Program-made: the position numbers and the translations under genes
Sequence record: PZ386980.1
Origin: a phage
Strand: one strand, 5' to 3'
Length of the DNA: 64,000 nt
Shown here: piece by piece, positions 1 through 64,000 of the stretch
Layout of the letters: each line of letters begins with the position of its first letter
Numbering within the stretch: position 1 is the first letter of the stretch
Notes under the pieces: model-generated
What the model saw: only the letters and a program-made list of their open reading frames with translations
Databases searched by the model: none
What the model was told of the DNA's origin: nothing

Positions 1-156
1 GCAATTAAAGAGCTTACCAGGAGAAATAAATTTTTCGTCCTGAATCATTTTTAAAATATGTTCCAACGGAAGATTATATTTTTGAGCAAAATAAGGAAGA
101 CCTGATTGCCAGCTTAAACATACACCATCAATATCAGTCAAAATAGTAGGCTTCAT
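1..156 (-). CDS. HAD-like hydrolase (putative nucleotidase), N-terminal 52 codons only; gene runs off the left edge
   Basis: ATG (rev) at 154-156 overlaps stop of upstream ORF (ATGA); translation MKPTILTDIDGVCLSWQSGLPYF.. has a DxDGV HAD motif I. Confidence 0.45.
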   Translation of the reverse strand, partial: MKPTILTDIDGVCLSWQSGLPYFAQKYNLPLEHILKMIQDEKFISPGKLFNC

Positions 157-617
157 AGAGAGTCTCTTAATAGGTTTAACACATCAATAAATTCAGCTTC
201 GGTTAGTATTGTATCATCTTTTGTTAGACTACTAGCCATGCTGTGCTTCAAAACTTTTCCTTTCGAGGCTTGTAATGCATCACGAAAGCCCTTGTTTTGA
301 ATCGCTGCCTCAAAATACGCATTTGTGTATAATTCTTTCCACGCTGGAGAGTATCTTGAAAACGGAACTCCGAGCCAGAAGAGGGTCCCACGGTCCTGAG
401 CTCTAGCATAAGACCTTCCAGCTTGTTGGGCGGCAAGCCCGGATAACCCAAATACACGACGTTGCTGTTCAACATTTTTCACCTTACATCCTTGGAGAAA
501 TCCTTCAAGACCTCCAAATTGGATACCATCCATAACAAAAGGCCATTGGGCGAAATTACTTAATGCACACGATGGCCATCTAAAATTGCTTCTAATCTCT
601 AACTCAGACATTTTCAA
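153..617 (-). CDS. NADAR-domain (YbiA-like) protein
   Basis: 154-aa track ORF; segment NFRWPSCALSNFAQWPFVMDG resembles the YbiA/NADAR FSNF..WP..DG signature as I recall it. Confidence 0.55.
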   Translation of the reverse strand: MKMSELEIRSNFRWPSCALSNFAQWPFVMDGIQFGGLEGFLQGCKVKNVEQQRRVFGLSGLAAQQAGRSYARAQDRGTLFWLGVPFSRYSPAWKELYTNAYFEAAIQNKGFRDALQASKGKVLKHSMASSLTKDDTILTEAEFIDVLNLLRDSL

Positions 618-810
618 TACTTATAATTTCAACATCAGCCCAATGACCATAGCAAGGAAGACGAAATTCAACTGGCCAGTTAGGGTCCTTTTCTAATATA
701 ATAGACTTAACTTGTGGTTCTTCATGTTCATCAGTATATGGATTTTTATCTGTTACTTTATATGTGACCTTAATGTACTGAATTCCAAAAATCTTATTAA
801 TTATATTCAT
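604..810 (-). CDS. hypothetical protein (68 aa)
   Basis: track ORF, tightly packed same-strand array; no recognisable motif. Confidence 0.45.
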   Translation of the reverse strand: MNIINKIFGIQYIKVTYKVTDKNPYTDEHEEPQVKSIILEKDPNWPVEFRLPCYGHWADVEIISIENV

Positions 811-1004
811 ACTAATTCCTTTAATCCGTAAATAGGAGATAATTCATCACCCATACGAAGGTCTTCATTTCCATCTACCCAGGAAACAATATAAGCCTCT
901 TTTATTTGAACACCACTCCATTTAAATGGAGGTAGAACCTTAGAAATTAATCCAGGTATACCAACTCCCTTTAATTCAACAGTTTGACCTAAAAAGAATT
1001 TCAT
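807..1004 (-). CDS. hypothetical protein (65 aa)
   Basis: track ORF; 4-nt overlap with neighbours typical of coupled phage genes. Confidence 0.45.
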   Translation of the reverse strand: MKFFLGQTVELKGVGIPGLISKVLPPFKWSGVQIKEAYIVSWVDGNEDLRMGDELSPIYGLKELV

Positions 1005-1291
1005 TAAAACCTCATCTGAAAACCATGCGATTTAACATTACCACCGCCAATATCAGAAATGTTAATTTCACTCGCAATTGAAGGGTCAATGTCAATTTCG
1101 CGATTGAGTTTAGTGATAGCTAAAGTATCGTGCCCATTTACTGTACGGAACTCTAGAGGACAAACCACATCAACGTAGTTTTTAATCGATTCACTGGTAG
1201 GCTGCAAATGAGCAGGAAGGTCTTTAGGCGCCTTTGAGAAAACAACTTCACAGAAATTTTTGCGGGTATCAAAATAAGTAGTCATAAACAT
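1004..1291 (-). CDS. hypothetical protein (95 aa)
   Basis: track ORF 1004..1342 trimmed to internal ATG at 1291 preceded by GAGGAA RBS; the longer ORF would read through the hairpin at 1309-1322. Confidence 0.5.
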   Translation of the reverse strand: MFMTTYFDTRKNFCEVVFSKAPKDLPAHLQPTSESIKNYVDVVCPLEFRTVNGHDTLAITKLNREIDIDPSIASEINISDIGGGNVKSHGFQMRF

Positions 1292-1331
1292 AGTATTTTC
1301 CTCAGTAAGGGGCCGAAGCCCCTGTTTTATT

Positions 1332-1697
1332 TTAAATATCAAATTCGTTAAGAACTACATCAAAGATTGCTTCAAGATGCTCAGGTTTAGCTCTGTTACT
1401 CAAAATATGACGAATCCAAGTTTTAACCAGAAGCTTACGATTAGCGCCATTCCAGCAAGGATGGGTCCCTAAATCGCGTTGACGAAAATCATCATCCAGA
1501 GCGATTTTGAAGTTTGAACCTTCCATTGTGATTGAAACCGTGATGCCATTTTCAAATCGCATATAAACGTAATTAGGAGTCATATACTGTTCAATTTCGC
1601 ATACTGATCCATTTTGATGTTTCCAAAGGCAAATAGTATCAATAGAACCTGCAATACCATTAGAAACATATTTACGTTCAAAGTTGATGTAGTTCAT
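1332..1697 (-). CDS. hypothetical protein (121 aa)
   Basis: track ORF; early promoter motif 1735-1763 about 38 nt upstream of start. Confidence 0.55.
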   Translation of the reverse strand: MNYINFERKYVSNGIAGSIDTICLWKHQNGSVCEIEQYMTPNYVYMRFENGITVSITMEGSNFKIALDDDFRQRDLGTHPCWNGANRKLLVKTWIRHILSNRAKPEHLEAIFDVVLNEFDI

Positions 1698-1734
1698 TTT
1701 TATTCTCCGAGATGTTTAATTGCGGTACAGGTAT

Positions 1735-1763
1735 ATAATATCATATCCTGTACCAAAGTAAAC
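1735..1763 (-). promoter_or_regulatory. T4-type early promoter
   Basis: minus strand GTTTAC-17nt-TATTAT, about 38 nt upstream of ATG 1697. Confidence 0.55.
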
Positions 1764-1765
1764 AA

Positions 1766-2098
1766 TTATTTTACTACTTTCCAGTGCTTCATGTCAAGTT
1801 TACCAACTTTTTTCATCTTCTCAATCAAACGTTCGGCACGTTGGCGAGCTGTAACATAATACCATTCGCCTAATTCATTTTGTTCAATTTTTCCAACGAT
1901 TACTGTATTCAATTCATAAATCCAACCAGTAAAGAAATTATGAACTTGAATTGTAAAGGTGAAATCTGTTCCCATACCTTCTGTTGTTTCTACTTCAATA
2001 ATATCACCTTCAACTGCCATTAAGAACCACATAGTTTCATCATATTTACCATTGAAGCATTTAGTCTTAACTGCAGCGTTCAGATTAATCGTTTTCAT
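1766..2098 (-). CDS. hypothetical protein (110 aa)
   Basis: track ORF; AAGGAG RBS (rev of 2105-2110) and early promoter 2126-2155 upstream. Confidence 0.55.
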   Translation of the reverse strand: MKTINLNAAVKTKCFNGKYDETMWFLMAVEGDIIEVETTEGMGTDFTFTIQVHNFFTGWIYELNTVIVGKIEQNELGEWYYVTARQRAERLIEKMKKVGKLDMKHWKVVK

Positions 2099-2125
2099 TT
2101 TATTCTCCTTTGTTTGTGTAAGATA

Positions 2126-2155
2126 ATACTATCACAAAGGAACCATATTGTAAAC
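2126..2155 (-). promoter_or_regulatory. T4-type early promoter
   Basis: minus strand GTTTACA-17nt-TAGTAT; directly downstream of terminator 2175-2203; 28 nt to ATG 2098. Confidence 0.6.
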
Positions 2156-2174
2156 AACTTTGTGTAATCTTTGG

Positions 2175-2203
2175 AAAATAAAAAAGGACTCCCGAAGGAG
2201 TCC
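2175..2203 (-). terminator. rho-independent terminator
   Basis: minus strand GGACUCC-UUCG-GGAGUCC followed by U-run; 6 nt after stop of ORF 2209..2385. Confidence 0.7.
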
Positions 2204-2208
2204 TCAAC

Positions 2209-2385
2209 TTATGCTTTCTGCTTACCAAAACGAGAAGCATCATCTCGAAGAACCGCACGTGCTCGGCGCATGATCTTCTCAACAGTTTGATTGATACGAG
2301 AGTTCGACCCACGCTTGTAGCCAGCGCGTTTAGAATCACCAACTTTCTTTTCAACTGCTTTCTTTGCTTTAGCTTGTTTTGCCAT
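2209..2385 (-). CDS. small lysine/arginine-rich protein (58 aa)
   Basis: track ORF 2209..2427 trimmed to ATG at 2385 (MAKQAKAKKAVEKK..); terminator hairpin immediately downstream at 2175-2203. Confidence 0.45.
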   Translation of the reverse strand: MAKQAKAKKAVEKKVGDSKRAGYKRGSNSRINQTVEKIMRRARAVLRDDASRFGKQKA

Positions 2386-2628
2386 TATAAATTCTCTTTT
2401 AAATGAAAATGCAGGACTTATTGGCATTGCCTGCGCAAGCCCTCAAGGGGAACATAGGTTTTGGATATTTAACGACAGGATAACCATAAACCCGTCATCA
2501 TTCACATTCAAGAGGTACACCATAAAACTGCCGGGGTCTTAAAACTATAATGATTCGCAAATCATTAATCAGACAGTTCGATGGCTCCTCGATTTTAGCT
2601 CACACTAAGGCAGTGAATCTCCAATAAA

Positions 2629-2877
2629 TTACTTCAGTGTTACCACAAAGTGACGAACTGCTTTTCGTGCAGCAGAAGCCAGAGGCTTAGCATACTTAAG
2701 TTCATCTTTTTCCTGAAGCTCAGCAGCTAATGCAGTTTGAGCAGGATTCAGATGTTTGAAATAACGCAGGATTTCAAGAGCTTCGGCTTCAACATCAATA
2801 GATGCGCCATAGTTTTCGTGACCATTATTCCATGCGTTTCGTTGCAGTTCAAGAGCGTGTTGTAATTGTTTAATCAT
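2629..2877 (-). CDS. rIII: RIII lysis-inhibition accessory protein
   Basis: 82 aa; MIKQLQHALELQRNAWNNGHENYG.. matches my recollection of T4 RIII; precedes gene 31 as in T4. Confidence 0.85.
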   Translation of the reverse strand: MIKQLQHALELQRNAWNNGHENYGASIDVEAEALEILRYFKHLNPAQTALAAELQEKDELKYAKPLASAARKAVRHFVVTLK

Positions 2878-3016
2878 TTAAAAATTCTCGTTAGAGATTA
2901 AAACTCGGTAGTCACGTTCTTCTGAATTTCATCTTCTTTCGACAGATCTCTCAGTTGTAGACTACCACATAGAATTGTTCGGTTAACTTATTATTCCGAC
3001 ACCCAATTCATATTAT

Positions 3017-3024
3017 TATTTATA
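3017..3024 (-). promoter_or_regulatory. late promoter motif (possible rIII late promoter)
   Basis: exact TATAAATA on minus strand in the 31-rIII intergenic region, about 140 nt upstream of rIII ATG. Confidence 0.4.
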
Positions 3025-3360
3025 TCACTTATAAAGACACGGAATAGCTTTATAGTGACAAGTAACGAATTTTTGTTTAATTTCTTTTGGCTGCTTAAGA
3101 CCCAGAGCTACAAAAGGATGCGGAACATTTCGAATTTGACCAACTGGAAGAGAAGTCAAATCACCAACTTCGCAAAAACCTTCAGGAACATCAGGACCAA
3201 CAGAGTGAACTACACACAGTTCAGGAACTTCACCTTGAACACGTTTACCGATAATAAGTCCTGATTCTGTAACTTCTTCATCACCGGCTTGTGCGGGTTC
3301 AGAAACTAAAATAACATATTCACCGACAGCACGAATTGGTAGCTGTTGTACTTCAGACAT
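3025..3360 (-). CDS. 31: gp31 head-assembly co-chaperonin (GroES-like)
   Basis: 111 aa; [30 protein letters not shown].. matches recalled T4 gp31. Confidence 0.9.
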
Positions 3361-3416
3361 CGTTTTTCCTTTTTGTTAACAGATGAATTAATAATAACAA
3401 ATAATTCTTAAAGCAT

Positions 3417-3725
3417 TTATTTACCAATAAATTGGAGTAAATGCTCAACTTTCATACCATTAACAGAAATCAATTTGTCAATAGAAAAACCTCGCCATGC
3501 ACCAAGTTCAACATCAAATATTGGAATCATGTCAGTAGATTCTTTCCGAGTCGATTCAGTCAATTTACCAGTTTGCATGGTTGGCATAAAGTCTGCGTCA
3601 CGAGTACCTTTCATAGTACGAATAGTACCATCAGACTTTTCAAAAACTACGTTTGAAACACCCATGGACAGTTTAGTTTTCAAAATTTCACGAATTGCTA
3701 CTTTTTGTTCAGTCGTCAGTTTCAT
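3417..3725 (-). CDS. hypothetical protein (102 aa), position of T4 31.1
   Basis: track ORF between gene 31 and cd. Confidence 0.55.
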   Translation of the reverse strand: MKLTTEQKVAIREILKTKLSMGVSNVVFEKSDGTIRTMKGTRDADFMPTMQTGKLTESTRKESTDMIPIFDVELGAWRGFSIDKLISVNGMKVEHLLQFIGK

Positions 3726-3962
3726 TTATTTACCTATCACAGTTTTAATATGAGTTGTTCCACGTTCTTTAAGAGTGGAAAGCAATTTTTGGCATTTTTC
3801 TAAATCAGATTTCCAACTATATGGTCTATCTATACTAGTCCAATCAGTTTTATAATACTGCTTCCATTTAGAGAAAAAATATTTCTTATACTCTACAGCA
3901 AATGAGATGTTCTCGTTAGAATAAGAACTAATTGCTGTGAGCTTTACCAAACGAAATTTCAT
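3726..3962 (-). CDS. hypothetical protein (78 aa), position of T4 31.2
   Basis: track ORF; start overlaps cd stop. Confidence 0.5.
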   Translation of the reverse strand: MKFRLVKLTAISSYSNENISFAVEYKKYFFSKWKQYYKTDWTSIDRPYSWKSDLEKCQKLLSTLKERGTTHIKTVIGK

Positions 3963-4543
3963 TATTCACCACAGAATTCGTTGATATTTTCCCAGTTTAA
4001 CTTATTCAAGTTTTTCTTAGGAACATTAAACACTTCAATACCTGCATTTCGCAGAATATCATCCCAGCCAGGTTTATTTTTATCGTATGTTTCGCAATAA
4101 ACCAGTTTTTTAATACCAGATTGAGCTATCGCTTTTGCACAATCCGGACATGGAGAAAGTGTTACATACATAGTAGCACCTTCAATAGAAGAACCATTTC
4201 GTGCAGCAAACAAAATTGCATTTAGTTCAGCATGAATTTCATTTTTAGACGACCATTCAGAGTGAGCGCTCCGGTGTTCTTTTGCCAAGACAAAACGATC
4301 AGTTGAACCAAATGATACACATTCGGGCTTATGACCTTGGATGATAGTATGTTTAGGTTTATTTAGCAACCAACCTTGCTCAGCAGCATAATCACAACAG
4401 TTCACACCCCCTGCGGGGGAACCATTATACCCAGTAGAAATAATACGTCCATTCTTTTCAATTACTGCTCCTACCTTCCAGGAGCAACATTTTGATTCCT
4501 GCGATACTAAATATGCAATTTGAAGTACTGTACTCGCTTTCAT
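3962..4543 (-). CDS. cd: dCMP deaminase
   Basis: 193 aa; zinc-deaminase motifs HAELNAI and PCPDCAKAI; matches recalled T4 Cd. Confidence 0.9.
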   Translation of the reverse strand: MKASTVLQIAYLVSQESKCCSWKVGAVIEKNGRIISTGYNGSPAGGVNCCDYAAEQGWLLNKPKHTIIQGHKPECVSFGSTDRFVLAKEHRSAHSEWSSKNEIHAELNAILFAARNGSSIEGATMYVTLSPCPDCAKAIAQSGIKKLVYCETYDKNKPGWDDILRNAGIEVFNVPKKNLNKLNWENINEFCGE

Positions 4544-4878
4544 TTCATAATCACCAGATAAGCAGATTTAGCAGTTTCAACACGATAAATTTCGTGACGA
4601 AGTTTAGTTATACTTTTAATAACAGAACTAATTATATTCTGCCCATCTTTAAAGCGGTTTTTCTTGTCAATAAAAATTGCGCCAATCATCTTTTTGTGAA
4701 GCTCAACTGGATACTTCGTCACAATAATAGCATCATATACAGAAGGATGAATACTATTTACTAGAGTGTCATTCATTAAAGTTATTCTAATGAACTGTGC
4801 TGTTTCAGAGTCAAGCGCTCTATGATCGCCAGTATCATTTTCAAGACAATTATCAATTATATCAGTTAAATTCATCAT
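4540..4878 (-). CDS. hypothetical protein (112 aa)
   Basis: track ORF in cd-pseT accessory array. Confidence 0.5.
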   Translation of the reverse strand: MMNLTDIIDNCLENDTGDHRALDSETAQFIRITLMNDTLVNSIHPSVYDAIIVTKYPVELHKKMIGAIFIDKKNRFKDGQNIISSVIKSITKLRHEIYRVETAKSAYLVIMK

Positions 4879-5114
4879 AGTACGCCATACACCCTTTGTG
4901 CTTCAACTAATCCATCAAAATCTAATTTAAGATGCGATATTTGATCGCCATCACCTGGATTCACAATTACTAATACTGAGCGAGGAGTTTCGGTAATAAC
5001 ACGAACCGATGTTTCAGGAAATCGTTCAGAAACCTTATTTACCAATTCCTGTGCAAATAGCTTAACTTTTTCTTGGAATTCTTTAACAGTAATCGGTTTT
5101 TCACTTAGCAGCAT
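4875..5114 (-). CDS. hypothetical protein (79 aa)
   Basis: track ORF 4875..5210 trimmed to ATG 5114 with GAGGAA RBS; early promoter 5144-5173 lies inside the longer track ORF. Confidence 0.5.
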   Translation of the reverse strand: MLLSEKPITVKEFQEKVKLFAQELVNKVSERFPETSVRVITETPRSVLVIVNPGDGDQISHLKLDFDGLVEAQRVYGVL

Positions 5115-5143
5115 TTTGTTTTCCTCATTTGTTTGGTAGAGCC

Positions 5144-5173
5144 ATAATATCACAACTCTACCGTAAAGTAAAC
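5144..5173 (-). promoter_or_regulatory. T4-type early promoter
   Basis: minus strand GTTTAC-18nt-TATTAT; 30 nt to ATG 5114. Confidence 0.55.
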
Positions 5174-5175
5174 TA

Positions 5176-5451
5176 TTAAATTGCTTTGAATTCTGCTGTC
5201 TGCGATTCAAAACGAATATCGCCTTTGATAACTAACTCAGCATCAAGACCGAATACTACAATGATATGCGCGGAACCTGGATACAGCGTAATGGCAACAG
5301 AATCCACCTGGTCTGGAAGCAAAGTGTTCAATACATGAGTCACTTGAGCATGGATTCGAAGTTCGGCTGCGTTATCAAGCTTTTCAAACATATTATTAGC
5401 GATAATTTGACTAAACACTACTTCTACAATTTTAGAATAAGTCGGAAACAT
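5176..5451 (-). CDS. hypothetical protein (91 aa)
   Basis: track ORF trimmed to ATG 5451 preceded by GAGGT RBS. Confidence 0.5.
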   Translation of the reverse strand: MFPTYSKIVEVVFSQIIANNMFEKLDNAAELRIHAQVTHVLNTLLPDQVDSVAITLYPGSAHIIVVFGLDAELVIKGDIRFESQTAEFKAI

Positions 5452-5453
5452 AT

Positions 5454-5654
5454 TTACCTCACATAATTTTCTTCGAGCCAATCAATAACATCCAACGCAT
5501 TATCAAAAGTTGAACCATCTACTTTGTCTTCTGTTTCATAATCAAGAACATCTAGGCCTACTCTTCCATCAACAATAGGCCATAAACAAAACAGGTATTT
5601 CTTTTCTTTTTCAATTTTATCGCAAAGACGATAAATCTTTTCTATGTTATTCAT
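5454..5654 (-). CDS. hypothetical protein (66 aa)
   Basis: track ORF. Confidence 0.5.
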   Translation of the reverse strand: MNNIEKIYRLCDKIEKEKKYLFCLWPIVDGRVGLDVLDYETEDKVDGSTFDNALDVIDWLEENYVR

Positions 5655-5843
5655 AAGTTTTCCATGGTAAAGGCAGTTTAGTTTTCTTTACTGTTAGTTC
5701 AACATCAGGATTCTTTTCTCTTAATTTAAGGCATTCCTCCCAAGCTCTGATTTCACTAGTGAATACACAAAATTGCCCATTACTAGTACCGACTAAACCG
5801 CTATTTACAATAATAATAGCCCAAGTTTCATGATGCCACGCCA

Positions 5844-5844
<1 letters not shown>
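5647..5844 (-). CDS. hypothetical protein (65 aa)
   Basis: track ORF trimmed to ATG 5844 which overlaps the pseT stop by 1 nt (TAATG). Confidence 0.45.
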
Positions 5845-7044
<1,200 letters not shown>

Positions 7045-7048
<4 letters not shown>

Positions 7049-7275
7049 TTATTTTTCTCAACCAATGATTGAATATAATCATGCAGGTCTTTAGATGCTT
7101 TACCCCACTTATTTTGATATTCATTTTTGAGATTAGCGCGTGATTGAGCTAATAAAACATCATTAGTTGGAGGTAAAGATTCTAATCGTTGAATCTGTCG
7201 TCCATAAATCATTGCAGCCATCTCGGATTCATAAATTAATCCTTTTAGATGTTCAAATTGATACCATGAAATCAT
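7045..7275 (-). CDS. hypothetical protein (76 aa)
   Basis: track ORF. Confidence 0.5.
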
Positions 7276-7571
7276 TTACATTTATCCTCTTTTAGCTCTT
7301 GACGATAATAACATATCATAGTTTTCTGGTCATGTACATATCGTTTTACATCATTAAGCCAAATACGAAATTCCTGAGAATCTTCAAATGGCATACCTAC
7401 CCAAGCTTTACCATCAATAACTTTAACTTGCCAAGATAGTTTAGCTTCGTCATATGACTTTATTTGCACAGGCCAATTAGGATGAACTGTTTCTTTCTTT
7501 ACTTCTAGAGGCTTTGTCGAACAACCAACTAGAAGACCAATAGATAATATTACTGCAGATAATTTAATCAT
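7272..7571 (-). CDS. outer-membrane spanin (o-spanin) lipoprotein
   Basis: 99 aa; signal peptide with lipobox LLVGC then C at +1; Cys-containing periplasmic part; position of T4 pseT.2. Confidence 0.65.
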   Translation of the reverse strand: MIKLSAVILSIGLLVGCSTKPLEVKKETVHPNWPVQIKSYDEAKLSWQVKVIDGKAWVGMPFEDSQEFRIWLNDVKRYVHDQKTMICYYRQELKEDKCK

Positions 7572-7921
7572 TTAGAAAGGTCCTGGATGTCTTCTGCGAA
7601 CTTGTTGAAGGAGTTGTTGATTTGTTTTTCAACCAATCCTGGCTTACGAACCACCACATCCGCCTTCTTTGCATCTTTGCGCAGTTTTTCATTTTCATGC
7701 TCAATAGCAGCAATCGCCTCACGATTTTTATTATTCATCGCATCAATATAATTATACTGAATTCGCAAATTATTTAATGCTAAGGCGTTTTCATTGGCCG
7801 TTTTTGTAATTTCAGTAACTGATGTTTCTAATCTTTCTACCTTATTTTTTAAAATAATAGATGTTCCGCCAAATGCTATTACAAGTAATAGCAATCCAGC
7901 TGTAAAATTACTTACATGCAT
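7568..7921 (-). CDS. inner-membrane spanin (i-spanin)
   Basis: 117 aa; N-terminal TM segment (LLLLVIAFGGTSIIL) followed by coiled-coil-like region; position of T4 pseT.3. Confidence 0.65.
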   Translation of the reverse strand: MHVSNFTAGLLLLVIAFGGTSIILKNKVERLETSVTEITKTANENALALNNLRIQYNYIDAMNNKNREAIAAIEHENEKLRKDAKKADVVVRKPGLVEKQINNSFNKFAEDIQDLSK

Positions 7922-8418
7922 AAAGTTTTAATAACCTCTATAATATCGTCTTGAGAAAGACCGTTAATTAAAATATGATGTTCAACCGGAGATTTAGAAA
8001 TTTTAAAGCACGCCGCAACATCTTCTGCCATATCCGATGCGCTACGATTTGGATTACTAATTCCAAGACGATGCTTTCCCGTCAAAGGATTAACGATGAT
8101 ATAGCATTTGCAGCTATTGATGTGAACATTAGGTTGAGTCTGATTAATGAATACTTCACAATCGTATTTCGCAAACTGATTTTCTAAAAAGACTTTCATC
8201 TCCTCAACCGCATCAGGAAGCATATCACGGGCTTGCTCAAGACGACGATTTCGATATTCTTTAATGGTCGTTTTCCGCTTGACTTGCTTAGCTAAATCTT
8301 TCTTAAGATCGGTGATATATCCAACTCGACGATTTCCTTTGAATACAGAAATCCCATCTGTAGTATCACCGTATGCTTCAACGACCATTTCAGTAGTAAT
8401 AAGCTGCAAATCCATCAT
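7912..8418 (-). CDS. alc: Alc, inhibitor of host transcription on cytosine DNA
   Basis: 168 aa; size, position between spanins and rnlA, and sequence consistent with recalled T4 Alc. Confidence 0.75.
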   Translation of the reverse strand: MMDLQLITTEMVVEAYGDTTDGISVFKGNRRVGYITDLKKDLAKQVKRKTTIKEYRNRRLEQARDMLPDAVEEMKVFLENQFAKYDCEVFINQTQPNVHINSCKCYIIVNPLTGKHRLGISNPNRSASDMAEDVAACFKISKSPVEHHILINGLSQDDIIEVIKTLCM

Positions 8419-8446
8419 AAAGTCCTCATGTTATGTCAGTAAGACT

Positions 8447-8476
8447 ACTATAACACAACATGAGGGACTTGTAAAC
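8447..8476 (-). promoter_or_regulatory. T4-type early promoter upstream of alc
   Basis: minus strand GTTTACA-17nt-TATAGT; 29 nt to alc ATG 8418. Confidence 0.6.
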
Positions 8477-8479
8477 AGC

Positions 8480-10067
<1,588 letters not shown>

Positions 10068-10094
10068 AATAAAATGGGCCTTGCGGCCCACTCC

Positions 10095-11273
10095 TTAAAA
10101 GTATTTTTTAAAACTCATCATAACTTTATCATCAACATCATTATCAATCTGTGCAACAAGATAAGATGACAGTTCTACTTCTTGCGGCGCGGATTGAACA
10201 TTATCAGAATTAAGGTATTCACGAATCCAAGGATATGGATGTTTAACCGGAGCATCGGTAATCGGGCATGGAAGACCACACTGTTTCATACGAGATACAG
10301 TTAAGTAATCAATAAAGCTCCACATGCTATTTGTATTTAATCCAGGAACATCGCCATCTTTAAATAAATGAACTGCCCAATCTTTTTCTTGGCGGTTAAC
10401 TTCCATGAAAATATCAACTGCTTCTTGTTCACACTCTTTGGCAATTTTAACCCATTCATCACCATCAGTGCCAAGTTGAAGTTGACGAATAATATATTGT
10501 GTACCTTTAAGATGAAGCTGCTCATCACGTGCAATGAACTTCATAATCTTGGCATTACCTTCCATGATTTCCATGTTTTTATGGAAGTTAAAGGTACACG
10601 CAAAGGATACATAAAAACGAATAGCTTCTAATGCATTAATAACGTGCAAACAGAGGTAAAGAGAGCGCATTAGTTCACGTTTCCAATACATTTCATGCTC
10701 TATGGCATCTTTAATATCATCTTCGTCTGCGTTAATTTCTTTTTGGTACTCAATATCAGCTTTAGCATTCTGCCAATATCTAGTTTTCTCAATAACATCA
10801 TCATAATAACGACCAATAGATTCAGCACGTTTCATGATAGCTTTATCTAATACAATCTCATCAAATACCTTTGACGGATCAGTATAAAGATTTCGCATAA
10901 TATGAGTGTATGAACGACTGTGAATAGTTTCACTAAAAGTCCATGTAGCAACCCATGTATCAAGGCTTGGGTCTGAAATCAATGACATAAGTACAGCAGA
11001 CGGTGCACGACCCTGAATGCTATCCAGAAGTGATTGATACTTCAGATTATTAGTAAAAATATTCTGCTGATATTGAGGAAGCTTATTAAACTGTGCAGCA
11101 TCCATCATTAAGTTTACTTCTTCAGGACGCCAGAAAAATGACAACTGCTTTTCGGTTAAATCTTCAAAAACTTTATGACGTTGAATATCATAACGCGCAA
11201 TACCAAGACCTGAACCAAAAAACATAGGTTCTTTTAAAACATCAACTGGATTTGTATTAAAAACTGTGCTCAT
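10095..11273 (-). CDS. nrdB: ribonucleotide reductase small subunit, uninterrupted
   Basis: 392-aa continuous ORF matching recalled T4 NrdB; no intron-sized interruption. Confidence 0.92.
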   Translation of the reverse strand: MSTVFNTNPVDVLKEPMFFGSGLGIARYDIQRHKVFEDLTEKQLSFFWRPEEVNLMMDAAQFNKLPQYQQNIFTNNLKYQSLLDSIQGRAPSAVLMSLISDPSLDTWVATWTFSETIHSRSYTHIMRNLYTDPSKVFDEIVLDKAIMKRAESIGRYYDDVIEKTRYWQNAKADIEYQKEINADEDDIKDAIEHEMYWKRELMRSLYLCLHVINALEAIRFYVSFACTFNFHKNMEIMEGNAKIMKFIARDEQLHLKGTQYIIRQLQLGTDGDEWVKIAKECEQEAVDIFMEVNRQEKDWAVHLFKDGDVPGLNTNSMWSFIDYLTVSRMKQCGLPCPITDAPVKHPYPWIREYLNSDNVQSAPQEVELSSYLVAQIDNDVDDKVMMSFKKYF

Positions 11274-11324
11274 AAATTTTCCGCTTAGTTAATAGTTGGT
11301 GACTCGTCCGTGAGTCAAATTATA

Positions 11325-13589
11325 TCATAATTTACAGGATGAACAATCTTCAGCTTTTGGAGTTTCTATTTCATAATCATCAGTACCAGAACCATCACGG
11401 GTATTATGATAATAGAAATTTTTTCCGCCAAAATACCAAAAATACAAAAGGTCATCAATCATTATTGACATTGGAACCTTTCCTTTTGGAAAAATCTGCG
11501 GGTCATAATATGTATTCGCTGAAGCTGATTGACATACCCATTTCAGCATAATAGCTACCTGCGTAAGATAAGGTTTATTACCTTTCTTAGCTAATTTCCA
11601 TGTATAATCATATAGGTCTATGTTATGTTCAATATTGGGCACGACTTGATTAAAGGAACCCTCTTTTGATTCTTTAACAGAGACTGGTCCACGTGGAGGC
11701 TCGATACCGTTTGTACTGTTAGAAACTTGGGAAGATGACTCACATGGCATAAGTGCTGATAGTGTGCTATTACGGATGCCAAAGAGCTTAAGGTCTTCCC
11801 GCAGCGACGACCAGTCACAAACGTATTTTGGAGCTGCGATTTGGTCAATCTTTTTATTGTACCAGTCGATAGGTAATTCGCCTCGAGACCAACGAGTGTC
11901 TGAATAATATTCGCAAGGTCCTTTTTCTTTGGCGAGCTTAATGGATGCTTTAATGAGTCCATACTGTAATCTCTCAAATAGTTCATGTGTTAAATCGTTA
12001 GCATCTTCATAAGAAGCAAAGTTACTTGCCAACCAAGCTGCATAGTTAGTAACACCTACACCGAGGTTACGACGCTTTTTAGCTTTTTCTGCTTCAGGAA
12101 CTGGATATCCTTGGTAATCCAAAAGATTATCAAGAGCACGAACCTGGACTTCTGCCAATTCATTAATTTTATCTTGGTCTTGCCAGTCAAAATTATCCAG
12201 TACGAATGCAGAGAGAGTACACAATCCAATTTCAGCATCAGGACTATTCACATCATTTGTTGGAATAGCAATTTCACAGCACAAGTTACTCTGACGAATA
12301 GGTGCCTTTTCACGAATAAACGGAGTATAGTTATTCGTATTATCAATGAACTGTACATAAATCCTTGCTGTTCCTGAGCGTTCAGTCATGAGCAATTCAA
12401 ATAGTTCACGAGCTTTAATACGCTTTTTACGAATATTAGGGTCTTTTTCTGCTGCTTCGTATAATTCACGGAAACGGTCTTGGTCTTTAAAATAAGAATA
12501 ATAAAGCTCTCCGCCCATTTCATGGGGACTGAACAAAGTAATGTAATCGTTCTTTCCAAAACGTTCCATCATCAAATCATTCAGTTGAACACCATAATCC
12601 ATATGACGAATGCGGTTTTCTTCTACGCCTTTGTTATTTTTCAAAACAAGAAGATTTTCAACTTCCAAATGCCAAATAGGATAATAAGCAGTAGCAGCGC
12701 CGCCACGAATTCCACCCTGTGAGCATGATTTAACAGCAGTCTGAAAATGTTTCCAAAAAGGAATAACACCAGTATGGCGTACTTCACCCATGCCAATCTT
12801 AGAACCTTCAGCACGAATCATACCAACGTTAATACCAATTCCAGCGCGTTTAGAGATATATTCAACAATTGAAGCGGAAGCCTTATTGATAGACTTTAAT
12901 GAATCACCTGCCTCAATAACAACGCATGAACTAAACTGCCGAGTTGGAGTACGGCAACCAGCCATAATAGGAGTTGGTAATGAAATCTGTCGAGTAGATA
13001 CCGCTTCATAAAAACGGATAACATGTTTTAATCTATCAGCAGGTTCATCTTGATGCAATGCCATTCCAATAGTCATAAATGCAAACTGTGGAGTTTCATA
13101 AATTTGACCAGTGGTTTTATCTTTAACTAGATATTTTTCTTTTAATTGCATCGCCCCGGAATAAGTAAATTCCATATCCCGCTCGTGCTTAATTTTTGAT
13201 TCTAAAAATGTAATTTCTTCTGCTGAATATTTTGACAATAATTCAGGGTCATATTTACCTTCATTTACACAGTAAGAAATATGGTCAATAAATGAACGTG
13301 GTTCATACTGCCCATAAACATGCTTACGAAGAGCAAACATTAAACAGCGTGCAGCTACATATTGATAATCAGGTTCTTCAACCGAAATAGAATTCGCAGC
13401 GGCCTTAATGACAATAGTCTGAATATCATCAGTTGTCATTCCATCACGGAGATAAGATTTAATATTTTCATATAATTCATAAGGATCTACTGATGTTCCT
13501 TCAGCTGCCCAAGATAAAACTTTAATAATTTTTTGTGGGTCAAAGCTCTGAGAAACACCACTACTTTTGATAACATTAATTAATTGCAT
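11325..13589 (-). CDS. nrdA: ribonucleotide reductase large subunit
   Basis: 754 aa; active-site region NLCCEIA and C-terminal CSSCKL; matches recalled T4 NrdA. Confidence 0.92.
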   Translation of the reverse strand: MQLINVIKSSGVSQSFDPQKIIKVLSWAAEGTSVDPYELYENIKSYLRDGMTTDDIQTIVIKAAANSISVEEPDYQYVAARCLMFALRKHVYGQYEPRSFIDHISYCVNEGKYDPELLSKYSAEEITFLESKIKHERDMEFTYSGAMQLKEKYLVKDKTTGQIYETPQFAFMTIGMALHQDEPADRLKHVIRFYEAVSTRQISLPTPIMAGCRTPTRQFSSCVVIEAGDSLKSINKASASIVEYISKRAGIGINVGMIRAEGSKIGMGEVRHTGVIPFWKHFQTAVKSCSQGGIRGGAATAYYPIWHLEVENLLVLKNNKGVEENRIRHMDYGVQLNDLMMERFGKNDYITLFSPHEMGGELYYSYFKDQDRFRELYEAAEKDPNIRKKRIKARELFELLMTERSGTARIYVQFIDNTNNYTPFIREKAPIRQSNLCCEIAIPTNDVNSPDAEIGLCTLSAFVLDNFDWQDQDKINELAEVQVRALDNLLDYQGYPVPEAEKAKKRRNLGVGVTNYAAWLASNFASYEDANDLTHELFERLQYGLIKASIKLAKEKGPCEYYSDTRWSRGELPIDWYNKKIDQIAAPKYVCDWSSLREDLKLFGIRNSTLSALMPCESSSQVSNSTNGIEPPRGPVSVKESKEGSFNQVVPNIEHNIDLYDYTWKLAKKGNKPYLTQVAIMLKWVCQSASANTYYDPQIFPKGKVPMSIMIDDLLYFWYFGGKNFYYHNTRDGSGTDDYEIETPKAEDCSSCKL

Positions 13590-13906
13590 AAGTCCTCAAC
13601 TTGAAAATCGTCTTTAAACAATCGGTTAACTATATGAGCTATTATATCACCATGACACGGCTTTGGTTTACATGTGCATCCTAGCCTCATTCCACGTAAA
13701 GGCTCTAAATGTGCTTTAGTTATTTCTCCGGATTTAATTCGACGTATAAAATCTTTTTTGAATAATTCAATGGCAGCCTCCCGGCTGCCAGCATCTTTAC
13801 CGACGTAATTTCCCCAAAATGTACCACGGTGAATATTAACATCAAAGTCGGATTTATATTTATTCACTACTCGGCATATACGGCCTGCGCGGTTGTAAGT
13901 GTTCAT
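13580..13906 (-). CDS. DUF4326-like small protein (108 aa)
   Basis: track ORF; [13 protein letters not shown] motif; GGAAG RBS 5 nt upstream of ATG 13906. Confidence 0.55.
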
Positions 13907-14135
13907 ATTGTTCTTCCGTTAAAACAGTAATATCGTAGTAACAGTCAGAAGAAGTTTTAACTGTGGAAATTTTATTATCAAAATACTCACGAGTCATTTT
14001 ATGAGTATAATATTTTTTGCCATAAATGATAATAGGCTGATTTGGTCCTGGAACTTCTAACTCACTTGGATTAGGAAGTGTAAAAAGAACTACACCAGAA
14101 GTATCTTTAAATCGTAAAATCATATATCCTCGCAA
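13860..14135 (-). CDS. hypothetical protein (91 aa)
   Basis: track ORF; 3' end overlaps next gene by 47 nt. Confidence 0.5.
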
Positions 14136-14143
14136 TAATAAAA

Positions 14144-15004
14144 TTACACCGCCATCTTTCCTTTAATAGGAGGATGTGATTCATAGTTGTTAAGAACAAA
14201 ATTATGAGGCTTTGCAAATTGACTCAACCAAAATACCTGCGATTCTGTGTCCCATTCATCAAATTCATCTGGAAATTTTAATTGTAATTCGCATAAATCC
14301 ATAGGTTCACGACATAAAATTTCTTTACATTGTTCTACGTGATTCATATAGATATGAGTATTACCACCAGAAAATATCAAATCTCCCGGAATAAGATTAC
14401 ACATCTTAGCTACAATATGAACTAACGTAGCATATGATGCAATATTAAATGGAAGACCGAGGAAAACATCTACCGAACGTTGATACCACTGAAGGTCAAG
14501 GTATCCATTACGCACATTAAACTGATAGAACATATGACAAGGCGGTAATGCCATATATTTAAGTTCAGCTGGATTCCACGCAGAAACAATTTGACGCCTA
14601 TCATTTGGCAGTTTTTTAATACGATCAATAACTTCTATAATTTGATCTACACCGCCAAAATCACGCCACTGTTTTCCATAAATTGGACCAAGTTCACCGC
14701 TATGGTATCCTAAATCTTTTGCTTGATTTTCGTAATTTTCATCCCAGACTGTTTTGCCTTGAATTAATGAATCATGTTGAATTAATCGCAAATCATTGAC
14801 ATTTGTGCTTCCTGATAAAAACCATATTAGCTCAGCAATGCATGCATTCCAGGCGAGCTTTTTAGTTGTTACTGCAGGAAAACCTTTGGTTAAATCCCAA
14901 CGCAATTTAGTACCGAACAAAGCAATTGTTCCTGTGCCCGTTCGGTCATCGGTTTCATAGCCATTTTCAAAAATGTCTTTAATTAAATCTTGGTATTGTT
15001 TCAT
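14144..15004 (-). CDS. td: thymidylate synthase, uninterrupted
   Basis: 286-aa continuous ORF ([26 protein letters not shown]..); no intron. Confidence 0.92.
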
Positions 15005-15049
15005 TTAGTACCTTATATAAATTATAATACATTTTATGAAGCTAAATAA

Positions 15050-15397
15050 TCAATACGGTTTAGCATCAAATTTTCTCCCAATTTCAGGCGTGAAATATAA
15101 TTCTTTACCGCGTTTGGAAAAGCGACCAATAATATGATAATTATTCTCATCAAACGTGATATTACCAATATCCATAGCTTTCAACCAAATATCGATATTT
15201 CTATCCAGCTTTATGTCAAAATTCCAATACGGAGAACTATTACCGAAAATACTACAAGCGGATTCAGTGAAACAACTGCTATAAATCTTGTCTTTAGGAA
15301 CTACTAATTGATAGACACCTTTAATAAACTGAGGACCCTGCCACTTTGGCTGTTTCTCATCTTTTTCTAATAGAATAGGGTAATAATTAAAATTCAT
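15050..15397 (-). CDS. hypothetical protein (115 aa) inserted between frd and td
   Basis: track ORF; no counterpart in T4 as I recall (frd and td adjacent there). Confidence 0.5.
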   Translation of the reverse strand: MNFNYYPILLEKDEKQPKWQGPQFIKGVYQLVVPKDKIYSSCFTESACSIFGNSSPYWNFDIKLDRNIDIWLKAMDIGNITFDENNYHIIGRFSKRGKELYFTPEIGRKFDAKPY

Positions 15398-15416
15398 ATT
15401 TCCGCCGCGCGTTATT

Positions 15417-16336
<920 letters not shown>

Positions 16337-16428
16337 TATATTTTCCTCAAATTCATTTAAATCAAGACTATGCAATTTTTAAAGCATTGCATAATAGAAT
16401 TCATCATTCATAAACTCAAATACAAAAA

Positions 16429-16788
16429 TTATATTATCTCCCATCGAAAAGGGTCAGGAGCATATCCGATAGAGTTAATCATTTTAACTAAAGTTACCAT
16501 TCCTTTGTTAACTGCTTGTGCGATTTCATCAAAAACTTCATCGCTATCATCATAAAGGTCATTAAAAAGTTCTAACACGTTCTTCTGAACTTTTAATTTA
16601 TGACCAACAATCTCGCCTACAGTAAATTCGTTTCCGCCGATTCCAGTGTAAAACGTAATTACACCAGTTAACAGACTTTCGCGAGAATCTAGGTCATGTG
16701 ATAAATTAATATAAGCCATCCCGGGTGCAGTTTTAAGTTGGCAACGAATTCTTACTTGGGTAATTCCGGTTACATGAATGTCGGACAT
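16429..16788 (-). CDS. hypothetical protein (119 aa)
   Basis: track ORF 16429..16953 trimmed to ATG 16788 (MSDIHVTG..) with GAGGAA RBS; removes overlap with upstream gene. Confidence 0.5.
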   Translation of the reverse strand: MSDIHVTGITQVRIRCQLKTAPGMAYINLSHDLDSRESLLTGVITFYTGIGGNEFTVGEIVGHKLKVQKNVLELFNDLYDDSDEVFDEIAQAVNKGMVTLVKMINSIGYAPDPFRWEII

Positions 16789-16798
16789 ATTATTTTCC

Positions 16799-17038
16799 TC
16801 ACGCTTTCTTAGCGACTTTCCAGTCAGCTTTAAATTGGTCAACGTCAGAGTGATGAATCCAGAAACCAGATGAGCTACCATCTTCATAAAGAGGACAACC
16901 ATCACACTCATCTTCCCATCCCATATCACGTAAAAGATGTTCAGCTTTTTCAATGAGTTCAGAATCTTTACCGATGATATTAAAATACCATTTACCTCTA
17001 ACTTCTGAATCTTTGATGCTCTGGCGTTGTAATCTCAT
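16799..17038 (-). CDS. hypothetical protein (79 aa)
   Basis: track ORF trimmed to ATG 17038 with GAGGAG RBS; early promoter 17065-17094 just upstream. Confidence 0.5.
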   Translation of the reverse strand: MRLQRQSIKDSEVRGKWYFNIIGKDSELIEKAEHLLRDMGWEDECDGCPLYEDGSSSGFWIHHSDVDQFKADWKVAKKA

Positions 17039-17064
17039 TTTATTCTCCTCAAGTTGATAGGGTA

Positions 17065-17094
17065 ATAGTATCACACTACTACCCTGTTGTAAAC
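17065..17094 (-). promoter_or_regulatory. T4-type early promoter
   Basis: minus strand GTTTACA-acagggtagtagtgtga-TACTAT; 27 nt to ATG 17038. Confidence 0.6.
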
Positions 17095-17096
17095 AA

Positions 17097-17357
17097 TTAT
17101 TTTTGAATTTTATCGAGCCACTTACCAAGCTTAATCATTTCTTTAGTAGCCTTTTCCATACTTCTGAACTTAACCAATAGAGGATAGGTATCGACACCCA
17201 TAACTAAACTGGTTACAAGACTGTGTTCACCCACAAGCCATAACGAATACGTTTGAATATCGAGTCCGTAATTTCTGTCTTTATGGACCCGTACACCCAT
17301 CACTTCAAATTTCTCACTAGCTTTTTCTACCGCATCCAGGAAATCATCTTTAGTCAT
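17097..17357 (-). CDS. hypothetical protein (86 aa)
   Basis: track ORF trimmed to ATG 17357, 1 nt after upstream stop; start uncertain (alternative 17399). Confidence 0.4.
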   Translation of the reverse strand: MTKDDFLDAVEKASEKFEVMGVRVHKDRNYGLDIQTYSLWLVGEHSLVTSLVMGVDTYPLLVKFRSMEKATKEMIKLGKWLDKIQK

Positions 17358-17358
17358 A

Positions 17359-17745
17359 TTAGGCCTTAAAAGTTTTTCGCAAAAGTTCAATGATTTCATC
17401 TACATTGTTTTCGTCAACAATGCAGTGAATTTTTGTTACGCCAGAAACTATACCTTCATTAGCGGATTGAGGCTTTTCTAAAGTTACCTCAGTAAAGTAT
17501 TTGAATTCTTCAGAGTAAATCTCAAAATACGTCTCAAGTGGGCCACCCGCCATGTATTCAGTACCATCTTCCATAGTTACACGTACCACACATTCACCAG
17601 CACAATCATCACTTTCCATTTCATCTACAACAAAACTAGGTCCGTGCTTCTCTATTAAATTTAGCATCATTACATTGCAACGGCACTCGTTAGCAAAGTC
17701 ATTTTTAAATAAAGGGTTAATGATATAAGTTTTTCCAACTTCCAC
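17359..17745 (-). CDS. hypothetical protein (128 aa)
   Basis: track ORF; apparent GTG start with GAGGAA RBS 6 nt upstream. Confidence 0.5.
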   Translation of the reverse strand: MEVGKTYIINPLFKNDFANECRCNVMMLNLIEKHGPSFVVDEMESDDCAGECVVRVTMEDGTEYMAGGPLETYFEIYSEEFKYFTEVTLEKPQSANEGIVSGVTKIHCIVDENNVDEIIELLRKTFKA

Positions 17746-17791
17746 TTTGATTTCCTCATTTTAACGGGGCTATCAAATAGCCCCTTGATAA

Positions 17792-18022
17792 TTATTGTTC
17801 AATCAGTCCCATGTAAAATTCTGCGTCTTCAGAATCCATGCCATCGCAATATTCATTAGCCATAAAGCGGGTAAGGTCTTCAAGAGGACCTTCAATGACA
17901 ATAGAAAAATTGCAATAATTGGGATCATCATGAATACTTGTGATACTAAGTTCAGGATAACGATTACGAATAATCTCTTCAATATATTCAAAATCAACGA
18001 TGTCAATATCAACTTTAGCCAT
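17792..18022 (-). CDS. hypothetical acidic protein (76 aa)
   Basis: track ORF trimmed to ATG 18022 with AAGAGG RBS; early promoter 18066-18095 upstream. Confidence 0.5.
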
Positions 18023-18065
18023 ATTATTTTCCTCTTTGATCATCAGCAGTATTGCCGATAGTTGT

Positions 18066-18095
18066 ATAGTACCATGGAAGGACAAGGATGTAAAC
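18066..18095 (-). promoter_or_regulatory. T4-type early promoter with A/T-rich UP region
   Basis: minus strand GTTTACA-tccttgtccttccatgg-TACTAT; sits just downstream of the gene 32 terminator. Confidence 0.6.
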
Positions 18096-18114
18096 AGTTT
18101 TGTGAAAAAATTTT

Positions 18115-18145
18115 TGAAATAAAAAAGGGGACCTCTAGGGTCCCC
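18115..18145 (-). terminator. rho-independent terminator after gene 32
   Basis: minus strand GGGGACC-cuaga-GGUCCCC followed by UUUUUU; 24 nt after gene 32 stop. Confidence 0.7.
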
Positions 18146-18168
18146 AATTAATTAGTAATTATAATCTA

Positions 18169-19077
18169 TTAAAGGTCATTCAAAAGGTCATCCAGGTCCG
18201 TGTCATCAGCACTAGATGAACTACCAGAGCTTGAGCTCATAAAATCATCTTCAGTTTTTGTATTGAAGTCATCAACATTGAATGCATCCAAATCATCAGC
18301 AACTTTATCAGCTTTCTTAGCAGCAGTTGCAGCGGCACCGCCCATCACAGCAGTTCCCATAACTTGACCGAATTTAGTATTCAGTTCTTCAAACGATTTG
18401 AATTTATCTTTAGAAGTCATTTCAGAAAGGTCAACCATTTGTTCGAACAGTTCTTTCTGGAAAGATTCATCGTCAATGTTTGGAATCGCAGATTGATTCA
18501 GGAATTTAGATTCGTCGTAGTTACTAAAACCAGAAACTTGTTTAACTTTCAGTACAAAGTTAGCACCTTCCCACGGACAAGTTACATCAACCGGAGTTTC
18601 ACCCATTTCAACATCAACTGCAATCATTGCATTGATTTTATCCCAGATTTTCTTACCGAAACGGTATTTAAATACTTTACCTTCATTTTCTGGAGCAGCT
18701 GGGTCTTTTACTACAAGAATGTTAGCCCAGTAAGAAGTTTTACGTTTAACAAGACCGTACTCTTTATTGTCAGTGTTGTATAAATCATTTTTACTGATGT
18801 ACTGACATACTGGGCAAGAATCGTAATCACCGTGGGTAGATGAACAGTTTTCAATATACCATTTACCATTTTTCTTGAAACCGTGATTTACAAGAATTGC
18901 GAATGGTGCTTGTTCATCATTTTTAGACGGAAGAAAACGAATTACTGCTTGACCGTTACCCGCATTGTCGAGTTTCAGTTTCCACTCGCCTTTATCTTCA
19001 GAAGAAAAACCACCTTTATTTCCAGCCAGTTTAGCCATTTGTGCAGCGAGTTCAGCAGTAGATTTACGTTTAAACAT
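18169..19077 (-). CDS. 32: gp32 single-stranded DNA-binding protein
   Basis: 302 aa; [37 protein letters not shown].. and acidic Ser/Asp C-terminal tail; matches recalled T4 gp32. Confidence 0.95.
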
Positions 19078-19160
19078 TTTTATTTCCTTTTTAATTTAAT
19101 TAACAGTTGGTGCTATGACGATGTATGACCTCATAGCTGGTCAGTGAGATAATTATAATT

Positions 19161-19168
19161 TATTTATA
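19161..19168 (-). promoter_or_regulatory. late promoter motif upstream of gene 32
   Basis: exact TATAAATA on minus strand about 85 nt upstream of gene 32 ATG; adjacent TGCTT MotA-like core at 19171-19180. Confidence 0.45.
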
Positions 19169-19176
19169 ATAAGCAA

Positions 19177-19830
19177 TTAATACTTACAAGATTTCACAGT
19201 TTCAATAAAAACTTTTTTAGCTTCCTGTGAATCGATATTTAAAATTTTTCTATAAGCTTTTAACTTTATAGAATAATTGTTCCAAACTAAATTATCAGTT
19301 TGTTCATCATGTTTATCAATTATATTTAAAAACGAATCAAGCAAGATAAACGTCTCAAACGAAATTATGTTCGATTGCAGAAGTTTAAAAATATAACTTG
19401 ATTGAACTTTTGGATTATATTCAAAAATTTCTTTAAAAGCAGAAACTTCAACTTTTTTACTAAAATAATAAATGTTGCGAATATCTTCTTCAAACTTAAA
19501 TTTAATTTGCTTTAAGCGTCCGATATATTCACGATAAAACACAAGTGCATCAGCGTCAGAGATGTCACCAATCCAAGCATCTTGGTTAGCAACCAAATTA
19601 CTTATAAAGATTAAAGCAAGTTCCTTTAATTTATATTTTTCTGATAACTTCTGAAAAAAATACTTATCCCTTCGCTTTTGATAAGCGGCATCAGACACCC
19701 GCATGCACCAATTATACTTAATTACATCATACTTTCCATTCATATGTTGTTTTATCATTAAGTATAATTTATAAACTGATTTACCATCAATGTATCTTTC
19801 ACCACCAGCAGGCATGCGGAGTTTAATCAT
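19177..19830 (-). CDS. 59: gp59 helicase loader
   Basis: 217 aa; matches recalled T4 gp59 (MIKLRMPAGGERYIDGKSVYKLYLMIKQHMNGKYD..). Confidence 0.9.
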   Translation of the reverse strand: MIKLRMPAGGERYIDGKSVYKLYLMIKQHMNGKYDVIKYNWCMRVSDAAYQKRRDKYFFQKLSEKYKLKELALIFISNLVANQDAWIGDISDADALVFYREYIGRLKQIKFKFEEDIRNIYYFSKKVEVSAFKEIFEYNPKVQSSYIFKLLQSNIISFETFILLDSFLNIIDKHDEQTDNLVWNNYSIKLKAYRKILNIDSQEAKKVFIETVKSCKY

Positions 19831-20165
19831 AGCAGAAAATCTAATGTATTAGTTTTTTCACAACGAACAACAGAAGGACGTAAAAGATTTTCGTCAATAG
19901 CTTCTGACTGAATTTTTTCAATTATACCCGAAGGAATAAATTTAGCAAATTGAGTTTCAGGAATAGAATTTTCTTCCAAGAATGCTGTCGTAGCTTCAAG
20001 ATAACTCATTCCAAACTCTTCTACCATTTTTTCAATAATAAATCCATTTTCTTGGCGGTCAAGAAGCTTTGCAATTTCATCCTTTTCTTTCTTAATTGAA
20101 AGTTCTTTTTCTGAAAGCCCGGCCTCATCGACCGGGCGAATATCATTTAGAGAAAACTGTGTCAT
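19827..20165 (-). CDS. 33: gp33 late-transcription co-activator
   Basis: track ORF trimmed to ATG 20165 (MTQFSLNDIRPVDEAG..), 112 aa as recalled for T4 gp33. Confidence 0.88.
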   Translation of the reverse strand: MTQFSLNDIRPVDEAGLSEKELSIKKEKDEIAKLLDRQENGFIIEKMVEEFGMSYLEATTAFLEENSIPETQFAKFIPSGIIEKIQSEAIDENLLRPSVVRCEKTNTLDFLL

Positions 20166-20412
20166 AAAGTTCAACTACCTCTTCAGTTTCAGCTTCAAAC
20201 ACATCACGGTTATCTTTATGATATAGAGCCAAAAGACGATTAAACATCTTGCCATCAACACCAAGTTCATCTTTGGCACGAATTCGAATATCTTTAATTA
20301 ATTCATTATAACCGGAAATTTTCAGTTTATGATCAGATGCTTCTTTAATAAATTTAGCCAAGTCTTCGCCGTGGATAGCTTCATCAAATTCAACCATTTC
20401 TTTTTTAGCCAT
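20143..20412 (-). CDS. dsbA: DsbA double-stranded DNA-binding protein (late transcription)
   Basis: 89 aa; MAKKEMVEFDEAIHGEDLAKFIKEASDHKLK.. matches recalled T4 DsbA. Confidence 0.85.
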   Translation of the reverse strand: MAKKEMVEFDEAIHGEDLAKFIKEASDHKLKISGYNELIKDIRIRAKDELGVDGKMFNRLLALYHKDNRDVFEAETEEVVELYDTVFSK

Positions 20413-20420
20413 TATTCACC

Positions 20421-21338
20421 TCAAAATTCATTAATGCTATTGGTTAATTTAGAAAGACCCGCTTTTACAAAATATGAATAAATTTTGCCACGCGGTGGTA
20501 ATTTATATGAATTATAGTAATTCACAATGTTTGAAGCAATATTATCAGGAATATAATCAAAATCAATTAGAACTAAATTTTCTTTATAACGATTATATTC
20601 AGATTCTGTGAGAAGCACCTTAGCTTGCTCACGGTCATTAGCAATAGCTTCAACGATTGAAGTTTTCATTGAAGGAGTTCGTTCACCTTCAACTTTGGTA
20701 AACCAAAAGTCAGATCGTACTTTAACTGAAGCAACGTTATCCTTTTTATCGCCTTTAAGGATTTTAGTCATACAGTCAATTTCAGCAGAACCGCTTTTAA
20801 TTTTAACCCATTTCTTGTGCATCGGTGACCATTGCTTAACATTTGGATATTTGTGAAGTTGAGTAAAGTCACCATCAGATGAAATGATTAAAATCTTGTG
20901 TCCTTCTAAAGAGAACTTTTTAACAAGAACAGCAATGTGGTCATCTGCTTCATACTTATCGATATCCATAACAATGTATGGCATATAAGCTTTCAATTCA
21001 TCTATAACTTTATGACTGGATTCAAAATAACCTTCCCAGTCCCAAATAGATTCTTCTCGTGCTTTTCCACGGTTTTTCTTATAATAATACGCGAAATCAC
21101 GACGCCAATATCCAGATTTCGCATTATCAATACACAGTACAATTTTAGTGTATCCAAGAGTTTTTGCTTTTTTGACATTAAACTTAATTGAGTTCAATAT
21201 CAAATGACGAACCATTGATAAATTAATTTTTTCTTTATCTGGAAAGTTTACCAAAGCAGTTGAAAGCGCAATTTGACTAAAGTCAATAAAGCAAATTCCT
21301 TCTTTGTAATCTTCATCCAGCATCATTTCTAAATCCAT
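20421..21338 (-). CDS. rnh: RNase H (5'-3' exonuclease, FEN family)
   Basis: track ORF trimmed to ATG 21338 (MDLEMMLDEDYKEG..), 305 aa as in T4. Confidence 0.9.
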   Translation of the reverse strand: MDLEMMLDEDYKEGICFIDFSQIALSTALVNFPDKEKINLSMVRHLILNSIKFNVKKAKTLGYTKIVLCIDNAKSGYWRRDFAYYYKKNRGKAREESIWDWEGYFESSHKVIDELKAYMPYIVMDIDKYEADDHIAVLVKKFSLEGHKILIISSDGDFTQLHKYPNVKQWSPMHKKWVKIKSGSAEIDCMTKILKGDKKDNVASVKVRSDFWFTKVEGERTPSMKTSIVEAIANDREQAKVLLTESEYNRYKENLVLIDFDYIPDNIASNIVNYYNSYKLPPRGKIYSYFVKAGLSKLTNSINEF

Positions 21339-21367
21339 ATGAACCTCGTTCAATTAGTGAGATTTCT

Positions 21368-21397
21368 ATTATATACCATCCAAATCTTAAAGTAAAC
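21368..21397 (-). promoter_or_regulatory. T4-type early promoter upstream of rnh
   Basis: minus strand GTTTAC-18nt-TATAAT; 30 nt to rnh ATG; back-to-back with gene 34 late promoter. Confidence 0.6.
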
Positions 21398-21400
21398 AAG

Positions 21401-21408
21401 TATAAATA
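21401..21408 (+). promoter_or_regulatory. late promoter of gene 34
   Basis: exact TATAAATA 35 nt upstream of gene 34 ATG. Confidence 0.7.
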
Positions 21409-21442
21409 CTTATTATTGAAAACACAATAGGAGCCCGGGAGA

Positions 21443-24400
21443 ATGGCCGAGATTAAAAGAAAGTTCAGAGCAGAAGATGGTCTGGACGCAGGTGGTGATA
21501 AAATAATCAACGTAGCTTTAGCTGATCGTGCCGTAGGAACTGACGGTGTAAACGTTGATTACTTAATTCAAGAAAACACAGTTCAACAATATGATCCAAC
21601 TCGTGGATATTTAAAAGATTTTGTAATCATTTATGATAACCGCTTTTGGGCTGCTATAAATGATATTCCAAAACCAGCAGGAGCTTTTAATAGCGTACGA
21701 TGGAGAGCGTTACGCACTGATGCAAACTGGACAACTGTTTCGTCAGGACCTTATCAATTAAAATCAGGCGAATCGATTTCAGTTAACACCGCAGCGGGTA
21801 ATGACATTACATTTACTTTGCCATCTTCTCCAATTGATGGTGATACTATCGTTCTCCAAGATATTGGAGGAAAACCTGGAGTTAACCAGGTTTTAATTAC
21901 AGCTCCGGTACAAAGCATTGTAAATTTTAGAGGTCAACAAGTACGCTCAGTACTAATGACTCATCCAAAATCACAGATAGTTTTAATTTTTAGTAATCGT
22001 CTGTGGCAAATGTATGTTGCTGATTATAGCAGAGAAGCGGCAGTTGTAACACCGGCAAGTCTTTATCAAGCGCAATCAAACGATTTTATCGTGCGTAGAT
22101 TTACTTCTGCTTCAGCAATTAATATTAAACTTCCTAGATTTGCTAATCATGGGGATATTATTAATTTTGTTGATTTAGATAAATTAAATCCACTTTATCA
22201 CACAATTGTTACCACATATGATGAAACAACTTCAGTACAAGAAGTTGGAACTCATTCCATTGAAGGCCGTACATCTATTGATGGTTTCTTAATGTTTGAT
22301 GATAATGAGAAATTGTGGAGATTGTTTGACGGGGATAGTAAAGCACGTTTACGCATTATAACGACTAATTCTAATATTCGTCCAAATGAAGAAGTCATGG
22401 TATTTGGCGCGAATAATGGAACAACCCAAACAATTGAACTTCAGCTTCCAACTGATATTTCTATCGGTGATACTGTTAAGATTTCCATGAATTATATGAG
22501 AAAAGGACAAACAGTTAAAATCAAAGCTGCCGGTGAAGATAAAATTGCTTCTTCAGTTCAATTGCTGCAATTTCCAAAACGTTCAGAATACCCACCTGAA
22601 ACTAAATGGGTGACTGTTCAAGAATTAGTTTTTAATGGCGAAACCAATTATGTTCCAGTTTTACAGCTTGCTTATATCGAAGATTCCGATGGAAAATATT
22701 GGGTTGTACAGCAAAACGTTCCAACTGTAGAAAGAGTAGACTCTTTAAATAATTCTACTAGAGCAAGATTAGGCGTAATTGCTTTAGCTACACAGGCTCA
22801 AGCTAATGCTGATCTAGAAAATTCTCCACAAAAAGAACTGGCAATTACTCCAGAAACGTTAGCTAATCGTACTGCTACAGAAACTCGTAGAGGTATTGCA
22901 AGAATAGCAACAACTGCGCAAGTAAACCAGGATACCACATTCTCTTTTGCAGATGACCTTATCATCACTCCTAAAAAGTTGAATGAAAGAACTGCTACAG
23001 AAACTCGTAGGGGTGTCGCTGAAATTGCTACGCAACAGGAAACTAATACAGGTACTGATGATACGACAATCATCACTCCTAAAAAGCTTCAAGCTCGCCA
23101 AGGTTCTGAATCATTATCTGGTATTGTAACTTTTGTATCTACTGCAGGTGCTACTCCAGCTTCTAGCCGTGAATTAAATGGTACGAATGTTTATAATAAA
23201 AACACTAATAATTTAGTTGTTTCGCCAAAAGCTTTGGACCAGTATAAAGCTACGCCTACTCAACAGGGTGCAGTAATTTTAGCAGTTGAAAGTGAAGTAA
23301 TTGCTGGTCAAAGTCAAGAAGGATGGGCAAATGCTGTTGTGACGCCAGAAACGTTACATAAAAAGACATCAACTGATGGAAGAATTGGTTTAATTGAAAT
23401 TGCTACGCAAAGTGAAGTTAATACAGGAACTGATTATACTCGTGCAGTCACTCCTAAAACTTTAAATGACCGTAGAGCAACTGAAAGTTTAAGTGGTATA
23501 GCTGAAATTGCTACACAAGTTGAATTCGACGCAGGCGTCGACGATACTCGTATCTCTACACCATTAAAAATTAAAACTAGATTTAATAGTACTGATCGTA
23601 CTTCTGTTGTTGCTCTATCTGGATTAGTTGAATCAGGAACTCTCTGGGACCATTATACCCTTAATATTCTTGAAGCAAATGAGACACAACGTGGTACACT
23701 TCGTGTGGCTACACAAGTTGAAGCTGCTGCTGGAAAATTAGATAATGTTTTAATAACTCCTAAAAAGCTTTTAGGTACTAAATCTACTGAAGCACAAGAA
23801 GGTGTTATTAAAGTTGCAACACAAACCGAAACTGTTGCTGGAACATCGGCAAATACTGCTGTATCTCCAAAAAATTTAAAATGGATTGTGCAGAGTGAAC
23901 CTACTTGGGCAGCTACTACTGCAGTAAGAGGCTTTGTTAAAACTTCATCTGGTTCAATTACATTCGTTGGTAATGATACAGCCGGTTCTACTCAGGACTT
24001 AGAGCTATACGAGAAAAATAGCTATGCAGTATCACCATACGAATTAAACCGTGTATTAGCAAATTATTTGCCATTAAAAGCAAAAGCTGCAGATAGTAAT
24101 TTATTGGATGGTCTAGATTCATCTCAGTTCATTCGTAGGGATATTGCGCAGACGGTTAATGGTTCACTAACCTTAACTCAACAAACGAATCTGAGTGCCC
24201 CTCTTGTATCATCTAGTACTGCTACGTTCGGTGGATCAGTTTCAGCAAATAGTACATTAACTATTTCTAATACTGGAACAGCAACTCGATTGATTTTTGA
24301 GAAAGGACCTCAAACTGGAACAAACCCAGCCCAAACGATGACTGTTAGAGTGTGGGGAAATCAATTTAGTGGGGAATTAGATACAACACGTTCTACCGTA

Positions 24401-25312
24401 TTTGAAGTTAGTGATGAAACATCTAGTCATTTTTATTCTCAGCGCAATAAAGCCGGAAATATAACATTTAATATCAACGGTACAGTAACACCGATAAATG
24501 TTAATGCTTCAGGAACATTGAATGCAAATGGCGTAGCAACATTTGGTAATTCAGTCACTGCAACTGGTGAAATTATTTCTCGAAGCGCAAATGCTTTCCG
24601 TGCTATTAACGGAAATTATGGTTTCATTGTTCGCAATGATGGATCAGTAACGAATTTTATGCTTACTGCATCGGGTGATCAGACTGGTGGATTTAACGGA
24701 TTACGCCCATTAGCTATTAATAATGCATCTGGTCAAGTAACGATTGGTGAAAGCTTAATCATCGCCAAAGGTGCTACTATAAATTCTGGTGGTTTAACTG
24801 TTAACTCGAGAATTCGTTCTCAAGGTACTAAAACATCTGACTTATATACACGTGCGCCAACATCTGATACTGTAGGATTCTGGTCAATTGATATTAACGA
24901 TTCAGCTACTTATAACCAGTTCCCAGGTTATTTTAAAATGGTTGAAAAAACTAATGAAGTGACTGGTCTTCCATATTTAGAACGTGGCGAAGAAGTTAAA
25001 TCTCCTGGTACACTGACTCAGTTTGGTAACACACTTGATTCGCTTTACCAAGATTGGATTACTTATCCAACAACGCCAGAAGCGCGTACCACTCGCTGGA
25101 CACGTACATGGCAGAAAACCAAAAATTCTTGGTCAAGTTTTGTTCAGGTATTTGATGGAGGTAATCCTCCTCAACCATCTGATATTGGTGCTTTACCATC
25201 TGATAATGCTACAATGGGTAATCTTACTATTCGTGATTTCTTACGAATTGGTAATGTTCGCATTATTCCTGACCCAGTGAATAAAACTGTTAAATTTGAA
25301 TGGGTTGAATAA
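21443..25312 (+). CDS. 34: gp34 long tail fibre proximal subunit
   Basis: 1289 aa on plus strand; late promoter TATAAATA at 21401-21408; internal repeats of the ..ITPKKL..TATETRRG..IAT.. type. Confidence 0.92.
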   Translation: MAEIKRKFRAEDGLDAGGDKIINVALADRAVGTDGVNVDYLIQENTVQQYDPTRGYLKDFVIIYDNRFWAAINDIPKPAGAFNSVRWRALRTDANWTTVSSGPYQLKSGESISVNTAAGNDITFTLPSSPIDGDTIVLQDIGGKPGVNQVLITAPVQSIVNFRGQQVRSVLMTHPKSQIVLIFSNRLWQMYVADYSREAAVVTPASLYQAQSNDFIVRRFTSASAINIKLPRFANHGDIINFVDLDKLNPLYHTIVTTYDETTSVQEVGTHSIEGRTSIDGFLMFDDNEKLWRLFDGDSKARLRIITTNSNIRPNEEVMVFGANNGTTQTIELQLPTDISIGDTVKISMNYMRKGQTVKIKAAGEDKIASSVQLLQFPKRSEYPPETKWVTVQELVFNGETNYVPVLQLAYIEDSDGKYWVVQQNVPTVERVDSLNNSTRARLGVIALATQAQANADLENSPQKELAITPETLANRTATETRRGIARIATTAQVNQDTTFSFADDLIITPKKLNERTATETRRGVAEIATQQETNTGTDDTTIITPKKLQARQGSESLSGIVTFVSTAGATPASSRELNGTNVYNKNTNNLVVSPKALDQYKATPTQQGAVILAVESEVIAGQSQEGWANAVVTPETLHKKTSTDGRIGLIEIATQSEVNTGTDYTRAVTPKTLNDRRATESLSGIAEIATQVEFDAGVDDTRISTPLKIKTRFNSTDRTSVVALSGLVESGTLWDHYTLNILEANETQRGTLRVATQVEAAAGKLDNVLITPKKLLGTKSTEAQEGVIKVATQTETVAGTSANTAVSPKNLKWIVQSEPTWAATTAVRGFVKTSSGSITFVGNDTAGSTQDLELYEKNSYAVSPYELNRVLANYLPLKAKAADSNLLDGLDSSQFIRRDIAQTVNGSLTLTQQTNLSAPLVSSSTATFGGSVSANSTLTISNTGTATRLIFEKGPQTGTNPAQTMTVRVWGNQFSGELDTTRSTVFEVSDETSSHFYSQRNKAGNITFNINGTVTPINVNASGTLNANGVATFGNSVTATGEIISRSANAFRAINGNYGFIVRNDGSVTNFMLTASGDQTGGFNGLRPLAINNASGQVTIGESLIIAKGATINSGGLTVNSRIRSQGTKTSDLYTRAPTSDTVGFWSIDINDSATYNQFPGYFKMVEKTNEVTGLPYLERGEEVKSPGTLTQFGNTLDSLYQDWITYPTTPEARTTRWTRTWQKTKNSWSSFVQVFDGGNPPQPSDIGALPSDNATMGNLTIRDFLRIGNVRIIPDPVNKTVKFEWVE

Positions 25313-25320
25313 GAGGTATT

Positions 25321-26436
25321 ATGGAAAAATTTATGGCAGAGTTTGGACAAGGATATGTCCAAACGCCATTTTTATCGGAAAGCAATTCAGTAAGATATAA
25401 AATAAGTATAGCGGGTTCTTGCCCGCTTTCTACCGCAGGACCATACGTTAAATTTCAAGATAATCCTGTAGGAAGTCAAACATTTAGTGCAGGTCTTCAT
25501 TTAAGAGTTTTTGACCCTTCCACGGGAGCATTGGTTGATAGTAAGTCATATGTTTTTTCTACTTCAAATGATACAACATCTGCTGCTTTTGTTAGTTTTA
25601 TGAATTCTTTTTCAAGCAATAGACTTGTTGCTATATTAACTAGCGGAAAGGTTAATTTTCCTCCTGAAGTAGTATCTTGGTTAAGAACGGCAGGAACATC
25701 TGCTTTTCCATCTGATTCTTTATTGTCAAGATTTGACGTATCATATGCTGCCTTTTACACTTCTTCTAAAAGAGCTATCGCACTAGAGCATGTTAAACTG
25801 AGTAACAGAAAAAGCACAGATGACTATCAAACTATATTAGATGTAGTATTTGATAGTTTAGAAGATGTTGGAGCGACAGGATTTCCTAAAAGAACATATG
25901 AAAGCGTTGAGCAATTTATGTCAGCTGTTGGTGGAACTAATAACGAAATTGCACGTCTACCTACAGCATCTGCAATAAGTAAACTTTCTGACTATAATTT
26001 AATTCCTGGAGATGTTCTTTATCTTAAAGCACAACTATATGCTGATGCTGATTTATTAGCGTTGGGAACTACTAATATTTCAATTCGTTTTTATAATGCG
26101 TCGAATGGATATATTTCCTCGACACAAGCTGAGTTTACCGGACAAGCTGGATCTTGGGAATTAAAAGAAGATTATGTAGTTGTTCCTGAAAATGCAGTAG
26201 GATTTACGATATACGCACAGAGAACTGCACAAGCGGGTCAAGGCGGTATGAGAAATTTAAGCTTTTCTGAAGTGTCAAGAAATGGTGGCATTTCAAAACC
26301 TGCTGAGTTTGGCGTCAATGGTATTCGAGTTAATTATATCTGTGAATCTGCTTCACCTCCGGATATAATGGTACTTCCTACGCAAGCATCGTCTAAAACT
26401 GGTAAAGTGTTTGGGCAGGAATTTAGAGAAGTTTAA
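25321..26436 (+). CDS. 35: gp35 long tail fibre hinge protein
   Basis: 371 aa immediately after gene 34; size and position as in T4. Confidence 0.85.
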   Translation: MEKFMAEFGQGYVQTPFLSESNSVRYKISIAGSCPLSTAGPYVKFQDNPVGSQTFSAGLHLRVFDPSTGALVDSKSYVFSTSNDTTSAAFVSFMNSFSSNRLVAILTSGKVNFPPEVVSWLRTAGTSAFPSDSLLSRFDVSYAAFYTSSKRAIALEHVKLSNRKSTDDYQTILDVVFDSLEDVGATGFPKRTYESVEQFMSAVGGTNNEIARLPTASAISKLSDYNLIPGDVLYLKAQLYADADLLALGTTNISIRFYNASNGYISSTQAEFTGQAGSWELKEDYVVVPENAVGFTIYAQRTAQAGQGGMRNLSFSEVSRNGGISKPAEFGVNGIRVNYICESASPPDIMVLPTQASSKTGKVFGQEFREV

Positions 26437-26441
26437 ATTGA

Positions 26442-26468
26442 GGGAGCCTTCGGGTTCCCTTTTTCTTT
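26442..26468 (+). terminator. rho-independent terminator after gene 35
   Basis: plus strand GGGAGCC-UUCG-GGUUCCC (one G-U pair) followed by TTTTTCTTT. Confidence 0.65.
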
Positions 26469-26475
26469 ATAAATA
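26468..26475 (+). promoter_or_regulatory. late promoter of gene 36
   Basis: exact TATAAATA 24 nt upstream of gene 36 ATG, right after terminator hairpin. Confidence 0.7.
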
Positions 26476-26498
26476 CTATTAAAATAAAGGGGCATACA

Positions 26499-27155
26499 AT
26501 GGCTGATTTAAAAGTAGGTTCAACAACTGGAGGCTCTGTCATTTGGCATCAAGGAAATTTTCCATTGAATCCAGCCGGTGACGATGTACTCTACAAATCA
26601 TTTAAAATATATTCAGAATATAATAAACCACAAGCAACTGATAACGATTTCGTTTCTAAAGCTAATGGTGGTACTTATTTAAATAAAGTAATTTTTAATA
26701 AAGGAATGACTGTTCCTGGTGCTGGGTCAGGTGACAACGGTATTTTTGCCGGTCCTGGTGATAATGCCACATATGATACTACAAATATGGATATTGTTTC
26801 ATGGTATGGTATCGGCTTTAAATCATCACAAGGGGCAGCAGGTAGAACTGTAGTAATTAACACACGAAACGGAGATATTAGCTCAAAGGGTGTAATTGAA
26901 GCATCACAAATACGCGCAACTTCGTTATCACCAGTAAATAATTATGACCTTACGAGAAAAGATTATGTTGATGGGGCAATAAATATTGTTACAACAAATG
27001 CAAACTCTAGAGTATTACGCTCTGGAGACACTATGACAGGAAATTTAACTGCGCCAAACCTTTTTTCACAGAATCCTGCATCTCAACCCTCGCATGTTCC
27101 GCGATTTGACCAAATCGTAATTAAGGATTCTGTTCAAGATTTCGGCTATTATTAA
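26499..27155 (+). CDS. 36: gp36 long tail fibre distal connector
   Basis: 218 aa; late promoter TATAAATA at 26468-26475 upstream. Confidence 0.85.
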   Translation: MADLKVGSTTGGSVIWHQGNFPLNPAGDDVLYKSFKIYSEYNKPQATDNDFVSKANGGTYLNKVIFNKGMTVPGAGSGDNGIFAGPGDNATYDTTNMDIVSWYGIGFKSSQGAAGRTVVINTRNGDISSKGVIEASQIRATSLSPVNNYDLTRKDYVDGAINIVTTNANSRVLRSGDTMTGNLTAPNLFSQNPASQPSHVPRFDQIVIKDSVQDFGYY

Positions 27156-27163
27156 GAGGACTT

Positions 27164-30100
27164 ATGGCTACTTTAAAACAAATACAATTTAAAAGAAGCA
27201 AAACGGCAGGTCAACGTCCAGCTGCTTCAGTATTAGCCGAAGGTGAATTGGCTATAAACTTAAAAGACCGTGTACTTTTTACTAAAGATGACCAGGGAAA
27301 TATTATTGATTTAGGTTTTGCTAAAGGCGGTAGTATTGACGGGAATGTTATTCATAAAGGCAATTATAACCAAACTGGCGATTATACTTTAAACGGTACA
27401 TTCGCCCAGACTGGTAATTTTAATTTAACCGGTATTGCTCGAGTAACTCGTGATATTATTGCTGCTGGGCAGATTATGACTGAAGGCGGAGAACTTATTA
27501 CAAAAAGTTCAGGAACGGCACACGTTCGTTTTCATGATTCCGCCGACCGTGAACGCGGTATTATTTTTTCTCCTGCTAATGACGGTTTAACTACACAAGT
27601 AGTTAACATCAGAGTTCAAGATTACAAAGCTAGTTCAGAAAGCACTTTCGCTTTTAATGGAAATGGTTTGTTTTCTTCACCAGAAGTTTTTGGGTGGAAA
27701 TCTGTATCAACTCCGGTAATTTATACCAATAAAGTTATCACCAATAAAAAAGTTAAAGATGATTATGACATCTATTCGATGGCAGACAATGTTCCATTAT
27801 CTGAAAGTACTACTGCTATTAATCATTTACGTGTCATGCGCAATGCAGTTGGTTCTGGTATTTTCCATGAAGTTAAAGATAATGATGGAATAACATGGTA
27901 TAGTGGAGATGGATTAGACGCTTATCTTTGGTCATTTACTTGGAGCGGCGGAATTAAATCAAGTCACTCAATTTCCATCGGTTTAACACCCGGACCTAAG
28001 GATTACTCAATATTAGGACCGTCTAGTATCGCTTTAGGAGATAATGATACTGGATTTAAATGGCATCAAGACGGATATTATTTCAGTGTTAACAATGGCA
28101 CAAAAACGTTTTTATTTAGTCCCAGCGAAACAACTAGCCTAAGAAAATTTGTAGCTGGATATTCTACTAACGGAACCGATTTAACTACTCCTCCAACTGA
28201 AAATTATGCTCTTGCTACTGTCGTGACATATCACGATAATAACGCGTTTGGAGATGGTCAGACTCTTTTAGGATATTATCAAGGCGGTAACTATCATCAC
28301 TATTTCCGCGGCAAGGGTACTACAAACATTAATACTCACGGCGGTTTGTTAGTTACTCCTGGTAATATTGACGTTATTGGTGGTTCTGTTAATATCGATG
28401 GTAGAAATAATGCTTCTACACTGATGTTTAGAGGTAACACAACTGGTAGCAGTTCAGTTGATAATATGACAATTTCTGTATGGGGTAATACGTTTACTAA
28501 TCCTAGTGAAGGCACCCGTAAAAATGTCATGGAAATTTCTGACGCAACTAGCTGGATGAGTTATATTCAAAGACTTACTACTGGTGAAGTAGAAATGAAC
28601 GTTAACGGTTCATTTGAATCATCCGGTGTTACTGCTGGAAATAGAGGAGTTCACACAACAGGCGAAATTTCATCTGGAGCAGTGAATGCTCTTCGCATTT
28701 GGAATGCAGATTATGGAGCCATTTTTAGACGTTCAGAAGGTAGTCTTCATATTATTCCAACTGCTTATGGTGAAGGCAAAAATGGTGATATTGGTCCACT
28801 TCGTCCATTTAGTATAGCTTTAGATACTGGTAAGGTTGTTATTCCAGATTTAGAATCAAGTTATAACACGTTTGCTGCAAATGGCTACATTAAATTTGCT
28901 GGTCATGGGGCTGGTGCCGGCGGTTATGATATTCAGTATTCACAAGCTGCTCCTATTTTCCAAGAAATCGATGATGCTGCTGTAAGCAAATATTATCCTA
29001 TTGTTAAACAGAAGTTTTTAAACGGTAAAGCTGTCTGGTCTTTAGGTACTGAAATTAATTCAGGTACATTTGTTTTACATCATCTAAAAGAAGATGGTTC
29101 ACAAGGCCATACATCAAGATTTAATGCTGATGGTACAGTTAATTTCCCCGATAATGTTCAAGTCGGCGGCGGTGAAGCTACTATTGCTCGTAATGGTAAT
29201 ATCTTCTCTGATATTTGGAAAACATTTACTTCTGCCGGAGAAACCACAAATATTCGCGATGCAATAGCTACTCGTGTTTCTAAAGAAGGCGACACGATGA
29301 CTGGTAAATTGACTTTATCAGCAGGCAATGATGCTCTCGTTTTAACTGCGGGCGAAGGTGCTTCATCACATATCCGTAGTGATGTAGGTGGTACAAATAA
29401 CTGGTATATAGGCAAAGGTGGCGGCGACAGCGGTCTAGGTTTTTACAGTTACATTACACAGGGTGGTGTATACATAACAAATAACGGCGAAATATCGCTT
29501 TCTCCTCAAGGTCAAGGAACATTTAATTTTAATAGAGATCGCATTCATATAAATGGCACACAATGGACTGCACACCAGGGAGGTGGCTGGGGAAATCAGT
29601 GGAACCAAGAAGCTCCGATATTTGTTGACTTTGGTAATGTTGGAAATGATAGTTATTATCCTATTATTAAAGGAAAATCTGGTATTACTAATGAAGGATA
29701 CATATCTGGCGTTGATTTTGGTATGCGACGTATTACTAATACCTGGGCACAAGGTATTATTCGTGTAGGTAATCAGGAAAACGGTTCCGACCCACAAGCT
29801 ATCTATGAATTTCATCATAATGGAGTTCTGTATGTTCCTAACATGGTTAAAACCGGAGCGAGATTATCAGCTGGTGGAGGTGATCCGGTATGGCAAGGCG
29901 CATGCGTTGTTATTGGTGATAATGATACTGGATTAGTTCATGGCGGTGATGGACGAATTAACATGGTTGCAAATGGAGTGCATATTGCTTCATGGTCTTC
30001 ATCCCATCATGAACACACTGGGCTTTGGGCCACCGACGGCGCGTTTTGGACTGAAACCGGAAGAGCTATTATTTCATTTGGACATTTAATTCAACAGAAT

Positions 30101-30475
30101 GACAGCTATTCAACATATGTCCGCGATGTTTATGTCCGTTCTGATATTCGTGTTAAAAAAGACCTTGTTAAATTTGAAAATGCTTCTGAGAAGCTTTCCA
30201 AAATTAACGGTTACACTTATATGCAGAAGCGAGGCCTAGATGAAGAAGGCAATCAGAAATGGGAACCTAACGCCGGTTTAATTGCTCAAGAAGTTCAAGC
30301 TATTTTACCAGAATTAGTTGAAGGTGACCCTGATGGCGAAGCTTTACTTCGTTTGAACTATAACGGTGTAATTGGTTTAAATACAGCTGCAATCAATGAG
30401 CATACTGCAGAAATTGCGGAACTTAAATCAGAAATTGAAGAACTTAAAGCATTAGTTAAATCATTGTTAAAATAA
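27164..30475 (+). CDS. 37: gp37 long tail fibre distal subunit with C-terminal intramolecular chaperone (peptidase S74-like) domain
   Basis: 1103 aa; C-terminus ..[51 protein letters not shown].. resembles autoproteolytic chaperone domains of phage fibres. Confidence 0.88.
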
Positions 30476-30478
30476 TAA

Positions 30479-30496
30479 GAGGGGCTTCGGCCCCTT
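30479..30496 (+). other. CUUCGG-type RNA hairpin between genes 37 and 38 (no U-tract)
   Basis: GAGGGGC-UUCG-GCCCCUU immediately before the GGAGG RBS of gene 38. Confidence 0.55.
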
Positions 30497-30506
30497 GGAG
30501 GTTTAT

Positions 30507-31280
30507 ATGGCAGTAACAGGACCGTGGGTAGGATCGTCTGCAGTAGTTAATACAGGACAAAATTGGATGGGTGGTGCCGCGCAGAGATTGAGAATGGGAA
30601 TTCCGTTTTGGATGAGTAATATGATAGGTCGATCTGTTGAAGTAATTCACACACTTGGAGCGGACCATAACTTCAATGGTCAATGGTTCCGAGATAGATG
30701 TTTTGAGGCAGGTAGTGCACCTATAGTGTTTAATATCACTGGAGATTTAGTATCATATAGTAAAGATGTTCCATTATTCTTTATGTATGGCGATACACCA
30801 AATGAATATGTTACTTTGAATATTCATGGTGGAGTTCATATGTGGGGACGAGGTGGTAACGGTACTGTAAACGGAAACCCAGGCACAAATGGCGGCGATG
30901 TAATCCAAAATGATATCGGCGGAAGACTTCGTATTTGGAACTATGGCGTTATTGCATCAGGCGGCGGCGGCGGTGGTGCAGTGTCATTACAGAATAGCTG
31001 GGCACCAAATGCTACAGCAGGTGGCGGTGGTGGTAGACCGTTTGGCATCGGCGGAGGCGGCGTTAATTGGCCGGGTGGTAATGCTAGTTATGACGCGCCC
31101 GGCGGTGCCGGTTACACTTCCCTATTCGGCGGAGGCAATGGCGGTGATGCTGGAGGTCGGGGTGGAGATGGATGGGGTAATCACTTATCTAGATCCGGCG
31201 GTGGTGCTCCAGGTAGAGCGGTATTCGGTTCTTCACCATCATGGGGTGCAACAGGCACGATCTACGGTTCCTGGATTTAA
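30507..31280 (+). CDS. 38: gp38 tail-fibre adhesin, T2-type with glycine-rich motifs
   Basis: track ORF (TTG at 30495) trimmed to ATG 30507 with GGAGG RBS; polyglycine runs GGGGGG and GGGGG separating short variable segments. Confidence 0.8.
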
Positions 31281-31299
31281 ATGGTAATACCTCTCAGCA

Positions 31300-31307
31300 T
31301 ATAAATA
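31300..31307 (+). promoter_or_regulatory. late promoter of holin gene t
   Basis: exact TATAAATA about 19 nt upstream of t ATG, RBS AAGGAGG between. Confidence 0.7.
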
Positions 31308-31325
31308 TCCTTAAAAGGAGGGTCT

Positions 31326-31982
31326 ATGGCAGCACCTAGAATATCACTTTCGCCCTCTGATATTCTATTTGGTGTTCTAGATCGCTTGTTCAAAGATAAC
31401 GCTACCGGGAAAGTTCTTGCTTCCCGGGTAGCTGTCGTAATTCTTTTGTTTATGATGGCGATTGTTTGGTATAGGGGAGATAGTTTCTTTGAGTACTATA
31501 AGCAATCAAAGTATGAAACATACAGTGAAATTATTGAAAAGGAAAGAAATGCACGCTTTGAATCTGTCGCCCTGGAACAACTCCAGATAGTTCACATATC
31601 ATCTGAGGCAGACTTTAGTGCGGTGTATTCTTTCCGCCCTAAAAACTTAAACTATTTTGTTGATATTATAGCATATGAAGGAAAATTACCTTCAACAATA
31701 AGTGAAAAATCACTTGGAGGATATCCTGTTGATAAAACTATGGATGAATATGCAGTTCATTTAAATGGACGTCATTATTATTCCAACTCAAAATTTGCTT
31801 TTTTACCAACTAAAAAGCCTACTCCCGAAATAAACTACATGTACAGTTGTCCATATTTTAATTTGGATAATATCTATGCCGGAACGATAACCATGTACTG
31901 GTATAGAAATGATCATATAAGTAATGACCGCCTTGAATCAATATGTGCTCAGGCGGCCAGAATATTAGGAAGGGCTAAATAA
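31326..31982 (+). CDS. t: holin T
   Basis: 218 aa; N-terminal TM (VAVVILLFMMAIVWY) plus large periplasmic domain; matches recalled T4 T; late promoter at 31300-31307. Confidence 0.92.
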   Translation: MAAPRISLSPSDILFGVLDRLFKDNATGKVLASRVAVVILLFMMAIVWYRGDSFFEYYKQSKYETYSEIIEKERNARFESVALEQLQIVHISSEADFSAVYSFRPKNLNYFVDIIAYEGKLPSTISEKSLGGYPVDKTMDEYAVHLNGRHYYSNSKFAFLPTKKPTPEINYMYSCPYFNLDNIYAGTITMYWYRNDHISNDRLESICAQAARILGRAK

Positions 31983-32255
31983 TTATTTGTTCGTATACAT
32001 CTCTAGATATCGATATACACCCTCAAAACCCTCGTTGAATTCGTCGATGAGGGTTTTCTTATCTTCTTGAGTTAATTCAGAAACAATTTTACGGAATGAA
32101 TTCTGATTTAATTTTCTACCTTCATGCATTACTCCAATCTCATTCAGAAATGCAATAAAATTAGCACGATTCTCAACAATATCTTCTCTGGAAAATTTAA
32201 TCAAAATAGACGCAACAGTAATAATTTCACGAACTGTATCAATATTTTTATTCAT
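31983..32255 (-). CDS. asiA: AsiA anti-sigma70 factor
   Basis: 90 aa; MNKNIDTVREIITVASILIKFSREDIVENRANFIAFLNEIG.. matches recalled T4 AsiA. Confidence 0.9.
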   Translation of the reverse strand: MNKNIDTVREIITVASILIKFSREDIVENRANFIAFLNEIGVMHEGRKLNQNSFRKIVSELTQEDKKTLIDEFNEGFEGVYRYLEMYTNK

Positions 32256-32267
32256 TAACTATACCAC

Positions 32268-32420
32268 TCAATTAGTTGACTTTGTTATAATATCATCAGA
32301 CGCTTGATTTGTAAACTGGTCTGTGTTATTTTCTTCAAAAATTTTTTCTACGAATTCCTTGAACGACTCACGTTCCTGAGCTACATTATGCTCGATTACT
32401 TTTTCAAGATTATGACTCAT
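32268..32420 (-). CDS. small acidic protein (50 aa), not in ORF track
   Basis: ATG overlaps arn stop (ATGA); MSHNLEKVIEHNVAQERESFKEFVEKIFEENNTDQFTNQASDDIITKSTN; fills the arn-asiA gap. Confidence 0.4.
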   Translation of the reverse strand: MSHNLEKVIEHNVAQERESFKEFVEKIFEENNTDQFTNQASDDIITKSTN

Positions 32421-32695
32421 TCGAAATAATCTTCAATTTCATAATCATGGACATAAATCATTATAGTTTTTAATACATCATCAATACTTTTTCCTGGTGC
32501 TGGAATTACGTAGAAATATCCTGCTTTTGAGAGGTCTTTATAAGTTCCAATCAAGAAATCATTATTCTCAAGATGTAACTCTTCAACTAATTCATTAACA
32601 ATTGAGTGGTATAAATTTGGTAGAAACTTATATAGCTTTTCTAGAATATCAATTTTGATTGTGTATTGAACCACAGACTGAGAATCAATAATCAT
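32417..32695 (-). CDS. arn: Arn anti-restriction (DNA-mimic) protein
   Basis: 92 aa, acidic; position directly upstream of asiA as in T4. Confidence 0.6.
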   Translation of the reverse strand: MIIDSQSVVQYTIKIDILEKLYKFLPNLYHSIVNELVEELHLENNDFLIGTYKDLSKAGYFYVIPAPGKSIDDVLKTIMIYVHDYEIEDYFE

Positions 32696-32778
32696 AGACC
32701 TTCCCCTTATGTTTCTGTTTGCGATTAGATTCTTTAAACGCTTTCTTCTTATCCTTATGAACAGAAGCTTTATTAAAA

Positions 32779-32997
32779 TTATGCTTTGCGACTAAATTGT
32801 TCATAGTGCTGAATTACCTCTCTTAAACATTTGCATGTGAATGAAAACTTTTTAGCTACACCGCATTCAAATATATGTTCTCTTAAATCACATGTATCAG
32901 TATATCCCATCTCAACAATAAAATGCCTTATTAGATTTTTATCTTTATCATTGAGAGAATTAAAATAATCAGATTTTGAATTAATTTCCCTGGCCAA
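32779..32997 (-). CDS. hypothetical Cys-containing protein (72 aa)
   Basis: track ORF; contains five Cys (C..C..CxC plus one), possible metal site. Confidence 0.5.
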   Translation of the reverse strand: MAREINSKSDYFNSLNDKDKNLIRHFIVEMGYTDTCDLREHIFECGVAKKFSFTCKCLREVIQHYEQFSRKA

Positions 32998-33277
32998 ATT
33001 GAATCACCTTCAGTTGACGTTTTAATTCTTTTATCATTTCTTCGTTCATCGCAATATAAAGATCGCGTAAAGCAGGTTTTAGCATTCCATTTACCGGAGA
33101 ACTAAATGGGCATACATAATCTTTTCCTACAAGCTTTTTGGTAAATTCCATATCACAAAATTTAAATGCTGGCTCATTCGCATAAATTCCCCAATTAGTT
33201 GACATCATTTTATTGGCATATTCCAGTGCCTGAATTTGATTCATAATTCCATCAATTTGAAACTTTTTAATATTCAT
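32981..33277 (-). CDS. hypothetical protein (98 aa)
   Basis: track ORF in arn-motA accessory array. Confidence 0.5.
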   Translation of the reverse strand: MNIKKFQIDGIMNQIQALEYANKMMSTNWGIYANEPAFKFCDMEFTKKLVGKDYVCPFSSPVNGMLKPALRDLYIAMNEEMIKELKRQLKVIQFGQGN

Positions 33278-33738
33278 TAGTAAAGGTCCTCAGAGTAAAG
33301 TTCTTTTTCACTGCCACCACGTTCAATACGTACTTGTCCAGCGTAAGTTGCAATAATCATTGCTTCTTCACGTGTCCAATAATTACTGTATTGGTCAATA
33401 AACCCTTGGTCATCATCACAAACTTGTTGAGTAACTAATTGAGGTTTAACTACATCTAAAACTTCTGCCATATCTTTAGAATAATGACGAGCACCTGGAA
33501 CAACGAGAGTTCGTCCATCTTTTAATTTAAAACGGTTGGCTGCACAGACAATTCGTCGTTGATACTTTTGGTTTTCATCCCAATACGCAGTCTGCCAACA
33601 TATTTCAGGAACTTCATCTAAAACATTTTGTTCTGTATATTCACCGCCGTAAGAAGCTAATTTAGCAGCCAGACTTTCCGGAGTCTCACGCAACAAAGCT
33701 TTATCTAACAGAGCTAAACGTTCTTTAAAAGTTTTCAT
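33277..33738 (-). CDS. hypothetical protein (153 aa)
   Basis: track ORF. Confidence 0.5.
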
Positions 33739-34064
33739 TTAAACCATCCTTTAATACGTTGCCACAAAGTTTTCTGTTGAGCTTTGTTAACACCAATTGA
33801 ACGAATAACTGGTTGAGATTCCTGGAATTCTTTATAATCAGCAAGGTAAATTTCATAAGCCACTTGAACAAAAGTACTGATCGCTGCCATAAAGTTCTTG
33901 CGAATTCCCATAGAGGCTTCAGAACCGCCACGGATGATTAAATATTTACCAGTCTTAATCTTTACGATACTTCCAAGATAAGCTCCATGGTACCAGATAT
34001 CCCAACCTTCTTGAGTAGGTTCTGCGCAACGACGAAGTTCATTGATAATTTCTAACTTGTTCAT
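33735..34064 (-). CDS. hypothetical protein (109 aa)
   Basis: track ORF. Confidence 0.5.
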
Positions 34065-34074
34065 TATTTATTCC

Positions 34075-34710
34075 TCACAGTTCAGATGCTACAGTGATTA
34101 CTGCTTCAATGTTTTCTTCCGAGCGTTTAATGTCAAGATACACATTACCGTTTTTAGCAATTTTACATGACATTCCGATATCAGTAAATTTCTGAATATG
34201 ATGTTCCATCATTTTGTATCCAAAAATTCGCATATTTCCATTATTGTTAATTTCAAAATTGCGAATTCCATGAGTACGTTTTTCTAAAATAGCGAGATAG
34301 TTACTACGATAAGTTTCAACCTTTTTAAGAACAAATCCATTTTCATCTAAAAGTTTTAACATGAAGTCTTTATCTTCTTCCATATCAGAAGTAATTTCGC
34401 GAGCTTTACGAGTTGCTCGTTTTTTCAGCAGTTCAGGAGCGTTTTCCTGTGCGTATAAAGTTGCTGCATTTGAAATAATATCCTGAGCTTCACCAGTAAT
34501 GATTAATCCATCACCTGATTTCTCCACCAGGCCTTTTTTAATCAACACCCCAATATTACTATTAACTACTGCGTTACCTAAATCTGGATGCACCTCACGA
34601 ACTTCTGCAGCTGTAATGAAATCTTTCTTAGCAATAGTAATTAAAATCGCAGCAGTTTTTTCATTCAGAACATCGTTAGAAGCTTTGATGATGTAAGTTA
34701 CTTTAGACAT
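34075..34710 (-). CDS. motA: MotA middle-transcription activator
   Basis: 211 aa; MSKVTYIIKASNDVLNEKTAAILITIAKKDFITAAEV.. matches recalled T4 MotA; early promoter 34752-34781 upstream. Confidence 0.9.
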   Translation of the reverse strand: MSKVTYIIKASNDVLNEKTAAILITIAKKDFITAAEVREVHPDLGNAVVNSNIGVLIKKGLVEKSGDGLIITGEAQDIISNAATLYAQENAPELLKKRATRKAREITSDMEEDKDFMLKLLDENGFVLKKVETYRSNYLAILEKRTHGIRNFEINNNGNMRIFGYKMMEHHIQKFTDIGMSCKIAKNGNVYLDIKRSEENIEAVITVASEL

Positions 34711-34751
34711 TTTCTAATCTCCGTAATTCTGTATCAGTAGTTGATAGTTGT

Positions 34752-34781
34752 ATAATACCACAGTATGCTTTGGTTGTAAAC
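34752..34781 (-). promoter_or_regulatory. T4-type early promoter upstream of motA
   Basis: minus strand GTTTACA-accaaagcatactgtgg-TATTAT; UP region nearly identical to the one at 18096-18126. Confidence 0.65.
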
Positions 34782-34803
34782 CGGTTTGTGAAAAAAATTT
34801 TTG

Positions 34804-34834
34804 AAATAAAAAAAGGGAGAGCCGAGGCTCTCCC
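34804..34834 (-). terminator. rho-independent terminator after gene 52 / small ORF
   Basis: minus strand GGGAGAGCC..GGCUCUCCC followed by UUUUUUUAUUU. Confidence 0.7.
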
Positions 34835-34839
34835 TAAAA

Positions 34840-34989
34840 TTACTGCATGACAGTTATCACAGTCATGATAACACGTTGAATTCCGAACGCAAGAAGACCT
34901 CCTGCTACGGCTGGAACAACACCTAAACCCGTCAGTAAAATGCTACCGGATACTAATGCAGCGCTTGTAATACCTATGAATGGACTCAT
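34840..34989 (-). CDS. small hydrophobic membrane protein (49 aa), not in ORF track
   Basis: ATG overlaps gene 52 stop (ATGA); MSPFIGITSAALVSGSILLTGLGVVPAVAGGLLAFGIQRVIMTVITVMQ; terminator hairpin follows. Confidence 0.45.
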   Translation of the reverse strand: MSPFIGITSAALVSGSILLTGLGVVPAVAGGLLAFGIQRVIMTVITVMQ

Positions 34990-36314
34990 TTGATTTCCTC
35001 TAAATCTTTGGTGTATTCAGTAACTACATCAGTAGTTTTCCAATATTCGTTTTCTTCTTTTTTAGCTTTAGCTTCTTCAGCAAGTTTCTTTGCTTCATCG
35101 GAAGTCATATGAAAAATATTCATTCCAACTAGTTTATCAACATAAGAAGAATACATATCGATTTTCGAAAGTTCTTCGGTCAGTTCTTTACGAGTTTTAC
35201 CTTGAACAACAATTTCACCTGAAATTACTTTCTTAATGAAATGTGCCTTGGCAAAGGCTAAACGAAAAGCTGACTCAGTTTCTTTGATTTTGTTATCAAT
35301 TCGTTTTTGGACATAAGTTTTACGAACTTCAACAAAGTCTTTAATTAAATCGACTACGTTATCGTAAACTTGTAGTTTTCCTTTCTCATTAATAACCGTA
35401 ATATTCTGAGAACGACGCTCAATCAACCCGAAGTCTTTCATAATTTTTGCGTGGCGTTCTTCTTCATTATCGCTCAAAGAATATTCTTTACGGAATTTAA
35501 CTTTGAATCCAAAACCGTGCTCACCGCAAGCATCATCCCATGTAATGAAGCCTTTATCTTCAAGTGGGTCTAAAATTTTACTCACATAAGTTTCACGATC
35601 ATACTTATACGGAATCTCAGTGATATGCATTTGAGTTCGTGAAGTAAACTTATATGTTCCACGAATTTCATATTGCCCATCAATTTCAACGACTTCACCA
35701 CGAAATTCTGGGAATTCTACCTTCGGTTTAGTTACTTTCTTTCCTTGAAGAGCTTGTAATACAGCTTTCTTGACAGAAGAAACACTATGAGGAAGAATGT
35801 AAGTTGCATAACCAGTTGCAATACCGGAAACACCATTAAGAAGAACAGTAGGAATAATAGGCAAATAGAAAGCAGGCGGAATGTGTTCTTTATCTTGATG
35901 TACCGGAGCATATTCAGTATCTTTATATACGTTATAGAAATTTTTACTTACACGAGCAAAAATATAACGACTTGCTGCTGCTTTTTGGACGGTACGAGAA
36001 CCAAAGTTTCCTTGACCATCTAACAGAGGAAAGTTATTATTCCAAGTGTTAGCCATCAAAGCACCTGCGTCTTGTGCAGAGTTTTCGCCATGGTGATATC
36101 CAAGGTCCGCTACACCACCTGCAATAGAAGCGAGTTTGTGAAACTTATCTTTATTTCCTCGTGCCAAATCAAGAGCTCGAGCAATAACAAATCGTTGAAC
36201 TGGCTTAAATCCATCAATCATATTTGGAATAGCACGATTTTCAACCGTGTACATAGCATAAGCCAATGCTTCATTATCAATGATACTTTTTAAATCGCGA
36301 TTATTCAGTTGCAT
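34986..36314 (-). CDS. 52: gp52 topoisomerase II medium subunit
   Basis: 442 aa; matches recalled T4 gp52 (MQLNNRDLKSIIDNEALAYAMYTVENRAIP..). Confidence 0.92.
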   Translation of the reverse strand: MQLNNRDLKSIIDNEALAYAMYTVENRAIPNMIDGFKPVQRFVIARALDLARGNKDKFHKLASIAGGVADLGYHHGENSAQDAGALMANTWNNNFPLLDGQGNFGSRTVQKAAASRYIFARVSKNFYNVYKDTEYAPVHQDKEHIPPAFYLPIIPTVLLNGVSGIATGYATYILPHSVSSVKKAVLQALQGKKVTKPKVEFPEFRGEVVEIDGQYEIRGTYKFTSRTQMHITEIPYKYDRETYVSKILDPLEDKGFITWDDACGEHGFGFKVKFRKEYSLSDNEEERHAKIMKDFGLIERRSQNITVINEKGKLQVYDNVVDLIKDFVEVRKTYVQKRIDNKIKETESAFRLAFAKAHFIKKVISGEIVVQGKTRKELTEELSKIDMYSSYVDKLVGMNIFHMTSDEAKKLAEEAKAKKEENEYWKTTDVVTEYTKDLEEIK

Positions 36315-36318
36315 AAAT

Positions 36319-36459
36319 TTACCATACTAGTGAATGTAGTGCCATAATAACATCAGAAATGAAAAGCACGACTTGAATTAATCCGAACATTATTCCGTAA
36401 TATAACGCTATCAATAAAATAACAAGGGTTAATGAATAGCCCAAGATTTTCTTAATCAT
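36319..36459 (-). CDS. small membrane protein (46 aa), not in ORF track
   Basis: MIKKILGYSLTLVILLIALYYGIMFGLIQVVLFISDVIMALHSLVW; start overlaps stop of next small ORF. Confidence 0.45.
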   Translation of the reverse strand: MIKKILGYSLTLVILLIALYYGIMFGLIQVVLFISDVIMALHSLVW

Positions 36460-36607
36460 TTTTTGAACCGATACAAGCGAATAATGATAAAACTGCTAAT
36501 GTCCCTTGAGCTGTTGACTGCAAAAATACTGAAGTTTCTCCAGTTATTATTGTTCCGGCGAATGAAAAGGACCAACAGAAAAAGGCTATACCATTAACAA
36601 ATTTCAT
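36452..36607 (-). CDS. small membrane protein (51 aa), size and position of T4 ac
   Basis: GAGGAA RBS then ATG 36607; MKFVNGIAFFCWSFSFAGTIITGETSVFLQSTAQGTLAVLSLFACIGSKND. Confidence 0.45.
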   Translation of the reverse strand: MKFVNGIAFFCWSFSFAGTIITGETSVFLQSTAQGTLAVLSLFACIGSKND

Positions 36608-36617
36608 ATTTTCCTCA

Positions 36618-36695
36618 TTAGCGTCCGAAGACGCCTTTAGTTTTAAAATTATTACGATAGAACTGCATCACATGTTCGTTATGGAAATTACTCAT
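36618..36695 (-). CDS. stp: Stp peptide (25 aa), not in ORF track
   Basis: [25 protein letters not shown] matches my recollection of the 26-aa T4 Stp; ATG overlaps ndd stop by 1 nt. Confidence 0.7.
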
Positions 36696-37138
36696 TAATA
36701 TGCCTGCAAAACGAATTTAAAGTTATCAGCCAACATACGGTTCATTTCTTCAAGTGTTTGATACTCAGAATGATGATTACGAGTAAACGCTAAAGCTAAC
36801 TGACCTTTACCAAATCCCGTCGTCAGAGGTTTCATCTTAGAAGCAGGCAGATAAAATACTGTGTATGCCATATTGTTATTTGCAATAGTACGCGCAAGCT
36901 GAGACCGGCGTTGACGAATATGACTTAGAACTGCGCTGAATCCTTGCTTAGAACGCTGATTACCAACATAAAATCGTGCAGACACACATGAACCATCGAA
37001 TTCACTTACTAAAAAGTAAAATCCAGGTTTAGATAAAATGTCTTTATGTGGAGTTCCCAAAAACCACTCACCGCCCTTGATTGTACCAATAACAGTAGCG
37101 CCTGCATTATTCAGATCAGTAACAGTCATATATTTCAT
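36695..37138 (-). CDS. ndd: Ndd nucleoid-disruption protein
   Basis: track ORF trimmed to ATG 37138 ([28 protein letters not shown]..) with GAGGAAA RBS. Confidence 0.85.
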
Positions 37139-37198
37139 ATTAATTTCCTCTAAATTATTTTCTACTCCAAGGCCGTATGTATTCATACGGCCATTAAA

Positions 37199-37414
37199 TT
37201 AATCGTCGCAGTCGACGCTCAATTCCCAAAACTCTTCTACAGTATAAGTTTCAGTATCATTTTCAATACAGAAACGTTCATTACTATTATTTTCTAAAGT
37301 AGCATTAACTGTCGGTTTCTCGCTAGTGCTCTTAAGAGGTGAAATACGAATTAACTGATCACCGTTATCTAAACAGAAAATTTCACCAACTTTTACATCT
37401 TTAAAACTTTTCAT
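37199..37414 (-). CDS. hypothetical protein (71 aa)
   Basis: track ORF. Confidence 0.5.
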   Translation of the reverse strand: MKSFKDVKVGEIFCLDNGDQLIRISPLKSTSEKPTVNATLENNSNERFCIENDTETYTVEEFWELSVDCDD

Positions 37415-37529
37415 AATTCACCTCAAGGAGTATAAAATCCAAATGCAGTTGTTGACCATCCCATCCAATATGGAAAATTTGCACCAATGTAAAACATAAG
37501 AATATAAAACCAAATGTTTAGTAAATTCA

Positions 37530-37748
37530 TTATTTTACACCATTCCAAATTGTTTCAACCACAGATTTTAAACCATTTTGATGAATATCAATTCCGACTA
37601 CTGTCATCAAATAGATTCCAACTACAACTGAACCCAAGGCAAAAATCAGCATGAAAATGAATAAAGCCGGAAAAATATTATCGAAAAACCATTCAATAAA
37701 TGTAAAAGCACTGCGTTTACGCTTCATATTTTCCTCACATAAATCCAA
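37530..37748 (-). CDS. small membrane protein (72 aa)
   Basis: track ORF; hydrophobic stretch ALFIFMLIFALGSVVVGIYLMTVVGI. Confidence 0.45.
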   Translation of the reverse strand: MDLCEENMKRKRSAFTFIEWFFDNIFPALFIFMLIFALGSVVVGIYLMTVVGIDIHQNGLKSVVETIWNGVK

Positions 37749-37848
37749 AGTAAACGTTTAATACATCAATCATTAAAACGATTGGGAATATACTCAAAAC
37801 TATTAGTATTATAACTACATTCCATATAGCTTTAACAATCTTTTTCAT
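37735..37848 (-). CDS. small membrane protein (37 aa)
   Basis: track ORF 37735..37983 trimmed to ATG 37848 with GGAGGAA RBS; early promoter 37877-37906 lies inside the longer ORF. Confidence 0.45.
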   Translation of the reverse strand: MKKIVKAIWNVVIILIVLSIFPIVLMIDVLNVYFGFM

Positions 37849-37876
37849 TTTCTGTTCCTCCGTAGTTGATAGGGTA

Positions 37877-37906
37877 ATAGTACCACGGAAGAACAGTCTT
37901 GTAAAC
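37877..37906 (-). promoter_or_regulatory. T4-type early promoter
   Basis: minus strand GTTTACA-agactgttcttccgtgg-TACTAT; 29 nt to ATG 37848. Confidence 0.6.
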
Positions 37907-38091
37907 AACTTTTTTAAAAATATTCGTAATAAATGTGAATACCAACTACTACCGCTGAAACTTGCACAACCCACCACGCACAAGCAATAAGTACAGAATT
38001 CAAAATTTTCATAATAACCTCATTACAAAAGTAAATGTTAAACAAATTACTGGAATACTAATTAACCAAACAAAACACCACCATAATGAAC

Positions 38092-38355
38092 TCATAGTTC
38101 AATCTCAGCGATTTTCATTTCATTACTATTAATAGCCTCTTTAAGACTATCTGAAAGAATTACATTCCAGTGGTCATTCATATGACCATTAACTAAGCGT
38201 GTAATTTCTTCAGGAGTTGAAAAATAAGGCTGATCAGACTCCCAATGCGATAATCCTAAGCGAGTATAAATCATGCCTTCATCATCACTAGAATATTCAA
38301 CTGACACAAACTCATCAGTTATTTTATGCTTAGCATAATAAAATTTAAATTTCAT
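38092..38355 (-). CDS. hypothetical protein (87 aa)
   Basis: track ORF trimmed to ATG 38355 with GGAGAG RBS; promoter 38390-38419 upstream. Confidence 0.5.
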   Translation of the reverse strand: MKFKFYYAKHKITDEFVSVEYSSDDEGMIYTRLGLSHWESDQPYFSTPEEITRLVNGHMNDHWNVILSDSLKEAINSNEMKIAEIEL

Positions 38356-38389
38356 TTTACTCTCCAAATCCGTATCAGTTGATAGTTGT

Positions 38390-38419
38390 ATAGTACCACG
38401 GTCCTTGTGGTATGTAAAC
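38390..38419 (-). promoter_or_regulatory. T4-type early promoter
   Basis: minus strand GTTTACA-taccacaaggaccgtgg-TACTAT; 35 nt to ATG 38355. Confidence 0.6.
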
Positions 38420-38435
38420 TGTTTTGTGAAATTTT

Positions 38436-38993
38436 TTAAATGGAAAGATACCATCCGTTGTAGTTGCTTTTTCTTACAACCTTACGAAGGTCTTCTCTGT
38501 CACCGATGAACTTCGGAGTGTACTGGATGACACCTGGATGAATTTCTTTAGTGTTGAATATAATTATACAGTCAGCGACTTGATGATTTAGAATGGGCCC
38601 TAGATTTATTCCAGAACCATATGGATACTCTCCGCTGCATCCTGTTGTTACCGAAATCCAACGTGAGTCAGTTTGATGTGTCTTAACTTCTACACGAAGC
38701 CCGCAGTATTTTGGATGCGCCAATACATCCCATGCATATGTGTACGGATCATCGACATCTTCTTGGCCTTTATTGACATATCCGCTTAGCCAATCTGCCA
38801 CAAAAAACTCTGCGTACACAGCAATACGACATCTTTCGATAACTTCTGCCTTATCCTGATTTGGGTTCTGTTTTAAAGAGTATCTTGCAGTATCAGCAAT
38901 TTTGACCTTCATTTCATTGGTTAAATCGCTGTTCGATAGAGTAAATGTCGGAATCTGAAATAGTCTCTGTAACCCAGGATTCGTTTTCTGCAT
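38436..38993 (-). CDS. denB: endonuclease IV (DenB)
   Basis: 185 aa; size and position between ndd cluster and rIIB as in T4. Confidence 0.7.
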   Translation of the reverse strand: MQKTNPGLQRLFQIPTFTLSNSDLTNEMKVKIADTARYSLKQNPNQDKAEVIERCRIAVYAEFFVADWLSGYVNKGQEDVDDPYTYAWDVLAHPKYCGLRVEVKTHQTDSRWISVTTGCSGEYPYGSGINLGPILNHQVADCIIIFNTKEIHPGVIQYTPKFIGDREDLRKVVRKSNYNGWYLSI

Positions 38994-39076
38994 TTAAACT
39001 TTCCTTTATGTCGGAATCACTGATATTCATATAAATCATAATTTCTCTTAAAACAAAAGGGCCGAAGCCCCTTATT

Positions 39077-39271
39077 TTATTTGAATTGTGCAATTCTTTT
39101 CTCTAAACATTCAGCATAAGATTTCATTGAGATAAACTGCGAAAGTAGCAGTTCTTGCTCAACTGCGCTAACTGTTAGAAACTTTGCGCTTTCTAAAAAT
39201 TTACTCAGTGCATTAATTTTGAGCATTAATTGATCGTATTCTTCTTTTACTCGTGCTTGATAACCTAACAT
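39077..39271 (-). CDS. hypothetical coiled-coil protein (64 aa)
   Basis: track ORF flanked by CUUCGG-type hairpins. Confidence 0.5.
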   Translation of the reverse strand: MLGYQARVKEEYDQLMLKINALSKFLESAKFLTVSAVEQELLLSQFISMKSYAECLEKRIAQFK

Positions 39272-39299
39272 AATTTTCCTTAGTTAAGGGCCGAAGCCC

Positions 39300-40238
39300 T
39301 TATTTAAATTGTTCAGTAACGTCTTCAACTACTTCGTATTGGCAGGTACGCATTTTAGCATCATTGTAATCAATCGGAATTGATACTACATCACGTGGAT
39401 GTACTTTAACTTTTACAACTCGGCTGGTTGAACCACCGAAGTGACGAATATAAGATTTAGAACACACATGCAGACCACGAGAACAAGTTTGTGTATCATC
39501 GTCATTCACACGAGTACGTGGCATTTTAACTACTTTACCAGGACTGTTATCAAAGGTGTTTGAGTGACAGTCAAAGTAATTGCTGCGAACTACTTTCCAA
39601 GCATAGAAGTAACCATCTTCTGTAATTTCAATATCGTTTGCTACCAAGAAATCAAAAAGTCGAGATACCGCTTTCTGGCTTGGGTTTTCCAGCAGATTTT
39701 CCAAGAACGGAAAATAAAATTCAAAGTTTTCGCCTTTTTCCATCGAATCAAGAATACGATCAACCAAACCAGACCGCAATTCAATATTTTGATAGAATAA
39801 GCTTCCACCTTCAATTCGAACATCGCCGGAAATATATTTTTCAACAGCGCGACGAACATTAATTTTTTGTGCCGCTTCTTCCAGCTTATCCGCTACAAGC
39901 AGATTGAGAATTTCCTGGAAGTTTGAATGAGTATTAGGTGTTGCATTATAAGTTACACCATCGACAGTAATCGAAATGAATTTTTTAGATGCATTCCAAA
40001 TAATGTCAGATTTAGTAACTGGAGCAATAACTGCATCGCTATTAACTTTAACTGTAATATCACCGCTAATAGTAACTTTAGAGCGTTTAGCTTCTTCAGC
40101 ATTTTTCAAAACACGACGGATTGTATCAACCGATACACCTTGCCAATCAGCCAATTCCTGCTGAGTATAATTACCGCTTGAATACAGTTTAACAATTTCA
40201 GCTTGTTCGTTTTTGGTCAGGCATTTAATATTGTACAT
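39300..40238 (-). CDS. rIIB: RIIB
   Basis: 312 aa; MYNIKCLTKNEQAEIVKLYSSGNYTQQELADWQGVSVDTIRR.. matches recalled T4 RIIB. Confidence 0.92.
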   Translation of the reverse strand: MYNIKCLTKNEQAEIVKLYSSGNYTQQELADWQGVSVDTIRRVLKNAEEAKRSKVTISGDITVKVNSDAVIAPVTKSDIIWNASKKFISITVDGVTYNATPNTHSNFQEILNLLVADKLEEAAQKINVRRAVEKYISGDVRIEGGSLFYQNIELRSGLVDRILDSMEKGENFEFYFPFLENLLENPSQKAVSRLFDFLVANDIEITEDGYFYAWKVVRSNYFDCHSNTFDNSPGKVVKMPRTRVNDDDTQTCSRGLHVCSKSYIRHFGGSTSRVVKVKVHPRDVVSIPIDYNDAKMRTCQYEVVEDVTEQFK

Positions 40239-40249
40239 AATTTTCCTTA

Positions 40250-42427
40250 TTAGGCCGCAAGGGCCTTCATAGTTTTAGCGATTTGGGAAACTTCATCATC
40301 ACTTAAAGAGTTGCGATATCCGATGAAGTCGGAAACAATACGGAATTTCTTGGTAAACTCAGCAACCATTTTATCACTATTTTTTGAAGCATTATTTGAT
40401 AATACATCAAAAAGATTAGTTACTGTCCAGATATCATGACCGATGGTATCTTTTCCACCATTAAAATATACACCGCGCAATGAACTAACTATATTAGCGA
40501 GTCGTGTATATTCTTCAGAAACTTCATCTGTACTGAAGTACTTCATCATAAAATCTAGCTCAGGATACTTGATAATTTTATCAATATATCGTTGAGCTGA
40601 ACTTGAATAACCTACATACTTATCATAATCTACATCATCAAAAGCATCTATATATAAATCACGCAAAGCTTCAAAAATACATTGGCACTGACCGAGTTCT
40701 TTTACCTTTTTCTGTAAAAGCGGACGAATAACATAAAATTCATTAATGCCAATAAGATTAGCCATACGAATCAAAATATTCATAGATGGATGACAAAGAG
40801 ATGTAGTACCATCCATAGAGAAAATATCAGAACGATGCATATACGCTACATAACCAGTAATTTCATCTGCTTCTGACGTAAGTGTAAATAGTTCCTCTTT
40901 TTCCCATCGCCCATCTTTAATTTCAAATTTAAATGCTGTAGCAGCTTTAGGACGAGGAGCTTTACTTTTAACTACCTTTGGAATATAGCTTTTAACTAAA
41001 TTTTCAATTTCTGACAAATAATGAATGTTAACTTCATCACTTTCAAACATTGCCATAATATCAGGTAGTAAATCAATCTGCGATTCTACTTCCGGATTAA
41101 TAAACAGAAGACGCTCATTGTGATGAATATTCAAAGTGTTATTAAATTCACTATCATCTAACGCGTGTGCTAATCCACGGACAATATTAACACGATTTTT
41201 AATATTATCAATAACGATATTAATTTTTGTTGTATTAATACCAAACAGACGATAACTTGATGCAACGGCTGAAGTTTCATGACTTTGCTTAATGCGTTTC
41301 AGTCGAGGGTCAAGATTTACTTCATACACCACGCCTGCATTACATAACTTACTGTCAGGTTCAAACATGCTCTGCATCTTTTTATATGACAGATTTTTAG
41401 TCGTGAATTTGACTGAATTACTAATCATATAATCTCGAGCAGAATACCCCATCTTCATCAATTCACGATATGTGTGACGGGGAGATGTTGATTCTTTAAA
41501 TCGTTTTACATCTTCATTAAATGCTTTCTCACTGAGTTCTTTAACTCGTTCAATAATATTTTTACGAGTACGATCATCCAGCGAAAGAGCCTCGCGAGAT
41601 GGAGCAATATCAAGTGAACCCATTGGAAACTTAATGTAATTCACTTCATTGCGAATGCTTAGCCAGTTACGGTCTCTAATAACACCATCGATAGGATAAA
41701 CAATACCGCCATAGATAGCATATAATCCACCACGATCTGGCCAGTATCTTTCTGGATTTACGCCATAATAATCATCAAAATCCGGAAAATAATCAATTTC
41801 GCGGTCAAGACCATTAATGATAGCCAAATCTTTGAACGGTCGCATGATATAAGAAACTTCATAAGCAAAGTTTCTAAAGTCTTTTTCTTCAACTGGAACT
41901 ACGATTTCAATACCAGTTTTATCATCTGGACCCATTTCTTTTACGAATGTAGGTTTAATCTGTGGGCCATCACCATCCATGTAAGCTACATAACCACGAA
42001 TTTCACCTTTATGATACGAAGTAATACTAAACGTATCAGTATAACTAAACGGAGATTTAGAACCTAAACCAAATCCGCCAATGAAATCGTTAGATTCAGC
42101 TTTAGATGAACTGAAGTATGAATTATACAAACCAGGAGAATTATCATCACCCTGAATATCAAAATCACTCATACCCGGACCAAAATCTCGGCAAACAAAT
42201 CGTGGATCTAAACGTCCAGGAACTTGAATGATAAATTTTTCAGGATTTCCATTGAGAGCATGGGCATCAATCATGTTGGTAATCAATTCACGGACTACTG
42301 CGCGAATTTTGTTTGTATACAAATCAGACGACAGAATTTTAAATACTTTAGGAGATGCTGTGATGCTAAATGCTTTTGATTTAGAACCATTACCAAGAAT
42401 TGTTTCTTTTTCAGTGGTGATAATCAT
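40250..42427 (-). CDS. rIIA: RIIA
   Basis: 725 aa; matches recalled T4 RIIA ([30 protein letters not shown]..). Confidence 0.95.
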
Positions 42428-42437
42428 AATTTCCTCA

Positions 42438-42641
42438 TTAATTCATATTACGCTTAATGACTTCAGCAACTTCTAGTAGTTCATCTTTAGTTGCGGTGTC
42501 GGATTGAATTTTATCTCTAATATCTTTAAAGCGGTTTTTAAATTCTTCGGCTTCTCCCATATCGAAAAAGCGTTGAATGATTCTATATTCTCGATGAACT
42601 GCTTTATCAAAAAGTTCTAAATTTACTCTATATGATTTCAT
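42438..42641 (-). CDS. hypothetical protein (67 aa), position of T4 rIIA.1
   Basis: track ORF; early promoter 42667-42696 upstream. Confidence 0.55.
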
Positions 42642-42666
42642 TTCAATATCCTCATTTGCCCAATTA

Positions 42667-42696
42667 ATTATACCACATCCTTGTGGTAAAGTAAAC
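42667..42696 (-). promoter_or_regulatory. T4-type early promoter upstream of rIIA.1-like ORF and rIIA
   Basis: minus strand GTTTAC-18nt-TATAAT; overlaps 3' end of gene 39. Confidence 0.6.
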
Positions 42697-44516
42697 TACT
42701 GGCTCATCCATTCTTTACGAAGGTCAGCATTATCTCCCATGAGCATTTCAAAAAGCTCTTTCCAGTTCTCAGGAAGTTTAACAACATCATATACTGGATT
42801 TTGAATCATCTCACGATATTCAGATTTTTCCAAAGAGCCAAGTCCCTTAATATAACGGATACTATGTTTAGGTAGAGCATCTTTAGCACTCTCATATTCA
42901 GCGACTGTATAAAACCATTCTTGTTTTTTACCGACCTGAGCGATGATTACAGGAGTTTTGACAAAGCGAATTCGTCCTTGCTCAAACAGTTCTGGCCAAT
43001 TACTAAAAAATCCAAGAAGAGAAGGATAAATGCTTCCTAGACCATCATGGTCAGCATCAGTCATAATAGCAATATTGCGATAATTCAAGTTTTCAGCTTT
43101 TTCACCAAGAACTAGACCAGTGATTGCGCAAATATCAAATAGTTCTTTGTTTTTAAGCATATCGGCATATGACATACCCCAGCTATTAAGAACTTTACCG
43201 CGCAATGGATAACCACCATGAAGTTCTTTATCGCGAACATCAATAAGATATCCGATAGCTGAATCACCCTCAGTCAAGAACAATGTAGTGTCAGCATCTT
43301 TACCGCAAAGATTCGCTTTAATATGTTTATGAACCTTAGCTTTAGAAGCCTTTTTAGCTGCTTTAGTTTCTGCTGCTTTTTCTGCCGCCAATTTACGAGC
43401 CAAAGCAGCTTCAATAATCGGCATTAAAATTGCTTCATTATTTAGAATAGCGCGTGAAATCTTTTTAGCATCAAGCTGAATATGACTACGAATTTCGCCA
43501 AATGGAGAAGTCAAACGCTCTTTAGTTTGAGAATCAAATCGCATGTTTTTCATATCACGAACAAACATAACGATAGTCAAACATTCTTTGACACGTGCTT
43601 TAGTTACATCAATTTTGAATTTACGTTTGATTTGTGGAATAAGGTCTTCACAAATATCATCCATAACGCAGTCAATGTGATGGCCACCATTCTTAGTGTG
43701 AATGTTATTCACGTAAGTTAATTGACGAAATCCATCCGGTGAACGACCAACCGCAATAGAACAATTTTCTTGTTCTTGAACGATAGCATGTTCATCATAC
43801 TGTCGTGCATATTTCTTAAAATTGCCCTGAACCTTTTTACCATTAAAGGTAAATTGAATATCAGGATAAACGACAGCAAGTGTCTGGAGACGATCCAGTG
43901 TAATGTCAAGATAAACCTGGGACAGCTCATTAGTTTCAAATGACATAAAATCAGGAATGAAAGTAACACGAGTTCCTTTCCATTTTCCAGGAATAGTTTC
44001 CCAGGATTTATTTTCCATACCATTTGAACAACGAACTACAATATTATTTTGACCATCGCCAGTTTCACCAACAAACATCACAGAAAAAATGTTTGTCAAA
44101 CTAGAACCAACGCCATTCATACCACCGGTGACGCGTTCTTTATCATCACCGAAGTTACCACCTGCTTTTGGAATAGTCCAGGCAGCAACAGGACCAGGAA
44201 TTTCTTCACCAGTAGGTGTTTTAACCATCGCTTGTGGAATACCACGACCGTTATCTTCAACTGTTACTTGATTGTTTTTGATAGTAACATTAATTTTATT
44301 TGCGAATTTAAACTTAGTACGAATACCTTCATCTACTGAGTTATCGATAATTTCATCAATAAGCTTAACAAGACCAGGTACATACTGAACACTTTCCCAT
44401 TTACCAAACAGAAAGCGCTCATGCATTTCATTAGCAGAAGAGCCAATATACATGCCGCTACGCTTTTTGATATGTTCAATATCGCTCAGAATTTTAATTT
44501 CATTCTTAATCATCAC
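42696..44516 (-). CDS. 39: topoisomerase II large (ATPase) subunit, continuous 39+60-type gene
   Basis: 606-aa single ORF; C-terminal ~135 aa (..IAIMTDADHDGLGSIYPSLLGFFSNW..KEWMSQ) matches recalled T4 gp60, N-terminal part matches gp39. Confidence 0.92.
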   Translation of the reverse strand: MMIKNEIKILSDIEHIKKRSGMYIGSSANEMHERFLFGKWESVQYVPGLVKLIDEIIDNSVDEGIRTKFKFANKINVTIKNNQVTVEDNGRGIPQAMVKTPTGEEIPGPVAAWTIPKAGGNFGDDKERVTGGMNGVGSSLTNIFSVMFVGETGDGQNNIVVRCSNGMENKSWETIPGKWKGTRVTFIPDFMSFETNELSQVYLDITLDRLQTLAVVYPDIQFTFNGKKVQGNFKKYARQYDEHAIVQEQENCSIAVGRSPDGFRQLTYVNNIHTKNGGHHIDCVMDDICEDLIPQIKRKFKIDVTKARVKECLTIVMFVRDMKNMRFDSQTKERLTSPFGEIRSHIQLDAKKISRAILNNEAILMPIIEAALARKLAAEKAAETKAAKKASKAKVHKHIKANLCGKDADTTLFLTEGDSAIGYLIDVRDKELHGGYPLRGKVLNSWGMSYADMLKNKELFDICAITGLVLGEKAENLNYRNIAIMTDADHDGLGSIYPSLLGFFSNWPELFEQGRIRFVKTPVIIAQVGKKQEWFYTVAEYESAKDALPKHSIRYIKGLGSLEKSEYREMIQNPVYDVVKLPENWKELFEMLMGDNADLRKEWMSQ

Positions 44517-44582
44517 TTATCCTCGTTTGGTTTCGGGAATATTATACTCCGGCAATCATAAAGCTAAAGGCCCGAAGGCCTT

Positions 44583-44843
44583 TTATTTAAAACGAATAGT
44601 TGAATCCTTAAAGAACAGCCCAGAACATACTGTTCCTTCTACTTTCTGCCCAGTAGGTCCAATAGCACGAAATCCAGTATGTTGGAAATCATTTTCAGAG
44701 CAACCGAACCAGTTATATCCAGTGATTTCAATATTCGTAAAACCACTTGATGATAAAATTTTAGTTGCATTATCAGCATCAGTACATCCTACTAAAGATA
44801 CTGCTAATACTAATGCTGCAATAGAACGATTAATATATTTCAT
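44583..44843 (-). CDS. putative lipoprotein (86 aa)
   Basis: track ORF (GTG at 44852) trimmed to ATG 44843; signal peptide with lipobox LVGC. Confidence 0.55.
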   Translation of the reverse strand: MKYINRSIAALVLAVSLVGCTDADNATKILSSSGFTNIEITGYNWFGCSENDFQHTGFRAIGPTGQKVEGTVCSGLFFKDSTIRFK

Positions 44844-44848
44844 AGTTT

Positions 44849-45223
44849 TCACTTAAATTTAATGGCTTGAAGGAGACTAATAATTCTCAAACGGCTTCTT
44901 TCATCTTTAACTGTAAAAGAAAGAGGGTCGCCAGATTTCATGGTAATAGTGCATTCAAAATCAAAATCTTCAGTGACTTCTTCGAAGAAGTCAAATTCTT
45001 CATCATAAATTAGAACACTACTTTGCAGACTGTGAAGAGTTTTTCCAGCATTTCTGCTAACTGCTGTACTAATCATTGTAACATTATGACCTTTCATATC
45101 TTCGACGATAAATTCACTAGTCAATATTACAGCATTAATAGAACTATTCCTATTACTAGCAGAAAGTAGAAATTTCTGTTCTTCACCTTCACGAATACGA
45201 TATTTCTTACCAATTTTAAACAT
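44849..45223 (-). CDS. hypothetical protein (124 aa)
   Basis: track ORF. Confidence 0.5.
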   Translation of the reverse strand: MFKIGKKYRIREGEEQKFLLSASNRNSSINAVILTSEFIVEDMKGHNVTMISTAVSRNAGKTLHSLQSSVLIYDEEFDFFEEVTEDFDFECTITMKSGDPLSFTVKDERSRLRIISLLQAIKFK

Positions 45224-45225
45224 AA

Positions 45226-45402
45226 TTATCCCTTAAGTAAGTCGTAAAATCCACCATTCACATGCTTAGGAGCAGAAGGCCGACGAGTAGACAAACGATG
45301 ACATTTAGGACAAACATCATTTTCTCGTTCAGAAATCTTTTTAATTTTTTCATATTCATGCCCGCAATCTTTAGATTGGCATTTATAATCATACATCGGC
45401 AT
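45226..45402 (-). CDS. FmdB-like zinc-ribbon protein (58 aa), not in ORF track
   Basis: MPMYDYKCQSKDCGHEYEKIKKISERENDVCPKCHRLSTRRP..; CxxC..CxxC arrangement. Confidence 0.5.
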   Translation of the reverse strand: MPMYDYKCQSKDCGHEYEKIKKISERENDVCPKCHRLSTRRPSAPKHVNGGFYDLLKG

Positions 45403-45404
45403 AA

Positions 45405-45830
45405 TTATTCCTTAAAATGTGCTTTCAACATCTGATACAAGGACCATGCCTGTTCATTATTTTCAATAGTAACTTTCATGACTGGAAATTCTGTGAAATC
45501 TTCTATTTGTTCTTGCTCTTTCTCTTCCTGCTCTTGCTCTTCAGCTGCCTGGTATGGATTTTCCACTTCATCAAAGAACACAGCTTCACTCGTTGAAAGC
45601 CAGATAAAATCTTCATCCAAAATATCTTTACCAGAAGATAACGCCAATTTTCCACTAGATGTCACAAGTTTAGTAGGACGACCAAGATAGTCAATATCTG
45701 TAACTCTAAAAGGTTCCATACCAAGACGTCGTGCATAAATTCCGTTTTCAGTATGGTCCTTGATAAAATCTTCTTGAGCTTGTTTATTTTTAAATTGATA
45801 CCATTTATTAACTTCAAATTTAATAGCCAT
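45405..45830 (-). CDS. hypothetical acidic protein (141 aa)
   Basis: track ORF (TTG at 45848) trimmed to ATG 45830 overlapping upstream stop (TAATG). Confidence 0.5.
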
Positions 45831-46045
45831 TAATAAGTTTCCTTCCAATAAGTTGTACCATCTTCAGTAATTTCGCGAAACACACCATAAATTGGTTGTT
45901 TATCACCAACTTTTTCGTACACATAAACCGAAGTCAAGTGAGTAAACTTATTAGTATGTTCCTTTTGAACTACTACCAGATTTGGATCAAATAATACATC
46001 TTCAAATTCGTCATTAGTGCAATTCTGAACAATTTTACGTTTCAT
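45830..46045 (-). CDS. hypothetical protein (71 aa)
   Basis: track ORF. Confidence 0.5.
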
Positions 46046-46058
46046 TACAATTTCCTCA

Positions 46059-46328
46059 TTAATTGAACAGTGGAGCGATGCGTTTCAGAAGAGTAGCAGC
46101 ACCTTTAGCGAATTTTACATCATGAAAAACAGTTTCTTCTTCCGTTACAACACGAACTTTAATGTTTTCACAATCCCAATTTTTACGAACAATCTTCAAA
46201 AGCTGCAGTAAATCTTTACATTCAGCAATATCGATAACACATCCACGAGAATCTTCCATTATCGCACGATAACCGTAAGCCATACCATAATCGTTGAAAG
46301 ATTGCTCGATGATAATTAAGTTTTCCAT
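46059..46328 (-). CDS. hypothetical protein (89 aa)
   Basis: track ORF (TTG at 46340) trimmed to ATG 46328 with GGAG RBS. Confidence 0.5.
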   Translation of the reverse strand: MENLIIIEQSFNDYGMAYGYRAIMEDSRGCVIDIAECKDLLQLLKIVRKNWDCENIKVRVVTEEETVFHDVKFAKGAATLLKRIAPLFN

Positions 46329-46353
46329 TTTATTCTCCAAGTTATTTTCTGTA

Positions 46354-46394
46354 TCAGTAGTTGATATTGATATAGTACCATAATCAACTACTGA
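46354..46394. repeat. 12-bp perfect inverted repeat flanking a promoter-like -10 element
   Basis: tcagtagttgat (46354-46365) .. 17 nt including atagta .. atcaactactga (46383-46394). Confidence 0.6.
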
Positions 46395-46435
46395 TGTATA
46401 TAGTTTTATGAAAAAATTTTAAACTTTATGCAAAT

Positions 46436-46855
46436 TTATGCTAAAGCTGCTTCGCACCATTTTTTAATTTGGAATTCAGGAACTACCATGAACTGGCCTG
46501 CAAAAACAATATTGTAGAGCTTGACACCATCTTCTACCCAACGGTCCGAAATAAAACCAGCGACTTGATTCGTTGTCCATGGAGTTCCATCTGTTGCCGC
46601 CGCAATTGTGAATTTATGGTCTTTTACAACTAAAACTGAAGAACAAAGTTTCCATTTAAATGCGCTTTCTTCTGGCTCAATGAACTGACTTGAGACATAG
46701 CCAATGTTACCATCAGCGTCACGAACTTTAACCTCGTTACGACCAAAAACTGGATCACTTACAGAAAGAACTTCAACCAGCTTTCCTGCAACTTTAGAAC
46801 GAGAAGCAACGGATACATATACGTAATCACCAGTAGAGAGATTTACAATATTCAT
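46436..46855 (-). CDS. paralog family member 1 (139 aa)
   Basis: shares VSxASRSKxAGxLVEV, FKWxLC and (F/W)(I/V)(S/T)D(R/Q)W(V/L)EDG..L(Y/L)N(I/V)V..G.F motifs with the next two ORFs. Confidence 0.55.
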   Translation of the reverse strand: MNIVNLSTGDYVYVSVASRSKVAGKLVEVLSVSDPVFGRNEVKVRDADGNIGYVSSQFIEPEESAFKWKLCSSVLVVKDHKFTIAAATDGTPWTTNQVAGFISDRWVEDGVKLYNIVFAGQFMVVPEFQIKKWCEAALA

Positions 46856-46864
46856 AATAATTCC

Positions 46865-47338
46865 TTAAGCTTTACGAGGAGAAGCATAACGAGTGATTTC
46901 AGATTCTTCAACAACCCGGAAGTCACCTAAGAATACGATATTGTAGAGCTTTTCACCATCTTCAACCCATTGGTCTGTGATGAAGCCACACATCCTATCA
47001 GTTTTACTTGGACCAGCGAAATCATCAATATAATCGAATTCTTCATCAGTTACAAATTCAACGCCTTTACACAACGCCCATTTAAATTGTGCATTAGACT
47101 CAGTGGATTCAACTTCTTCAACAGAAGTAAAATGAGAGCTAACACGAGTTTCCAGAAATTTAGGACTTACGTAAGCGTACTGAGTTTCAGTTTTTCCAGA
47201 ACTAGGAATGATTCGAACTTTAACTTCTTTAACACGACCAGTACCATTAGTACGAAGTCCTACCACTTCAACTAGACGACCTGCAGCTTTAGAACGAGAT
47301 GCAGACGATACACGCTTAATTTCACCGATAGTAATCAT
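46865..47338 (-). CDS. paralog family member 2 (157 aa)
   Basis: see family motifs above. Confidence 0.55.
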   Translation of the reverse strand: MITIGEIKRVSSASRSKAAGRLVEVVGLRTNGTGRVKEVKVRIIPSSGKTETQYAYVSPKFLETRVSSHFTSVEEVESTESNAQFKWALCKGVEFVTDEEFDYIDDFAGPSKTDRMCGFITDQWVEDGEKLYNIVFLGDFRVVEESEITRYASPRKA

Positions 47339-47410
47339 AATTTTTCTCTCTTTGTTGTTAAGATTTATTCTCCATGAGAGCCATTATAACAGGCTCTCTA
47401 TAAAGTAAAC

Positions 47411-47920
47411 TTAATTAAGGATATTAATTACTGCACTGCGTGGAACTACACTAAAATCACCTGCATGAACAACGTTCAGAAGTTCAACACCATCTTCAAG
47501 CCACTGGTCAGTTACCCAACCACTTACTGGACCAGCAAATGGTCGACGAATTGAAACAGCTTTACACAACAAGTCAGTAGGCTCGATAGGCTTAACCAGA
47601 GTACCGTACATACAAGCAATGTCCATATCAAAGTGGAGACCAGTGCTAACAGGTGCTTCTTCAATCAACAATTCGAAATCTTGTTCTGTAATATAGACCG
47701 TAGATATTGTACCATATAAGTTTTTAATTCTTAAGAATGATACAGATGAAGCTGTGGCAGTTGATGCAAAAATAGGACCAGCATTTACAATAGTGAAACC
47801 TTTACCTTGGGTAACACCAATAAGCTCGCAAAACTTACTATAAGAACCATTATTTGCTTCAAACCAGTTTACTTGCTTTTCGTCTTTCAGGATGTAAGTA
47901 GCTGTAGTACTGATATTCAT
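47411..47920 (-). CDS. paralog family member 3 (169 aa, C-terminal motif only)
   Basis: C-terminus WVTDQWLEDGVELLNVVHAGDFSVVP matches the family motif. Confidence 0.55.
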   Translation of the reverse strand: MNISTTATYILKDEKQVNWFEANNGSYSKFCELIGVTQGKGFTIVNAGPIFASTATASSVSFLRIKNLYGTISTVYITEQDFELLIEEAPVSTGLHFDMDIACMYGTLVKPIEPTDLLCKAVSIRRPFAGPVSGWVTDQWLEDGVELLNVVHAGDFSVVPRSAVINILN

Positions 47921-47932
47921 GATGTTTTCCCC

Positions 47933-48436
47933 TTAATCTAAGGTAATAAAGCCTTTTAATTCGGCATGTGACTTGCGGAACATTACTTGATGACCGCCAA
48001 TGATAACTTGGTCATCAGGTACTTCGTATACAGCGAGATAAAATCCTTTAGAAGCTAATTCTTCGCGCTCTTCTCGTGTGAACCATCTCATCATATCATA
48101 TTCGCTAGCGAAAGCAAAATGATAAAGAGCTATAAACCATCCTGGAATATAGTGATCTACGCCTACATATTCTTCTTTCTCAAAATTAGTATTAATTGCT
48201 ATATTAGCATTTTTAACTAATAATTTGTCTTCATGCGGCACAGGAATTCTTTTATTATCATTACTATGATGCATAAAATTGGGTCTGTCATAACCTACGC
48301 GTAATAACCACTCTTCGCTCCATGAATCTATTATACTCCTGTATGGCGTTATTTGAACACAAAGATCTCGACGTATTGTTATAGCATCTTCATAATTAAG
48401 AATACTAAATGATGATTCAACACGATAAATTTTCAT
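47933..48436 (-). CDS. hypothetical protein (167 aa), position of T4 motB
   Basis: track ORF trimmed to ATG 48436 with GAGGA RBS; promoter 48464-48493 upstream. Confidence 0.5.
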   Translation of the reverse strand: MKIYRVESSFSILNYEDAITIRRDLCVQITPYRSIIDSWSEEWLLRVGYDRPNFMHHSNDNKRIPVPHEDKLLVKNANIAINTNFEKEEYVGVDHYIPGWFIALYHFAFASEYDMMRWFTREEREELASKGFYLAVYEVPDDQVIIGGHQVMFRKSHAELKGFITLD

Positions 48437-48463
48437 TTTATTATCCTCAGTAGCTATGGTGTT

Positions 48464-48493
48464 ATAATACCACAACTAACCGAGGAAGTAAAT
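48464..48493 (-). promoter_or_regulatory. T4-type early promoter (weaker -35)
   Basis: minus strand ATTTAC-18nt-TATTAT; 28 nt to ATG 48436. Confidence 0.5.
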
Positions 48494-48499
48494 AACTTT

Positions 48500-49183
48500 T
48501 TATCGTTTTGTTGGAAGAGATAGAGGATCGCATTCTTCCTCTGATGGAGCGTCTTCAAGACCCATAGCATAGCGCAAAGCATACTTCATCATCAGGATGT
48601 CTTTCGCACAGTCATGAATAGAATCATGCGCAACGAATCCATCTAAAGTTCCTTTTGGAAGAGGACACGTGGTCATATCACGAACAAGGAGAAGTGCTTC
48701 AATTCTGGTACGAATATCACGCTGATTCCAGAATTTACATGGTTCTAACTTAAATGTGTCAAGCTCATTCTCGGAAACGCCGTTAAGACGTTGAATATCG
48801 CGAATGAGATCGACTAAAATTGGAAAATCAAACGACATTCCACGGCACCAGCCTTGAGATTTCCAAGGATCGATATTATGCGCATTGATGTAATCATTAA
48901 ATTTTGCAATACCATCGATAGTGCTTACATCTTCATCTGATGGCGCAATATTTTTTCGAGCTTCAGGAGATTGATTCTTCCACCATTCGATAGTGCTTTT
49001 AGTAAAAAGACGATGTCCTTTTTGGCTTTTTAAATCAAATTTGATTTTAATGCCACGTGAAACTAATTCATCAAATGTTTCAACGACTTCTGGATTAGGG
49101 TCAAAAGCAATTACAGCCAAATCAATAACAGCTGCTTTTTCACCGCTTCCCATTGTTTCAAAATCTATAATAAAATCAAACAT
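48500..49183 (-). CDS. dexA: exonuclease A (DEDD family)
   Basis: 227 aa; MFDFIIDFETMGSGEKAAVIDLAVIAFD.. matches recalled T4 DexA. Confidence 0.9.
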   Translation of the reverse strand: MFDFIIDFETMGSGEKAAVIDLAVIAFDPNPEVVETFDELVSRGIKIKFDLKSQKGHRLFTKSTIEWWKNQSPEARKNIAPSDEDVSTIDGIAKFNDYINAHNIDPWKSQGWCRGMSFDFPILVDLIRDIQRLNGVSENELDTFKLEPCKFWNQRDIRTRIEALLLVRDMTTCPLPKGTLDGFVAHDSIHDCAKDILMMKYALRYAMGLEDAPSEEECDPLSLPTKR

Positions 49184-49440
49184 TAAATTTTCCTTGCTAA
49201 ATCGCGAATTTGACCTACAGTATAATCTTGGATATAAACTTTATTAATAGGCTCATCAATAAATTTTGCCATAGATTCAATATCTTTTTGTATCTCTTCA
49301 AGACTGTATACTATCTTTAAAGCTTTTTCGCGAATAGTAACATTATCAGGTCCTGGATTTTCTTGAATGACAGCTTTAACATTTGTCATAAGAGATTTAA
49401 ACTGGTACCAACTTAATTCAATCATTAATAATCGCCTCAT
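49183..49440 (-). CDS. hypothetical protein (85 aa)
   Basis: track ORF; weak similarity to next ORF (LEEI..D..V.I.DY.(V/L)G.I). Confidence 0.5.
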   Translation of the reverse strand: MRRLLMIELSWYQFKSLMTNVKAVIQENPGPDNVTIREKALKIVYSLEEIQKDIESMAKFIDEPINKVYIQDYTVGQIRDLARKI

Positions 49441-49678
49441 AAAGATAGCTAATTTCGCCTAAAACGTAATCATTGATTGTAACAGTTTTCACTTCACCAC
49501 AAAAGAATTCTAACGCAATTAAATCTCGTTCAATTTCTTCTAATTGAAGCATCAACTTACTAGATTCAATTTTTACAGTTTCACGATTTTTACCATGAGC
49601 AATTTCATAAATTTCGCTCACTTTATCTTGAAGCAGATAAAACTGGTCTTTAGTTATTTCCACGAATAGCTTCCTCAA
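49418..49678 (-). CDS. hypothetical protein (86 aa)
   Basis: track ORF. Confidence 0.5.
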   Translation of the reverse strand: MRKLFVEITKDQFYLLQDKVSEIYEIAHGKNRETVKIESSKLMLQLEEIERDLIALEFFCGEVKTVTINDYVLGEISYLYEAIIND

Positions 49679-49910
49679 ATTTAATTAGTAATTTACAGAC
49701 ACTTTCATCTAGTGTAATTACCGTATCTGTATTACTGTGATATGATTGTTTTTCAATTCGTTTAATTGCTAATATAGTATCACTTATAAGATAAAGCTTA
49801 TGAAGGAGCTCAGCTCCTGTTACCATAACATCGAGATTATCTTGCTTATTAGTATGCTTCCTTATACCATCTATTAGACGATTTAAATATTTTGAATTGA
49901 TGTTAATCAT
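49650..49910 (-). CDS. hypothetical protein (86 aa)
   Basis: track ORF. Confidence 0.5.
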   Translation of the reverse strand: MININSKYLNRLIDGIRKHTNKQDNLDVMVTGAELLHKLYLISDTILAIKRIEKQSYHSNTDTVITLDESVCKLLIKFEEAIRGNN

Positions 49911-49916
49911 ATAGCC

Positions 49917-51236
49917 TCACACATAAAACACATCATAACGACCACGTGTTACACCAACATAAAGAAGCTGCTGAGCTAGTTCAGCATCTGCATAATGAAT
50001 ACAAGGCGTATAAATGAAAGCACGGTCTACAGACATACCCTGAGCTTTATGGAATGTTGATGCAGGAAGTGCTTTCACTTTACTAAACTGTGATTTAGCA
50101 TCCCAAAAATCACTCCACGGAGCCTTTCCGCCTTTATTCCAATTTTTATAAGTTTCTGCTGTTTTACCTAAAAACAGGTTAAACTTATATAGCTCTTCAT
50201 CAGATGAAATTATTTTAATCTTTTCACGATAATATTCATCATCGCCGTAAGTTTCTACTGTTAAATCCCAATGACGAATTAAGTATTCTCCAGGAACACC
50301 ACGAGCTTTAACAAACGTCGATGTATACTCTGCTTCTATAATACGAACTAATTGTCCATTATTAAAAATAATTTCTGATACAGGCTTTCCATCAATTTTA
50401 TATGTTTTAATTAACGGTTCTTGCATTACAATAATTTCACCGACAATAAAGTCTTTATCAGTTTCAAAAATCTTTTTACGAATAATGCTATTTAACTTGT
50501 CAACAGATTTATTCGTAAATGCCATTACGCGATTTTCAAACAAATCATCTAGTGATTTGACGATTGAAAAATAATTTACCATAAAATCGCGTAAAGCGGT
50601 ATCACCAGTAAATCCACGTACTCCATGCCCATCAACAACTTTATCATAAATCCATTTACCGTTGCGAACATCAGTAGCTACATCAATAATAGGAGCATTA
50701 CTGCGTTTAACTTCAGTAAGTTCACACTGATAAAAATCTTTGTGTGTAAAGAATGGACTGATATAAGCAGTATTTTCTCCTGGGTCAACAGGTCTAATTT
50801 GCTTATTATCGCCTATTCCAATTATAGTACACCACGGTGGGATAGTTGAAAGCAAAATTTTGAAGAGCTTTCTATCATACATTGACACTTCGTCGCAGAT
50901 TAATACCCTGCATTTAGCTAAATCTGGTACTTCTTTTTGTTCAAAAAGAACGTTTTCTTCATATGTTACTGGGTTAATTTTAAGAATACTGTGAATAGTA
51001 CTCGCTTCTTTCCCCGACAGTTTTGAAAGAATCTTTTTAGCTGCATGTGTAGGAGCTGCCAAAATGATACCAGTTTCACCCGTAGATATTAAAGCTTCAA
51101 TGATGAACTTAGTAAGAGTAGTCTTACCAGTACCAGCAGGTCCATTAATAGTTACATGATGTTTCTTTTCTTTAATAGCCCTCATAGCGATGTTAAAGGC
51201 GTTTTTCTGGCCTTCTGTCAAATCATCAAATGTCAT
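49917..51236 (-). CDS. dda: Dda DNA helicase (SF1B)
   Basis: 439 aa; Walker A GPAGTGKTT; matches recalled T4 Dda. Confidence 0.92.
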   Translation of the reverse strand: MTFDDLTEGQKNAFNIAMRAIKEKKHHVTINGPAGTGKTTLTKFIIEALISTGETGIILAAPTHAAKKILSKLSGKEASTIHSILKINPVTYEENVLFEQKEVPDLAKCRVLICDEVSMYDRKLFKILLSTIPPWCTIIGIGDNKQIRPVDPGENTAYISPFFTHKDFYQCELTEVKRSNAPIIDVATDVRNGKWIYDKVVDGHGVRGFTGDTALRDFMVNYFSIVKSLDDLFENRVMAFTNKSVDKLNSIIRKKIFETDKDFIVGEIIVMQEPLIKTYKIDGKPVSEIIFNNGQLVRIIEAEYTSTFVKARGVPGEYLIRHWDLTVETYGDDEYYREKIKIISSDEELYKFNLFLGKTAETYKNWNKGGKAPWSDFWDAKSQFSKVKALPASTFHKAQGMSVDRAFIYTPCIHYADAELAQQLLYVGVTRGRYDVFYV

Positions 51237-51544
51237 CGGAAAGTCCCTGCAATTGGAATACTAACAATACGCCCAGTATCTAGAATTCGTTGATATAATC
51301 TTTGTGTATCTACATCAGGCTTAACATGTTTAACTTCTATTTTATTAAACCAAAACTTGCGTGGAGTCTCAACTAGTCTTGGAATTCCCATACCTAAAGC
51401 TAGTTTATATTGGTCTTTGAGAGTAGTAAAAACTCTATCAGCAATCTCTCTTTCAAAAAACACAGCAGGACGATGTTCATCAAGTGGAACTGGCGCCGTA
51501 AATCCGTCTTTGTCTCGGTAAACTATCGCATATACATAAACCAT
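51233..51544 (-). CDS. hypothetical protein (103 aa)
   Basis: track ORF. Confidence 0.5.
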   Translation of the reverse strand: MVYVYAIVYRDKDGFTAPVPLDEHRPAVFFEREIADRVFTTLKDQYKLALGMGIPRLVETPRKFWFNKIEVKHVKPDVDTQRLYQRILDTGRIVSIPIAGTFR

Positions 51545-51545
51545 A

Positions 51546-52292
51546 TTATCCTCGGATAAGTTTAAAAATTGAACAATTTAGCGGGTATCCTCTTTTCAGT
51601 TTAAGTTTATCAATAAAAGACAAGTTTTGATACCGCTCTACACCTTGAATAATTTTATCACACATATCATATTGCATTTCTGCTTCTGACAACTTTTTCA
51701 CAATTTTCCAATCCGAGCCTTTAAGAAGAACGTTCAGTTTAACAACTTCAGCGCCTTCTGCTATGCGAGAACCATCAATACGAGCTTTAAGTGCTATAAT
51801 CCTTAGCTTAATGTCAGAGGTCTGTTTTGATTTAGAAAGCTGAGAAATGTGTTCAATTCGATTTTCACGCTTTTTCTGTATAGCTTTAATTTGATTATAA
51901 GTCTTTTTGATTTTAGCCCATTTCTTTTCATCTAAATTTAGTTTATGAACTTTTTTCGCAGATGAACGACCAATTCGCAAAGCAAATAAATCCCGTTTTT
52001 CAATCAACTCTTCTAAAGTATAATCAGAACGAAATGTATTATACTTTTTCTTTACTGCAATAACATTCCCTTTAATGTATCCAATGTTATTATCAAAACG
52101 TTCTAATGATAATTTCTCTCCTTCAATACGATTATCAAAAGGTTCTCCTGAATAGGCACAAACTTTTTGATCTAAAATGTTCTTAATGTAATTGAAGTCT
52201 AAGTTAAAATCTTTAGAACGTCTTTTTGCAGATGCCTGAGTGTGCTCTAAACGACGTTTAATTTTACGAATTTGATTATTAGACAGTTTCAT
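51546..52292 (-). CDS. hypothetical basic protein (248 aa), position of T4 srd
   Basis: track ORF; early promoter 52328-52357 upstream; sequence not individually recognised. Confidence 0.5.
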   Translation of the reverse strand: MKLSNNQIRKIKRRLEHTQASAKRRSKDFNLDFNYIKNILDQKVCAYSGEPFDNRIEGEKLSLERFDNNIGYIKGNVIAVKKKYNTFRSDYTLEELIEKRDLFALRIGRSSAKKVHKLNLDEKKWAKIKKTYNQIKAIQKKRENRIEHISQLSKSKQTSDIKLRIIALKARIDGSRIAEGAEVVKLNVLLKGSDWKIVKKLSEAEMQYDMCDKIIQGVERYQNLSFIDKLKLKRGYPLNCSIFKLIRG

Positions 52293-52327
52293 ATTTTTCT
52301 CACATCTTACGGACGATTGACTACTAT

Positions 52328-52357
52328 ACTATAACATTTTTACCTTAGCTTGTAAAC
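52328..52357 (-). promoter_or_regulatory. T4-type early promoter upstream of srd-position ORF
   Basis: minus strand GTTTACA-agctaaggtaaaaatgt-TATAGT. Confidence 0.6.
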
Positions 52358-52414
52358 AACTTTATGTAAAAATGCTTTAAAAATTTCATGGTATAATGAA
52401 TCTAAGTCCTTCCA

Positions 52415-53017
52415 TTATAGATTAAATCCTTCAAAATCAAGAGTATAGATAGTGTATGTTGAATACTTTTTATACTCATATCTATCCGCAATTCTAAATA
52501 CACTTCCAGCTGGTATCATTACTTCTTGTTCATCTGAAACTAATTCCATATTACGATAACGATGGCTATCCGGAAACTTAAAGTTTGGATTGTATTCTTT
52601 ACAGCGTAGAGCTTTTATAGCATACTCCTGGAAATTGAATACCATAGGAGCTTTGAATTCAAAAATAACCTGTGTGTTATACTCTAAACCGGAAGCAAAA
52701 TGTAGAGCTATATTTTTATCATATGAAGCTGATACTACTTTATCAAATGTAATAATATCAATTCCTTGATTTAACACTTGCTTAGTCTCGACTGGAACAC
52801 CTCTCCAAAGAGGTTTATCGTTTGGAACCAAACGAGATTTGATTATTTCATTTAACCAAGAATGGTCATCTGGTTTGTTGGTAATACAATGAATTAAAAG
52901 TTCAATTTCAGATAAATTAAACCCTTCAGAAAGCAATTCTTCACGAATAGAAGCACGCACCGATGCATCCATTGATTTTATTTTAAAATCTTTTAGTTGC
53001 ATTACTGAGTATTTCAT
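52415..53017 (-). CDS. modA: ModA ADP-ribosyltransferase
   Basis: 200 aa; size, order (modA then modB) and sequence consistent with recalled T4 ModA. Confidence 0.75.
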   Translation of the reverse strand: MKYSVMQLKDFKIKSMDASVRASIREELLSEGFNLSEIELLIHCITNKPDDHSWLNEIIKSRLVPNDKPLWRGVPVETKQVLNQGIDIITFDKVVSASYDKNIALHFASGLEYNTQVIFEFKAPMVFNFQEYAIKALRCKEYNPNFKFPDSHRYRNMELVSDEQEVMIPAGSVFRIADRYEYKKYSTYTIYTLDFEGFNL

Positions 53018-53637
53018 TCAACTACCTCAATATCATAAACTTTAAATGTTCCAAATGAATCGTGTAATTTTTCTTTTGAAATAGAATTTATTTTATACTT
53101 TCCAATTGGAATCATCCATTCTTGTTCATGTACAATCATCATTAAGTTATCAGTTCTTTCTGAATCTAACCCATCAGTATCTTCATACGTGTACTTAAAC
53201 TCAGTATTAGGAGAAGAAAGTATAATATCGCTGATATGGTCAGAATAATTAAAAGCTTTATCAGTTTTTAAACGAAGTATTGTTTCAGTGAAATATTCAG
53301 CATAAGAAAAAGAACACGCTGTATGCAAACTAGTAGTAAATGAATCTACCCTGTTCGTTGAAAACACTTCTCCAACCTGTAAATCTTTAATAAGTTCTTT
53401 TGTCGATTTTGATATACCACGATATAATTGATAAGGCGATTTAGTTAAATGCTTTTTAATGATTTTATTCAACTGTCTGTGAAGAGCTTCATTCTTTTTG
53501 GCTTCCATACATTGCCAAAGAACAGACTGCTCAAAGTCAGTAAATTTTTCACAGACTTTTTTATACATATCATATTGAAAATCAACGCTTTCAGCTTTTA
53601 TAGATAACTGTTCAACATCTGCAGGATTAATAATCAT
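53014..53637 (-). CDS. modB: ModB ADP-ribosyltransferase
   Basis: 207 aa; adjacent paralog of modA; early promoter 53664-53693 upstream. Confidence 0.75.
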   Translation of the reverse strand: MIINPADVEQLSIKAESVDFQYDMYKKVCEKFTDFEQSVLWQCMEAKKNEALHRQLNKIIKKHLTKSPYQLYRGISKSTKELIKDLQVGEVFSTNRVDSFTTSLHTACSFSYAEYFTETILRLKTDKAFNYSDHISDIILSSPNTEFKYTYEDTDGLDSERTDNLMMIVHEQEWMIPIGKYKINSISKEKLHDSFGTFKVYDIEVVE

Positions 53638-53663
53638 GATAGCCTCCGTATACTTCAGAAGCT

Positions 53664-53693
53664 ATCATATCATCGTTAGAAAGGAAAGTAAAC
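53664..53693 (-). promoter_or_regulatory. T4-type early promoter upstream of modB
   Basis: minus strand GTTTAC-18nt-TATGAT; 27 nt to modB ATG. Confidence 0.55.
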
Positions 53694-53704
53694 AACTTTT
53701 TGAA

Positions 53705-53887
53705 TTATTTTGCCCAGGGAGCCCAAGGCGGAGGGTCAAGATGGTATGAAGCTAGTTCTTCTAGAAGAGCATCTGGGGCTTCAATTCCATAATTCTGTAA
53801 TACTATACGGTACTCTTTCTTATAATCACTAGAATCATTCTGGATATTCGTAGAATGATTATCTTCTAACATCTCAAATAAATCCAT
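53705..53887 (-). CDS. hypothetical protein (60 aa)
   Basis: track ORF. Confidence 0.45.
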   Translation of the reverse strand: MDLFEMLEDNHSTNIQNDSSDYKKEYRIVLQNYGIEAPDALLEELASYHLDPPPWAPWAK

Positions 53888-53895
53888 ATTAATTC

Positions 53896-54378
53896 CTAGC
53901 GATAAAAACCAAATTGACGATTAGCTTCAATAATCTTTCTTTCTTCTTCGGACATTCTCCAGCGTAGTCCAACATCAAAATGAGCCCAGACCATCTTAAC
54001 AAATGCATTTATATCTTTAATATCTTCAATAATGAATGTTTTACTTTTAGAAGGTTGACCTGCTAAATTAAGTGCTAATTTAACGTTATCATCTTCAAAC
54101 AAGTCAAAAAGACCATATTCATGAGCTCTTTTATAGCCTTTAATAGTTAAAGCTTCGGAAGAAGAAAACGGTGAATCAGTATTCTGTAAAATATCTTCAG
54201 TATGCTTTATAATTAGAATAACATTTTCTGGATATTTTCTTTCTTTTATATCTTTAATTAAAAAATCCGGATTTTCTGCTAAAGGAATAATTAATGAGCA
54301 TTTTTTATCAAGTGTATTTACTGATTTACCTTCTTTGGACATAAATTCTATTGAATAATGTTTTGCTACTTCAATCAT
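53896..54378 (-). CDS. hypothetical protein (160 aa), position of T4 mrh
   Basis: track ORF. Confidence 0.5.
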
Positions 54379-54535
54379 GTGATTTCCTTTTGCCTACTAA
54401 TGGACCGTCAGGAATTTTATTTTCCTGGATATACTTCTCATTTTCTTCCATCATTTTACTGCCAATTTTAAGAAGCAAATCCAAGGCTTCATTTGCTTTA
54501 GCCTTTGCCTCTTCTAACGTCATATCTTTGGTCAT
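54371..54535 (-). CDS. hypothetical protein (54 aa), not in ORF track
   Basis: ATG overlaps upstream stop (ATGA); [54 protein letters not shown]. Confidence 0.4.
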
Positions 54536-54735
54536 GATTTATCACCATAGATGTCTCTCATCAATTTAAGCGCTGAGCGTTCTAATTTCTTTTCTTTCTC
54601 AGCACTAATCATTGATTTCATCCATTCTTCCGATTCGTTCTGCATTTCTTTATTTGCTTGTTCAACCCAACCATCATCAATATACATTGAGTTTGGTCTA
54701 TTGAACCATTCAAGAATCTTCTTGAGAGCTTTCAT
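54532..54735 (-). CDS. hypothetical protein (67 aa)
   Basis: track ORF. Confidence 0.45.
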
Positions 54736-55207
54736 TTATTTTACCTAAAACAATAGTATGGACACCGTCAAATTCATGAATTTTTAGCAAATTTGGATTT
54801 AAATTATTCCATAAAGAAGTAATAAAATATGATAACGCACTTTCGTCCGTAATTATAAATTTATTTCCTTTATCTATTTTCCAATCATATATTGAATCAT
54901 ATGAATAGAAGGATAACGGTTTATTATTATAATATGCTTCAGCAACATCAATATAGTTAGATTTAGTAAATGCTTGAATTGCCATAAATGGAGAATTTTG
55001 TACAGTTTCAATAATTCCGATCTTTTTAAGTTTTATTTCAACATCTTCTGGAACTGGCATTGAAATAAAATCTTCTACTAGATACATGTTATTGTCATAT
55101 CTTTTGTCAATCATTACTGCTACGGTAATTGGAACATCCTTGACAAACGCCATACTAATACTATTGATAGACATTTCAAACAAAATCGCTTCCATAATTT
55201 TCCTCAA
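54710..55207 (-). CDS. hypothetical protein (165 aa)
   Basis: track ORF. Confidence 0.5.
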
Positions 55208-55548
55208 TCACAAGATGTAGATGAACAACTAGAATCACAAGAACTTCCACATGAATCGCCCGTCCATACATGAACAGGAACATTAGTATCATATGAATCA
55301 GAACTAGATTGTGTATTCTGTGTGTTAGATGATGTAGTAGGTGTTGACCAGCGCCAAGGATTTTTATAATATTCTTGGGCTTCTTCATAAGTCATAGTAA
55401 CTGCTTCTACTGTTCCATCTCCCATATAAACATACTCAACTACAGTTAAAGGAAGGTAGTTATTTGAAATAGGAACTACACCTTCCCCAGGAGTCGTAGA
55501 GAAAAAATCCGTAAAGAATCTTTTAAACCATTTAAAGATAAACATCAC
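55204..55548 (-). CDS. hypothetical protein with Ser/Thr-rich linker and Cys-rich C-terminal tail (114 aa)
   Basis: track ORF; C-terminus ..[43 protein letters not shown]. Confidence 0.5.
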
Positions 55549-55757
55549 AAAAATCCTCTTTGAAATTCGACTCTTTGAAATCCATCCCAGTCAGTATATC
55601 GCATTTCAGCATTGAACTCGACTGAACCATCCGCATGCATCATGAATGAATGCGTGACAACATCACAATCCCAGCTTTTCATACCCCATTTATCAGAGAT
55701 AGCTTTATCAAGAACCTTCTGAAGGTCTTCATTTGGTTTAATCCAACGATTTAACAT
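55545..55757 (-). CDS. hypothetical protein (70 aa)
   Basis: track ORF; GAGGAG RBS; early promoter 55784-55813 upstream. Confidence 0.5.
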   Translation of the reverse strand: MLNRWIKPNEDLQKVLDKAISDKWGMKSWDCDVVTHSFMMHADGSVEFNAEMRYTDWDGFQRVEFQRGFL

Positions 55758-55783
55758 AGTGTTCTCCTCTATAAGATATTTTT

Positions 55784-55813
55784 ATTATACCACACTCATT
55801 TTGACATGTAAAC
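55784..55813 (-). promoter_or_regulatory. T4-type early promoter
   Basis: minus strand GTTTACA-tgtcaaaatgagtgtgg-TATAAT; 27 nt to ATG 55757. Confidence 0.6.
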
Positions 55814-55821
55814 CATAAAAT

Positions 55822-55846
55822 GAAAAAAGGAATCCCGAAGGATTCC
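55822..55846 (-). terminator. rho-independent terminator after soc
   Basis: minus strand GGAAUCC-UUCG-GGAUUCC followed by UUUUUU; 10 nt after soc stop. Confidence 0.7.
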
Positions 55847-55855
55847 TTAAATTAT

Positions 55856-56113
55856 TTAACCACCTACACCTGGTGTAGGTGTAACAGTCCAAAGACCTTC
55901 ATTAGCAGTGATCCATTCAGTACGCTGATTTTCTTCATATACTGTAGAATATGCTGCTTTTTCAGAAGGGAATGTCTGATAATGAGCACCAGAAATTTTG
56001 TGAACATCAGAATAAAGAGGGAAAGCTACAGAAATTTCTTTACCCTGAATTGTACCACCATCAACTGTTTGGTCAAATGTTTTAATATTAACATAACCGC
56101 GAGTACTAGCCAT
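55856..56113 (-). CDS. soc: Soc small outer capsid protein
   Basis: 85 aa; MASTRGYVNIKTF..KEISVAFPLYSDVHKISGAHYQTFPSEKAAYSTVYEENQRTEW.. matches recalled T4 Soc; late promoter TATAAATA (rev) at 56144-56151. Confidence 0.9.
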   Translation of the reverse strand: MASTRGYVNIKTFDQTVDGGTIQGKEISVAFPLYSDVHKISGAHYQTFPSEKAAYSTVYEENQRTEWITANEGLWTVTPTPGVGG

Positions 56114-56143
56114 GTAATTCTCCTTTTATTTAAATTACATGAT

Positions 56144-56151
56144 TATTTATA
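56144..56151 (-). promoter_or_regulatory. late promoter of soc
   Basis: exact TATAAATA on minus strand about 31 nt upstream of soc ATG. Confidence 0.65.
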
Positions 56152-56181
56152 ATAAATTCTCGCGGCTTTTAAGACGAGCTG

Positions 56182-56700
56182 TTAATAACCTCGGTCTTGA
56201 CGTGCGAAATTTTCAGCATTTTTCAGGTAATAAAGTTTAAAGATTTCTTCAGCTGTAAGACCAAGACCCTGGAACATATTCAGAACGAAATGGAGAATAT
56301 CAATCATTTCAAATTTAATTTCCAATTGGTCTTGTGGAGACAAATCAGTAATCAGAGTTTCACGGCGTTCACCATGCTGCGACTTCCAAGGCTTCCATAC
56401 AGCAGATGCATCTTTTTCACCATTGCTCATACCACCAAGAGAAGTCAGAAGTTCGCGGAATTCATCATCAATATAATCTTTCTGATTACGCAGCCAATCA
56501 ACAACTTCACCTGCGGTAGCCAAATCATCAGGATGACGGTTATATTCAGGTTTATCTTTAGCTAAACGAACCTGTAGAGATTTCTGCATATCAAGCATAA
56601 CCTGCAGCGGGTCTTTTTCATCACCAAGAATATCCCAGTATTCATTTTGAGCTTTATCAGCGCCTTCAATCAGTTGTGAACATTCGTTAAAGTAAGCCAT
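56182..56700 (-). CDS. 56: gp56 dCTP pyrophosphatase (dCTPase)
   Basis: track ORF 56182..56793 trimmed to ATG 56700 (MAYFNECSQLIEGADKAQNEYWDILGDEKDP..); MotA-type promoter upstream. Confidence 0.88.
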   Translation of the reverse strand: MAYFNECSQLIEGADKAQNEYWDILGDEKDPLQVMLDMQKSLQVRLAKDKPEYNRHPDDLATAGEVVDWLRNQKDYIDDEFRELLTSLGGMSNGEKDASAVWKPWKSQHGERRETLITDLSPQDQLEIKFEMIDILHFVLNMFQGLGLTAEEIFKLYYLKNAENFARQDRGY

Positions 56701-56734
56701 TATTTTTCCTTTCAATTCATGGGTTAGTAGATTA

Positions 56735-56758
56735 ATTATACAATAAATATATAAAGCA
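56735..56758 (-). promoter_or_regulatory. MotA-dependent middle promoter candidate upstream of gene 56
   Basis: minus strand MotA box aTTGCTTTAt then 11 nt then TATAAT; about 35 nt upstream of gene 56 ATG. Confidence 0.5.
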
Positions 56759-56771
56759 ATAAGGAGGACAT

Positions 56772-56972
56772 ATGGTACAAAAATTAATGGCACTTGTTAA
56801 TGCCATCAAAGGTAATAAAAAGCGTATAGCTTTTACTATTTCTGCTATGGTAGGAATTTTACTCTGGAACTTTATTTTATCACCAATTGCAATTGCGCAT
56901 GGTGTTAATATTCCAGTAGTTACTCTTGATACATTTGTAGATTTAGCATTTGCTTTAGTTGGGTTAATTTAA
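56772..56972 (+). CDS. small membrane protein (66 aa), plus strand
   Basis: AAGGAGGA RBS at 56761-56768, ATG 56772; two hydrophobic segments; convergent with gene 61. Confidence 0.5.
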   Translation: MVQKLMALVNAIKGNKKRIAFTISAMVGILLWNFILSPIAIAHGVNIPVVTLDTFVDLAFALVGLI

Positions 56973-57997
56973 ATCTTAGCATATTTAGATAACCGCATTT
57001 TAGCCATCAACCCCTGTGCAATATTATTTTTCATATATTCCATAATTTGTTCAGGGGTTGCACCTTCCTTTCTAATCATATCATTAACATCTTTTGATTT
57101 CCAGGGAGATTTATCCCAAAACATAACCCTTTCTCCTGCATCAACTAATTTAGTCATTCGTTTGATAGTGTCAGGGTGACGAGGTTCATTATCTAAAACC
57201 CACACACGTCTATCTTTAAATGGAACAACTTCTAGGTCTAATTGACCACCTGTAATAGCTATACCATTTTCAATAAAAAGTGAATCTATAGGTCCTTCTA
57301 GAACATATACATCACCATCTTTAACTCGTTCGACTCCATAGATTTTTGTTGCTTCAGGATAAGCTTTGATAGTGATATATTTTTGGGGAGCATCTTTCTT
57401 TAATGCACGTCCTTGAAAAGACTCGGCTTTTCCATTAGCATTATAAATTGGAATAACAAGACGAGGCTCAGAAATTTCCTTTTTGTATGTTCCCGGTGCT
57501 ATGCTATTAACTAATTTAGGCCATTCAGTTGTAAACCAAAGATATTTCCATTTATCCTTTGGAATACAACGAGCTTTTACATATTTTATAATTGGATGGT
57601 CTTCCGCCAGTTTATCTAATCTAACACATGACGGAAGAGATTTAATCATTTTCTTCTCAGGTTGTTTAGGAAGTTCTTTAGGTTTTTCTACTGGACGACT
57701 TTTACCTTTTTCTTTTCTTATTTCAAAGATATACTCACGATATAAATCAGGTTCAAACTCCTTTAAATATATTCCGATTGGTGCATGATAGTTACAGTTA
57801 TAACAATGAATATTTCCTTCATTATTATCACCATAATACCATCCACGAGCTTTATTCTGGTCGGTTTTTGAATCTCCGCAAACAGGGCATCTAAACCGTA
57901 ATTTAAAAGTTGAACTATTATTTACTTGTGTGAATTTAGGTAAATGAGCCAATGCACGATACGCAAACTCATTATCAATCCAAGGTATTGATGACAT
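56969..57997 (-). CDS. 61: gp61 DNA primase
   Basis: 342 aa; zinc-binding CPVCGDSK..HCYNCNYH; matches recalled T4 gp61. Confidence 0.92.
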   Translation of the reverse strand: MSSIPWIDNEFAYRALAHLPKFTQVNNSSTFKLRFRCPVCGDSKTDQNKARGWYYGDNNEGNIHCYNCNYHAPIGIYLKEFEPDLYREYIFEIRKEKGKSRPVEKPKELPKQPEKKMIKSLPSCVRLDKLAEDHPIIKYVKARCIPKDKWKYLWFTTEWPKLVNSIAPGTYKKEISEPRLVIPIYNANGKAESFQGRALKKDAPQKYITIKAYPEATKIYGVERVKDGDVYVLEGPIDSLFIENGIAITGGQLDLEVVPFKDRRVWVLDNEPRHPDTIKRMTKLVDAGERVMFWDKSPWKSKDVNDMIRKEGATPEQIMEYMKNNIAQGLMAKMRLSKYAKI

Positions 57998-57999
57998 TT

Positions 58000-58164
58000 T
58001 TACTCTTCTTTTTCTTTAGATTCCTCTTTTTTCTTTTTAGGAATCTGTTCAGGACCTTTATTTACTACAGCACCTGATGTTGTTCCAGTAGAGATATTTT
58101 CAGGATTACCACCTGAATCTCCAGCTACCATATCTTCTTTAATAAATTCTTTATATGTTTTCAT
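58000..58164 (-). CDS. hypothetical Lys/Glu-rich protein (54 aa), not in ORF track
   Basis: MKTYKEFIKEDMVAGDSGGNPENISTGTTSGAVVNKGPEQIPKKKKEESKEKEE; fills the gap between gene 61 and the next ORF. Confidence 0.4.
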   Translation of the reverse strand: MKTYKEFIKEDMVAGDSGGNPENISTGTTSGAVVNKGPEQIPKKKKEESKEKEE

Positions 58165-58210
58165 ATTAACCTCTATTCATAAAAGCATTAAAAATTTGGT
58201 CATCAATAGA
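58162..58210. repeat. 49-bp direct repeat, copy 1 (gene junction module)
   Basis: catattaacctctattcataaaagcattaaaaatttggtcatcaataga; 3 mismatches to copy at 58520-58568. Confidence 0.75.
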
Positions 58211-58522
58211 TGGAATAGCAACCTTTTCGGCATCATTTAGCAAATCATTAATTTCATCAGATAACATAACACATGTGCCTTTATTTCCTGTAATTGTTAC
58301 TGCACAATTACGAACGTTTTCTTTATCAAATTTTAGGTTAATATTTTCGTAGTGAAAATCCTTTAATGCCGAATATATCTTTAAAATGAAATTGTCTTTT
58401 ACTACAATAAACCCAACCTCACTATTAAAACATGGTTCATGGAAACTGTAATAAACCTTTTCATCTATAAAATCGTATGAAATTTTTTCCATTTTTAAAT
58501 ATGAAAATTCAGAACTATACAT
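58166..58522 (-). CDS. hypothetical protein (118 aa), shared C-terminal module
   Basis: track ORF; C-terminus SIDDQIFNAFMNRG shared with next ORF. Confidence 0.5.
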   Translation of the reverse strand: MYSSEFSYLKMEKISYDFIDEKVYYSFHEPCFNSEVGFIVVKDNFILKIYSALKDFHYENINLKFDKENVRNCAVTITGNKGTCVMLSDEINDLLNDAEKVAIPSIDDQIFNAFMNRG

Positions 58523-58568
58523 ATTAACCTTTATTCATAAAAGCATTAAAAATTTGATCGTCAATAGA
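58520..58568. repeat. 49-bp direct repeat, copy 2 (gene junction module)
   Basis: catattaacctttattcataaaagcattaaaaatttgatcgtcaataga. Confidence 0.75.
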
Positions 58569-59165
58569 AACATTTACTTTAGACTGTTCTTCAAACGGTA
58601 ATTCATATCCACATATTACAATTTTGTGATCGATACCAAAATACACAGAAGCAATATGATTAATATTATTTTCAGTGAAATCTAAATCAACATCAATATC
58701 TTTTTGACTAACGCTCAAAGGATAATTAATACGAATAATTCGATTATCTTTAACAAAGATTCCACCGACATACTCTGTGTTGCGTTTAAAGTTTACACGT
58801 TTCCTAAATGAAAAATATTCAGGTTCTTTATGAGCCCGACTCATAGGACACAATGAGTAGCTAGAATAAGAGATGTCAAATCCTACACCTTCAATATGAG
58901 CCAACGTGTCATGATTAAACCAATTATAATCATATGCCAAATCCATTATATTGTAATATGTGAAAGGCACCGGATTAACATCATGTGTTGTACCTTTAAA
59001 ATCTGCCCAGGCAACGATTTCGTTATCTTTAACAATTACAAAAATTGTGCCAATAAGATATCCACGGTTATTTTCATCAGGCGTTATATTATAACATTGC
59101 GCATCAGGAAATTTACCGTATTTAAACGGTGGATTTTTGTGCATATAATAAATCATATTATTCAC
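58524..59165 (-). CDS. hypothetical protein (213 aa), internally duplicated, shared C-terminal module
   Basis: track ORF; two VKDN-containing segments (FVIVKDNEIV, GGIFVKDNRII) and C-terminus SIDDQIFNAFMNKG. Confidence 0.5.
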   Translation of the reverse strand: MNNMIYYMHKNPPFKYGKFPDAQCYNITPDENNRGYLIGTIFVIVKDNEIVAWADFKGTTHDVNPVPFTYYNIMDLAYDYNWFNHDTLAHIEGVGFDISYSSYSLCPMSRAHKEPEYFSFRKRVNFKRNTEYVGGIFVKDNRIIRINYPLSVSQKDIDVDLDFTENNINHIASVYFGIDHKIVICGYELPFEEQSKVNVSIDDQIFNAFMNKG

Positions 59166-59451
59166 CTGTGATTTCGGTTACGATATTTTTGTTATTAAAG
59201 TTTTTATCGCAATACAGAACATAATTATACTGCATTACACCACCAGACTTAAGTTGTTTTTGCACTTCAGCTTTCATTTTAGGACGATCGCGCTCAACAA
59301 TATTCATAATATCCGCTTCAATTTGAGTTTCAACTTCAGTCTGATCTGCAGTCATAGACCATTCACACAAGTCTTTATCATATCCTGCCATAGCAGGCTG
59401 AGCAGCACAAGAAGCCAAAGTAAAAATTGTAGCAAAAATAAATTTTTTCAT
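59158..59451 (-). CDS. sp: Spackle periplasmic protein
   Basis: 97 aa with signal peptide; MKKFIFATIFTLASCAAQPAMAGYDKDLCEWSM.. matches recalled T4 Sp. Confidence 0.85.
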   Translation of the reverse strand: MKKFIFATIFTLASCAAQPAMAGYDKDLCEWSMTADQTEVETQIEADIMNIVERDRPKMKAEVQKQLKSGGVMQYNYVLYCDKNFNNKNIVTEITGE

Positions 59452-59511
59452 GATAATCTCCTCAGTAGTTTATGTTTATATAGTATCTCAATTTCCAACA
59501 AAAGTAAACAG

Positions 59512-59811
59512 CTATTTTAAAACTTCTGCGTAATCACATGTTACAAACTGTTTCTCTAGCTTAACGATTTTACGAAAATACCTTTTATACTGACGAATCT
59601 GCCTCTTCGTAGGACGTACAGCAAACTTAATAAATTCCACTCGACCAAATGGAGGACTTTCTTCTGCTGGAATATCTAACACCAATTCCCATGTATCCGC
59701 AATAAGTGCTTTGAATTGAGTATTTTTCCTGACGTTATACGGAGTAGGTTTAAATAAAACAATATGCATATTATCCTCGGCAATCCACTTCGCACACTTT
59801 CTTGTCATCAA
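59512..59811 (-). CDS. hypothetical protein (99 aa), position of T4 61.4
   Basis: track ORF; 5' end overlaps dmd 3' end, true start may be internal. Confidence 0.45.
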   Translation of the reverse strand: MMTRKCAKWIAEDNMHIVLFKPTPYNVRKNTQFKALIADTWELVLDIPAEESPPFGRVEFIKFAVRPTKRQIRQYKRYFRKIVKLEKQFVTCDYAEVLK

Positions 59812-59953
59812 TGAAAGCTTTAACTAATGCTTTATTAACTTCAGCATATTGAGTAGTAGCCCATTGAACGTCATCTTTCATCATTGTGATTTCTTTAGTA
59901 AACATGCTTTCATTCTTAAACCACCCCATAAAAACTACCTTTACCAATTCCAT
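59771..59953 (-). CDS. dmd: Dmd antitoxin-like inhibitor of host RNase toxins
   Basis: 60 aa; MELVKVVFMGWFKNESMFTKEITMMKDDVQW.. matches recalled T4 Dmd; early promoter 59983-60012 upstream. Confidence 0.8.
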   Translation of the reverse strand: MELVKVVFMGWFKNESMFTKEITMMKDDVQWATTQYAEVNKALVKAFIDDKKVCEVDCRG

Positions 59954-59982
59954 AACAATCTCCTCATTTAACCAACAAGACT

Positions 59983-60012
59983 ACTATACCATAGTCTTGT
60001 CAGCTTGTAAAC
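59983..60012 (-). promoter_or_regulatory. T4-type early promoter upstream of dmd
   Basis: minus strand GTTTACA-agctgacaagactatgg-TATAGT; -10 sits inside a 9-bp inverted repeat 59975-60000. Confidence 0.6.
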
Positions 60013-61439
60013 TAAAATTTTAATTCATTTGCCAAAGCATCTAACTGAGCTCGAGCTGATTCATTTCTTTGATAGCGATTCTGTTCAGCCTGAATCTGTT
60101 GTGAACCTGCTACTTCACTCACTTCGGTTGGAGTAGAATCTTGTTCAATTTCTACCCATTTTTGATTTCCTTTTTGAACACCCATCAAAAACTTATTCCA
60201 CTTATTCTTATCACCATATCGTGATTTGATTTGCTTAATAAGTTGTTGTTCAGCAGCTGCTAGCTCCTCGGTTTCAATGACCGCAAGCATAAAATCAGCT
60301 GTTGCTGGAAGACCAGCAGATTCTGCAATATCGCTCATGTTAACATCGGAAGAGTCCCAAGCTTGTTTACCGACCTGTGCTGCAGTCCAAAGAACAGTTT
60401 CGGTTTCAACAGCCAGAGCACGCAATTCCTCTGCGATAGCTTTAACAGTTGTGTAACTATTTTCTGAATAAACTCTAATGCGGCAAGATTTACAAATACC
60501 TAGATAGTCGACAATAATGATTGTTGGAACAAAATTCTTTTTGAGCTTTAATTCATTTAAAAGTGATCGAAATGTATTAGCGTCTGCTCCACCAGTAGGA
60601 TATTGCTTAACGATTAAACGACCAAGGGTAGATTTCTCACGCCATTTTTCCATTTTTCCTTTATATTCAGCGTAAGAAATATGCCCATCATCAATGTCAT
60701 CAAGAGAAACATCAAGCATGTTAGCGTCAATACGCTTAGCACAGACTTCTTCTGCCATTTCCATGGAAATGTAAAGAACATTATGTCCGAGCTGTAAATA
60801 ATCTGCTGCTAATGAACACAATCCTAATGATTTACCAACGTTAACGCCAGCCATTAAAACGTTCAGTGTTCCAGTTTCAGCTCCGCCTTTCGTAATTTTG
60901 TTTAGAATTCTGAGTTTAAATGGAACTTTACGAGCTTTATTCATATAAGATAGCCAGCGTGCTTCGTAGTCATCCATCCAATCATGACCAACGTAGCTAT
61001 CAAATGAAATTGATAATGCTTGACGCATGATGTCAGGAATAGCACCAACATCCGGCATTTTCTTATTTCGTTTTTCCGGAGGAAGCTCAGCATTAGTTTG
61101 AATTTCGATTATTTTAGACGTAGCATTAAACATCGCCCTTTGCTGAACATATTTTTCTGTTTCTTTTACTAACCAGCTGTGGTCTTCTGGAGAATCGGCT
61201 AGTTTTGAAATAAGTGTTTTTACACCAGAATATTCCGTTTCAGTAAATGAACTATTTTCTAATGCAACATTTAACGCATTAATAGATGGAACGCTATGAT
61301 ACTCATTAACATGAGATTTAATTAATTTGAACGTATTTTTAGCTGGACCACTTTCAAAATATTCTGAATCCATATATGGCCAAACTTTTGAAAAATAAGC
61401 TTGATCAAATATAAGATGAGAAAGAATAATTTCTACCAC
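60012..61439 (-). CDS. 41: gp41 replicative DNA helicase
   Basis: 475 aa; Walker A GVNVGKS; matches recalled T4 gp41. Confidence 0.95.
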   Translation of the reverse strand: MVEIILSHLIFDQAYFSKVWPYMDSEYFESGPAKNTFKLIKSHVNEYHSVPSINALNVALENSSFTETEYSGVKTLISKLADSPEDHSWLVKETEKYVQQRAMFNATSKIIEIQTNAELPPEKRNKKMPDVGAIPDIMRQALSISFDSYVGHDWMDDYEARWLSYMNKARKVPFKLRILNKITKGGAETGTLNVLMAGVNVGKSLGLCSLAADYLQLGHNVLYISMEMAEEVCAKRIDANMLDVSLDDIDDGHISYAEYKGKMEKWREKSTLGRLIVKQYPTGGADANTFRSLLNELKLKKNFVPTIIIVDYLGICKSCRIRVYSENSYTTVKAIAEELRALAVETETVLWTAAQVGKQAWDSSDVNMSDIAESAGLPATADFMLAVIETEELAAAEQQLIKQIKSRYGDKNKWNKFLMGVQKGNQKWVEIEQDSTPTEVSEVAGSQQIQAEQNRYQRNESARAQLDALANELKF

Positions 61440-61448
61440 ACTTACTCC

Positions 61449-61793
61449 TTAAAAGAATTTAAACTTTTTCTTTGACCTTTTATTAAATGCATCTTGTAGT
61501 TGCATTGTAATACATTTTTCTACATGAGGAGCTAACTCAGCTTTTCTTTCTTGGTCAAGAACAGCAAAGTCCATTACGACTTTTCCATCAACCCAATCTA
61601 ATTTTGTCACATACACAATGTGTGTAGAACCATCTTCTAGTTTAATGACAATCTCCTGGATAACATTTTCCATGGCAGATTTAATTATCTTAAGAGATTC
61701 ATTAAAAAGACGTTCTTTTCTTTCTTCTTCCCCCTCCGAAGAGGGGGATTCATCGATAATTTCTAGATCTAAATCTAAATCATCTTTATTCAT
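61449..61793 (-). CDS. 40: gp40-like head-assembly protein
   Basis: track ORF trimmed to ATG 61793 (GGAAG RBS); acidic N-terminus; position between uvsX and 41 as in T4. Confidence 0.55.
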   Translation of the reverse strand: MNKDDLDLDLEIIDESPSSEGEEERKERLFNESLKIIKSAMENVIQEIVIKLEDGSTHIVYVTKLDWVDGKVVMDFAVLDQERKAELAPHVEKCITMQLQDAFNKRSKKKFKFF

Positions 61794-62967
61794 TAAATTC
61801 TTCCATATCACTTAACTGCTCGAGGTCAGTTTCTAAATCAGCAGCTGATTTACTTTTACTTTCTGGAGATTTAAATTTTTCAACCTTTGAGTTAATCAAT
61901 TCATCAACTTCAGCTTCAACAATTTCATTACTATCAATAGCACCTAACTGATAAGCACGTTTAATAGCATCTCGGAATGGTTGATGCTTAAATAAAGGAC
62001 CCCAGAATGTGGTGCAGTTGGTATCTTTTGCACGCCAAGATTTTTCTTCGCGAATCATCTCACCGGTTTCTTCATCAAGAAATTCACGAGCATACCAACC
62101 ATTTTTAGGTTTTACCACGAATCCTAATTCTAGAGCCATATCTAACAATCCAGAATAAGGATCGATACCGCCGTCAAATTTAACATCAATAAAGAATTTA
62201 CTTTTTTCTTTAACGGTACGAGATTTTTCTACATTTAGAACAAATTGATACCCTTGAAGATCAGAACCATCTTTAATCTGACGTTTACCGATAATGAATA
62301 CGGTATCAGCCGAATACATTACGCCTGTACCACCTGTCATCACGGTTTTACTAAACATTTCAATTGTTTCAATTGTATGGTTAACCGCAACACATGGAAT
62401 ATTTTTAATGCTAAAGTAAGGAGTAACAATACGGAATAATGACTTCAGTGATTTAGCACGAGTCATATCTGCCACAGATTTTTCATTCAAGGCATCTTCC
62501 GTTTCTTTCTTAGAAGCCATATTACCAATTGAGTCGATGAATACAATAACCTTTTCACCACGCTCAATAGCTTCAAGCTGGTTCACCATATCAATTTTCA
62601 GCTGTTCAACTGACTGAATCGGCGTATGAATTACTCGTTCCGGGTCAACTCCCATGGATCGCAAATAAGCTGGAGTAATACCAAATTCACTATCATAGAA
62701 TAGACAAACCGCGTCAGGATATTTGTTCAAATATGCCGCAACCATAGTCAAAGACATATTTGATTTAAAGTGTTTAGAAGGCCCTGCGAAAATAGTTAAA
62801 CCAGACTGCATGCCGCCATCAATCGCACCAGAAATAGCAATATTAAGCATTGGAATTTTTGTACGAATTACATCCTTTTCATTAAAGAATTTAGATGTAG
62901 TCAGTTCAGCAGTCATTTTAGAAGTGGAAGCTTTAATCAAACGGGATTTTAAATCTGCAATAGACAT
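61786..62967 (-). CDS. uvsX: UvsX recombinase (RecA-like)
   Basis: 393 aa; Walker A GPSKHFKS; matches recalled T4 UvsX. Confidence 0.95.
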   Translation of the reverse strand: MSIADLKSRLIKASTSKMTAELTTSKFFNEKDVIRTKIPMLNIAISGAIDGGMQSGLTIFAGPSKHFKSNMSLTMVAAYLNKYPDAVCLFYDSEFGITPAYLRSMGVDPERVIHTPIQSVEQLKIDMVNQLEAIERGEKVIVFIDSIGNMASKKETEDALNEKSVADMTRAKSLKSLFRIVTPYFSIKNIPCVAVNHTIETIEMFSKTVMTGGTGVMYSADTVFIIGKRQIKDGSDLQGYQFVLNVEKSRTVKEKSKFFIDVKFDGGIDPYSGLLDMALELGFVVKPKNGWYAREFLDEETGEMIREEKSWRAKDTNCTTFWGPLFKHQPFRDAIKRAYQLGAIDSNEIVEAEVDELINSKVEKFKSPESKSKSAADLETDLEQLSDMEEFNE

Positions 62968-63044
62968 TCATTTTTTCCATAGGCATCATTATATTTTCCT
63001 CACTGGTTAAAGATAGAGTAATTATAACACAATAAATTTAGGCA

Positions 63045-63887
63045 TTAATCAACTGCTATTGGATGAATAGCATTAAACTTATGAAATGCTTCTGATTTTT
63101 CTTTACGTGAAACGCACATGCGAAGAACCTTTAATGGTTCGTCTTCTTCACCCAACGATTTTCGTTTTTCAATATTAGAAGTTTTCCAACGAGCTTGCTC
63201 TGGAAACTCTCTATTAATCTGCTCAAGCGCTCTATTATGTTTAGAATTACTACGAATTGAACTGCACCCGCCAGGAGCTTGTGCTTTTCCAGATACAACT
63301 AGATATTTGAACAAGGCCAAATGCGGATAACCTTGATTAATTAAATTGAGAAATGCATACATATCTTCGCATAAATCAATTTTTCCATACCCAATTTGTT
63401 CTGTCGTAAGTTTTCCGAGGTCATACCATGTATTCGTGAATCCATATGAATTTTCACGATAATTACCCCAAGATGAAGTAATTTTAAAAATAGGTAGACG
63501 AGCATGGCCATGATAATACCCGCAATCCATGGCATCCTCAACATATTGAATCAATTCATAGAACTGTTCACGAGTCAATTGATTGACTTTATCTACGCAA
63601 CGACGATCATCTCTTTTTCGCATTGAACTCATACGAATAGTAGTATCATCGTCAATCATCCAGATTCGTTGACCTGCATACATATCGGTAATTGCTTTAC
63701 GAGTACCGGCAATTCCGTTTACATCATCAGGAATAGTTATAATTTTAGCTCTAGACCCATAAGCGTCATGATAAGCTTTTTCTTCATGTTCACGCACTAC
63801 AATATGCGGTTCATAATCAGTCGGAAACATATCAAGGGCAGAAACTGCCCTGACACGCTGATAACTTGGAATTACGAATTGAATCAT
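63045..63887 (-). CDS. GT-A-type glycosyltransferase (DxD motif), likely HMC-DNA glucosyltransferase of the T2/T6 beta-alpha type
   Basis: track ORF (GTG at 63893) trimmed to ATG 63887 overlapping gene 42 stop (ATGA); IWMIDDDTTI motif; unlike recalled T4 beta-gt. Confidence 0.55.
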   Translation of the reverse strand: MIQFVIPSYQRVRAVSALDMFPTDYEPHIVVREHEEKAYHDAYGSRAKIITIPDDVNGIAGTRKAITDMYAGQRIWMIDDDTTIRMSSMRKRDDRRCVDKVNQLTREQFYELIQYVEDAMDCGYYHGHARLPIFKITSSWGNYRENSYGFTNTWYDLGKLTTEQIGYGKIDLCEDMYAFLNLINQGYPHLALFKYLVVSGKAQAPGGCSSIRSNSKHNRALEQINREFPEQARWKTSNIEKRKSLGEEDEPLKVLRMCVSRKEKSEAFHKFNAIHPIAVD

Positions 63888-64000
63888 TTCCACTCACCTT
63901 TATAGTCTTTTTTCACAATATGAGTTTCGCCAGTATTCCACCAATGATCAACCAAGTAAAAATGACGAGAATATACATGAAGACTTCCGACATTCCATAT
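63884..64000 (-). CDS. 42: dCMP hydroxymethylase, C-terminal 38 codons only; gene starts right of window
   Basis: in-frame translation from the right window edge ..IWNVGSLHVYSRHFYLVDHWWNTGETHIVKKDYKGEWK-stop; TS-family-like; position upstream of the glycosyltransferase. Confidence 0.65.
   Translation of the reverse strand: MWNVGSLHVYSRHFYLVDHWWNTGETHIVKKDYKGEWK

Follow-up and report, generated by a model that had tools for sequence, protein, structure and literature searches.

Gene 30.3 of phage RB51, an adfN orthologue: a probable early NADAR-type eraser of guanine ADP-ribosylation in DarTG1-carrying hosts

The stretch of phage DNA analysed here (64,000 nucleotides of sequence record PZ386980.1, hereafter the window) begins with a short leftward reading frame, and the question raised by this locus is whether the frame encodes an enzyme that removes ADP-ribose and thereby protects the phage against DarTG-like defences. 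A first-pass annotation, made from the letters and a list of open reading frames, had proposed such a role after noticing one peptide, NFRWPSCALSNFAQWPFVMDG, that resembles NADAR/YbiA domains. Our preferred reading, to which a probability of roughly 0.93 is assigned, is that the frame is RB51 adfN and that its product is an early, core-only NADAR N-glycosidase that clears guanine ADP-ribose so that replication proceeds in DarTG1 hosts.

The frame at 153..617 on the minus strand runs without interruption, contains the quoted peptide in its product and encodes 154 aa when counted from TTG, as in the ORF list. BLAST comparison with RB51 loci placed the whole window at 128146..168394 plus 1..23751 of RB51 (NC_012635) with 100% identity, and its first 3 kb are also identical (100%) to RB68 and Ac3. 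In the RB51 and T4 annotations the same frame is gene 30.3, which starts at an ATG (position 611) two codons downstream of the TTG at 617. This ATG is the better start, and numbering of the resulting 152-aa protein from it brings the published catalytic residues to E36 and K43 (Table 1).

Table 1. Features of the gene 30.3 locus in the window
Feature	Position	Strand	Remarks
adfN / gene 30.3 CDS	153..611	-	152 aa plus stop; probable NADAR-fold DNA ADP-ribosylglycohydrolase; mechanical ORF reaches TTG 617
30.4/30.3 overlap ATGTCTGA	604..611	-	8 nt; 30.3 start lies within the end of 30.4 (604..810)
N-terminal NADAR motif A16-L17-S18-N19-F20	552..566	-	Invariant in 51 family members
Glu36, catalytic, codon GAA	504..506	-	Invariant in the 51-member alignment; opposite YbiA E48
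Lys43, ADP-ribose-contacting, codon AAG	483..485	-	At least 90% conserved in the 51-member alignment; opposite YbiA K55
Gene 30.3' (annotated in T4)	248..475	-	+1 frame inside 30.3; 75 aa
His123, codon CAC	243..245	-	Invariant in the alignment of 51 homologues
C-terminal alpha-helix, residues 138-152	156..200	-	Intact, same as T4; helix 138-151 in the model
30.3/30.2 ATGA overlap	153..156	-	30.3 stop TGA 153-155; 30.2 start ATG 154-156

Gene 30.3 belongs to a densely packed leftward early string (30.8, 30.7, 30.6, 30.5, 30.4, 30.3, 30.2, 30.1, 30, alt.1 and alt), in which it is surrounded by 30.4, 30.2 (function unknown, with only its 5' end, 1..156, in the window), 30.1 (DUF3045) and gene 30, which encodes DNA ligase. 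A strong Shine-Dalgarno sequence was looked for upstream of the 30.3 start and was absent, which together with the overlap between 30.4 and 30.3 suggests that 30.3 may be translated by coupling within the 30.8-30 early gene string; the ATGA overlap at its other end likewise suggests possible translational coupling into 30.2. DarT1 (a BC4486-like ADP-ribosyltransferase) is absent among the neighbouring genes, and 30.3 is thus an orphan antitoxin-like gene and not part of a toxin-antitoxin system. Among eight T4-like phages examined, a 30.3 homologue lies a few kilobases or less upstream of the DNA ligase gene in five (AbTZA1, kvi, RB43, T4 and RB69), with the two genes directly overlapping in the RB49-like phage kvi; this linkage is commoner than that between 30.3 and 30.2. 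Farther upstream, gene 30.9 is followed by a strong terminator-like hairpin (2184..2205, minus strand; 9 bp, of which 5 are G-C, with a T-run behind it), and 30.8 is directly preceded by a promoter-like site whose -10 element is extended by TG (2126..2154, minus strand). Taken together, the two may indicate where the transcription unit containing 30.3 begins, with the reservation that a promoter and terminator scan of 1..3000 returned site numbers not above the shuffled-sequence level.

The family assignment of the protein is unambiguous at one level and indirect at another. It matches the Pfam family Phage_30_3 (PF08010) over the entire profile (positions 1-138 of 138; E=4.1e-70; 234.4 bits, with the gathering cut-off at 36) and PHROG 652 (E=2e-51), and homologues of 30.3 were detected by tblastn in 1511 records of phages, the majority being Straboviridae with Escherichia, Klebsiella, Aeromonas, Acinetobacter and Vibrio as hosts; taken together, these matches exclude a chance ORF. 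On the other hand, the refuting outcome named in the first-pass annotation, a lack of significant NADAR profile matches, did occur for this one protein when taken literally. As a single sequence, the 30.3 protein gave no match to Pfam NADAR (PF08719) at E<=10, to NCBIfam or, by phmmer, to PDB sequences. Through its family the relationship emerges: among 51 diverse family members collected in one alignment, 20 match PF08719 (best E=1.5e-7), one database homologue bears PF08010 and PF08719 together, and several are named YbiA/DUF1768 by JGI. The profile built from the 51 sequences retrieved E. coli YbiA from PDB sequences by hmmsearch (E=0.0075), and hhalign aligned it with YbiA at 92.8% probability (E=4.1e-7, 90 columns, residues 15-122). 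For the structure, a single-sequence AlphaFold model was unusable (pLDDT 37.6) and a model from the 51-sequence alignment was used in its place, in which the 30.3 protein is predicted to adopt the alpha+beta organization of the NADAR fold, with a helical core and small beta-hairpins at its flanks. NADAR membership is therefore clear, but is seen only via family members, profile-profile comparison and structure.

The active site is conserved in the same alignments. The N-terminal motif A16-F20 lies opposite YbiA D28-F-S-N-F32 in both hmmsearch and hhalign (F29-S30-N31-F32 in the hmmsearch alignment), and the catalytic Glu and Lys of the first core helix (cf. PnNADAR E43; T4 E36 and K43) are both present, aligned with the YbiA residues given in Table 1; the conservation of catalytic residues is thereby confirmed. 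His123 directly follows the last beta-strand (residues 120-122 in the alignment-based model), and since the hhalign alignment stops at K122/YbiA V124, it falls opposite YbiA E125. This His is the defining mark of the gp30.3 clade of phage NADARs, the corresponding position being Glu in YbiA-type and Asp in DarT1-associated NADARs (PMC11125620, PMC11543638, PMC12945103).

The C-terminus is also intact. RB69 adfN has been reported to be inactive owing to a frameshift that takes off the last 15 residues, making it a DarTG1-sensitive allele (PMC11825919). In our alignment the RB69 protein ends at residue 137, and the lost helix is still encoded in the +1 frame as LEAEFIDVLNLLRDSL. Many database gp30.3 entries from T4-like phages (phage UFV09 included) are short (83-126 aa) or joined to fragments of neighbouring families, which suggests that frameshifted or truncated adfN alleles resembling that of RB69 may recur in nature, although some of the short entries may be assembly or gene-calling artefacts.

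What this protein does can be read largely from its close T4 relative. Between the window protein and T4 gp30.3 the identity is 98%; both are 152 aa long and differ only by I53V, I125M and G128S, which are conservative substitutions (Ile and Met are both seen at position 125 in the family); the window allele is identical to that of RB14. Johannesman et al. (Nat Commun 2025) mapped the DarTG1 resistance of T-even phages to 30.3 and renamed the gene adfN, for anti-DarT factor NADAR (PMC11825919). T4 lacking adfN becomes sensitive to DarTG1, RB69 is rescued by ectopic adfN, and purified T4 AdfN, but not its E36A variant, takes ADP-ribose off DarT1-modified DNA, with E36A and K43A giving only partial rescue (PMC11825919). 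In vitro, T4 gp30.3 hydrolyses guanine-ADPr but not thymine-ADPr (PMC11125620), and it does not remove cytidine-ADPr (PMC12945103). A transposon screen of T4 agrees, insertions in 30.3 having disappeared specifically when the hosts carried DarTG1. On K-12 the gene is non-essential (PMC11825919). The enzymatic activity and the anti-DarTG1 phenotype thus come from published work on the T4 protein, while the present analysis established the identity of the gene, its fold and motifs, and the integrity of the catalytic residues and the C-terminus. By analogy, we infer that the three conservative substitutions leave RB51 AdfN acting like its T4 counterpart.

Along these lines, AdfN would be a minimal, core-only NADAR-fold N-glycosidase produced early in infection. 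The DarT1 toxin of the host would ADP-ribosylate guanines of replicating phage DNA, and AdfN would hydrolyse the bond between guanine N2 and ribose, freeing ADP-ribose and restoring the base, so that replication could go on in DarTG1-carrying hosts. Catalysis would depend on two residues of the first core helix, Glu36 and Lys43, together with His123 after the last strand, and the C-terminal helix (residues 138-152) would be required for function. The fold, motifs and catalytic residues, combined with the published activity of the T4 protein, uphold the initial proposal of a NADAR/YbiA-type eraser directed against DarTG-like defences.

A different role would be that the enzyme chiefly erases or tunes the marks that Alt, ModA or ModB place, whether on host proteins or on RNA, instead of countering a host defence. 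Iyer et al. (2022) described T4-like NADARs as expressed early together with ADP-ribosyltransferases (PMC9503650). The genomic context is compatible with this, as 30.3 and alt share one early leftward string (alt, alt.1, 30, 30.1, 30.2, 30.3), an Alt-like gene lies close to the 30.3 homologue in Acinetobacter phage AbTZA1, and modA (52415..53017) and modB (53014..53637) were located in the window, as the first-pass annotation had stated, both on the minus strand. However, the three transferases Alt, ModA and ModB target the side chain of arginine, and the NADAR activities that have been characterised concern base N-glycosidic bonds. The T4 NADAR acts on G-ADPr and leaves T-ADPr and C-ADPr (PMC11825919, PMC11125620, PMC12945103), and the adfN deletion phenotype is limited to DarTG1 hosts, the gene being dispensable on K-12 (PMC11825919). 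We therefore consider such a role very unlikely, and the accompanying suggestion that the gene regulates the phage's own ModA and ModB finds no support, given a NADAR activity on bases and a DarTG1-specific phenotype. Still smaller is the likelihood that the enzyme degrades soluble ADP-ribose-derived molecules instead of DNA adducts, such as cADPR-type signals, by-products of RNA repair or YbiA-like intermediates of the riboflavin pathway: the 98%-identical T4 protein removes ADPr from DNA in vitro and has a DarTG1-specific genetic phenotype (PMC11825919, PMC11125620), and a second, soluble substrate is not needed by the evidence.

For T4-type AdfN, full function depends on T-even infection. 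In uninfected E. coli, T4 AdfN fails to relieve the toxicity of DarT1, and it hardly rescues the non-T-even phages T5 and Bas25 (PMC11825919, PMC11125620), so that the picture of a free-standing eraser is incomplete and a T-even-specific requirement exists; a T-even-specific co-factor was suggested by the authors of that work (PMC11825919). The product of the gene just downstream, gp30.2 (278 aa; PHROG 420, a family of unknown function), was considered as the missing partner in view of the ATGA overlap between the two genes, and gave no match to Pfam or PDB sequences. Its homologue immediately follows that of 30.3 in T4, RB69 and Acinetobacter phage AbTZA1 and lies about 1 kb downstream in RB43, so that the two are near each other in 4 of 8 phages examined; in the RB49-like phage kvi, Vibrio phage PVA23, Ochrobactrum phage ORM_20 and Salmonella phage NP4, no 30.2 homologue was found within 3 kb of 30.3. 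In the accessible portion of the T4 transposon study, adfN is the sole gene named as lost on DarTG1 hosts and 30.2 goes unmentioned. On the basis of this neighbourhood pattern and of what that portion of the study names, an obligatory partnership was rejected, and gp30.2 is an unlikely candidate for the co-factor.

Two further features of the region deserve mention. Within 30.3, the T4 annotation lists gene 30.3' as an "internal translation in a different reading frame". This frame is open in RB51 and T4, and contains stops in RB69 and most distant homologues; when synonymous codons were permuted, 417 of 5000 trials reached an equal open length. On these two grounds, 30.3' as an overlapping gene is not distinguishable from chance, and it is probably no conserved gene. 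Elsewhere in the window, the frame at 58524..59156 (minus strand) encodes gp61.2, a homologue of AdfA, which is the other anti-DarT1 factor described in the literature. This gp61.2 and RB69 AdfA are 84% identical, and the residue at the position of RB69 R164 is His (TENNINHIAS), as in the T4-like allele that neutralises DarT1. Directly beside the gene lies a shorter, 61.2-like paralogue (58166..58522, minus strand), and the C-terminal motif SIDDQIFNAFMN(R/K)G is common to both. With adfN and gp61.2 both present, RB51 has two layers of anti-DarTG1 genes.

A functional connection had also been proposed between 30.3 and a DUF4326-like ORF at 13580-13906. The domain assignment proved correct: this is a stand-alone DUF4326 protein (Pfam E=5.5e-22) encoded on the minus strand between nrdA and td, at the nrdA.1 position, the start of its ORF overlapping the end of a DUF5496 ORF (13860..14135) and its end overlapping the start of nrdA (11325..13589) by 10 nt (13580..13589). 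Its match to PHROG 464 covers only profile positions 183-300 of 322, and other members of that family may be longer, multi-domain proteins. DUF4326-NADAR fusions have been published in distant viruses (PMC9503650), which provides a precedent for the proposed connection. As a functional partner of 30.3, the ORF was rejected: the two genes lie 13 kb apart, all of its close homologues (72/72) are stand-alone PF14216 proteins, and no direct link was found.

The biology of AdfN/gp30.3 is already known, having been characterised genetically, biochemically and phylogenetically, and the biological gain of the present analysis is small. Its value lies mainly in annotation, as the RB51, RB14 and RB68 records still give the 30.3 product as "hypothetical protein"; a corrected start codon and a functional annotation of RB51-type records are the useful outputs, and RB51, RB14 and RB68 are predicted to resist DarTG1. 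It also illustrates that a genuine counter-defence gene can be recovered by a sequence-only reading of a short motif.

Comparison with known NADAR systems places the RB51 protein closest to T4 gp30.3/AdfN, of which it is the orthologue, encoded at the same genomic place (30.4-30.3-30.2-30.1-30-alt.1-alt) and retaining E36, K43, H123 and the C-terminal helix. DarG1, the DarT1-associated NADAR antitoxin (BC4488 family; G. lovleyi NADAR, PDB 8BAT), differs in several respects: the RB51 gene is an orphan with no adjacent DarT, its product is core-only and lacks the N-terminal helix and beta-sheets that DarG1 has in addition, and it has His123 in place of the DarG1 catalytic Asp. Moreover, DarG1 is an antitoxin, whereas T4-type AdfN is none in uninfected cells (PMC11825919, PMC11125620). 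E. coli YbiA (PDB 2B3W; PF08719) shares about 17-19% identity with the RB51 protein, and its Glu125 occupies the position of the phage His123. The substrates of YbiA are riboflavin intermediates and also C-ADPr, on which other NADARs act too but which the phage clade leaves untouched (PMC12945103). AdfN(Bas32) and AdfN(Bas60) of T5-like and Vequintavirinae phages are likewise phage NADARs that counter DarTG1, but they represent branches acquired independently of the T4 type and, unlike it, neutralise DarT1 without infection and rescue unrelated phages (PMC11825919).

Follow-up and report, generated by a model that had tools for sequence, protein, structure and literature searches.

Promoter-like sites along the minus strand

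T4-like phages take over the host RNA polymerase at infection via strong early promoters. The window analyzed here, a stretch of 64,000 nucleotides from sequence record PZ386980.1, corresponds at 100% identity to coliphage RB51/RB68, which is closely related to T4 and has a genome A+T content of 64-68%, and it wraps across the ends of the sequence record. Along its minus strand lie 20 sites with a GTTTAC-type -35 and a TAnnAT-like -10 element (Table 1), all of which precede a deposited CDS start, an ATG with a Shine-Dalgarno sequence. Among the genes behind these sites are classical early genes of T4 (motA, asiA, alc, modB, the ndd region, and dmd).

Table 1. Predicted early promoters and associated features in the window, with orthologous T4 positions where given.
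Feature	Position	Strand	Details
Gene 30.7 early promoter (ATG 1697)	1735..1763	-	GTTTAC-17-TATTAT; T4 129918-129890
30.7 hairpin across -10 and start site	promoter 1735..1763	-	GGTACAGG/CCTGTACC; z = -4.76
30.8 early promoter (ATG 2098)	2126..2155	-	GTTTAC-18-TAGTAT; T4 130310-130281
30.8 spacer paired with Shine-Dalgarno region	promoter 2126..2155	-	TCCTTTGT with ACAAAGGA; z = -2.13
Intrinsic-terminator-like hairpin and T-run, adjoining 30.8 promoter upstream	2184..2205	-	
cd.2 early promoter (ATG 5114)	5144..5173	-	T4 133331-133302
cd.2 hairpin across -10	promoter 5144..5173	-	GGTAGAG/CTCTACC; z = -4.52
alc early promoter (ATG 8415)	8447..8476	-	GTTTAC-18-TATAGT
alc entire spacer paired with leader incl. 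Shine-Dalgarno	promoter 8447..8476	-	MFE -24.8 kcal/mol; z = -6.08
frd.1 early promoter (ATG 17038)	17065..17094	-	hairpin AGGGTA/TACCCT; z = -2.37
frd.3 early promoter (ATG 18022)	18066..18095	-	GTTTAC-18-TACTAT; TGG before -10; T4 146875-146846
Terminator-like hairpin and T-run after gene 32, adjoining frd.3 promoter upstream	18127..18145	-	
rnh early promoter (ATG 21338)	21368..21397	-	GTTTAC-18-TATAAT; T4 150763-150734
Gene 34 late-promoter box (ATG 21443)	21401..21408	+	TATAAATA; late consensus per PMC1524935
asiA early promoter (ATG 32255), within asiA.1 coding sequence	32287..32316	-	T4 161211-161182
motA early promoter (ATG 34710)	34752..34781	-	TGG before -10; T4 163673-163644
Terminator-like hairpin and T-run, adjoining motA promoter upstream	34814..34835	-	
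ndd.4 early promoter (ATG 37848)	37877..37906	-	T4 166807-166778
ndd.4 spacer paired with leader incl. Shine-Dalgarno	promoter 37877..37906	-	15 bp; MFE -22.7 kcal/mol; z = -4.92
RB51ncORF272c early promoter (ATG 38355)	38390..38419	-	T4 167086-167057
rIIA.1 early promoter (ATG 42641)	42667..42696	-	T4 2458-2429
RB51ncORF009c early promoter (ATG 46328)	46372..46401	-	ATATAC-18-TACTAT; matrix scan only, 29.6 bits
RB51ncORF009c perfect hairpin across -10	promoter 46372..46401	-	13 bp; z = -4.89
motB early promoter (ATG 47338)	47383..47410	-	spacer 16; hairpin GAGAGCC/GGCTCTC, z = -3.10
motB.2 early promoter (ATG 48436)	48464..48493	-	ATTTAC-18-TATTAT; T4 8218-8189
motB.2 spacer paired with leader incl. 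Shine-Dalgarno	promoter 48464..48493	-	MFE -23.7 kcal/mol; z = -7.08
srd early promoter (ATG 52292)	52328..52357	-	GTTTAC-18-TATAGT; T4 11851-11822
modB early promoter (ATG 53637)	53664..53693	-	exact motif match
modB hairpin, -10 and first transcribed bases paired with Shine-Dalgarno and AUG	53635-53669	-	z = -3.98
mrh.2 early promoter (ATG 55757)	55784..55813	-	GTTTAC-18-TATAAT; TGG before -10; T4 15288-15259
Terminator-like hairpin and T-run after soc, adjoining mrh.2 promoter upstream	55827..55848	-	
sp early promoter (ATG 59451)	59480..59509	-	T4 20109-20080
dmd early promoter (ATG 59953)	59983..60012	-	GTTTAC-18-TATAGT; T4 20612-20583
dmd hairpin across -10	promoter 59983..60012	-	15 bp; z = -3.98

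The motif GTTTAC-N16-19-TANNAT was directly observed 16 times in the window, compared to 1.30 ± 1.07 times in shuffled sequences, where none of 100 shuffles reached 16 or gave even 5 matches. Fifteen of the 16 exact matches lie on the minus strand, i.e., the early-gene strand, and the lone plus-strand match (22347-22377, spacer 19) lies inside gene 34. Permitting one mismatch gained four sites (8447-8476, 48464-48493, 52328-52357, and 59983-60012), and a two-block position-weight matrix, run over the whole window on both strands, further gained 46372-46401. The matrix clearly set apart the 20 minus-strand sites, at 15.0-41.9 bits with the frd.3 promoter scoring highest, from the next minus-strand match (9.2 bits) and the top plus-strand match (2.6 bits), while upon leave-one-out scoring the sites at 42696 and 47410 reached only 4-5 bits. 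The minus-strand GTTTAC(A)-spacer-TAnnAT family proposed in an earlier sequence-only reading is thus real, although the 16 minus-strand sites counted there become 15 by exact match and 20 by matrix. Since a generic TTGACA/TATAAT scan yielded no enrichment (70 versus 78.7; 49 versus 62.2), the signal is specific to the T4-type consensus. A TGn precedes the -10 at 18 of the 20 sites and is TGG at nine, in agreement with the frequent TGG reported before. The -35 is altered at two sites (ATTTAC at 48493, ATATAC at 46401) and a third has a gap of 16 nt between GTTTAC and the -10; these three may be weak promoters.

Gene starts and neighboring elements

The downstream ATG and Shine-Dalgarno sequence (including GGAG for motA) are present at all 20 sites as claimed, at a -10 to ATG distance of 25-44 nt rather than 26-44 nt. 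The sequence-only reading had also held that ten promoters lie inside the longest ORF and thereby validate revised start codons. Under an ATG/GTG/TTG rule, however, the longest ORF reaches the promoter in six cases (cd.2, frd.1, frd.3, ndd.4, ncORF272c, and motB.2), and a number of about ten is obtained only if stop-to-stop frames and partial overlap are allowed. For these six genes the argument is supportive but no independent proof, because a promoter may sit within a genuine coding region: That of asiA lies in asiA.1, and the stop codons of gene 39 (60plus39) and gene 41 are overlapped by the -35 elements of rIIA.1 and dmd, respectively. Nothing is revised with respect to the public annotation, since all seven quoted starts are the deposited RB51 CDS starts (7/7). 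For one of them, 16336, the promoter argument fails, as the family is not represented upstream, where only a generic TTGAGT-17-TATTAT (16419-16391) occurs.

Hairpins with a T-run were indeed found just before the 30.8 and frd.3 promoters, and likewise before those of motA and mrh.2. Equally sound was the description of an early minus-strand promoter back to back with the gene 34 late promoter: The late box TATAAATA sits 3 nt from GTAAAC (21392-21397), the rnh -35 as read on the opposite strand.

T4 orthology and promoter class

For 19 of the 20 sites, T4 was observed to have a GTTTAC-type orthologous promoter at the same place, and the twentieth has a partial T4 match only (~6609-6576). From the T4 orthologue of the cd.2 promoter, a start site at 133295 is expected, and the GenBank record of T4 calls this promoter "Pe133295"; the T4 orthologue of the motB.2 promoter appears to occupy the position of the published P8.1 (named in PMC2988021). 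The RB51 consensus agrees with that published for the early promoters of T4 (GTTTAC at -36 to -31, an A-rich UP region, TGn, and -10; PMC1524935; PMC2988021) and with the PST/T4 PeSL consensus TTTACW-N17-TAYWAT (PMC4122927).

In so AT-rich a genome TAnnAT is frequent, and the plus-strand match within gene 34 looks like a chance match, yet the idea that the whole set consists of chance hits to a short degenerate pattern has next to no probability: It is refuted by the enrichment (16 versus 1.3, with no shuffle reaching 5), the 15 of 16 matches on the early-gene strand, the matrix separation, the position of every site no more than 44 nt from an annotated start, and the conservation in T4. That the sites would instead be MotA/AsiA-dependent middle promoters is very improbable. 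Such promoters likewise have a sigma-70 -10, about half with TGn (PMC2988021), and several occur in the same regions (e.g., T4 Pndd.3, PrIIA, Pcd, and P31), but a GTTTAC-type -35 is found at every site and a MotA box (TGCTT centered at -30) at none, and the orthologous T4 start sites (e.g., 133295, 163637, 166771, 8182, and 20576) match none of the 58 mapped T4 middle starts (PMC2988021, Table 1). On the basis of the motif statistics, the strand and position, and the one-to-one T4 orthology, the repeated motif very probably represents T4-type early (sigma-70) promoters from which early transcription units on the minus strand begin.

Each site would then act as a very strong sigma-70 promoter, composed of an A/T-rich UP-like block, a GTTTAC(A/T) -35, TGn, and a TAnnAT -10, which unmodified Escherichia coli RNA polymerase could recognize right after DNA injection. 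A minus-strand immediate-early transcript is predicted to start ~7 nt past the -10, with a leader of 18-37 nt that ends in a strong Shine-Dalgarno sequence and ATG, and the preceding intrinsic terminators would insulate four of the promoters from the upstream unit. Promoter activity and timing are deduced from T4 orthology and the consensus.

Similarity among the sites

The sites had been described as near-identical cassettes of a repeat family, which the alignment contradicts: Over positions -66 to +20, pairwise identity averages 45% with a maximum of 68%, and a repeat finder recovered copies that are 60-79% identical to a reference. The upstream block said to be identical at 18096-18126 and 34782-34812 is present in both places but differs by one T indel and two mismatches. 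The family members share a consensus and are not near-identical copies. A subfamily of about six (frd.3, motA, ncORF272c, ndd.4, frd.1, and ncORF009c) has in common both an upstream A/T block and an initial transcribed sequence acaactatcaac, at 60-79% identity.

This subfamily, alike beyond the polymerase contact elements, raises the question of whether a mobile cassette or dispersed repeat gave rise to the sites, whose likeness would then stem from duplication and PeSL-mediated modular shuffling rather than from independent selection for promoter function. Among the dispersed direct repeats of the window, the two largest families (D1, 7 × 52 nt; D2, 5 × 74 nt; the ncORF009c site belongs to both) do consist of these cassettes, the frd.1 cassette is an island of RB51/T4 homology with indels at both edges, the ORF body behind the ncORF272c cassette (38390-38419) is replaced in T4, and PMC4122927 describes how T4 and PST differ by exchange of a PeSL at ndd.4/ndd.5. 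We nevertheless consider this origin rather unlikely. Identity outside the hexamers is 37% on average versus 27% expected at random, which indicates that most members have only the promoter consensus in common; 19 of 20 sites occupy conserved orthologous T4 positions; and the observed association with rearrangements is modest, as only ~3-4 of 18 RB51/T4 breakpoints adjoin a cassette, most others involving introns, homing endonuclease genes, or tandem duplications. A repeat origin would, moreover, complement the promoter function, not replace it.

Hairpins across the -10 element

Eleven of the 20 sites have a hairpin across the -10 and start site (folding z-scores of -2.1 to -7.1), which in five (30.8, alc, ndd.4, motB.2, and modB) pairs with the Shine-Dalgarno sequence. 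Spacers were observed to pair specifically with their cognate leaders (permutation p = 5e-5), and in relatives the pairing is kept while the arm sequences change in a compensatory manner, as for the alc hairpin in 13 of 17 orthologues. The motB hairpin, GAGAGCC/GGCTCTC, becomes GGGACC/GGTCCC at the same place in T4. With their arms flanking the -10 and start site, the eleven hairpins would form only in RNA reading through from upstream, whose translation they could control, and not in the promoter's own transcript.

It is possible, though somewhat less likely than not, that these hairpins instead act at the DNA level, as cruciforms or hot spots of recombination, or simply attenuate transcription. 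The PeSL authors showed that such stem-loops block sequencing polymerases and interpret them as sites of recombination and of termination or attenuation (PMC2839356), and about half of those in RB51 (30.7, frd.1, ncORF009c, motB, and dmd) leave the Shine-Dalgarno sequence untouched. None of the -10-spanning hairpins, however, is followed by a T-run, and at the five promoters named above the 3′ arm is the Shine-Dalgarno region and covaries with the spacer. Of 27 strong cases, 19 show better folding for the sense strand than for the antisense, and G.U pairs account for 24 of 345, which points to sense RNA rather than duplex DNA, although the bias is modest.

Comparison with known systems

T4 early promoters (Pe) number ~40 per genome and are sigma-70 promoters with UP, -35 (GTTTAC), TGn, and -10 elements. 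The RB51 sites match them in consensus, spacing, TGn, A-rich upstream region, and placement directly 5′ of early genes on the early strand, without substantial difference, and can be regarded as RB51 alleles. The differences are minor: motB.2 has ATTTAC rather than GTTTAC, the motB spacer is 2 nt shorter (16 versus 18 nt) with a different stem, and the flanking ORFs differ at frd.1 and ncORF272c. The promoter family is genuine yet ordinary, its members being known T4 early promoter elements.

Many of the sites also fit the published PeSL cassettes (Arbiol et al. 2010, PMC2839356; Comeau et al. 2014, PMC4122927), with an AT-rich block, a sigma-70-like promoter, a stem-loop upstream of or overlapping the -10, a Shine-Dalgarno sequence, and an ATG, in some cases at indel boundaries between close relatives. 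Unlike those cassettes, only 14 of the 20 RB51 sites have a recognizable stem-loop, and the stems are not of the G-tract/C-tract type given there for RB49/phi1. Given how few breakpoints touch a cassette, the RB51 sites do not generally share the role in recombination that has been proposed for PeSLs. Pairing between stem and Shine-Dalgarno sequence is not discussed in the consulted passages of these reports.

For T4 e, soc, 49, and I-TevI, translation-initiation regions are known to be masked in long transcripts but accessible when transcription begins at an internal promoter (PMC3014915). The geometry at 30.8, alc, ndd.4, motB.2, and modB is alike, with the 5′ arm upstream of the start site, the 3′ arm formed by the Shine-Dalgarno sequence (plus the AUG for modB), and folding possible only in read-through RNA. 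In RB51, however, the internal promoter is an early sigma-70 promoter and not a late one with TATAAATA, so by analogy the hairpins would confine translation to the first minutes of infection instead of delaying it to the late stage.

Twenty early promoters on the minus strand

The exact pattern GTTTAC-N16-19-TANNAT matched the window 16 times, where 1.30 ± 1.07 matches were expected and no shuffle gave more than 4, and 15 of the 16 matches lay on the minus strand. The motif family is thus real and far above chance. The single plus-strand match (22347-22377) appears to be due to chance: it falls within gene 34, its spacer is 19 nt long, and it lacks a TG. Permitting one mismatch added four convincing minus-strand sites (8447-8476, 48464-48493, 52328-52357, and 59983-60012), the last of which supplies the end coordinate of the range assigned to the family in an earlier, sequence-only reading of this DNA. 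That reading had also proposed a weight-matrix scan, which we ran with the UP region and −35 as one block, TGn and −10 as a second block, and a variable spacer between them. Twenty minus-strand sites, scoring 15.0-41.9 bits, stood apart from the best remaining scores of 9.2 bits on the minus strand and ≤2.6 at every plus-strand position. The twentieth site, at 46372-46401 (−) upstream of RB51ncORF009c, has ATATAC as its −35, so the exact pattern misses it; apart from this degenerate hexamer, it is a member of the best-conserved subfamily, and its nearest cassette is that of motA (74% over 74 nt). A generic TTGACA/TATAAT σ70 scan of the window showed no enrichment over shuffles and did not pick out these sites, and the signal is therefore specific to the T4-type consensus.

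Megablast of window 17000-22000 and 40000-64000 returned 100% identity to Enterobacteria phages RB51 (FJ839693) and RB68, two members of the genus Tequatrovirus that are closely related to T4. The window starts at RB51 position 128146, runs to the end of that record and continues from position 1 (join at window 40249/40250), spanning gene 30.2, the tail-fibre genes, rIIB/rIIA, and the region up to gene 42. GC skew is negative throughout except in the plus-strand late tail-fibre block at roughly 21.4-32 kb, which fits the minus-strand orientation of the early and middle genes.

Other repeated elements lie in the same DNA. Three copies of a hairpin of the GGGGCC-GAAG-GCCCC type with flanking T-runs (1295-1332, 39044-39081, and 39273-39310) may be bidirectional terminators, since a terminator scan matched one of them on both strands (39057-39073) and the other two on the plus strand. 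Diverged direct repeats of 42-68 nt (62-72% identity; dispersed repeat families D4 and D6) occur inside the proximal tail-fibre gene 34 at 22844-23794 (+). Direct repeats of 49 nt, 94% identical, flank the insertion of RB32ORF033c, a gp61.2-like ORF that is not in T4 (58162-58210 and 58520-58568), which is the pattern expected for a tandem duplication or for deletion between repeats. Finally, a 93-nt stretch recurs at 60-71% identity in ncORF010c, motB, and motB.1 (46467-46559, 46896-46988, and 47430-47522), and these three adjacent genes are therefore paralogues; their region shows the window's greatest divergence from T4 (69-86% identity).

Identity as T4 early promoters

By consensus and orthology, the sites are identified as T4-type early promoters, i.e., as already known elements, in agreement with the sequence-only reading. 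Blastn of each cassette with 150-nt flanks found a T4 counterpart at 93-99% identity for most of them, and when T4 was scanned, 19 of the 20 proved to have a GTTTAC-type counterpart at the orthologous position; the ncORF009c promoter matched T4 only in part, in the interval from motB to cef. The T4 records NC_000866 and AF158101 hold no annotated promoter features, their sole naming note being the wording "the early promoter Pe133295 between cd.2 and cd.3." At the cd.2 orthologue, the T4 −10 ends at 133302 and a start 7 nt downstream falls at 133295, which anchors the promoter class as well as the offset of the start site. For motB.2, the orthologue lies at T4 8218-8189, where the early promoter P8.1 is expected, and we infer that it is this much-studied promoter (named in PMC2988021).

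The published T4 early consensus consists of GTTTAC at −36..−31, an A-rich UP region, a GT-rich/TGn segment, and the −10 (PMC1524935), and T4 early promoters have been characterized as UP/−35/TGn/−10 (PMC2988021). The RB51 consensus equals it: the −35, the −10 spacing with TGn, an UP-like region, and the expected position and orthology were all found. Initiation is predicted to be carried out by the unmodified host σ70 polymerase right after infection, without phage protein synthesis. The alternative of middle promoters is very unlikely, as a MotA box occurs in none of the sites and no T4 orthologous start coincides with any of the 58 mapped middle-promoter starts. A literature search turned up no RNA-seq transcription start maps for T4 or RB51.

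Anatomy of the promoters

The −35 is exactly GTTTAC in 18 of the 20 sites (ATTTAC at 48493 and ATATAC at 46401), and the gap to the −10 is 18 nt in 18 sites and 17 and 16 nt in the remaining two. TGn precedes the −10 in 18/20 sites (TGG in 9/20), and the −10 itself reads TAnnAT in 16 sites and TATAGT in 4. The region upstream of the −35 has the consensus "aaaaa..ttt.A.AaA.tt" with an information content above background. This UP-like region is the weakest of the features that mark an early promoter, because the 25 nt upstream of the −35 contain 60-88% A+T against a background that is already about 65%. Contrary to the description of the cassettes as near-identical, their mean pairwise identity is 45% over −66 to +20 (best pair, 68%), and outside the two hexamers it is 37% versus 27% at random. 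A subfamily formed by the frd.3, motA, ncORF272c, ndd.4, frd.1, and ncORF009c promoters has aaaaattttttcacaaaac upstream and acaactatcaac after the −10 in common.

Downstream of each of the 20 sites, 25-44 nt from its end, lies a minus-strand ATG with a Shine-Dalgarno sequence, and every one of these ATGs is annotated as a CDS start in the deposited RB51 record. The seven starts that the sequence-only reading offered as revised are identical to those deposited, and of ten promoters said to lie inside the longest ORF, six do so under ATG/GTG/TTG starts (cd.2, frd.1, frd.3, ndd.4, ncORF272c, and motB.2). A promoter had also been placed upstream of start 16336, where we found no family member. 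At 16337-16460 (minus strand), no T4-type early promoter precedes the inserted genes ncORF236c and ncORF237c, which T4 lacks, and the matches there are only generic σ70-like ones (Table). Among the 19 sites other than the ncORF009c promoter, 12 place the −35 G between −1 and +16 nt from the stop codon of the gene upstream, and one places it inside that gene (asiA.1), so that the preceding gene's end and the UP-like block usually overlap. Several promoters had been described as directly following terminator hairpins; the two hairpins named are borne out, and there are four such cases in all. The back-to-back arrangement proposed for an early promoter and the gene 34 late promoter was likewise found, with the late-promoter box TATAAATA 3 nt from the reverse-complemented −35 of the rnh promoter (GTAAAC, 21392-21397). 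GGAG is the motif at which T4's RegB endoribonuclease cuts early mRNAs, for instance that of motA (PMC3014915, PMC2988021), and it occurs inside the Shine-Dalgarno sequence of 11/20 promoter-proximal genes (e.g., 34716-34725 for motA, 37853-37860 for ndd.4, and 53642-53650 for modB).

Table. Predicted hairpins spanning the −10 (named by downstream gene), terminator-like hairpins, and promoter matches.
Feature	Window position	Strand	Details
30.7 hairpin	1714-1763	−	z −4.8, MFE −19.4 kcal/mol
30.8 hairpin	2105-2142	−	z −2.1, MFE −12.1 kcal/mol
cd.2 hairpin	5118-5173	−	z −4.5, MFE −16.9 kcal/mol
alc hairpin	8420-8470	−	z −6.1, MFE −24.8 kcal/mol
frd.1 hairpin	17059-17085	−	z −2.4, MFE −15.2 kcal/mol
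ndd.4 hairpin	37852-37896	−	z −4.9, MFE −22.7 kcal/mol
ncORF009c hairpin	46353-46395	−	z −4.9, MFE −20.2 kcal/mol; 13-bp perfect, around −10
motB hairpin	47370-47405	−	z −3.1, MFE −17.0 kcal/mol
motB.2 hairpin	48444-48486	−	z −7.1, MFE −23.7 kcal/mol
modB hairpin	53635-53669	−	z −4.0, MFE −18.0 kcal/mol
dmd hairpin	59970-60005	−	z −4.0, MFE −18.9 kcal/mol
Intrinsic-terminator-like hairpin + T-run before promoter	2205-2184	−	
Intrinsic-terminator-like hairpin + T-run before promoter	18145-18127	−	
Intrinsic-terminator-like hairpin + T-run before promoter	34835-34814	−	
Intrinsic-terminator-like hairpin + T-run before promoter	55848-55827	−	
Late-promoter box TATAAATA	21401-21408	+	35 nt before gene 34 ATG
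Generic σ70-like match	16419-16391	−	TTGAGT-17-TATTAT
Generic σ70-like match	16457-16428	−	CTGACC-18-TATAAT

Hairpins across the −10 and the start site

The spacer separating the −35 from the −10 is in many cases complementary to the bases that directly follow the −10 or to the Shine-Dalgarno region. Upon folding the span from the −35 to the ATG and scoring it against 200 dinucleotide shuffles, we obtained a hairpin reaching across both the −10 and the predicted start site in 11 of the 20 early promoters (Table), the remaining nine sites being unremarkable. Spacers paired with their own leaders at a mean of −10.4 kcal/mol, versus −6.7 kcal/mol with the leaders of other promoters (permutation p = 5e-5; 19 sites, ncORF009c excluded). 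Most of the hairpins occur where promoter and upstream gene adjoin: among the same 19 sites, 9 of the 13 that have a gap of ≤16 nt to the upstream stop codon, or that lie inside the upstream gene, carry one. For 30.8, alc, ndd.4, motB.2, and modB, the predicted fold has the Shine-Dalgarno sequence as its 3′ arm (joined by the AUG in modB), and 5-10 of 10 Shine-Dalgarno-zone bases are predicted to pair with an arm upstream of the start site. With a start 7 nt past the −10, RNA made from the promoter itself would lack the 5′ arm, and only RNA from upstream would fold.

The comparison of these structures with those of relatives rested on 42 diverse IMG/VR loci around the cd gene (61-100% Cd protein identity); IMG/VR scans with MotB and ModB queries yielded just 6 loci apiece, mainly from close relatives. 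RNAalifold returned no structure on a MAFFT alignment of the alc promoter regions, because variable loop length misaligns the 3′ arms, and alignment-free tests of cognate versus non-cognate duplexes were used in its place. Among the alc orthologues, the spacer-leader duplex reached −15 kcal/mol or better in 13 of 17 distinct promoters. Arm pairs vary (e.g., CTCATGTT/AACATGAG, CCGTTTGGTT/AACCAAACGG, CCATTTGGTT/AACCAAATGG, and CCTCATTTCGTT/AACGAAATGAGG), pairing being kept through compensatory changes in diverse T4-like phages. The same energy was reached by 46% of 50 non-redundant promoter-leader sequences from the cd loci, versus 2.9% of non-cognate pairs. Strong hairpins were rarer in the motA and modB neighbourhoods (12% at ≤ −15 kcal/mol versus 1.6% non-cognate); the −10-spanning hairpin is common, not universal. 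The structure is clearly under selection. The sense strand folded better than the antisense strand in 19 of 27 strong cases and G·U made up 24 of 345 pairs, which points modestly to RNA over duplex DNA.

Promoter-early stem-loop cassettes and genome rearrangement

"Promoter-early stem-loop" (PeSL) cassettes were defined in T4-like phages by Arbiol et al. (PMC2839356) and Comeau et al. (PMC4122927) as an AT-rich block, a σ70-like promoter, a stem-loop, a Shine-Dalgarno sequence, and an ATG, where the stem-loop can lie upstream, fall between the boxes, or overlap the −10; they were proposed as mediators of modular shuffling of small ORFs (PMC2839356, PMC4122927). The PeSL consensus of the PST/T4 pair is TTTACW-N17-TAYWAT (PMC4122927). 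Judged by layout, many of our sites have this published architecture, and the cassettes that had been noted to follow a terminator hairpin are PeSLs. A stem-loop of either kind was found at 14/20 sites, 11 having a −10-spanning hairpin with z ≤ −2 and 4 the upstream terminator type, and 6 sites had none. An unbiased repeat finder returned the cassettes as its two largest dispersed families (7 × 52 nt and 5 × 74 nt), with copies at 60-79% identity to the reference.

The textbook PeSL case is the frd.1 cassette, an island of homology between RB51 and T4 (window 17049-17366; T4 146015-146154). Homology runs through the end of frd.2, breaks, resumes exactly at the −35 and continues to 12 nt past the −10, where it breaks a second time before resuming at the frd.1 Shine-Dalgarno sequence. 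On the RB51 side, ncORF239c is inserted directly upstream of the −35; on the T4 side, an 80-nt insert directly after +12 carries an unannotated 22-codon ORF (MFAPYIMAAVMLVCLYLLIKAC) with its own Shine-Dalgarno sequence. The ORF downstream of the 38390-38419 cassette (ncORF272c) is replaced in T4. An association of cassettes with indels or replacements was clear at frd.1 (both edges), ncORF272c, and motB, amounting to only about 3-4 of 18 RB51/T4 breakpoints that touch a cassette, and most others fall at introns, homing endonuclease genes, or tandem duplications. Recombination between PeSL cassettes yielding mini-circles has been assayed by inverse PCR on infected cells (PMC2839356).

Possible role of the hairpins and known counterparts

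The promoter set itself is a rediscovery of the T4 early promoter consensus in a close T4 relative and not new biology. It serves as a check on the start codons of short genes and, since the RB51 record lists no promoters, as a useful annotation layer for RB51. Only the covarying hairpins across the start site might matter more widely. We put forward, as a tentative idea that we consider rather doubtful, that about half of T4-like early promoters are built inside an RNA hairpin. The 5′ arm would be the −35/−10 spacer, and the 3′ arm would consist either of the bases transcribed first or of the Shine-Dalgarno sequence. RNA initiated at the promoter itself, beginning between the arms, could not fold, while read-through RNA from the upstream gene would fold and hide the ribosome-binding sites of 30.8, alc, ndd.4, motB.2, and modB, and translation of these five genes would be tied to the firing of their own immediate-early promoters. 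Any GGAG paired in this way would be protected from RegB too.

In the available portions of the PeSL papers, stem-loops "overlapping the -10 box" are treated as attenuators and recombination sites (PMC2839356, PMC4122927), and a role in translation goes unmentioned in those portions; the older primary T4 literature may differ. A translational role is what we infer for these hairpins. Covariation of the spacer of many early promoters with the leader or the Shine-Dalgarno sequence would mean that promoter sequence outside the polymerase contacts is constrained by RNA structure acting on read-through transcripts, which might account in part for the "additional regions of consensus" described for T4 early promoters and would bear on the translational shut-off of immediate-early genes.

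A review of post-transcriptional control in T4 lists no genes with hidden ribosome-binding sites other than e, soc, 49, I-TevI, and certain homing endonuclease genes, in all of which a late promoter lies inside the structure (PMC3014915). The same sequestration geometry is predicted for 30.8, alc, ndd.4, motB.2, and modB, with covariation in the alc orthologues. Whereas the internal promoter of the e/soc/49/I-TevI type is late (TATAAATA) and gives late-only translation, the RB51 internal promoters are early σ70 promoters. By analogy, the RB51 early-promoter hairpins would work like this family without being members of it, as the mirror image of the late-promoter devices of e, soc, 49, and I-TevI.

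Follow-up and report, generated by a model that had tools for sequence, protein, structure and literature searches.

Three tandem genes of a T4-type early region as the motB locus: motB.1 and motB with an additional, shortened motB copy

Three consecutive open reading frames (ORFs) on the minus strand of a phage genome, at positions 46436-47920 of the window (the whole 64,000-nucleotide stretch of record PZ386980.1 analysed in the present study), raise the question of which genes they are and what the domain common to their products might do. The initial annotation described them as tandem paralogs of 139, 157 and 169 aa with unknown function that it could not assign to a named T4 gene. The ORF listing returned the three frames exactly as described, and their DNA is 100% identical to that of phage RB51/RB68 across 4.7 kb. 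In the GenBank record of RB51 the genes already have names: the 157-aa ORF is motB, the 169-aa ORF is motB.1, and the 139-aa ORF is RB51ORF010, a known second motB copy labelled 'similar to motB and RB32ORF010c'. The initial annotation had also taken a single conserved known function among orthologs as evidence against its reading, and for motB such a function was essentially found. We are therefore highly confident that the three ORFs constitute the motB locus of a Tequatrovirus, in which motB.1 and motB are joined by a shortened extra copy of motB, of the type represented by RB69 ORF010c. This confidence covers gene and family identity; the division of labour between domains and copies outlined below is tentative and may well be wrong. 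The genes and domains, all on the minus strand, are as follows.

46436..46855, minus: second motB copy, 139 aa (RB51ORF010; ortholog of RB69 ORF010c), from ORF, annotation and Pfam/PHROG
46670..46855, minus: KOW/SH3-like N-terminal barrel of the 139-aa copy (aa 1-62)
46436..46669, minus: MotB-type C-terminal barrel of the 139-aa copy (aa 63-139), the linker being almost absent
46862..46866, minus: AAGGA ribosome-binding site of the 139-aa gene, overlapping the motB stop codon, from the sequence
46865..47338, minus: motB, 157 aa, RB69-type allele, from RB51 annotation and Pfam/PHROG
47141..47338, minus: basic KOW-like N-terminal domain of MotB (aa 1-66)
47090..47140, minus: acidic linker of MotB (aa 67-83)
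46865..47089, minus: C-terminal barrel of MotB (aa 84-157)
47411..47920, minus: motB.1, 169 aa, intact full-length form, from annotation, PHROG and Pfam
47657..47920, minus: LSm-like/GoF-like N-terminal barrel of MotB.1 (aa 1-88)
47585..47656, minus: disordered linker of MotB.1 bearing the DMDIACMYGTLVKP motif (aa 89-112)
47411..47584, minus: MotB-type C-terminal barrel of MotB.1 (aa 113-169)

The locus is located in a T4-type early region, with gene 39 on one side and dexA/dda on the other, and the gene order in the window/RB51, T4 and RB69 places motB-family genes between cef and dexA of Tevenvirinae. The order is shared with T4 (motB, motB.1, motB.2, dexA) and with RB69. In the window, the neighbour of the 139-aa gene is a small gene, ORF009, of 89 aa as annotated and 93 aa from a TTG start. 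The paralogy and annotation of motB and motB.1 are already known, and the founding member has been biochemically characterised; Patterson-West et al. 2021 (PMC7827196) described the C-terminal domain common to MotB and MotB.1 as well as second copies of motB, for instance in RB69, and Kim et al. 2025 (PMC12152347) described the LSm-like N-terminal domain of MotB.1.

The homology of the three proteins was confirmed at two levels. First, BLASTP aligned the 139-aa and 157-aa proteins over their full length (E=1e-29, 40% identity), and only the last ~30-42 residues of the 169-aa protein were aligned with the 157-aa (E=2e-11) and 139-aa (E=1e-10) proteins. Second, all three exceed the gathering cut-off of 25 bits for Pfam PF17613 (motB), with 72.1, 141.2 and 33.7 bits for the 139-, 157- and 169-aa proteins, the last covering only profile positions 85-153. 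Thus, the 139-aa and 157-aa proteins are full-length paralogs, and the 169-aa protein shares the C-terminal domain only. Every motif quoted in the initial annotation is present in the translated ORFs: VSVASRSKVAGKLVEV / VSSASRSKAAGRLVEV and AFKWKLC / QFKWALC in the 139-aa and 157-aa proteins, and FISDRWVEDGVKLYNIVFAGQFMVVP / FITDQWVEDGEKLYNIVFLGDFRVVE / WVTDQWLEDGVELLNVVHAGDFSVVP as a block common to all three. The common domain is a beta-barrel of ~55-75 residues corresponding to the C-terminal half of PF17613, with the core D-Q-W-V/I-E-D-G-x-x-L-x-N-V-V and, in an alignment of 16 C-terminal sequences, the invariant columns D-x-W-x-E-x-G-x-x-L-x-N-x-V...G...V. In a profile search of 1.84 billion representatives, the domain lay at the C-terminus or close to it in all family-sized matches (43-251 aa); four longer proteins were matched by short repeated stretches only and are probably spurious. 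The barrels fused ahead of this domain are KOW/SH3-like, with the motif V-S-x-x-S-R-S-K-x-A-G-x-L-V-E-V that characterises the MotB family, in MotB and the 139-aa copy, and LSm-like of the GoF type in MotB.1. No homology beyond MotB/MotB.1 was detected in Pfam, PHROGs, NCBIfam, PDB sequences or a viral structure library: the NCBIfam profile search returned zero matches, the C-terminal-domain profile hit nothing significant among PDB sequences, so that no solved structure was identified, and the significant matches in the viral structure library were MotB/MotB.1 relatives only.

The 157-aa protein matches the PF17613 HMM end to end (3.5e-41) and phrog_1671 at 2.7e-68. T4 MotB (NP_049626, 162 aa; PF17613) is likewise encoded between cef and motB.1 and has the same arrangement, in which a basic KOW-like N-terminal domain with SRSKAAG-LVEV is joined through a linker to a C-terminal barrel bearing FKW and TDQWVEDGVKLYN. 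The MotB of the window is nevertheless of the RB69-type allele, with 84.7% identity to RB69 MotB and only 46.5% to T4 MotB despite 92-100% identity of the flanking genes, and the window has a second motB copy, which T4 lacks. Several properties of T4 MotB have been reported. The protein is abundant, early and non-essential, binds tightly and without sequence specificity to both modified phage DNA and the DNA of the host, and is purified on DNA together with H-NS/StpA; its overproduction is toxic, and it increases burst size ~2-fold (PMC6070864). It remodels complexes of DNA with H-NS, a xenogeneic silencer, so that the H-NS footprint is altered, and it relieves repression in part of the H-NS regulon; 75 host genes are up-regulated, about a third of which belong to this regulon (PMC7827196). 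T7 gp5.5 and T4 Arn have the same broad purpose as that proposed for MotB, namely relieving or altering H-NS early in infection, but show no sequence or fold relation to MotB and bind H-NS itself, whereas MotB is found with H-NS only when DNA is present (PMC7827196).

Which domain contacts DNA was addressed through charge. Whole-protein charge was dropped as an argument for DNA binding because it is determined mainly by acidic linkers, which vary in length, and per-domain charges were used instead. In the 157-aa MotB these are +8 for the N-terminal domain (+7/+8), -4 for the linker and -7 for the C-terminal domain. The N-terminal domain carries +2 to +7 in 21/21 MotB-type and hybrid sequences examined, compared with about -1 (-1/-2) in the 139-aa copy and -2 to 0 across the 139-aa subfamily; within the three-gene family, a basic N-terminal domain is found in MotB proper only. 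Across the family, C-terminal domains carry charges between -7 and +3. These comparisons suggest, indirectly, that the 157-aa MotB acts like T4 MotB, with the conserved basic N-terminal barrel contacting DNA. MotB reportedly also compacts DNA (Son et al., NAR 2021). Since the window protein has only 46.5% identity to T4 MotB and is acidic overall (pI 5.4 vs 9.2), that RB51 MotB coats DNA equally well is an assumption.

The 169-aa MotB.1 matches phrog_2333 at 6.7e-77 and Pfam motB at 4.1e-8 across aa 96-164. The AF2 model (pLDDT 77.5) predicts strands at 8-11, 42-49, 60-66, 72-78 and 85-88, a helix at 26-37, and a linker at 92-113 with values <50, consistent with disorder. This architecture is that of the LSm-like GoF/MotB.1/Frd.2 fold, a bent five-stranded antiparallel sheet of ~80-90 residues followed by a flexible linker and a variable C-terminal domain, and the N-terminal domain is related to GoF-like proteins (Kim et al. 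2025; PMC12152347). A GoF-like 124-aa ORF of the window is also matched by phrog_2333. T4 MotB.1 (P39415 / NP_049627) is similarly encoded upstream of motB and belongs to PHROG 2333, with the same type of N-terminal barrel and the same C-terminal motif, but is only 46% identical to the 169-aa protein of the window, which has an inserted disordered linker of 24 residues with DMDIACMYGTLVKP. The two also differ at the C-terminus, complete in the window protein and incomplete in the 119-aa T4 reference (13.8 kDa) because of a one-base frameshift, a single extra G. This G does not occur in another T4 assembly, nor in a 143-aa (16.2 kDa) form of the protein found on 256 contigs.

One alternative explanation is that all three proteins bind nucleic acid through a common OB-fold C-terminal domain, with the N-terminal barrels tuning specificity, so that MotB and the 139-aa copy act on DNA and MotB.1 on RNA, each independently. 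HHpred relates the C-terminal domain of MotB to cold-shock/OB-fold proteins and eIF5A, and the domain could itself bind DNA (PMC7827196); moreover, it is the most conserved part of the family, and RNA binding is frequent among LSm-like folds (PMC12152347). However, a domain charge between -7 and +3, with an invariant core D-Q-W-V-E-D-G that is acidic, argues against a nucleic acid-binding surface, MotB.1 is acidic throughout (pI 4.7, net charge -7), and MotB.1 had no effect on reporter RNA (Kim et al. 2025; PMC12152347). We consider this explanation possible, if doubtful.

The initial annotation regarded the genes as diversifying paralogs typical of host-targeting or anti-defence factors; on the full form of this view, each copy would counter a different fast-evolving host factor under positive selection. 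The locus is indeed a set of tandem paralogs in an early, non-essential, hyperplastic region of T4 type, encoding a host-takeover factor, MotB (PMC6070864, PMC7827196), which acts on a process of the xenogeneic silencer H-NS (PMC7827196). In addition, N-terminal modules are swapped between family members, and motB.1 varies far more than any other gene in the block, with 74% or 47% identity where the flanking genes show 97-100%. Pairwise Nei-Gojobori comparisons with orthologs nevertheless yielded dN/dS values of 0.14 for the 139-aa gene, about 0.2 for motB and about 0.3 for motB.1, so that every gene is under purifying selection rather than diversifying, although these gene- and domain-wide values leave room for positive selection at a few sites. 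The values were 0.02-0.2 for the common C-terminal domain; in MotB.1 they were 0.02-0.13 for this domain and 0.3-0.5 for the N-terminal domain. No structured domain exceeded 0.5, and only the short linker of MotB approached or passed 1. The motB.1 alleles also differ strongly at synonymous sites (dS 0.6-1.3) and are therefore old lineages exchanged by recombination and not fast-evolving copies; the diversity stems from N-terminal module swaps and whole-allele exchange. Furthermore, deletion of T4 motB.1 gave no laboratory phenotype (PMC12152347), and a search of the literature turned up no account of MotB-family proteins triggering or blocking a defence system. Thus, the host-takeover part of the earlier suggestion stands, a strict anti-defence role is unsupported, and we regard the explanation by positively selected anti-defence paralogs as quite unlikely.

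The 139-aa gene has no T4 counterpart. Its product matches Pfam motB (6.4e-20) and phrog_1671 (9.8e-51) and resembles RB69 ORF010c (RB69p010; NP_861700, 139 aa) in length, sequence (87% identity) and position immediately downstream of motB; RB69 differs in belonging to the genus Mosigvirus and in having motB.2 as the neighbour on the other side, where the window has ORF009. That the gene is a redundant, decaying motB duplicate with no function of its own is very improbable, since its absence from T4, T2 and ~73% of MotB-encoding phage records, its loss relative to motB of a 6-residue loop, a linker of ~16-20 residues and the basic N-terminal residues, and the merging of the pair into one gene in natural hybrids are outweighed by its intact state and constant length of 139 aa in 208 phage records of two genera (at >=80% identity), by a dN/dS of 0.14 at dS 0.55-0.66 to Mosigvirus orthologs (0.03-0.15 in the N-terminal domain), by its own ribosome-binding site, and by a confident AF2 model (pLDDT 83.7) with two beta domains. 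The hybrids, in which the tandem pair can collapse into a single gene, were also considered as assembly chimeras; P0028 occurs on 5 contigs, one of them of 19 kb, that come from three or more samples, and the hybrids look real, with P0028 and P0029 each being the sole MotB-type gene at the expected place. RB69-type MotB was found in 202 records at >=60% identity, and among the matches listed, every record with the 139-aa gene or RB69-type MotB shows two MotB-like places. The 139-aa copy and the RB69-type allele of motB therefore seem to move as a cassette of two genes.

The cassette would also be a transcriptional unit. The distance from the motB stop to the 139-aa start is 9 nt, and the ribosome-binding site of the second gene lies over the motB stop codon, indicating that both genes are read from one transcript. 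Three elements, recognised at the nucleotide level, flank the pair.

47383..47410, minus: T4-early-promoter-like element directly upstream of motB, GTTTAC (47410-47405) ... TATAAT (47388-47383), found by eye and by T4 alignment
47376..47398, minus: 7-bp G+C-rich hairpin GAGAGCC / GGCTCTC over the -10 element, in the motB.1-motB gap
46353..46395, minus: inverted repeat with perfectly matching arms of 13 bp (ATCAGTAGTTGAT ... ATCAACTACTGAT), within the 95-nt intergenic stretch that follows the 139-aa gene

The promoter assignment is tentative: the element aligns with its T4 motB counterpart with a spacer 2 nt shorter, and a generic sigma-70 scan gave nothing above shuffled expectation and left the element uncalled. 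The motB.1-motB intergenic RNA has a predicted fold of -19.2 kcal/mol (z = -3.7), and T4 has another hairpin (GGGACC / GGTCCC) at the same site. The inverted repeat folds at -23.1 kcal/mol (z = -4.2; 0/200 shuffles as stable) and could be where the transcript of motB and the 139-aa gene ends or is processed; a terminator scan found no T-run terminator. An Rfam match to Zeta-pan (E 0.53, under a permissive E-value) was at chance level and was rejected.

Herein, we propose a tentative division of labour for the motB locus. First, with DNA contacted by the basic N-terminal barrel of MotB, the common C-terminal barrel would more likely serve in docking or association than as the principal surface for DNA binding, because its charge is neutral to acidic and it is under the strongest purifying selection. 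Second, the 139-aa copy, which shares its transcript with motB and is always found alongside the RB69-type allele, has lost both the linker and the basic charge of the N-terminal domain; it would therefore more likely act with MotB, as a partner or modulator, than coat DNA itself. Third, MotB.1 would carry the same C-terminal barrel behind an LSm-like module. Against association of this kind, AlphaFold3 gave no confident MotB.1 homomultimers (Kim et al. 2025; PMC12152347). In its most extended form, this proposal describes the locus as a small combinatorial system, in which the C-terminal barrel is a common docking or hetero-association module that does not bind DNA, interchangeable N-terminal barrels (basic KOW-like for DNA, charge-neutral KOW-like, and LSm-like) are brought to a shared target or to each other, and the RB69-type motB and the 139-aa gene form an obligate cassette equivalent to a single, more basic T4-type motB. 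As a whole, this extended form is unlikely to be correct.

Several consequences follow for the MotB family. The T4 reference for motB.1, and possibly constructs based on it, is without the last two thirds of the conserved C-terminal domain. The results suggest that the basic N-terminal barrel, rather than the common C-terminal domain, is the DNA-contacting part of MotB. Moreover, the 139-aa copy is a conserved and selected gene tied to one motB allele, and might therefore provide a handle on the role of the common C-terminal domain.

In the present study, the three consecutive minus-strand open reading frames (ORFs) of 139, 157 and 169 aa described in the initial annotation were found in the ORF listing, and every shared motif quoted there was found in the proteins:

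46436-46855, minus strand: second motB copy (RB51ORF010), 139 aa
46865-47338, minus strand: motB, 157 aa
47411-47920, minus strand: motB.1, 169 aa

The similarity that had suggested tandem paralogs is statistically solid in pairwise alignment (BLASTP): a full-length alignment of the 139- and 157-aa proteins gives 40% identity (E = 1e-29), and the 169-aa protein matches the 157- and 139-aa proteins only over the last ~30-42 residues, with 50-57% identity (E = 2e-11 and 1e-10). Because of this difference in span, the set comprises two full-length paralogs and a third protein sharing one domain. All three proteins score above the curated cut-off of Pfam PF17613 "motB, modifier of transcription". 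Among the PHROGs, phrog_1671 "MotB-like transcriptional regulator" takes in the 139- and 157-aa proteins, and the 169-aa protein belongs to phrog_2333, its C-terminus giving a secondary match to phrog_1671. Moreover, phages RB51 and RB68 (genus Tequatrovirus) are 100% identical to the 4.7-kb stretch around the three genes, which are labelled in GenBank/RefSeq as RB51ORF010 "similar to motB and RB32ORF010c", motB and motB.1. Thus, the view that none could be assigned to a named T4 gene was mistaken for motB and motB.1, and the third gene is a known extra copy. The motB block is already known as an annotated and partly characterised gene family, and the paralogy of the three genes has been published.

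The block lies in the classical T4 early region, in the order gene 39, 39.1, 39.2, goF, cef, motB block, motB.2, dexA and dda, in agreement with the proposed early host-takeover context, as is the action of T4 MotB on the H-NS regulon. Son and colleagues are said to have described, in 2021, DNA compaction and the de-repression of H-NS silencing by MotB. DNA binding by T4 MotB is tight, shows no sequence specificity and extends to both unmodified and glucosyl-hydroxymethylated DNA; the protein co-purifies with both H-NS and StpA and increases burst size ~2-fold (Patterson-West et al. 2018, PMC6070864). In later work (Patterson-West et al. 2021, PMC7827196), MotB changed the DNase I footprint of H-NS and raised the expression of 75 host genes, of which about one third belong to the H-NS regulon; two motB copies were noted in some phages, e.g. 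RB69. For MotB.1, the N-terminal domain is an LSm-like barrel common to GoF and Frd.2, and deletion of T4 motB.1 gave no laboratory phenotype (Kim et al. 2025, PMC12152347).

Sharp jumps in identity from gene to gene have been observed across the locus. The flanking genes are T4-like (cef, 97% to T4 and 65% to RB69; motB.2, 92% and 35%; dexA, 100% and 68%), whereas MotB shows 46.5% identity to T4 and 84.7% to RB69, and the 139-aa protein is 87% identical to that of RB69 and has no counterpart in T4. T4 carries motB and motB.1; in RB69 (genus Mosigvirus), the 139-aa ortholog lies directly downstream of motB. Because the pair is RB69-like within T4-like flanks, the RB69-type motB and the 139-aa gene appear to behave as a cassette exchanged between genera. 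In the phage collection, the 139-aa gene was found in 208 records at no less than 80% identity and RB69-type MotB in 202 records at no less than 60% identity; every one of the records listed with either has two MotB-like places, whereas records with T4-type MotB have one. The most variable gene is motB.1, with 99-100% identity in only 6 records, 74% in Sf24, CAM-21 and like phages, and 47% in RB3, while the neighbour genes of these phages remain at 97-100%.

Gene order differs as well. In Mosigvirus the order is cef, motB.2, 139-aa gene, motB, motB.1 and dexA (motB.2 at 3350-3874 of locus L004, from RB69 NC_004928, and 3480-4004 of database locus L011), and in Tequatrovirus motB, motB.1, motB.2 (window 47933-48436) and dexA follow cef and intervening genes. 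Since motB.2 switches sides and its Mosigvirus protein is only 35% identical to that of the window, the block has been rearranged as well as exchanged. Natural hybrid genes were also found: in P0028, the N-terminal domain and linker of a T4-type MotB precede the C-terminal domain of the 139-aa gene, and in P0029 the same C-terminal domain follows an RB69-type N-terminal domain. These hybrids (loci L015, 1373-1894; L016, 3001-3492; L017, 2199-2690; L018, 37-528) are each the sole MotB-type gene at the locus, P0028 being carried by 5 contigs that come from at least 3 independent samples, and are what unequal recombination between tandem copies would be expected to produce.

Two further features of this region were observed. 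The small gene RB51ORF009 (46059-46328, minus strand; phrog_3720) encodes 89 aa in the annotation, or 93 aa if read from a TTG start. It sits between cef and the 139-aa gene, is conserved at 98-100% in RB51-like phages and adjoins the hybrid gene in L018 too; neither T4 nor RB69 has a counterpart. The same region holds another paralog pair, comprising a 124-aa ORF of the RB32ORF005c type, absent from T4 (44849-45223, minus strand), and goF (45405-45830, minus strand). Both match GoF-like PHROGs (phrog_622, 6e-30 and 6e-40), and the 124-aa ORF also matches the MotB.1 family phrog_2333 weakly (1.7e-4), which fits the LSm-like-fold family described by Kim et al. 2025 (PMC12152347).

The paralogs had been described as diversifying. 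dN and dS were estimated by the Nei-Gojobori method for the window genes against orthologs from 12 related loci in 11 other phages, T4 being represented by two records. The dN/dS was about 0.14 for the 139-aa gene against Mosigvirus orthologs (N-terminal domain 0.03-0.15, C-terminal domain 0.12-0.21), about 0.2 for motB against RB69-type orthologs (linker 0.3-1.2, close to neutral), and about 0.3 for motB.1 against several alleles (N-terminal domain 0.3-0.5, C-terminal domain 0.02-0.13). As gene- and domain-wide averages rather than site-level values, these results show that all structured domains are under purifying selection, which is strongest in MotB.1, on its shared C-terminal domain, and positive selection is not supported at this level. 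With a dS of ~1.3 between them, the 139-aa gene and motB are an old pair of full-length paralogs.

AlphaFold2, run on family alignments, produced a confident model of the 139-aa protein (pLDDT 83.7), in which a very short connection joins two beta-barrel domains, and a model of MotB.1 (pLDDT 77.5) with these parts:

aa 1-88: N-terminal barrel with helix
aa 92-113: disordered linker
aa 121-168: five-stranded C-terminal barrel

The C-terminal domain is the only part common to the two models, a hint that it may be an SH3/Tudor-like small barrel, with an OB fold as the alternative. No solved structure matched the C-terminal-domain profile by sequence, and Foldseek against viral structures returned nothing beyond MotB/MotB.1 relatives. 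Only 32 of 1.84 billion cluster representatives matched the profile; in the family-sized hits the domain sits at or near the C-terminus, and four long proteins are probably spurious matches, made only through short repeated stretches. The family is narrow, every named hit being from a T4-like phage. In alignments of database relatives, the one C-terminal barrel follows a KOW-like barrel, an LSm/GoF-like barrel, or a pair of tandem barrels (about 250 aa). The motif D-x-D-[IV]-A-[CS]-M-Y-[GL]-T-[LP]-x-x-P, which may be a short docking motif, is found repeatedly in the family (P0132-P0189, P0229-P0239) in disordered linkers, at N-termini or before N-terminal barrels, its position differing between architectures. 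The MotB.1 version in the window, DMDIACMYGTLVKP, lies in the disordered linker (aa 89-112; nt 47585-47656, minus strand).

In the T4 reference genome NC_000866 (3292-3651 of L003, minus strand, plus ~90 nt downstream), one extra G in motB.1 (GGATTGGAAGATGG versus GGATTGAAGATGG) cuts the product to 119 aa ("13.8 kDa"), the form quoted in published work, and leaves the remaining conserved C-terminal domain (LEDGVELLNVVHAGEYSVVPRSAVVAILN) in another frame. The gene is uninterrupted in T4 assembly OZ209057 (1498-1929 of L014), and an uninterrupted 143-aa form (P0119) occurs on 256 contigs. In RB69 (4877-5373 of L004, from NC_004928, minus strand), two one-base differences, which may be sequencing error or real mutation, split the gene into adjacent 132-aa and 29-aa ORFs. 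These are pieces of one full-length motB.1; the 29-aa RB69p012 was treated as a separate "Category 3" peptide by Patterson-West et al. 2021 (PMC7827196).

From sequence and folding, the following putative transcription signals were identified:

47410-47383, minus strand: promoter-like element GTTTAC-16 nt-TATAAT between motB.1 and motB
47376-47398, minus strand: stable hairpin upstream of motB, its 7-bp G+C-rich stem covering the -10 element (z = -3.7)
46353-46395, minus strand: stable hairpin following the 139-aa gene, with a perfect 13-bp stem (z = -4.2)
upstream of motB.2: sigma-70-like site TTTACT-17-TATTAT with TG, better than the motB.1-motB element

T4 has an aligned promoter-like element at the same place, the window spacer being 2 nt shorter, and a G+C-rich hairpin likewise over the -10 region with a different stem (GGGACC/GGTCCC). 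Both intergenic hairpins are without a T-run and are candidates for 3'-end stabilisation, processing or promoter occlusion.

Herein, we propose a mechanism based on the charge of each domain. Across 21 MotB-type and hybrid sequences, the N-terminal domain is basic (+2 to +7), with window MotB at +7 or +8 depending on the domain boundary, and the linker carries negative charge (-1 to -12). Values for the shared C-terminal domain run from -7 to +3, and its invariant core (D-Q-W-V-E-D-G) is acidic. In the 139-aa subfamily, the N-terminal positive charge is lost (-2 to 0) and almost no linker is left; MotB.1 is acidic in all its parts (net -7, pI 4.7). Because of this pattern, MotB would contact DNA mainly through its basic KOW-like barrel, the C-terminal barrel would be a common association or docking module, and the 139-aa protein would be a partner or modulator of MotB and not a second DNA coat. 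Since 9 nt separate the motB stop from the start of the 139-aa gene, whose AAGGA ribosome-binding site overlaps that stop, the 139-aa product is made from the motB transcript. The 157-aa MotB is assumed to act as in T4, coating host and phage DNA early and remodelling H-NS-DNA complexes, although it has only 46.5% identity to the T4 protein studied. The shared C-terminal domain might serve as a docking module and the RB69-type motB and 139-aa gene might act as a functional pair, a combined proposal that we consider rather unlikely.

Follow-up and report, generated by a model that had tools for sequence, protein, structure and literature searches.

A cysteine pair on a flexible C-terminal tail is known from the class Ia ribonucleotide reductase protein R1, and the small phage protein described here, Mrh.1, resembles it in carrying two closely spaced cysteines near the terminus of a tail that is predicted to be flexible, one as the penultimate residue and the other 4–10 residues upstream in a stretch predicted to be disordered. 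Mrh.1 differs from R1 in having no enzyme body and no sequence similarity to it, in the variable spacing of its cysteines and in the aspartates that flank them. The opposite end of Mrh.1 recalls MinD and FtsA, whose amphipathic membrane-targeting helices are C-terminal, in that it is predicted to form a short cationic terminal helix with an aromatic-Leu-Lys-x-Leu-Phe pattern and a hydrophobic moment comparable to or higher than those computed for FtsA and MinD peptides. In contrast to those proteins, the helix of Mrh.1 is N-terminal, and its motif could equally be that of a protein-docking helix.

Mrh.1 itself is described from phage T4 (UniProt P20706), where about 130 of about 290 genes are without known function (PMC8076793). 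The gene is already known and annotated; our literature search found no main-text mention of mrh.1 or of DUF7206, the family to which its product belongs. The T4 protein is 113 aa long and 96% identical to the RB51-type Mrh.1 analysed here, with five substitutions that all fall before an identical stretch of 17 final residues, and the remark in the first-pass annotation that nothing comparable came to mind from T4 is contradicted by this match. T4 and RB51-type phages share the position of the gene between mrh.2 and mrh in an early transcription unit, and T4 mrh.1 RNA has been classed as early (PMC9697503, supplementary file 4); RB51 adds a fortuitous in-frame GTG. The invariant part of Mrh.1 is a two-cysteine, aspartate-flanked C-terminus on a predicted disordered arm, not the four-cysteine pattern of T4, and this terminus gives experimenters a precise handle on the protein. 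If the tail binds metal or is modified, Mrh.1 would be a new type of small effector in the phage host-takeover repertoire; otherwise, mrh.1 is an ordinary dispensable accessory gene.

Identity and early operon of mrh.1

The window, the whole 64,000-nucleotide stretch of phage DNA analysed here, is 100% identical to phages RB51 and RB68 over the 1.4 kb queried, and the mrh.1 coding sequence is also 100% identical in Ac3. The open reading frame reported at 55204..55548 on the minus strand is present, its translation read from the sequence agrees with the one given before, and it corresponds to the annotated mrh.1 of RB51, RB68 and Ac3. Its product matches Pfam DUF7206 (PF23836) with 102.6 bits against a cut-off of 25.6 (E 2e-29), residues 5–114 in 114-aa numbering aligning with profile positions 2–107 of 107, and PHROG 2031 at 1.1e-32. 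These matches make it near certain that the frame is the RB51 ortholog of the T4 gene mrh.1 and a member of the DUF7206 family. The length of 114 aa assigned earlier rested on the correct frame but on a GTG start that is not retained, as the conserved and annotated ATG at 55545 gives 113 aa. The in-frame GTG at 55546..55548 lies directly upstream of this ATG, and in that position T4 and nine other Tequatrovirus genomes (all 10 checked) have GTA, a codon that does not serve as a start. The GTG at 55548 is not conserved as a start and is probably unused. The gene and its flanking signals are arranged as follows.

55827..55848, minus strand: intrinsic terminator hairpin after soc, a 9-pair stem followed by a T run
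55784..55812, minus strand: early-type sigma-70 promoter, TTTACA-17-TATAAT with TG, 11/12 consensus, 27 nt upstream of the mrh.2 start
55545..55757, minus strand: mrh.2, the annotated upstream neighbour, 70 aa, whose TGA stop overlaps the mrh.1 ATG (TGATG)
55204..55545, minus strand: mrh.1 coding sequence, 113 aa plus TGA stop (RB51/RB68/Ac3 annotation, DUF7206, PHROG 2031)
55193..55206, minus strand: TGA stop of mrh.1, merged with the Shine-Dalgarno sequence (TGAGGA) of the downstream mrh, then the mrh ATG (sequence and annotation)

The hairpin separates soc from the early unit mrh.2-mrh.1-mrh, and the stop-start overlap between mrh.2 and mrh.1, which is kept in the T4 and JS98 groups, indicates translational coupling. 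The genes mrh.2, mrh.1, mrh and srh share an early sigma-70 transcript and belong to a dispensable region for host takeover that extends from soc to modA/modB. The RB51 annotation places mrh.1 in the soc-to-modA early region on the same strand and in an order that matches T4, and in JS98, Mosigvirus, Klebsiella, Enterobacter and EcS1-type phages the homologs are likewise found between soc/56 and modA-like genes. The genes found up to 3 kb on either side are srd, modA, modB, modA.2-.4, srh, mrh, mrh.2, soc, 56, 61, 61.1, a homolog of RB32ORF033c and 61.2. Among these, the mrh product matches the T4_MRH model; srh, srd and mrh carry annotations as host sigma-factor decoys or modulators, that of srh being a decoy of sigma-32; residues 244–279 of sigma-32 align with Srh at 32% identity; and the ADP-ribosyltransferase genes modA and modB lie 1.5–2.8 kb downstream of mrh.1 in the same early region. 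The AlphaFold model of Mrh.2 (pLDDT 89.7) has a cystatin-like alpha+beta fold, for which a BFVD fold search returned only uncharacterised phage proteins, and the PADLOC anti-defence and defence models gave no match to Mrh.1 or Mrh.2 at E<=1.

Modules and predicted structure of Mrh.1

Mrh.1 is assembled from distinct modules, namely a helix, a PGEG-VPI segment with an EYVYMGDG hairpin, a variable, disordered and hydroxyl-rich spacer, and an acidic tail of S-[Y/C]-D units. The AlphaFold model of the whole protein is of low confidence (mean pLDDT 58), and the boundaries below draw on both this model and the family alignment.

55501..55542, minus strand: N-terminal cationic amphipathic helix, residues 2–15 (AlphaFold helix 3–15)
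55390..55491, minus strand: conserved core, residues 19–52, comprising the PGEG-VPI segment and the beta-hairpin EYVYMGDG(T/M)(V/M)E(A/E)V (alignment, AlphaFold)
55363..55389, minus strand: short helix YEEAQEYYK, residues 53–61 (AlphaFold helix 53–61), T4-group-specific by alignment
55258..55347, minus strand: Ser/Thr-rich linker, residues 67–96, including an S-Y-D unit, predicted disordered
55207..55257, minus strand: cysteine tail, residues 97–113, ending S-C-D-COOH (conservation across representatives and Tequatrovirus genomes)

The N-terminal helix follows the family motif M-x-x-[WF]-[LI]-K-x-[LF]-F and has a hydrophobic moment of 0.66, a value reached by 1.9% of shuffles, with homologs ranging from 0.47 to 0.81. 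K8 and F15 are invariant in 60 Mrh.1 sequences, as are Y40, G42, G44, E47 and V49 of the core, while P19, P25, E37, D43 and E48 each reach at least 90% conservation. The hairpin is predicted as strands 34–40 and 46–52 with pLDDT 73–83. Other genera differ from the T4 group in the middle module occupied here by helix 53–61. From residue 70 onwards pLDDT falls below 50, so that linker and tail are predicted to be disordered. The linker was described at first pass as rich in serine and threonine, which make up 47% of residues 67–96 by direct count. In 12 Tequatrovirus genomes its NTQ units number from one to three, and its alignment has 6 indel columns.

Several apparent kinships were considered for these modules. 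Srh shares with Mrh.1 an N-terminal W-[LI]-K-x-[WLF]-[LF]-x-x-P motif and the same early cluster, and is encoded directly downstream of mrh.1 in JS98-like phages, but ends in a helix resembling sigma-32 region 4 where Mrh.1 ends in the cysteine tail; paralogy of the two is a weak lead, with a profile-profile match over 15 N-terminal columns at 22% probability. A direct relation of Mrh.1 to sigma-32 was rejected: some JS98-type N-termini carry NLFKTKP, comparable to the RpoH box NLRKTKQ, with BLAST E values of 0.04–0.4 against a single RpoH sequence, but the N-terminus of T4/RB51 Mrh.1 does not match RpoH and the resemblance is one of chance. Paralogy with Mrh.2, suggested by shared W-[LI]-K starts and DG-turn hairpins, was likewise discarded at an hhalign probability of 0.4%. 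The best hit of the whole-family profile against the PDB was a capsid protein at E 0.72, which is not meaningful, and PDB sequence searches with the tail profile and the tail peptide returned no matches.

Conservation of the cysteine tail

The tail of the 113-aa protein contains cysteines at residues 99, 103, 107 and 112 (100, 104, 108 and 113 in 114-aa numbering) in the spacing C-x3-C-x3-C-x4-C; the cysteine-rich tail reported at first pass is therefore present, but with four cysteines instead of the five counted there. To place it in the family we used 116 full-length representatives of 90%-identity clusters from T4-like phages of Enterobacterales. All 116 end in C-[D/E/N], and 106 of them have exactly two cysteines, in a typical tail that reads ...S-Y-D-S-G...S-C-D-S-(S/G)n-S-C-D-COOH. 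The cysteines kept across genera are the penultimate residue and one lying 4–10, mostly 6–8, residues upstream, whereas four cysteines, and with them the additional pair, occur in the T4 group only; in most genera the first S-[Y/C]-D unit has tyrosine where the T4 group has cysteine, and 81 of the 116 representatives combine one Y-D unit with two C-D units. The cysteine tail is thus kept in homologs, as the first-pass annotation had proposed to check, while the four-cysteine spacing is not, only two cysteines being family-wide. The S-C-D tripeptide at the extreme C-terminus is the most invariant element of the tail, and C112 is invariant among 60 aligned sequences. Only seven of the 116 representatives have a cysteine, a single one in each, outside the last 30 residues, a segment with a mean net charge of -3.3 and almost no basic residues; in the last 25 residues cysteine makes up 8% and serine 42%. 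The family ranges in length from 78 to 164 aa, and in its shortest members (78–82 aa, Mosigvirus) the N-terminal helix, the hairpin and the tail alone remain, while a mosaic variant with a 50-aa insertion has also kept the tail.

Composition by itself is a less certain guide. With cysteine making up 1.06% of the long open reading frames of the window, the probability of at least four cysteines in 14 residues is 1.2e-5 per position, and the figure is suggestive but not decisive alone because about 0.18 such stretches are expected over the roughly 15,000 residues scanned. No second stretch of this kind occurs in the long frames scanned, and mrh.1 is the only frame of at least 40 aa in the window to end in Cys-Asp. 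Conservation is the decisive evidence for the tail over chance, and from the aligned sequences it is near certain that the tail is real and conserved.

The same comparisons bear on whether the tail has any specific function or is a low-complexity by-product, arising either from serine codons prone to slippage or from another signal that overlaps it, for example the ribosome-binding site of mrh or a second reading frame. The linker does change in length by whole NTQ units, an alternative-frame ORF at 55176..55388 on the minus strand is open across the T4 group, and the mrh.1 stop is fused to the mrh Shine-Dalgarno sequence. However, across 12 Tequatrovirus genomes all six variants within the last 17 codons are synonymous and leave the peptide unchanged, while the same nucleotide changes read in the +1 frame yield eight different peptides, so that the alternative frame varies freely. 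Serine draws on both of its codon families, TCN and AGY, and tandem-repeat detection found nothing in the mrh.1 frame; the terminal C-D is encoded by TGT or TGC with GAT or GAC and persists in other genera with other stops, downstream DNA and downstream genes. These mixed serine codons, varied C-D codons and varied stops and downstream genes place the constraint on the protein and not on the DNA, which argues that the tail is functional as protein sequence; a tail without specific function appears largely refuted, and we give it hardly any weight.

Candidate functions of the tail

On our best reading, Mrh.1 would be a host-takeover accessory protein bearing a thiol pair on a flexible acidic arm, with the pair most likely acting as a metal-binding or redox site, and metal binding or disulfide chemistry of the tail is plausible. 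Our best guess, held tentatively, is that the tail chelates a metal. The N-terminal helix and hairpin would anchor Mrh.1 on a host partner or the inner membrane, while the C-terminal thiolates, the flanking aspartate carboxylates and the free C-terminus would form a small chelating clip on the flexible arm, most likely for a metal ion, either zinc, or iron or an Fe-S cluster. Such a site might lie between two chains in the two-cysteine genera and within one chain in the four-cysteine T4 group, and the metal might be sequestered, delivered or used as a latch onto a target. The conserved chemical feature is the cysteine pair on a flexible tail, which the T4 group has doubled to four, enough for one tetrathiolate site, and the clustering of terminal cysteines with carboxylates recalls metallothionein-like and zinc-ribbon proteins. 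Against chelation, the two conserved cysteines are separated by anything between 4 and 10 residues, and the tail, for which disorder is predicted, has no sequence match in the PDB. CxxC knuckles, CxC clusters and histidine, looked for as signatures of a metal site, are absent from the tail. A zinc ribbon or finger is not matched, with no paired CxxC or CxxH knuckles, a spacing of C-x4-10-C in other genera and tail pLDDT below 50, nor is a metallothionein, with no CxC, CC or CxxC in the tails listed and the low cysteine share given above.

The tyrosine in the first S-[Y/C]-D unit of most genera is as compatible with a nucleophile or a role in recognition as with metal ligation. It is possible, if rather unlikely, that a host protein reads the acidic Ser/Tyr/Cys/Asp tail as a short linear motif or molecular mimic, with the N-terminal part as a second contact or membrane tether and with the cysteine side chains and C-terminal carboxylate as recognition determinants instead of metal ligands or redox centres. 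A strongly acidic, predicted disordered tail almost free of basic residues would suit this, as would the Tyr/Cys interchange, the annotation of the neighbouring srh, srd and mrh as sigma-factor decoys or modulators with the alignment of Srh to sigma-32, and the invariance of the terminal S-C-D, which is as expected for a C-terminus-binding pocket; yet we identified no host protein with a matching sequence or known pocket, the resemblances of Mrh.1 itself to sigma-32 are not significant, and the absolute conservation of cysteine, not serine or alanine, at two positions argues for thiol chemistry. Similarly doubtful is a broader proposal in which the three S-[Y/C]-D units, the disordered acidic arm and the obligatory Cys-Asp-COOH would constitute a new functional module serving T-even phages of enterobacteria for early interference with the host, acting as a minimal swinging arm for a metal or cofactor or as a covalent acceptor. 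Its host target could be the heat-shock/sigma-32 circuit touched by the neighbouring mrh and srh, and the four-cysteine T4 form could be a lineage-specific upgrade.

Thiol chemistry might instead be redox chemistry. By analogy with R1, the two cysteines in the last ten or so residues of a flexible tail could form a reversible dithiol/disulfide that engages the thioredoxin and glutaredoxin of host or phage, by exchange or as a decoy, or that senses oxidation, and tolerance of a loop of 4–10 residues is easier to reconcile with a disulfide than with a metal site of fixed geometry. Proteins of the thioredoxin and glutaredoxin type are encoded by T-even phages themselves. We nevertheless consider this unlikely, as the aspartate beside each cysteine is expected to increase the pKa of the thiol and make it less reactive, neither a CxxC motif nor an attached enzyme domain is present, the cytoplasm is reducing and the four-cysteine T4 version is not obviously explained.

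Less likely still is that the tail is a substrate for Cys/Ser/Tyr chemistry (RiPP-like heterocycles or thioethers, ADP-ribosylation, phosphorylation or persulfidation) with the N-terminal part as leader or recognition element. Serine, tyrosine, cysteine and aspartate are known acceptor residues for various transferases, and modA and modB are encoded nearby; to our knowledge, however, the T4 ADP-ribosyltransferases are Arg-specific, and basic residues are nearly absent from the last 30 positions. The resemblance to RiPP precursors (FxLD lanthipeptides of TIGR04363, microcin B17-like and SCIFF-like peptides) lies in a Cys/Ser/Thr-rich C-terminus following a conserved N-terminal part. Mrh.1 differs from them in its length, its predicted folded hairpin and its low score: the NCBIfam search gave only a sub-threshold, compositional match to the FxLD model (14.1 bits where the cut-off is 30, with E 0.034, over 15 residues), and the JS98 homolog gave none. 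Of the candidate core cysteines, two alone are conserved family-wide and the other two are T4-group-specific, one of them replacing tyrosine. No cyclodehydratase, lanthionine synthetase or radical-SAM maturase gene lies within 3 kb on either side of mrh.1, whose neighbours are mrh.2, mrh, srh and soc, and since phages from many genera of enterobacteria retain the family, it cannot rely on a plasmid-borne maturase that is specific to a strain. The RiPP reading is therefore unsupported, as is the modified-peptide core entertained at first pass; overall, that annotation's observation of the tail is partly confirmed and its interpretation partly supported. A modified tail might also explain why Mrh.1 escaped standard proteomics, and it was indeed not quantified in published T4 infection proteomics, but the predicted tryptic peptides of 8, 53, 4 and 48 residues are unsuitable and would account for the miss.

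For the favoured chelating tail, the genetics of T4 are partly a counterweight, since mrh.1 tolerated transposon insertion at 31/31 TA sites on E. coli K-12 (bioRxiv 10.1101/2025.11.20.689424, supplementary file 7) and its knockdown had a non-significant effect. The knockdown was scored Semi-fit (0.79, P 0.069, not statistically significant) and its neighbours Not fit (PMC11879866 supplement), a cost that is mild and borderline but that we count in favour of this explanation, and mrh.1 was among only five T4 genes without known function to be flagged Semi-fit in this genome-wide screen (PMC11879866).

The mrh.1 gene and its expression

The first-pass annotation had placed an ORF at 55204..55548; it lies on the minus strand, and its translation was reproduced exactly. 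The proposed GTG start at 55548 is unlikely, as the record annotates an ATG at 55545 that shares bases with the stop codon of mrh.2, the gene upstream (TGATG). With GTA preceding this ATG in T4 and in nine further Tequatrovirus genomes checked, the product, Mrh.1, is 113 residues long. The 1.4 kb surrounding the ORF shares 100% identity with RB51, RB68 and Ac3, phages that have it annotated as mrh.1, and Mrh.1 matches both Pfam DUF7206 (102.6 bits, cut-off 25.6) and PHROG 2031, two families of unknown function. The impression that T4 offers nothing comparable was mistaken: T4 mrh.1 encodes 113 residues that are 96% identical, including the same last 17. By every feature tested the ORF belongs to DUF7206/T4 Mrh.1, and mrh.1 is a real, conserved and previously annotated gene of unknown function, in T4 included.

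The genes on the minus strand run 61, 56, soc, mrh.2, mrh.1, mrh, srh, modA.4, modA.3, modA.2, modB, modA, with mrh.2, mrh.1 and mrh so tightly packed that their signals overlap or abut. Upstream lie the following:

55848..55827, minus strand, soc terminator hairpin
55812..55784, minus strand, near-consensus sigma-70 promoter (TTTACA-17-TATAAT with TG), directly past the soc hairpin

In T4 infection mrh.1 RNA is classed as early (PMC9697503, supplementary file 4); the protein class of Mrh.1 is NA, and Mrh.2, Mrh and Srh were quantified (PMC9697503, supplementary files 4 and 6). Trypsin would cut Mrh.1 into peptides of 8, 53, 4 and 48 residues, lengths that account for its absence from proteomics with no need for modification. 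In CRISPRi-ART, T4 mrh.1 scored Semi-fit (0.79, P 0.069) and is one of five Semi-fit genes of unknown function on the authors' list, mrh.2, mrh, srh and soc being Not fit (PMC11879866 supplement). HIDEN-SEQ insertions were tolerated at 31/31 mrh.1 TA sites (bioRxiv 10.1101/2025.11.20.689424, supplementary file 7), indicating that the gene is non-essential on E. coli K-12. The region around mrh.1 has been described as dispensable and as a modulator of host transcription in particular conditions (PMC6070864).

Architecture of Mrh.1 and conservation of its C-terminus

The analysis shows Mrh.1 to be small and early, its N-terminus of docking type and its disordered, acidic arm bearing a pair of thiols that is under selection. 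An AlphaFold model (60-sequence alignment, mean pLDDT 58) predicts no order from residue 70 on and the following elements before it:

Residues 3-15, predicted helix
Residues 34-40 and 46-52, predicted beta-hairpin
Residues 53-61, predicted helix

The N-terminal helix contains the family motif M-x-x-[WF]-[LI]-K-x-[LF]-F and is cationic and amphipathic, as in homologs, with a hydrophobic moment of 0.66 that 1.9% of shuffles reach. In pattern and moment it appears similar to membrane-targeting helices of the MinD/FtsA type. Invariant hairpin residues are Y40, G42, G44, E47 and V49. The protein has a modular middle, comprising a short helix and Ser/Thr linker in the T4 group and different inserts in JS98-like, Klebsiella-phage and Enterobacter-phage forms; in the shortest, Mosigvirus members of 78-82 aa, there is only helix, hairpin and tail. 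In the 164-aa mosaic protein of phage 235Ecol030PP (P0003), a T4-type front and linker lead into a JS98-type middle of ~50 aa (MEEIIRQPEKAGNVG...IDTAPIITATAVSS) and then a T4-type four-Cys tail, evidence for recombination between genera within this small gene. Matches in tblastn (H84, H85, H96) suggest that Sf24 and Yersinia phage fPS-90 share this mosaic form.

The tail holds four Cys, spaced C-x3-C-x3-C-x4-C, rather than the five first counted. Four Cys in 14 residues would be expected ~0.18 times by chance across the long ORFs of the window, given their Cys frequency of 1.06%; this composition alone is suggestive, and it is conservation that makes the tail real. In a set of 116 full-length representatives, clustered at 90% identity, the last residue but one is always Cys and the last is Asp (112), Glu (2) or Asn (2); 106 have exactly two Cys. 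The penultimate Cys usually lies within S-C-D-S, separated from the last by a gap of mostly 6-8 residues (range 4-18), and outside the tail the family is nearly devoid of Cys. Over the last 30 residues the net charge averages -3.3 and basic residues are almost absent; 81 of the 116 tails contain one Y-D and two C-D units. The consensus reads [aromatic]-x-G-[DS]-S-Y-D-S-G-...-S-C-D-S-[SG]-...-S-C-D. The four-Cys arrangement is specific to the T4 group, where, on one reading of the alignment, an extra Cys may replace the Tyr of the S-Y-D-S-G found in other genera. The check suggested in the first-pass annotation, whether homologs keep the Cys spacing, therefore came out split: conservation covers the tail with its final two Cys and does not extend to the four-Cys spacing. 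What stays invariant is a C-terminus with two Asp-flanked Cys, carried on a disordered arm and clearly under purifying selection.

Comparison of 12 Tequatrovirus genomes showed six synonymous variants and zero amino-acid changes in the final 17 codons. Variable residues number 8 in the N-terminal 66 codons and 4 in the linker, which also has 6 indel columns, its NTQ units ranging from one to three. Translated in the +1 frame, this tail DNA would yield eight different peptides. A 70-aa ORF in another frame (55176..55388, minus strand) covers the second half of mrh.1 and is open in all T4-group genomes examined; since its peptide varies freely (8 variants versus 1 for Mrh.1), we regard it not as a gene but as a by-product of the Ser/Cys/Asp codons. 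Database protein P0006 enters this frame through a frameshift fusion. Across genera the terminal Cys-Asp is written TGT/TGC plus GAT/GAC, then TAA/TGA, then unrelated sequence, and both TCN and AGY codons encode tail Ser, placing the constraint on the protein and not on a signal in RNA or DNA. No tandem DNA repeat was detectable in the mrh.1 ORF.

Candidate roles for the tail

We tentatively rank first a metal-chelating clip, whose ligands would come from two thiolates, the carboxylates of the flanking Asp residues and the free C-terminus; two-Cys forms could share the site between two chains, and the T4 group could hold it inside one. The ranking reflects a Cys that is invariant though Ser would otherwise suffice, a carboxylate directly after each Cys, and a Cys-doubling lineage that arrived at exactly four. 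Against the clip stand the absence of a canonical metal motif, the variable Cys spacing and the predicted disorder of the tail; Mrh.1 also falls outside the zinc-ribbon and metallothionein definitions. Searches found no PDB relative by sequence and no match among PADLOC models.

A pure recognition motif or mimic is unlikely, and a redox-active dithiol arm, for which the C-terminal Cys pair of class Ia ribonucleotide reductase offers an analogy, is somewhat less likely. That the tail is a modification substrate, RiPP-like chemistry included, seems improbable. The modified-peptide resemblance noted initially found no counterpart among the RiPP precursor families tested: the FxLD lanthipeptide model scored 14.1 (cut-off 30), no RiPP maturase gene was found near mrh.1, and the Mrh.1 family conserves only two Cys. 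A tail without function is essentially refuted by its synonymous-only variation and by Cys-Asp being kept through differing codons and stops. Metal binding or covalent modification, if true, would heighten interest in Mrh.1.

Distribution and neighbouring genes

In tblastn, a T4-type query matched 502 phage records, and a JS98-type query found the family in 760, with matches in phages of Escherichia, Shigella, Salmonella, Klebsiella, Yersinia, Citrobacter, Enterobacter and Serratia. A scan of 1.84 billion representative proteins returned only nine matches, those inspected being Mrh.1-like sequences or fragments. As mrh.2 is missing beside mrh.1 in EcS1-type and some other loci, Mrh.1 does not strictly depend on Mrh.2, and common ancestry of the two was unsupported by profile comparison (0.4%). 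Against Srh, hhalign gave only a weak N-terminal signal (22% probability). A W-[LIF]-K start is common to these small early proteins, also at homolog loci L006, L026 and L033:

55730..55757, minus strand, Mrh.2 start (RWIKP)
55501..55545, minus strand, Mrh.1 start (WLKNLF or WFKRFF)
54700..54735, minus strand, Srh start (SWLKDWL or PWIKNWL)

The N-terminus of one Mrh.1 homolog (P0116) is similar to Srh from Enterobacter-type phages. Srh itself (54532..54735, minus strand) shows 32% identity over 38 residues when aligned with region 4 (residues 244-279) of E. coli sigma-32, with an E-value computed against that one sigma-32 sequence only; the alignment is consistent with the annotation of Srh as a sigma-32 decoy. 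The mrh/srh context makes tempting a likeness between NLFKTKP, near the N-terminus of JS98-type Mrh.1 (for example in P0036-P0040 and L027), and the sigma-32 RpoH-box NLRKTKQ; it was statistically insignificant and does not occur in the T4/RB51 form.

At five loci from Klebsiella-phage, EcS1-type and related genomes (L010, 1871..1899; L011, 1817..1860; L025; L026; L032), the ORF 3' of mrh.1 overlaps the tail-coding region by 29-107 nt, as reckoned from called or annotated starts; the C-terminus of this ORF is similar to ModA.4 in L025, L026 and L032. Elsewhere, a 108-aa ORF at 13580..13906 (minus strand) also has a C-terminal region that contains Cys, with Cys-Asn as its last two residues. Between genes 56 and 61, the opposite strand holds a 66-aa hydrophobic ORF (56772..56972, plus strand), annotated RB32ORF030w in RB51 and similar to RB69ORF029w. 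T4 has segF downstream of 56, ahead of soc, and dam between 56 and 61, so that this stretch differs between RB51 and T4.
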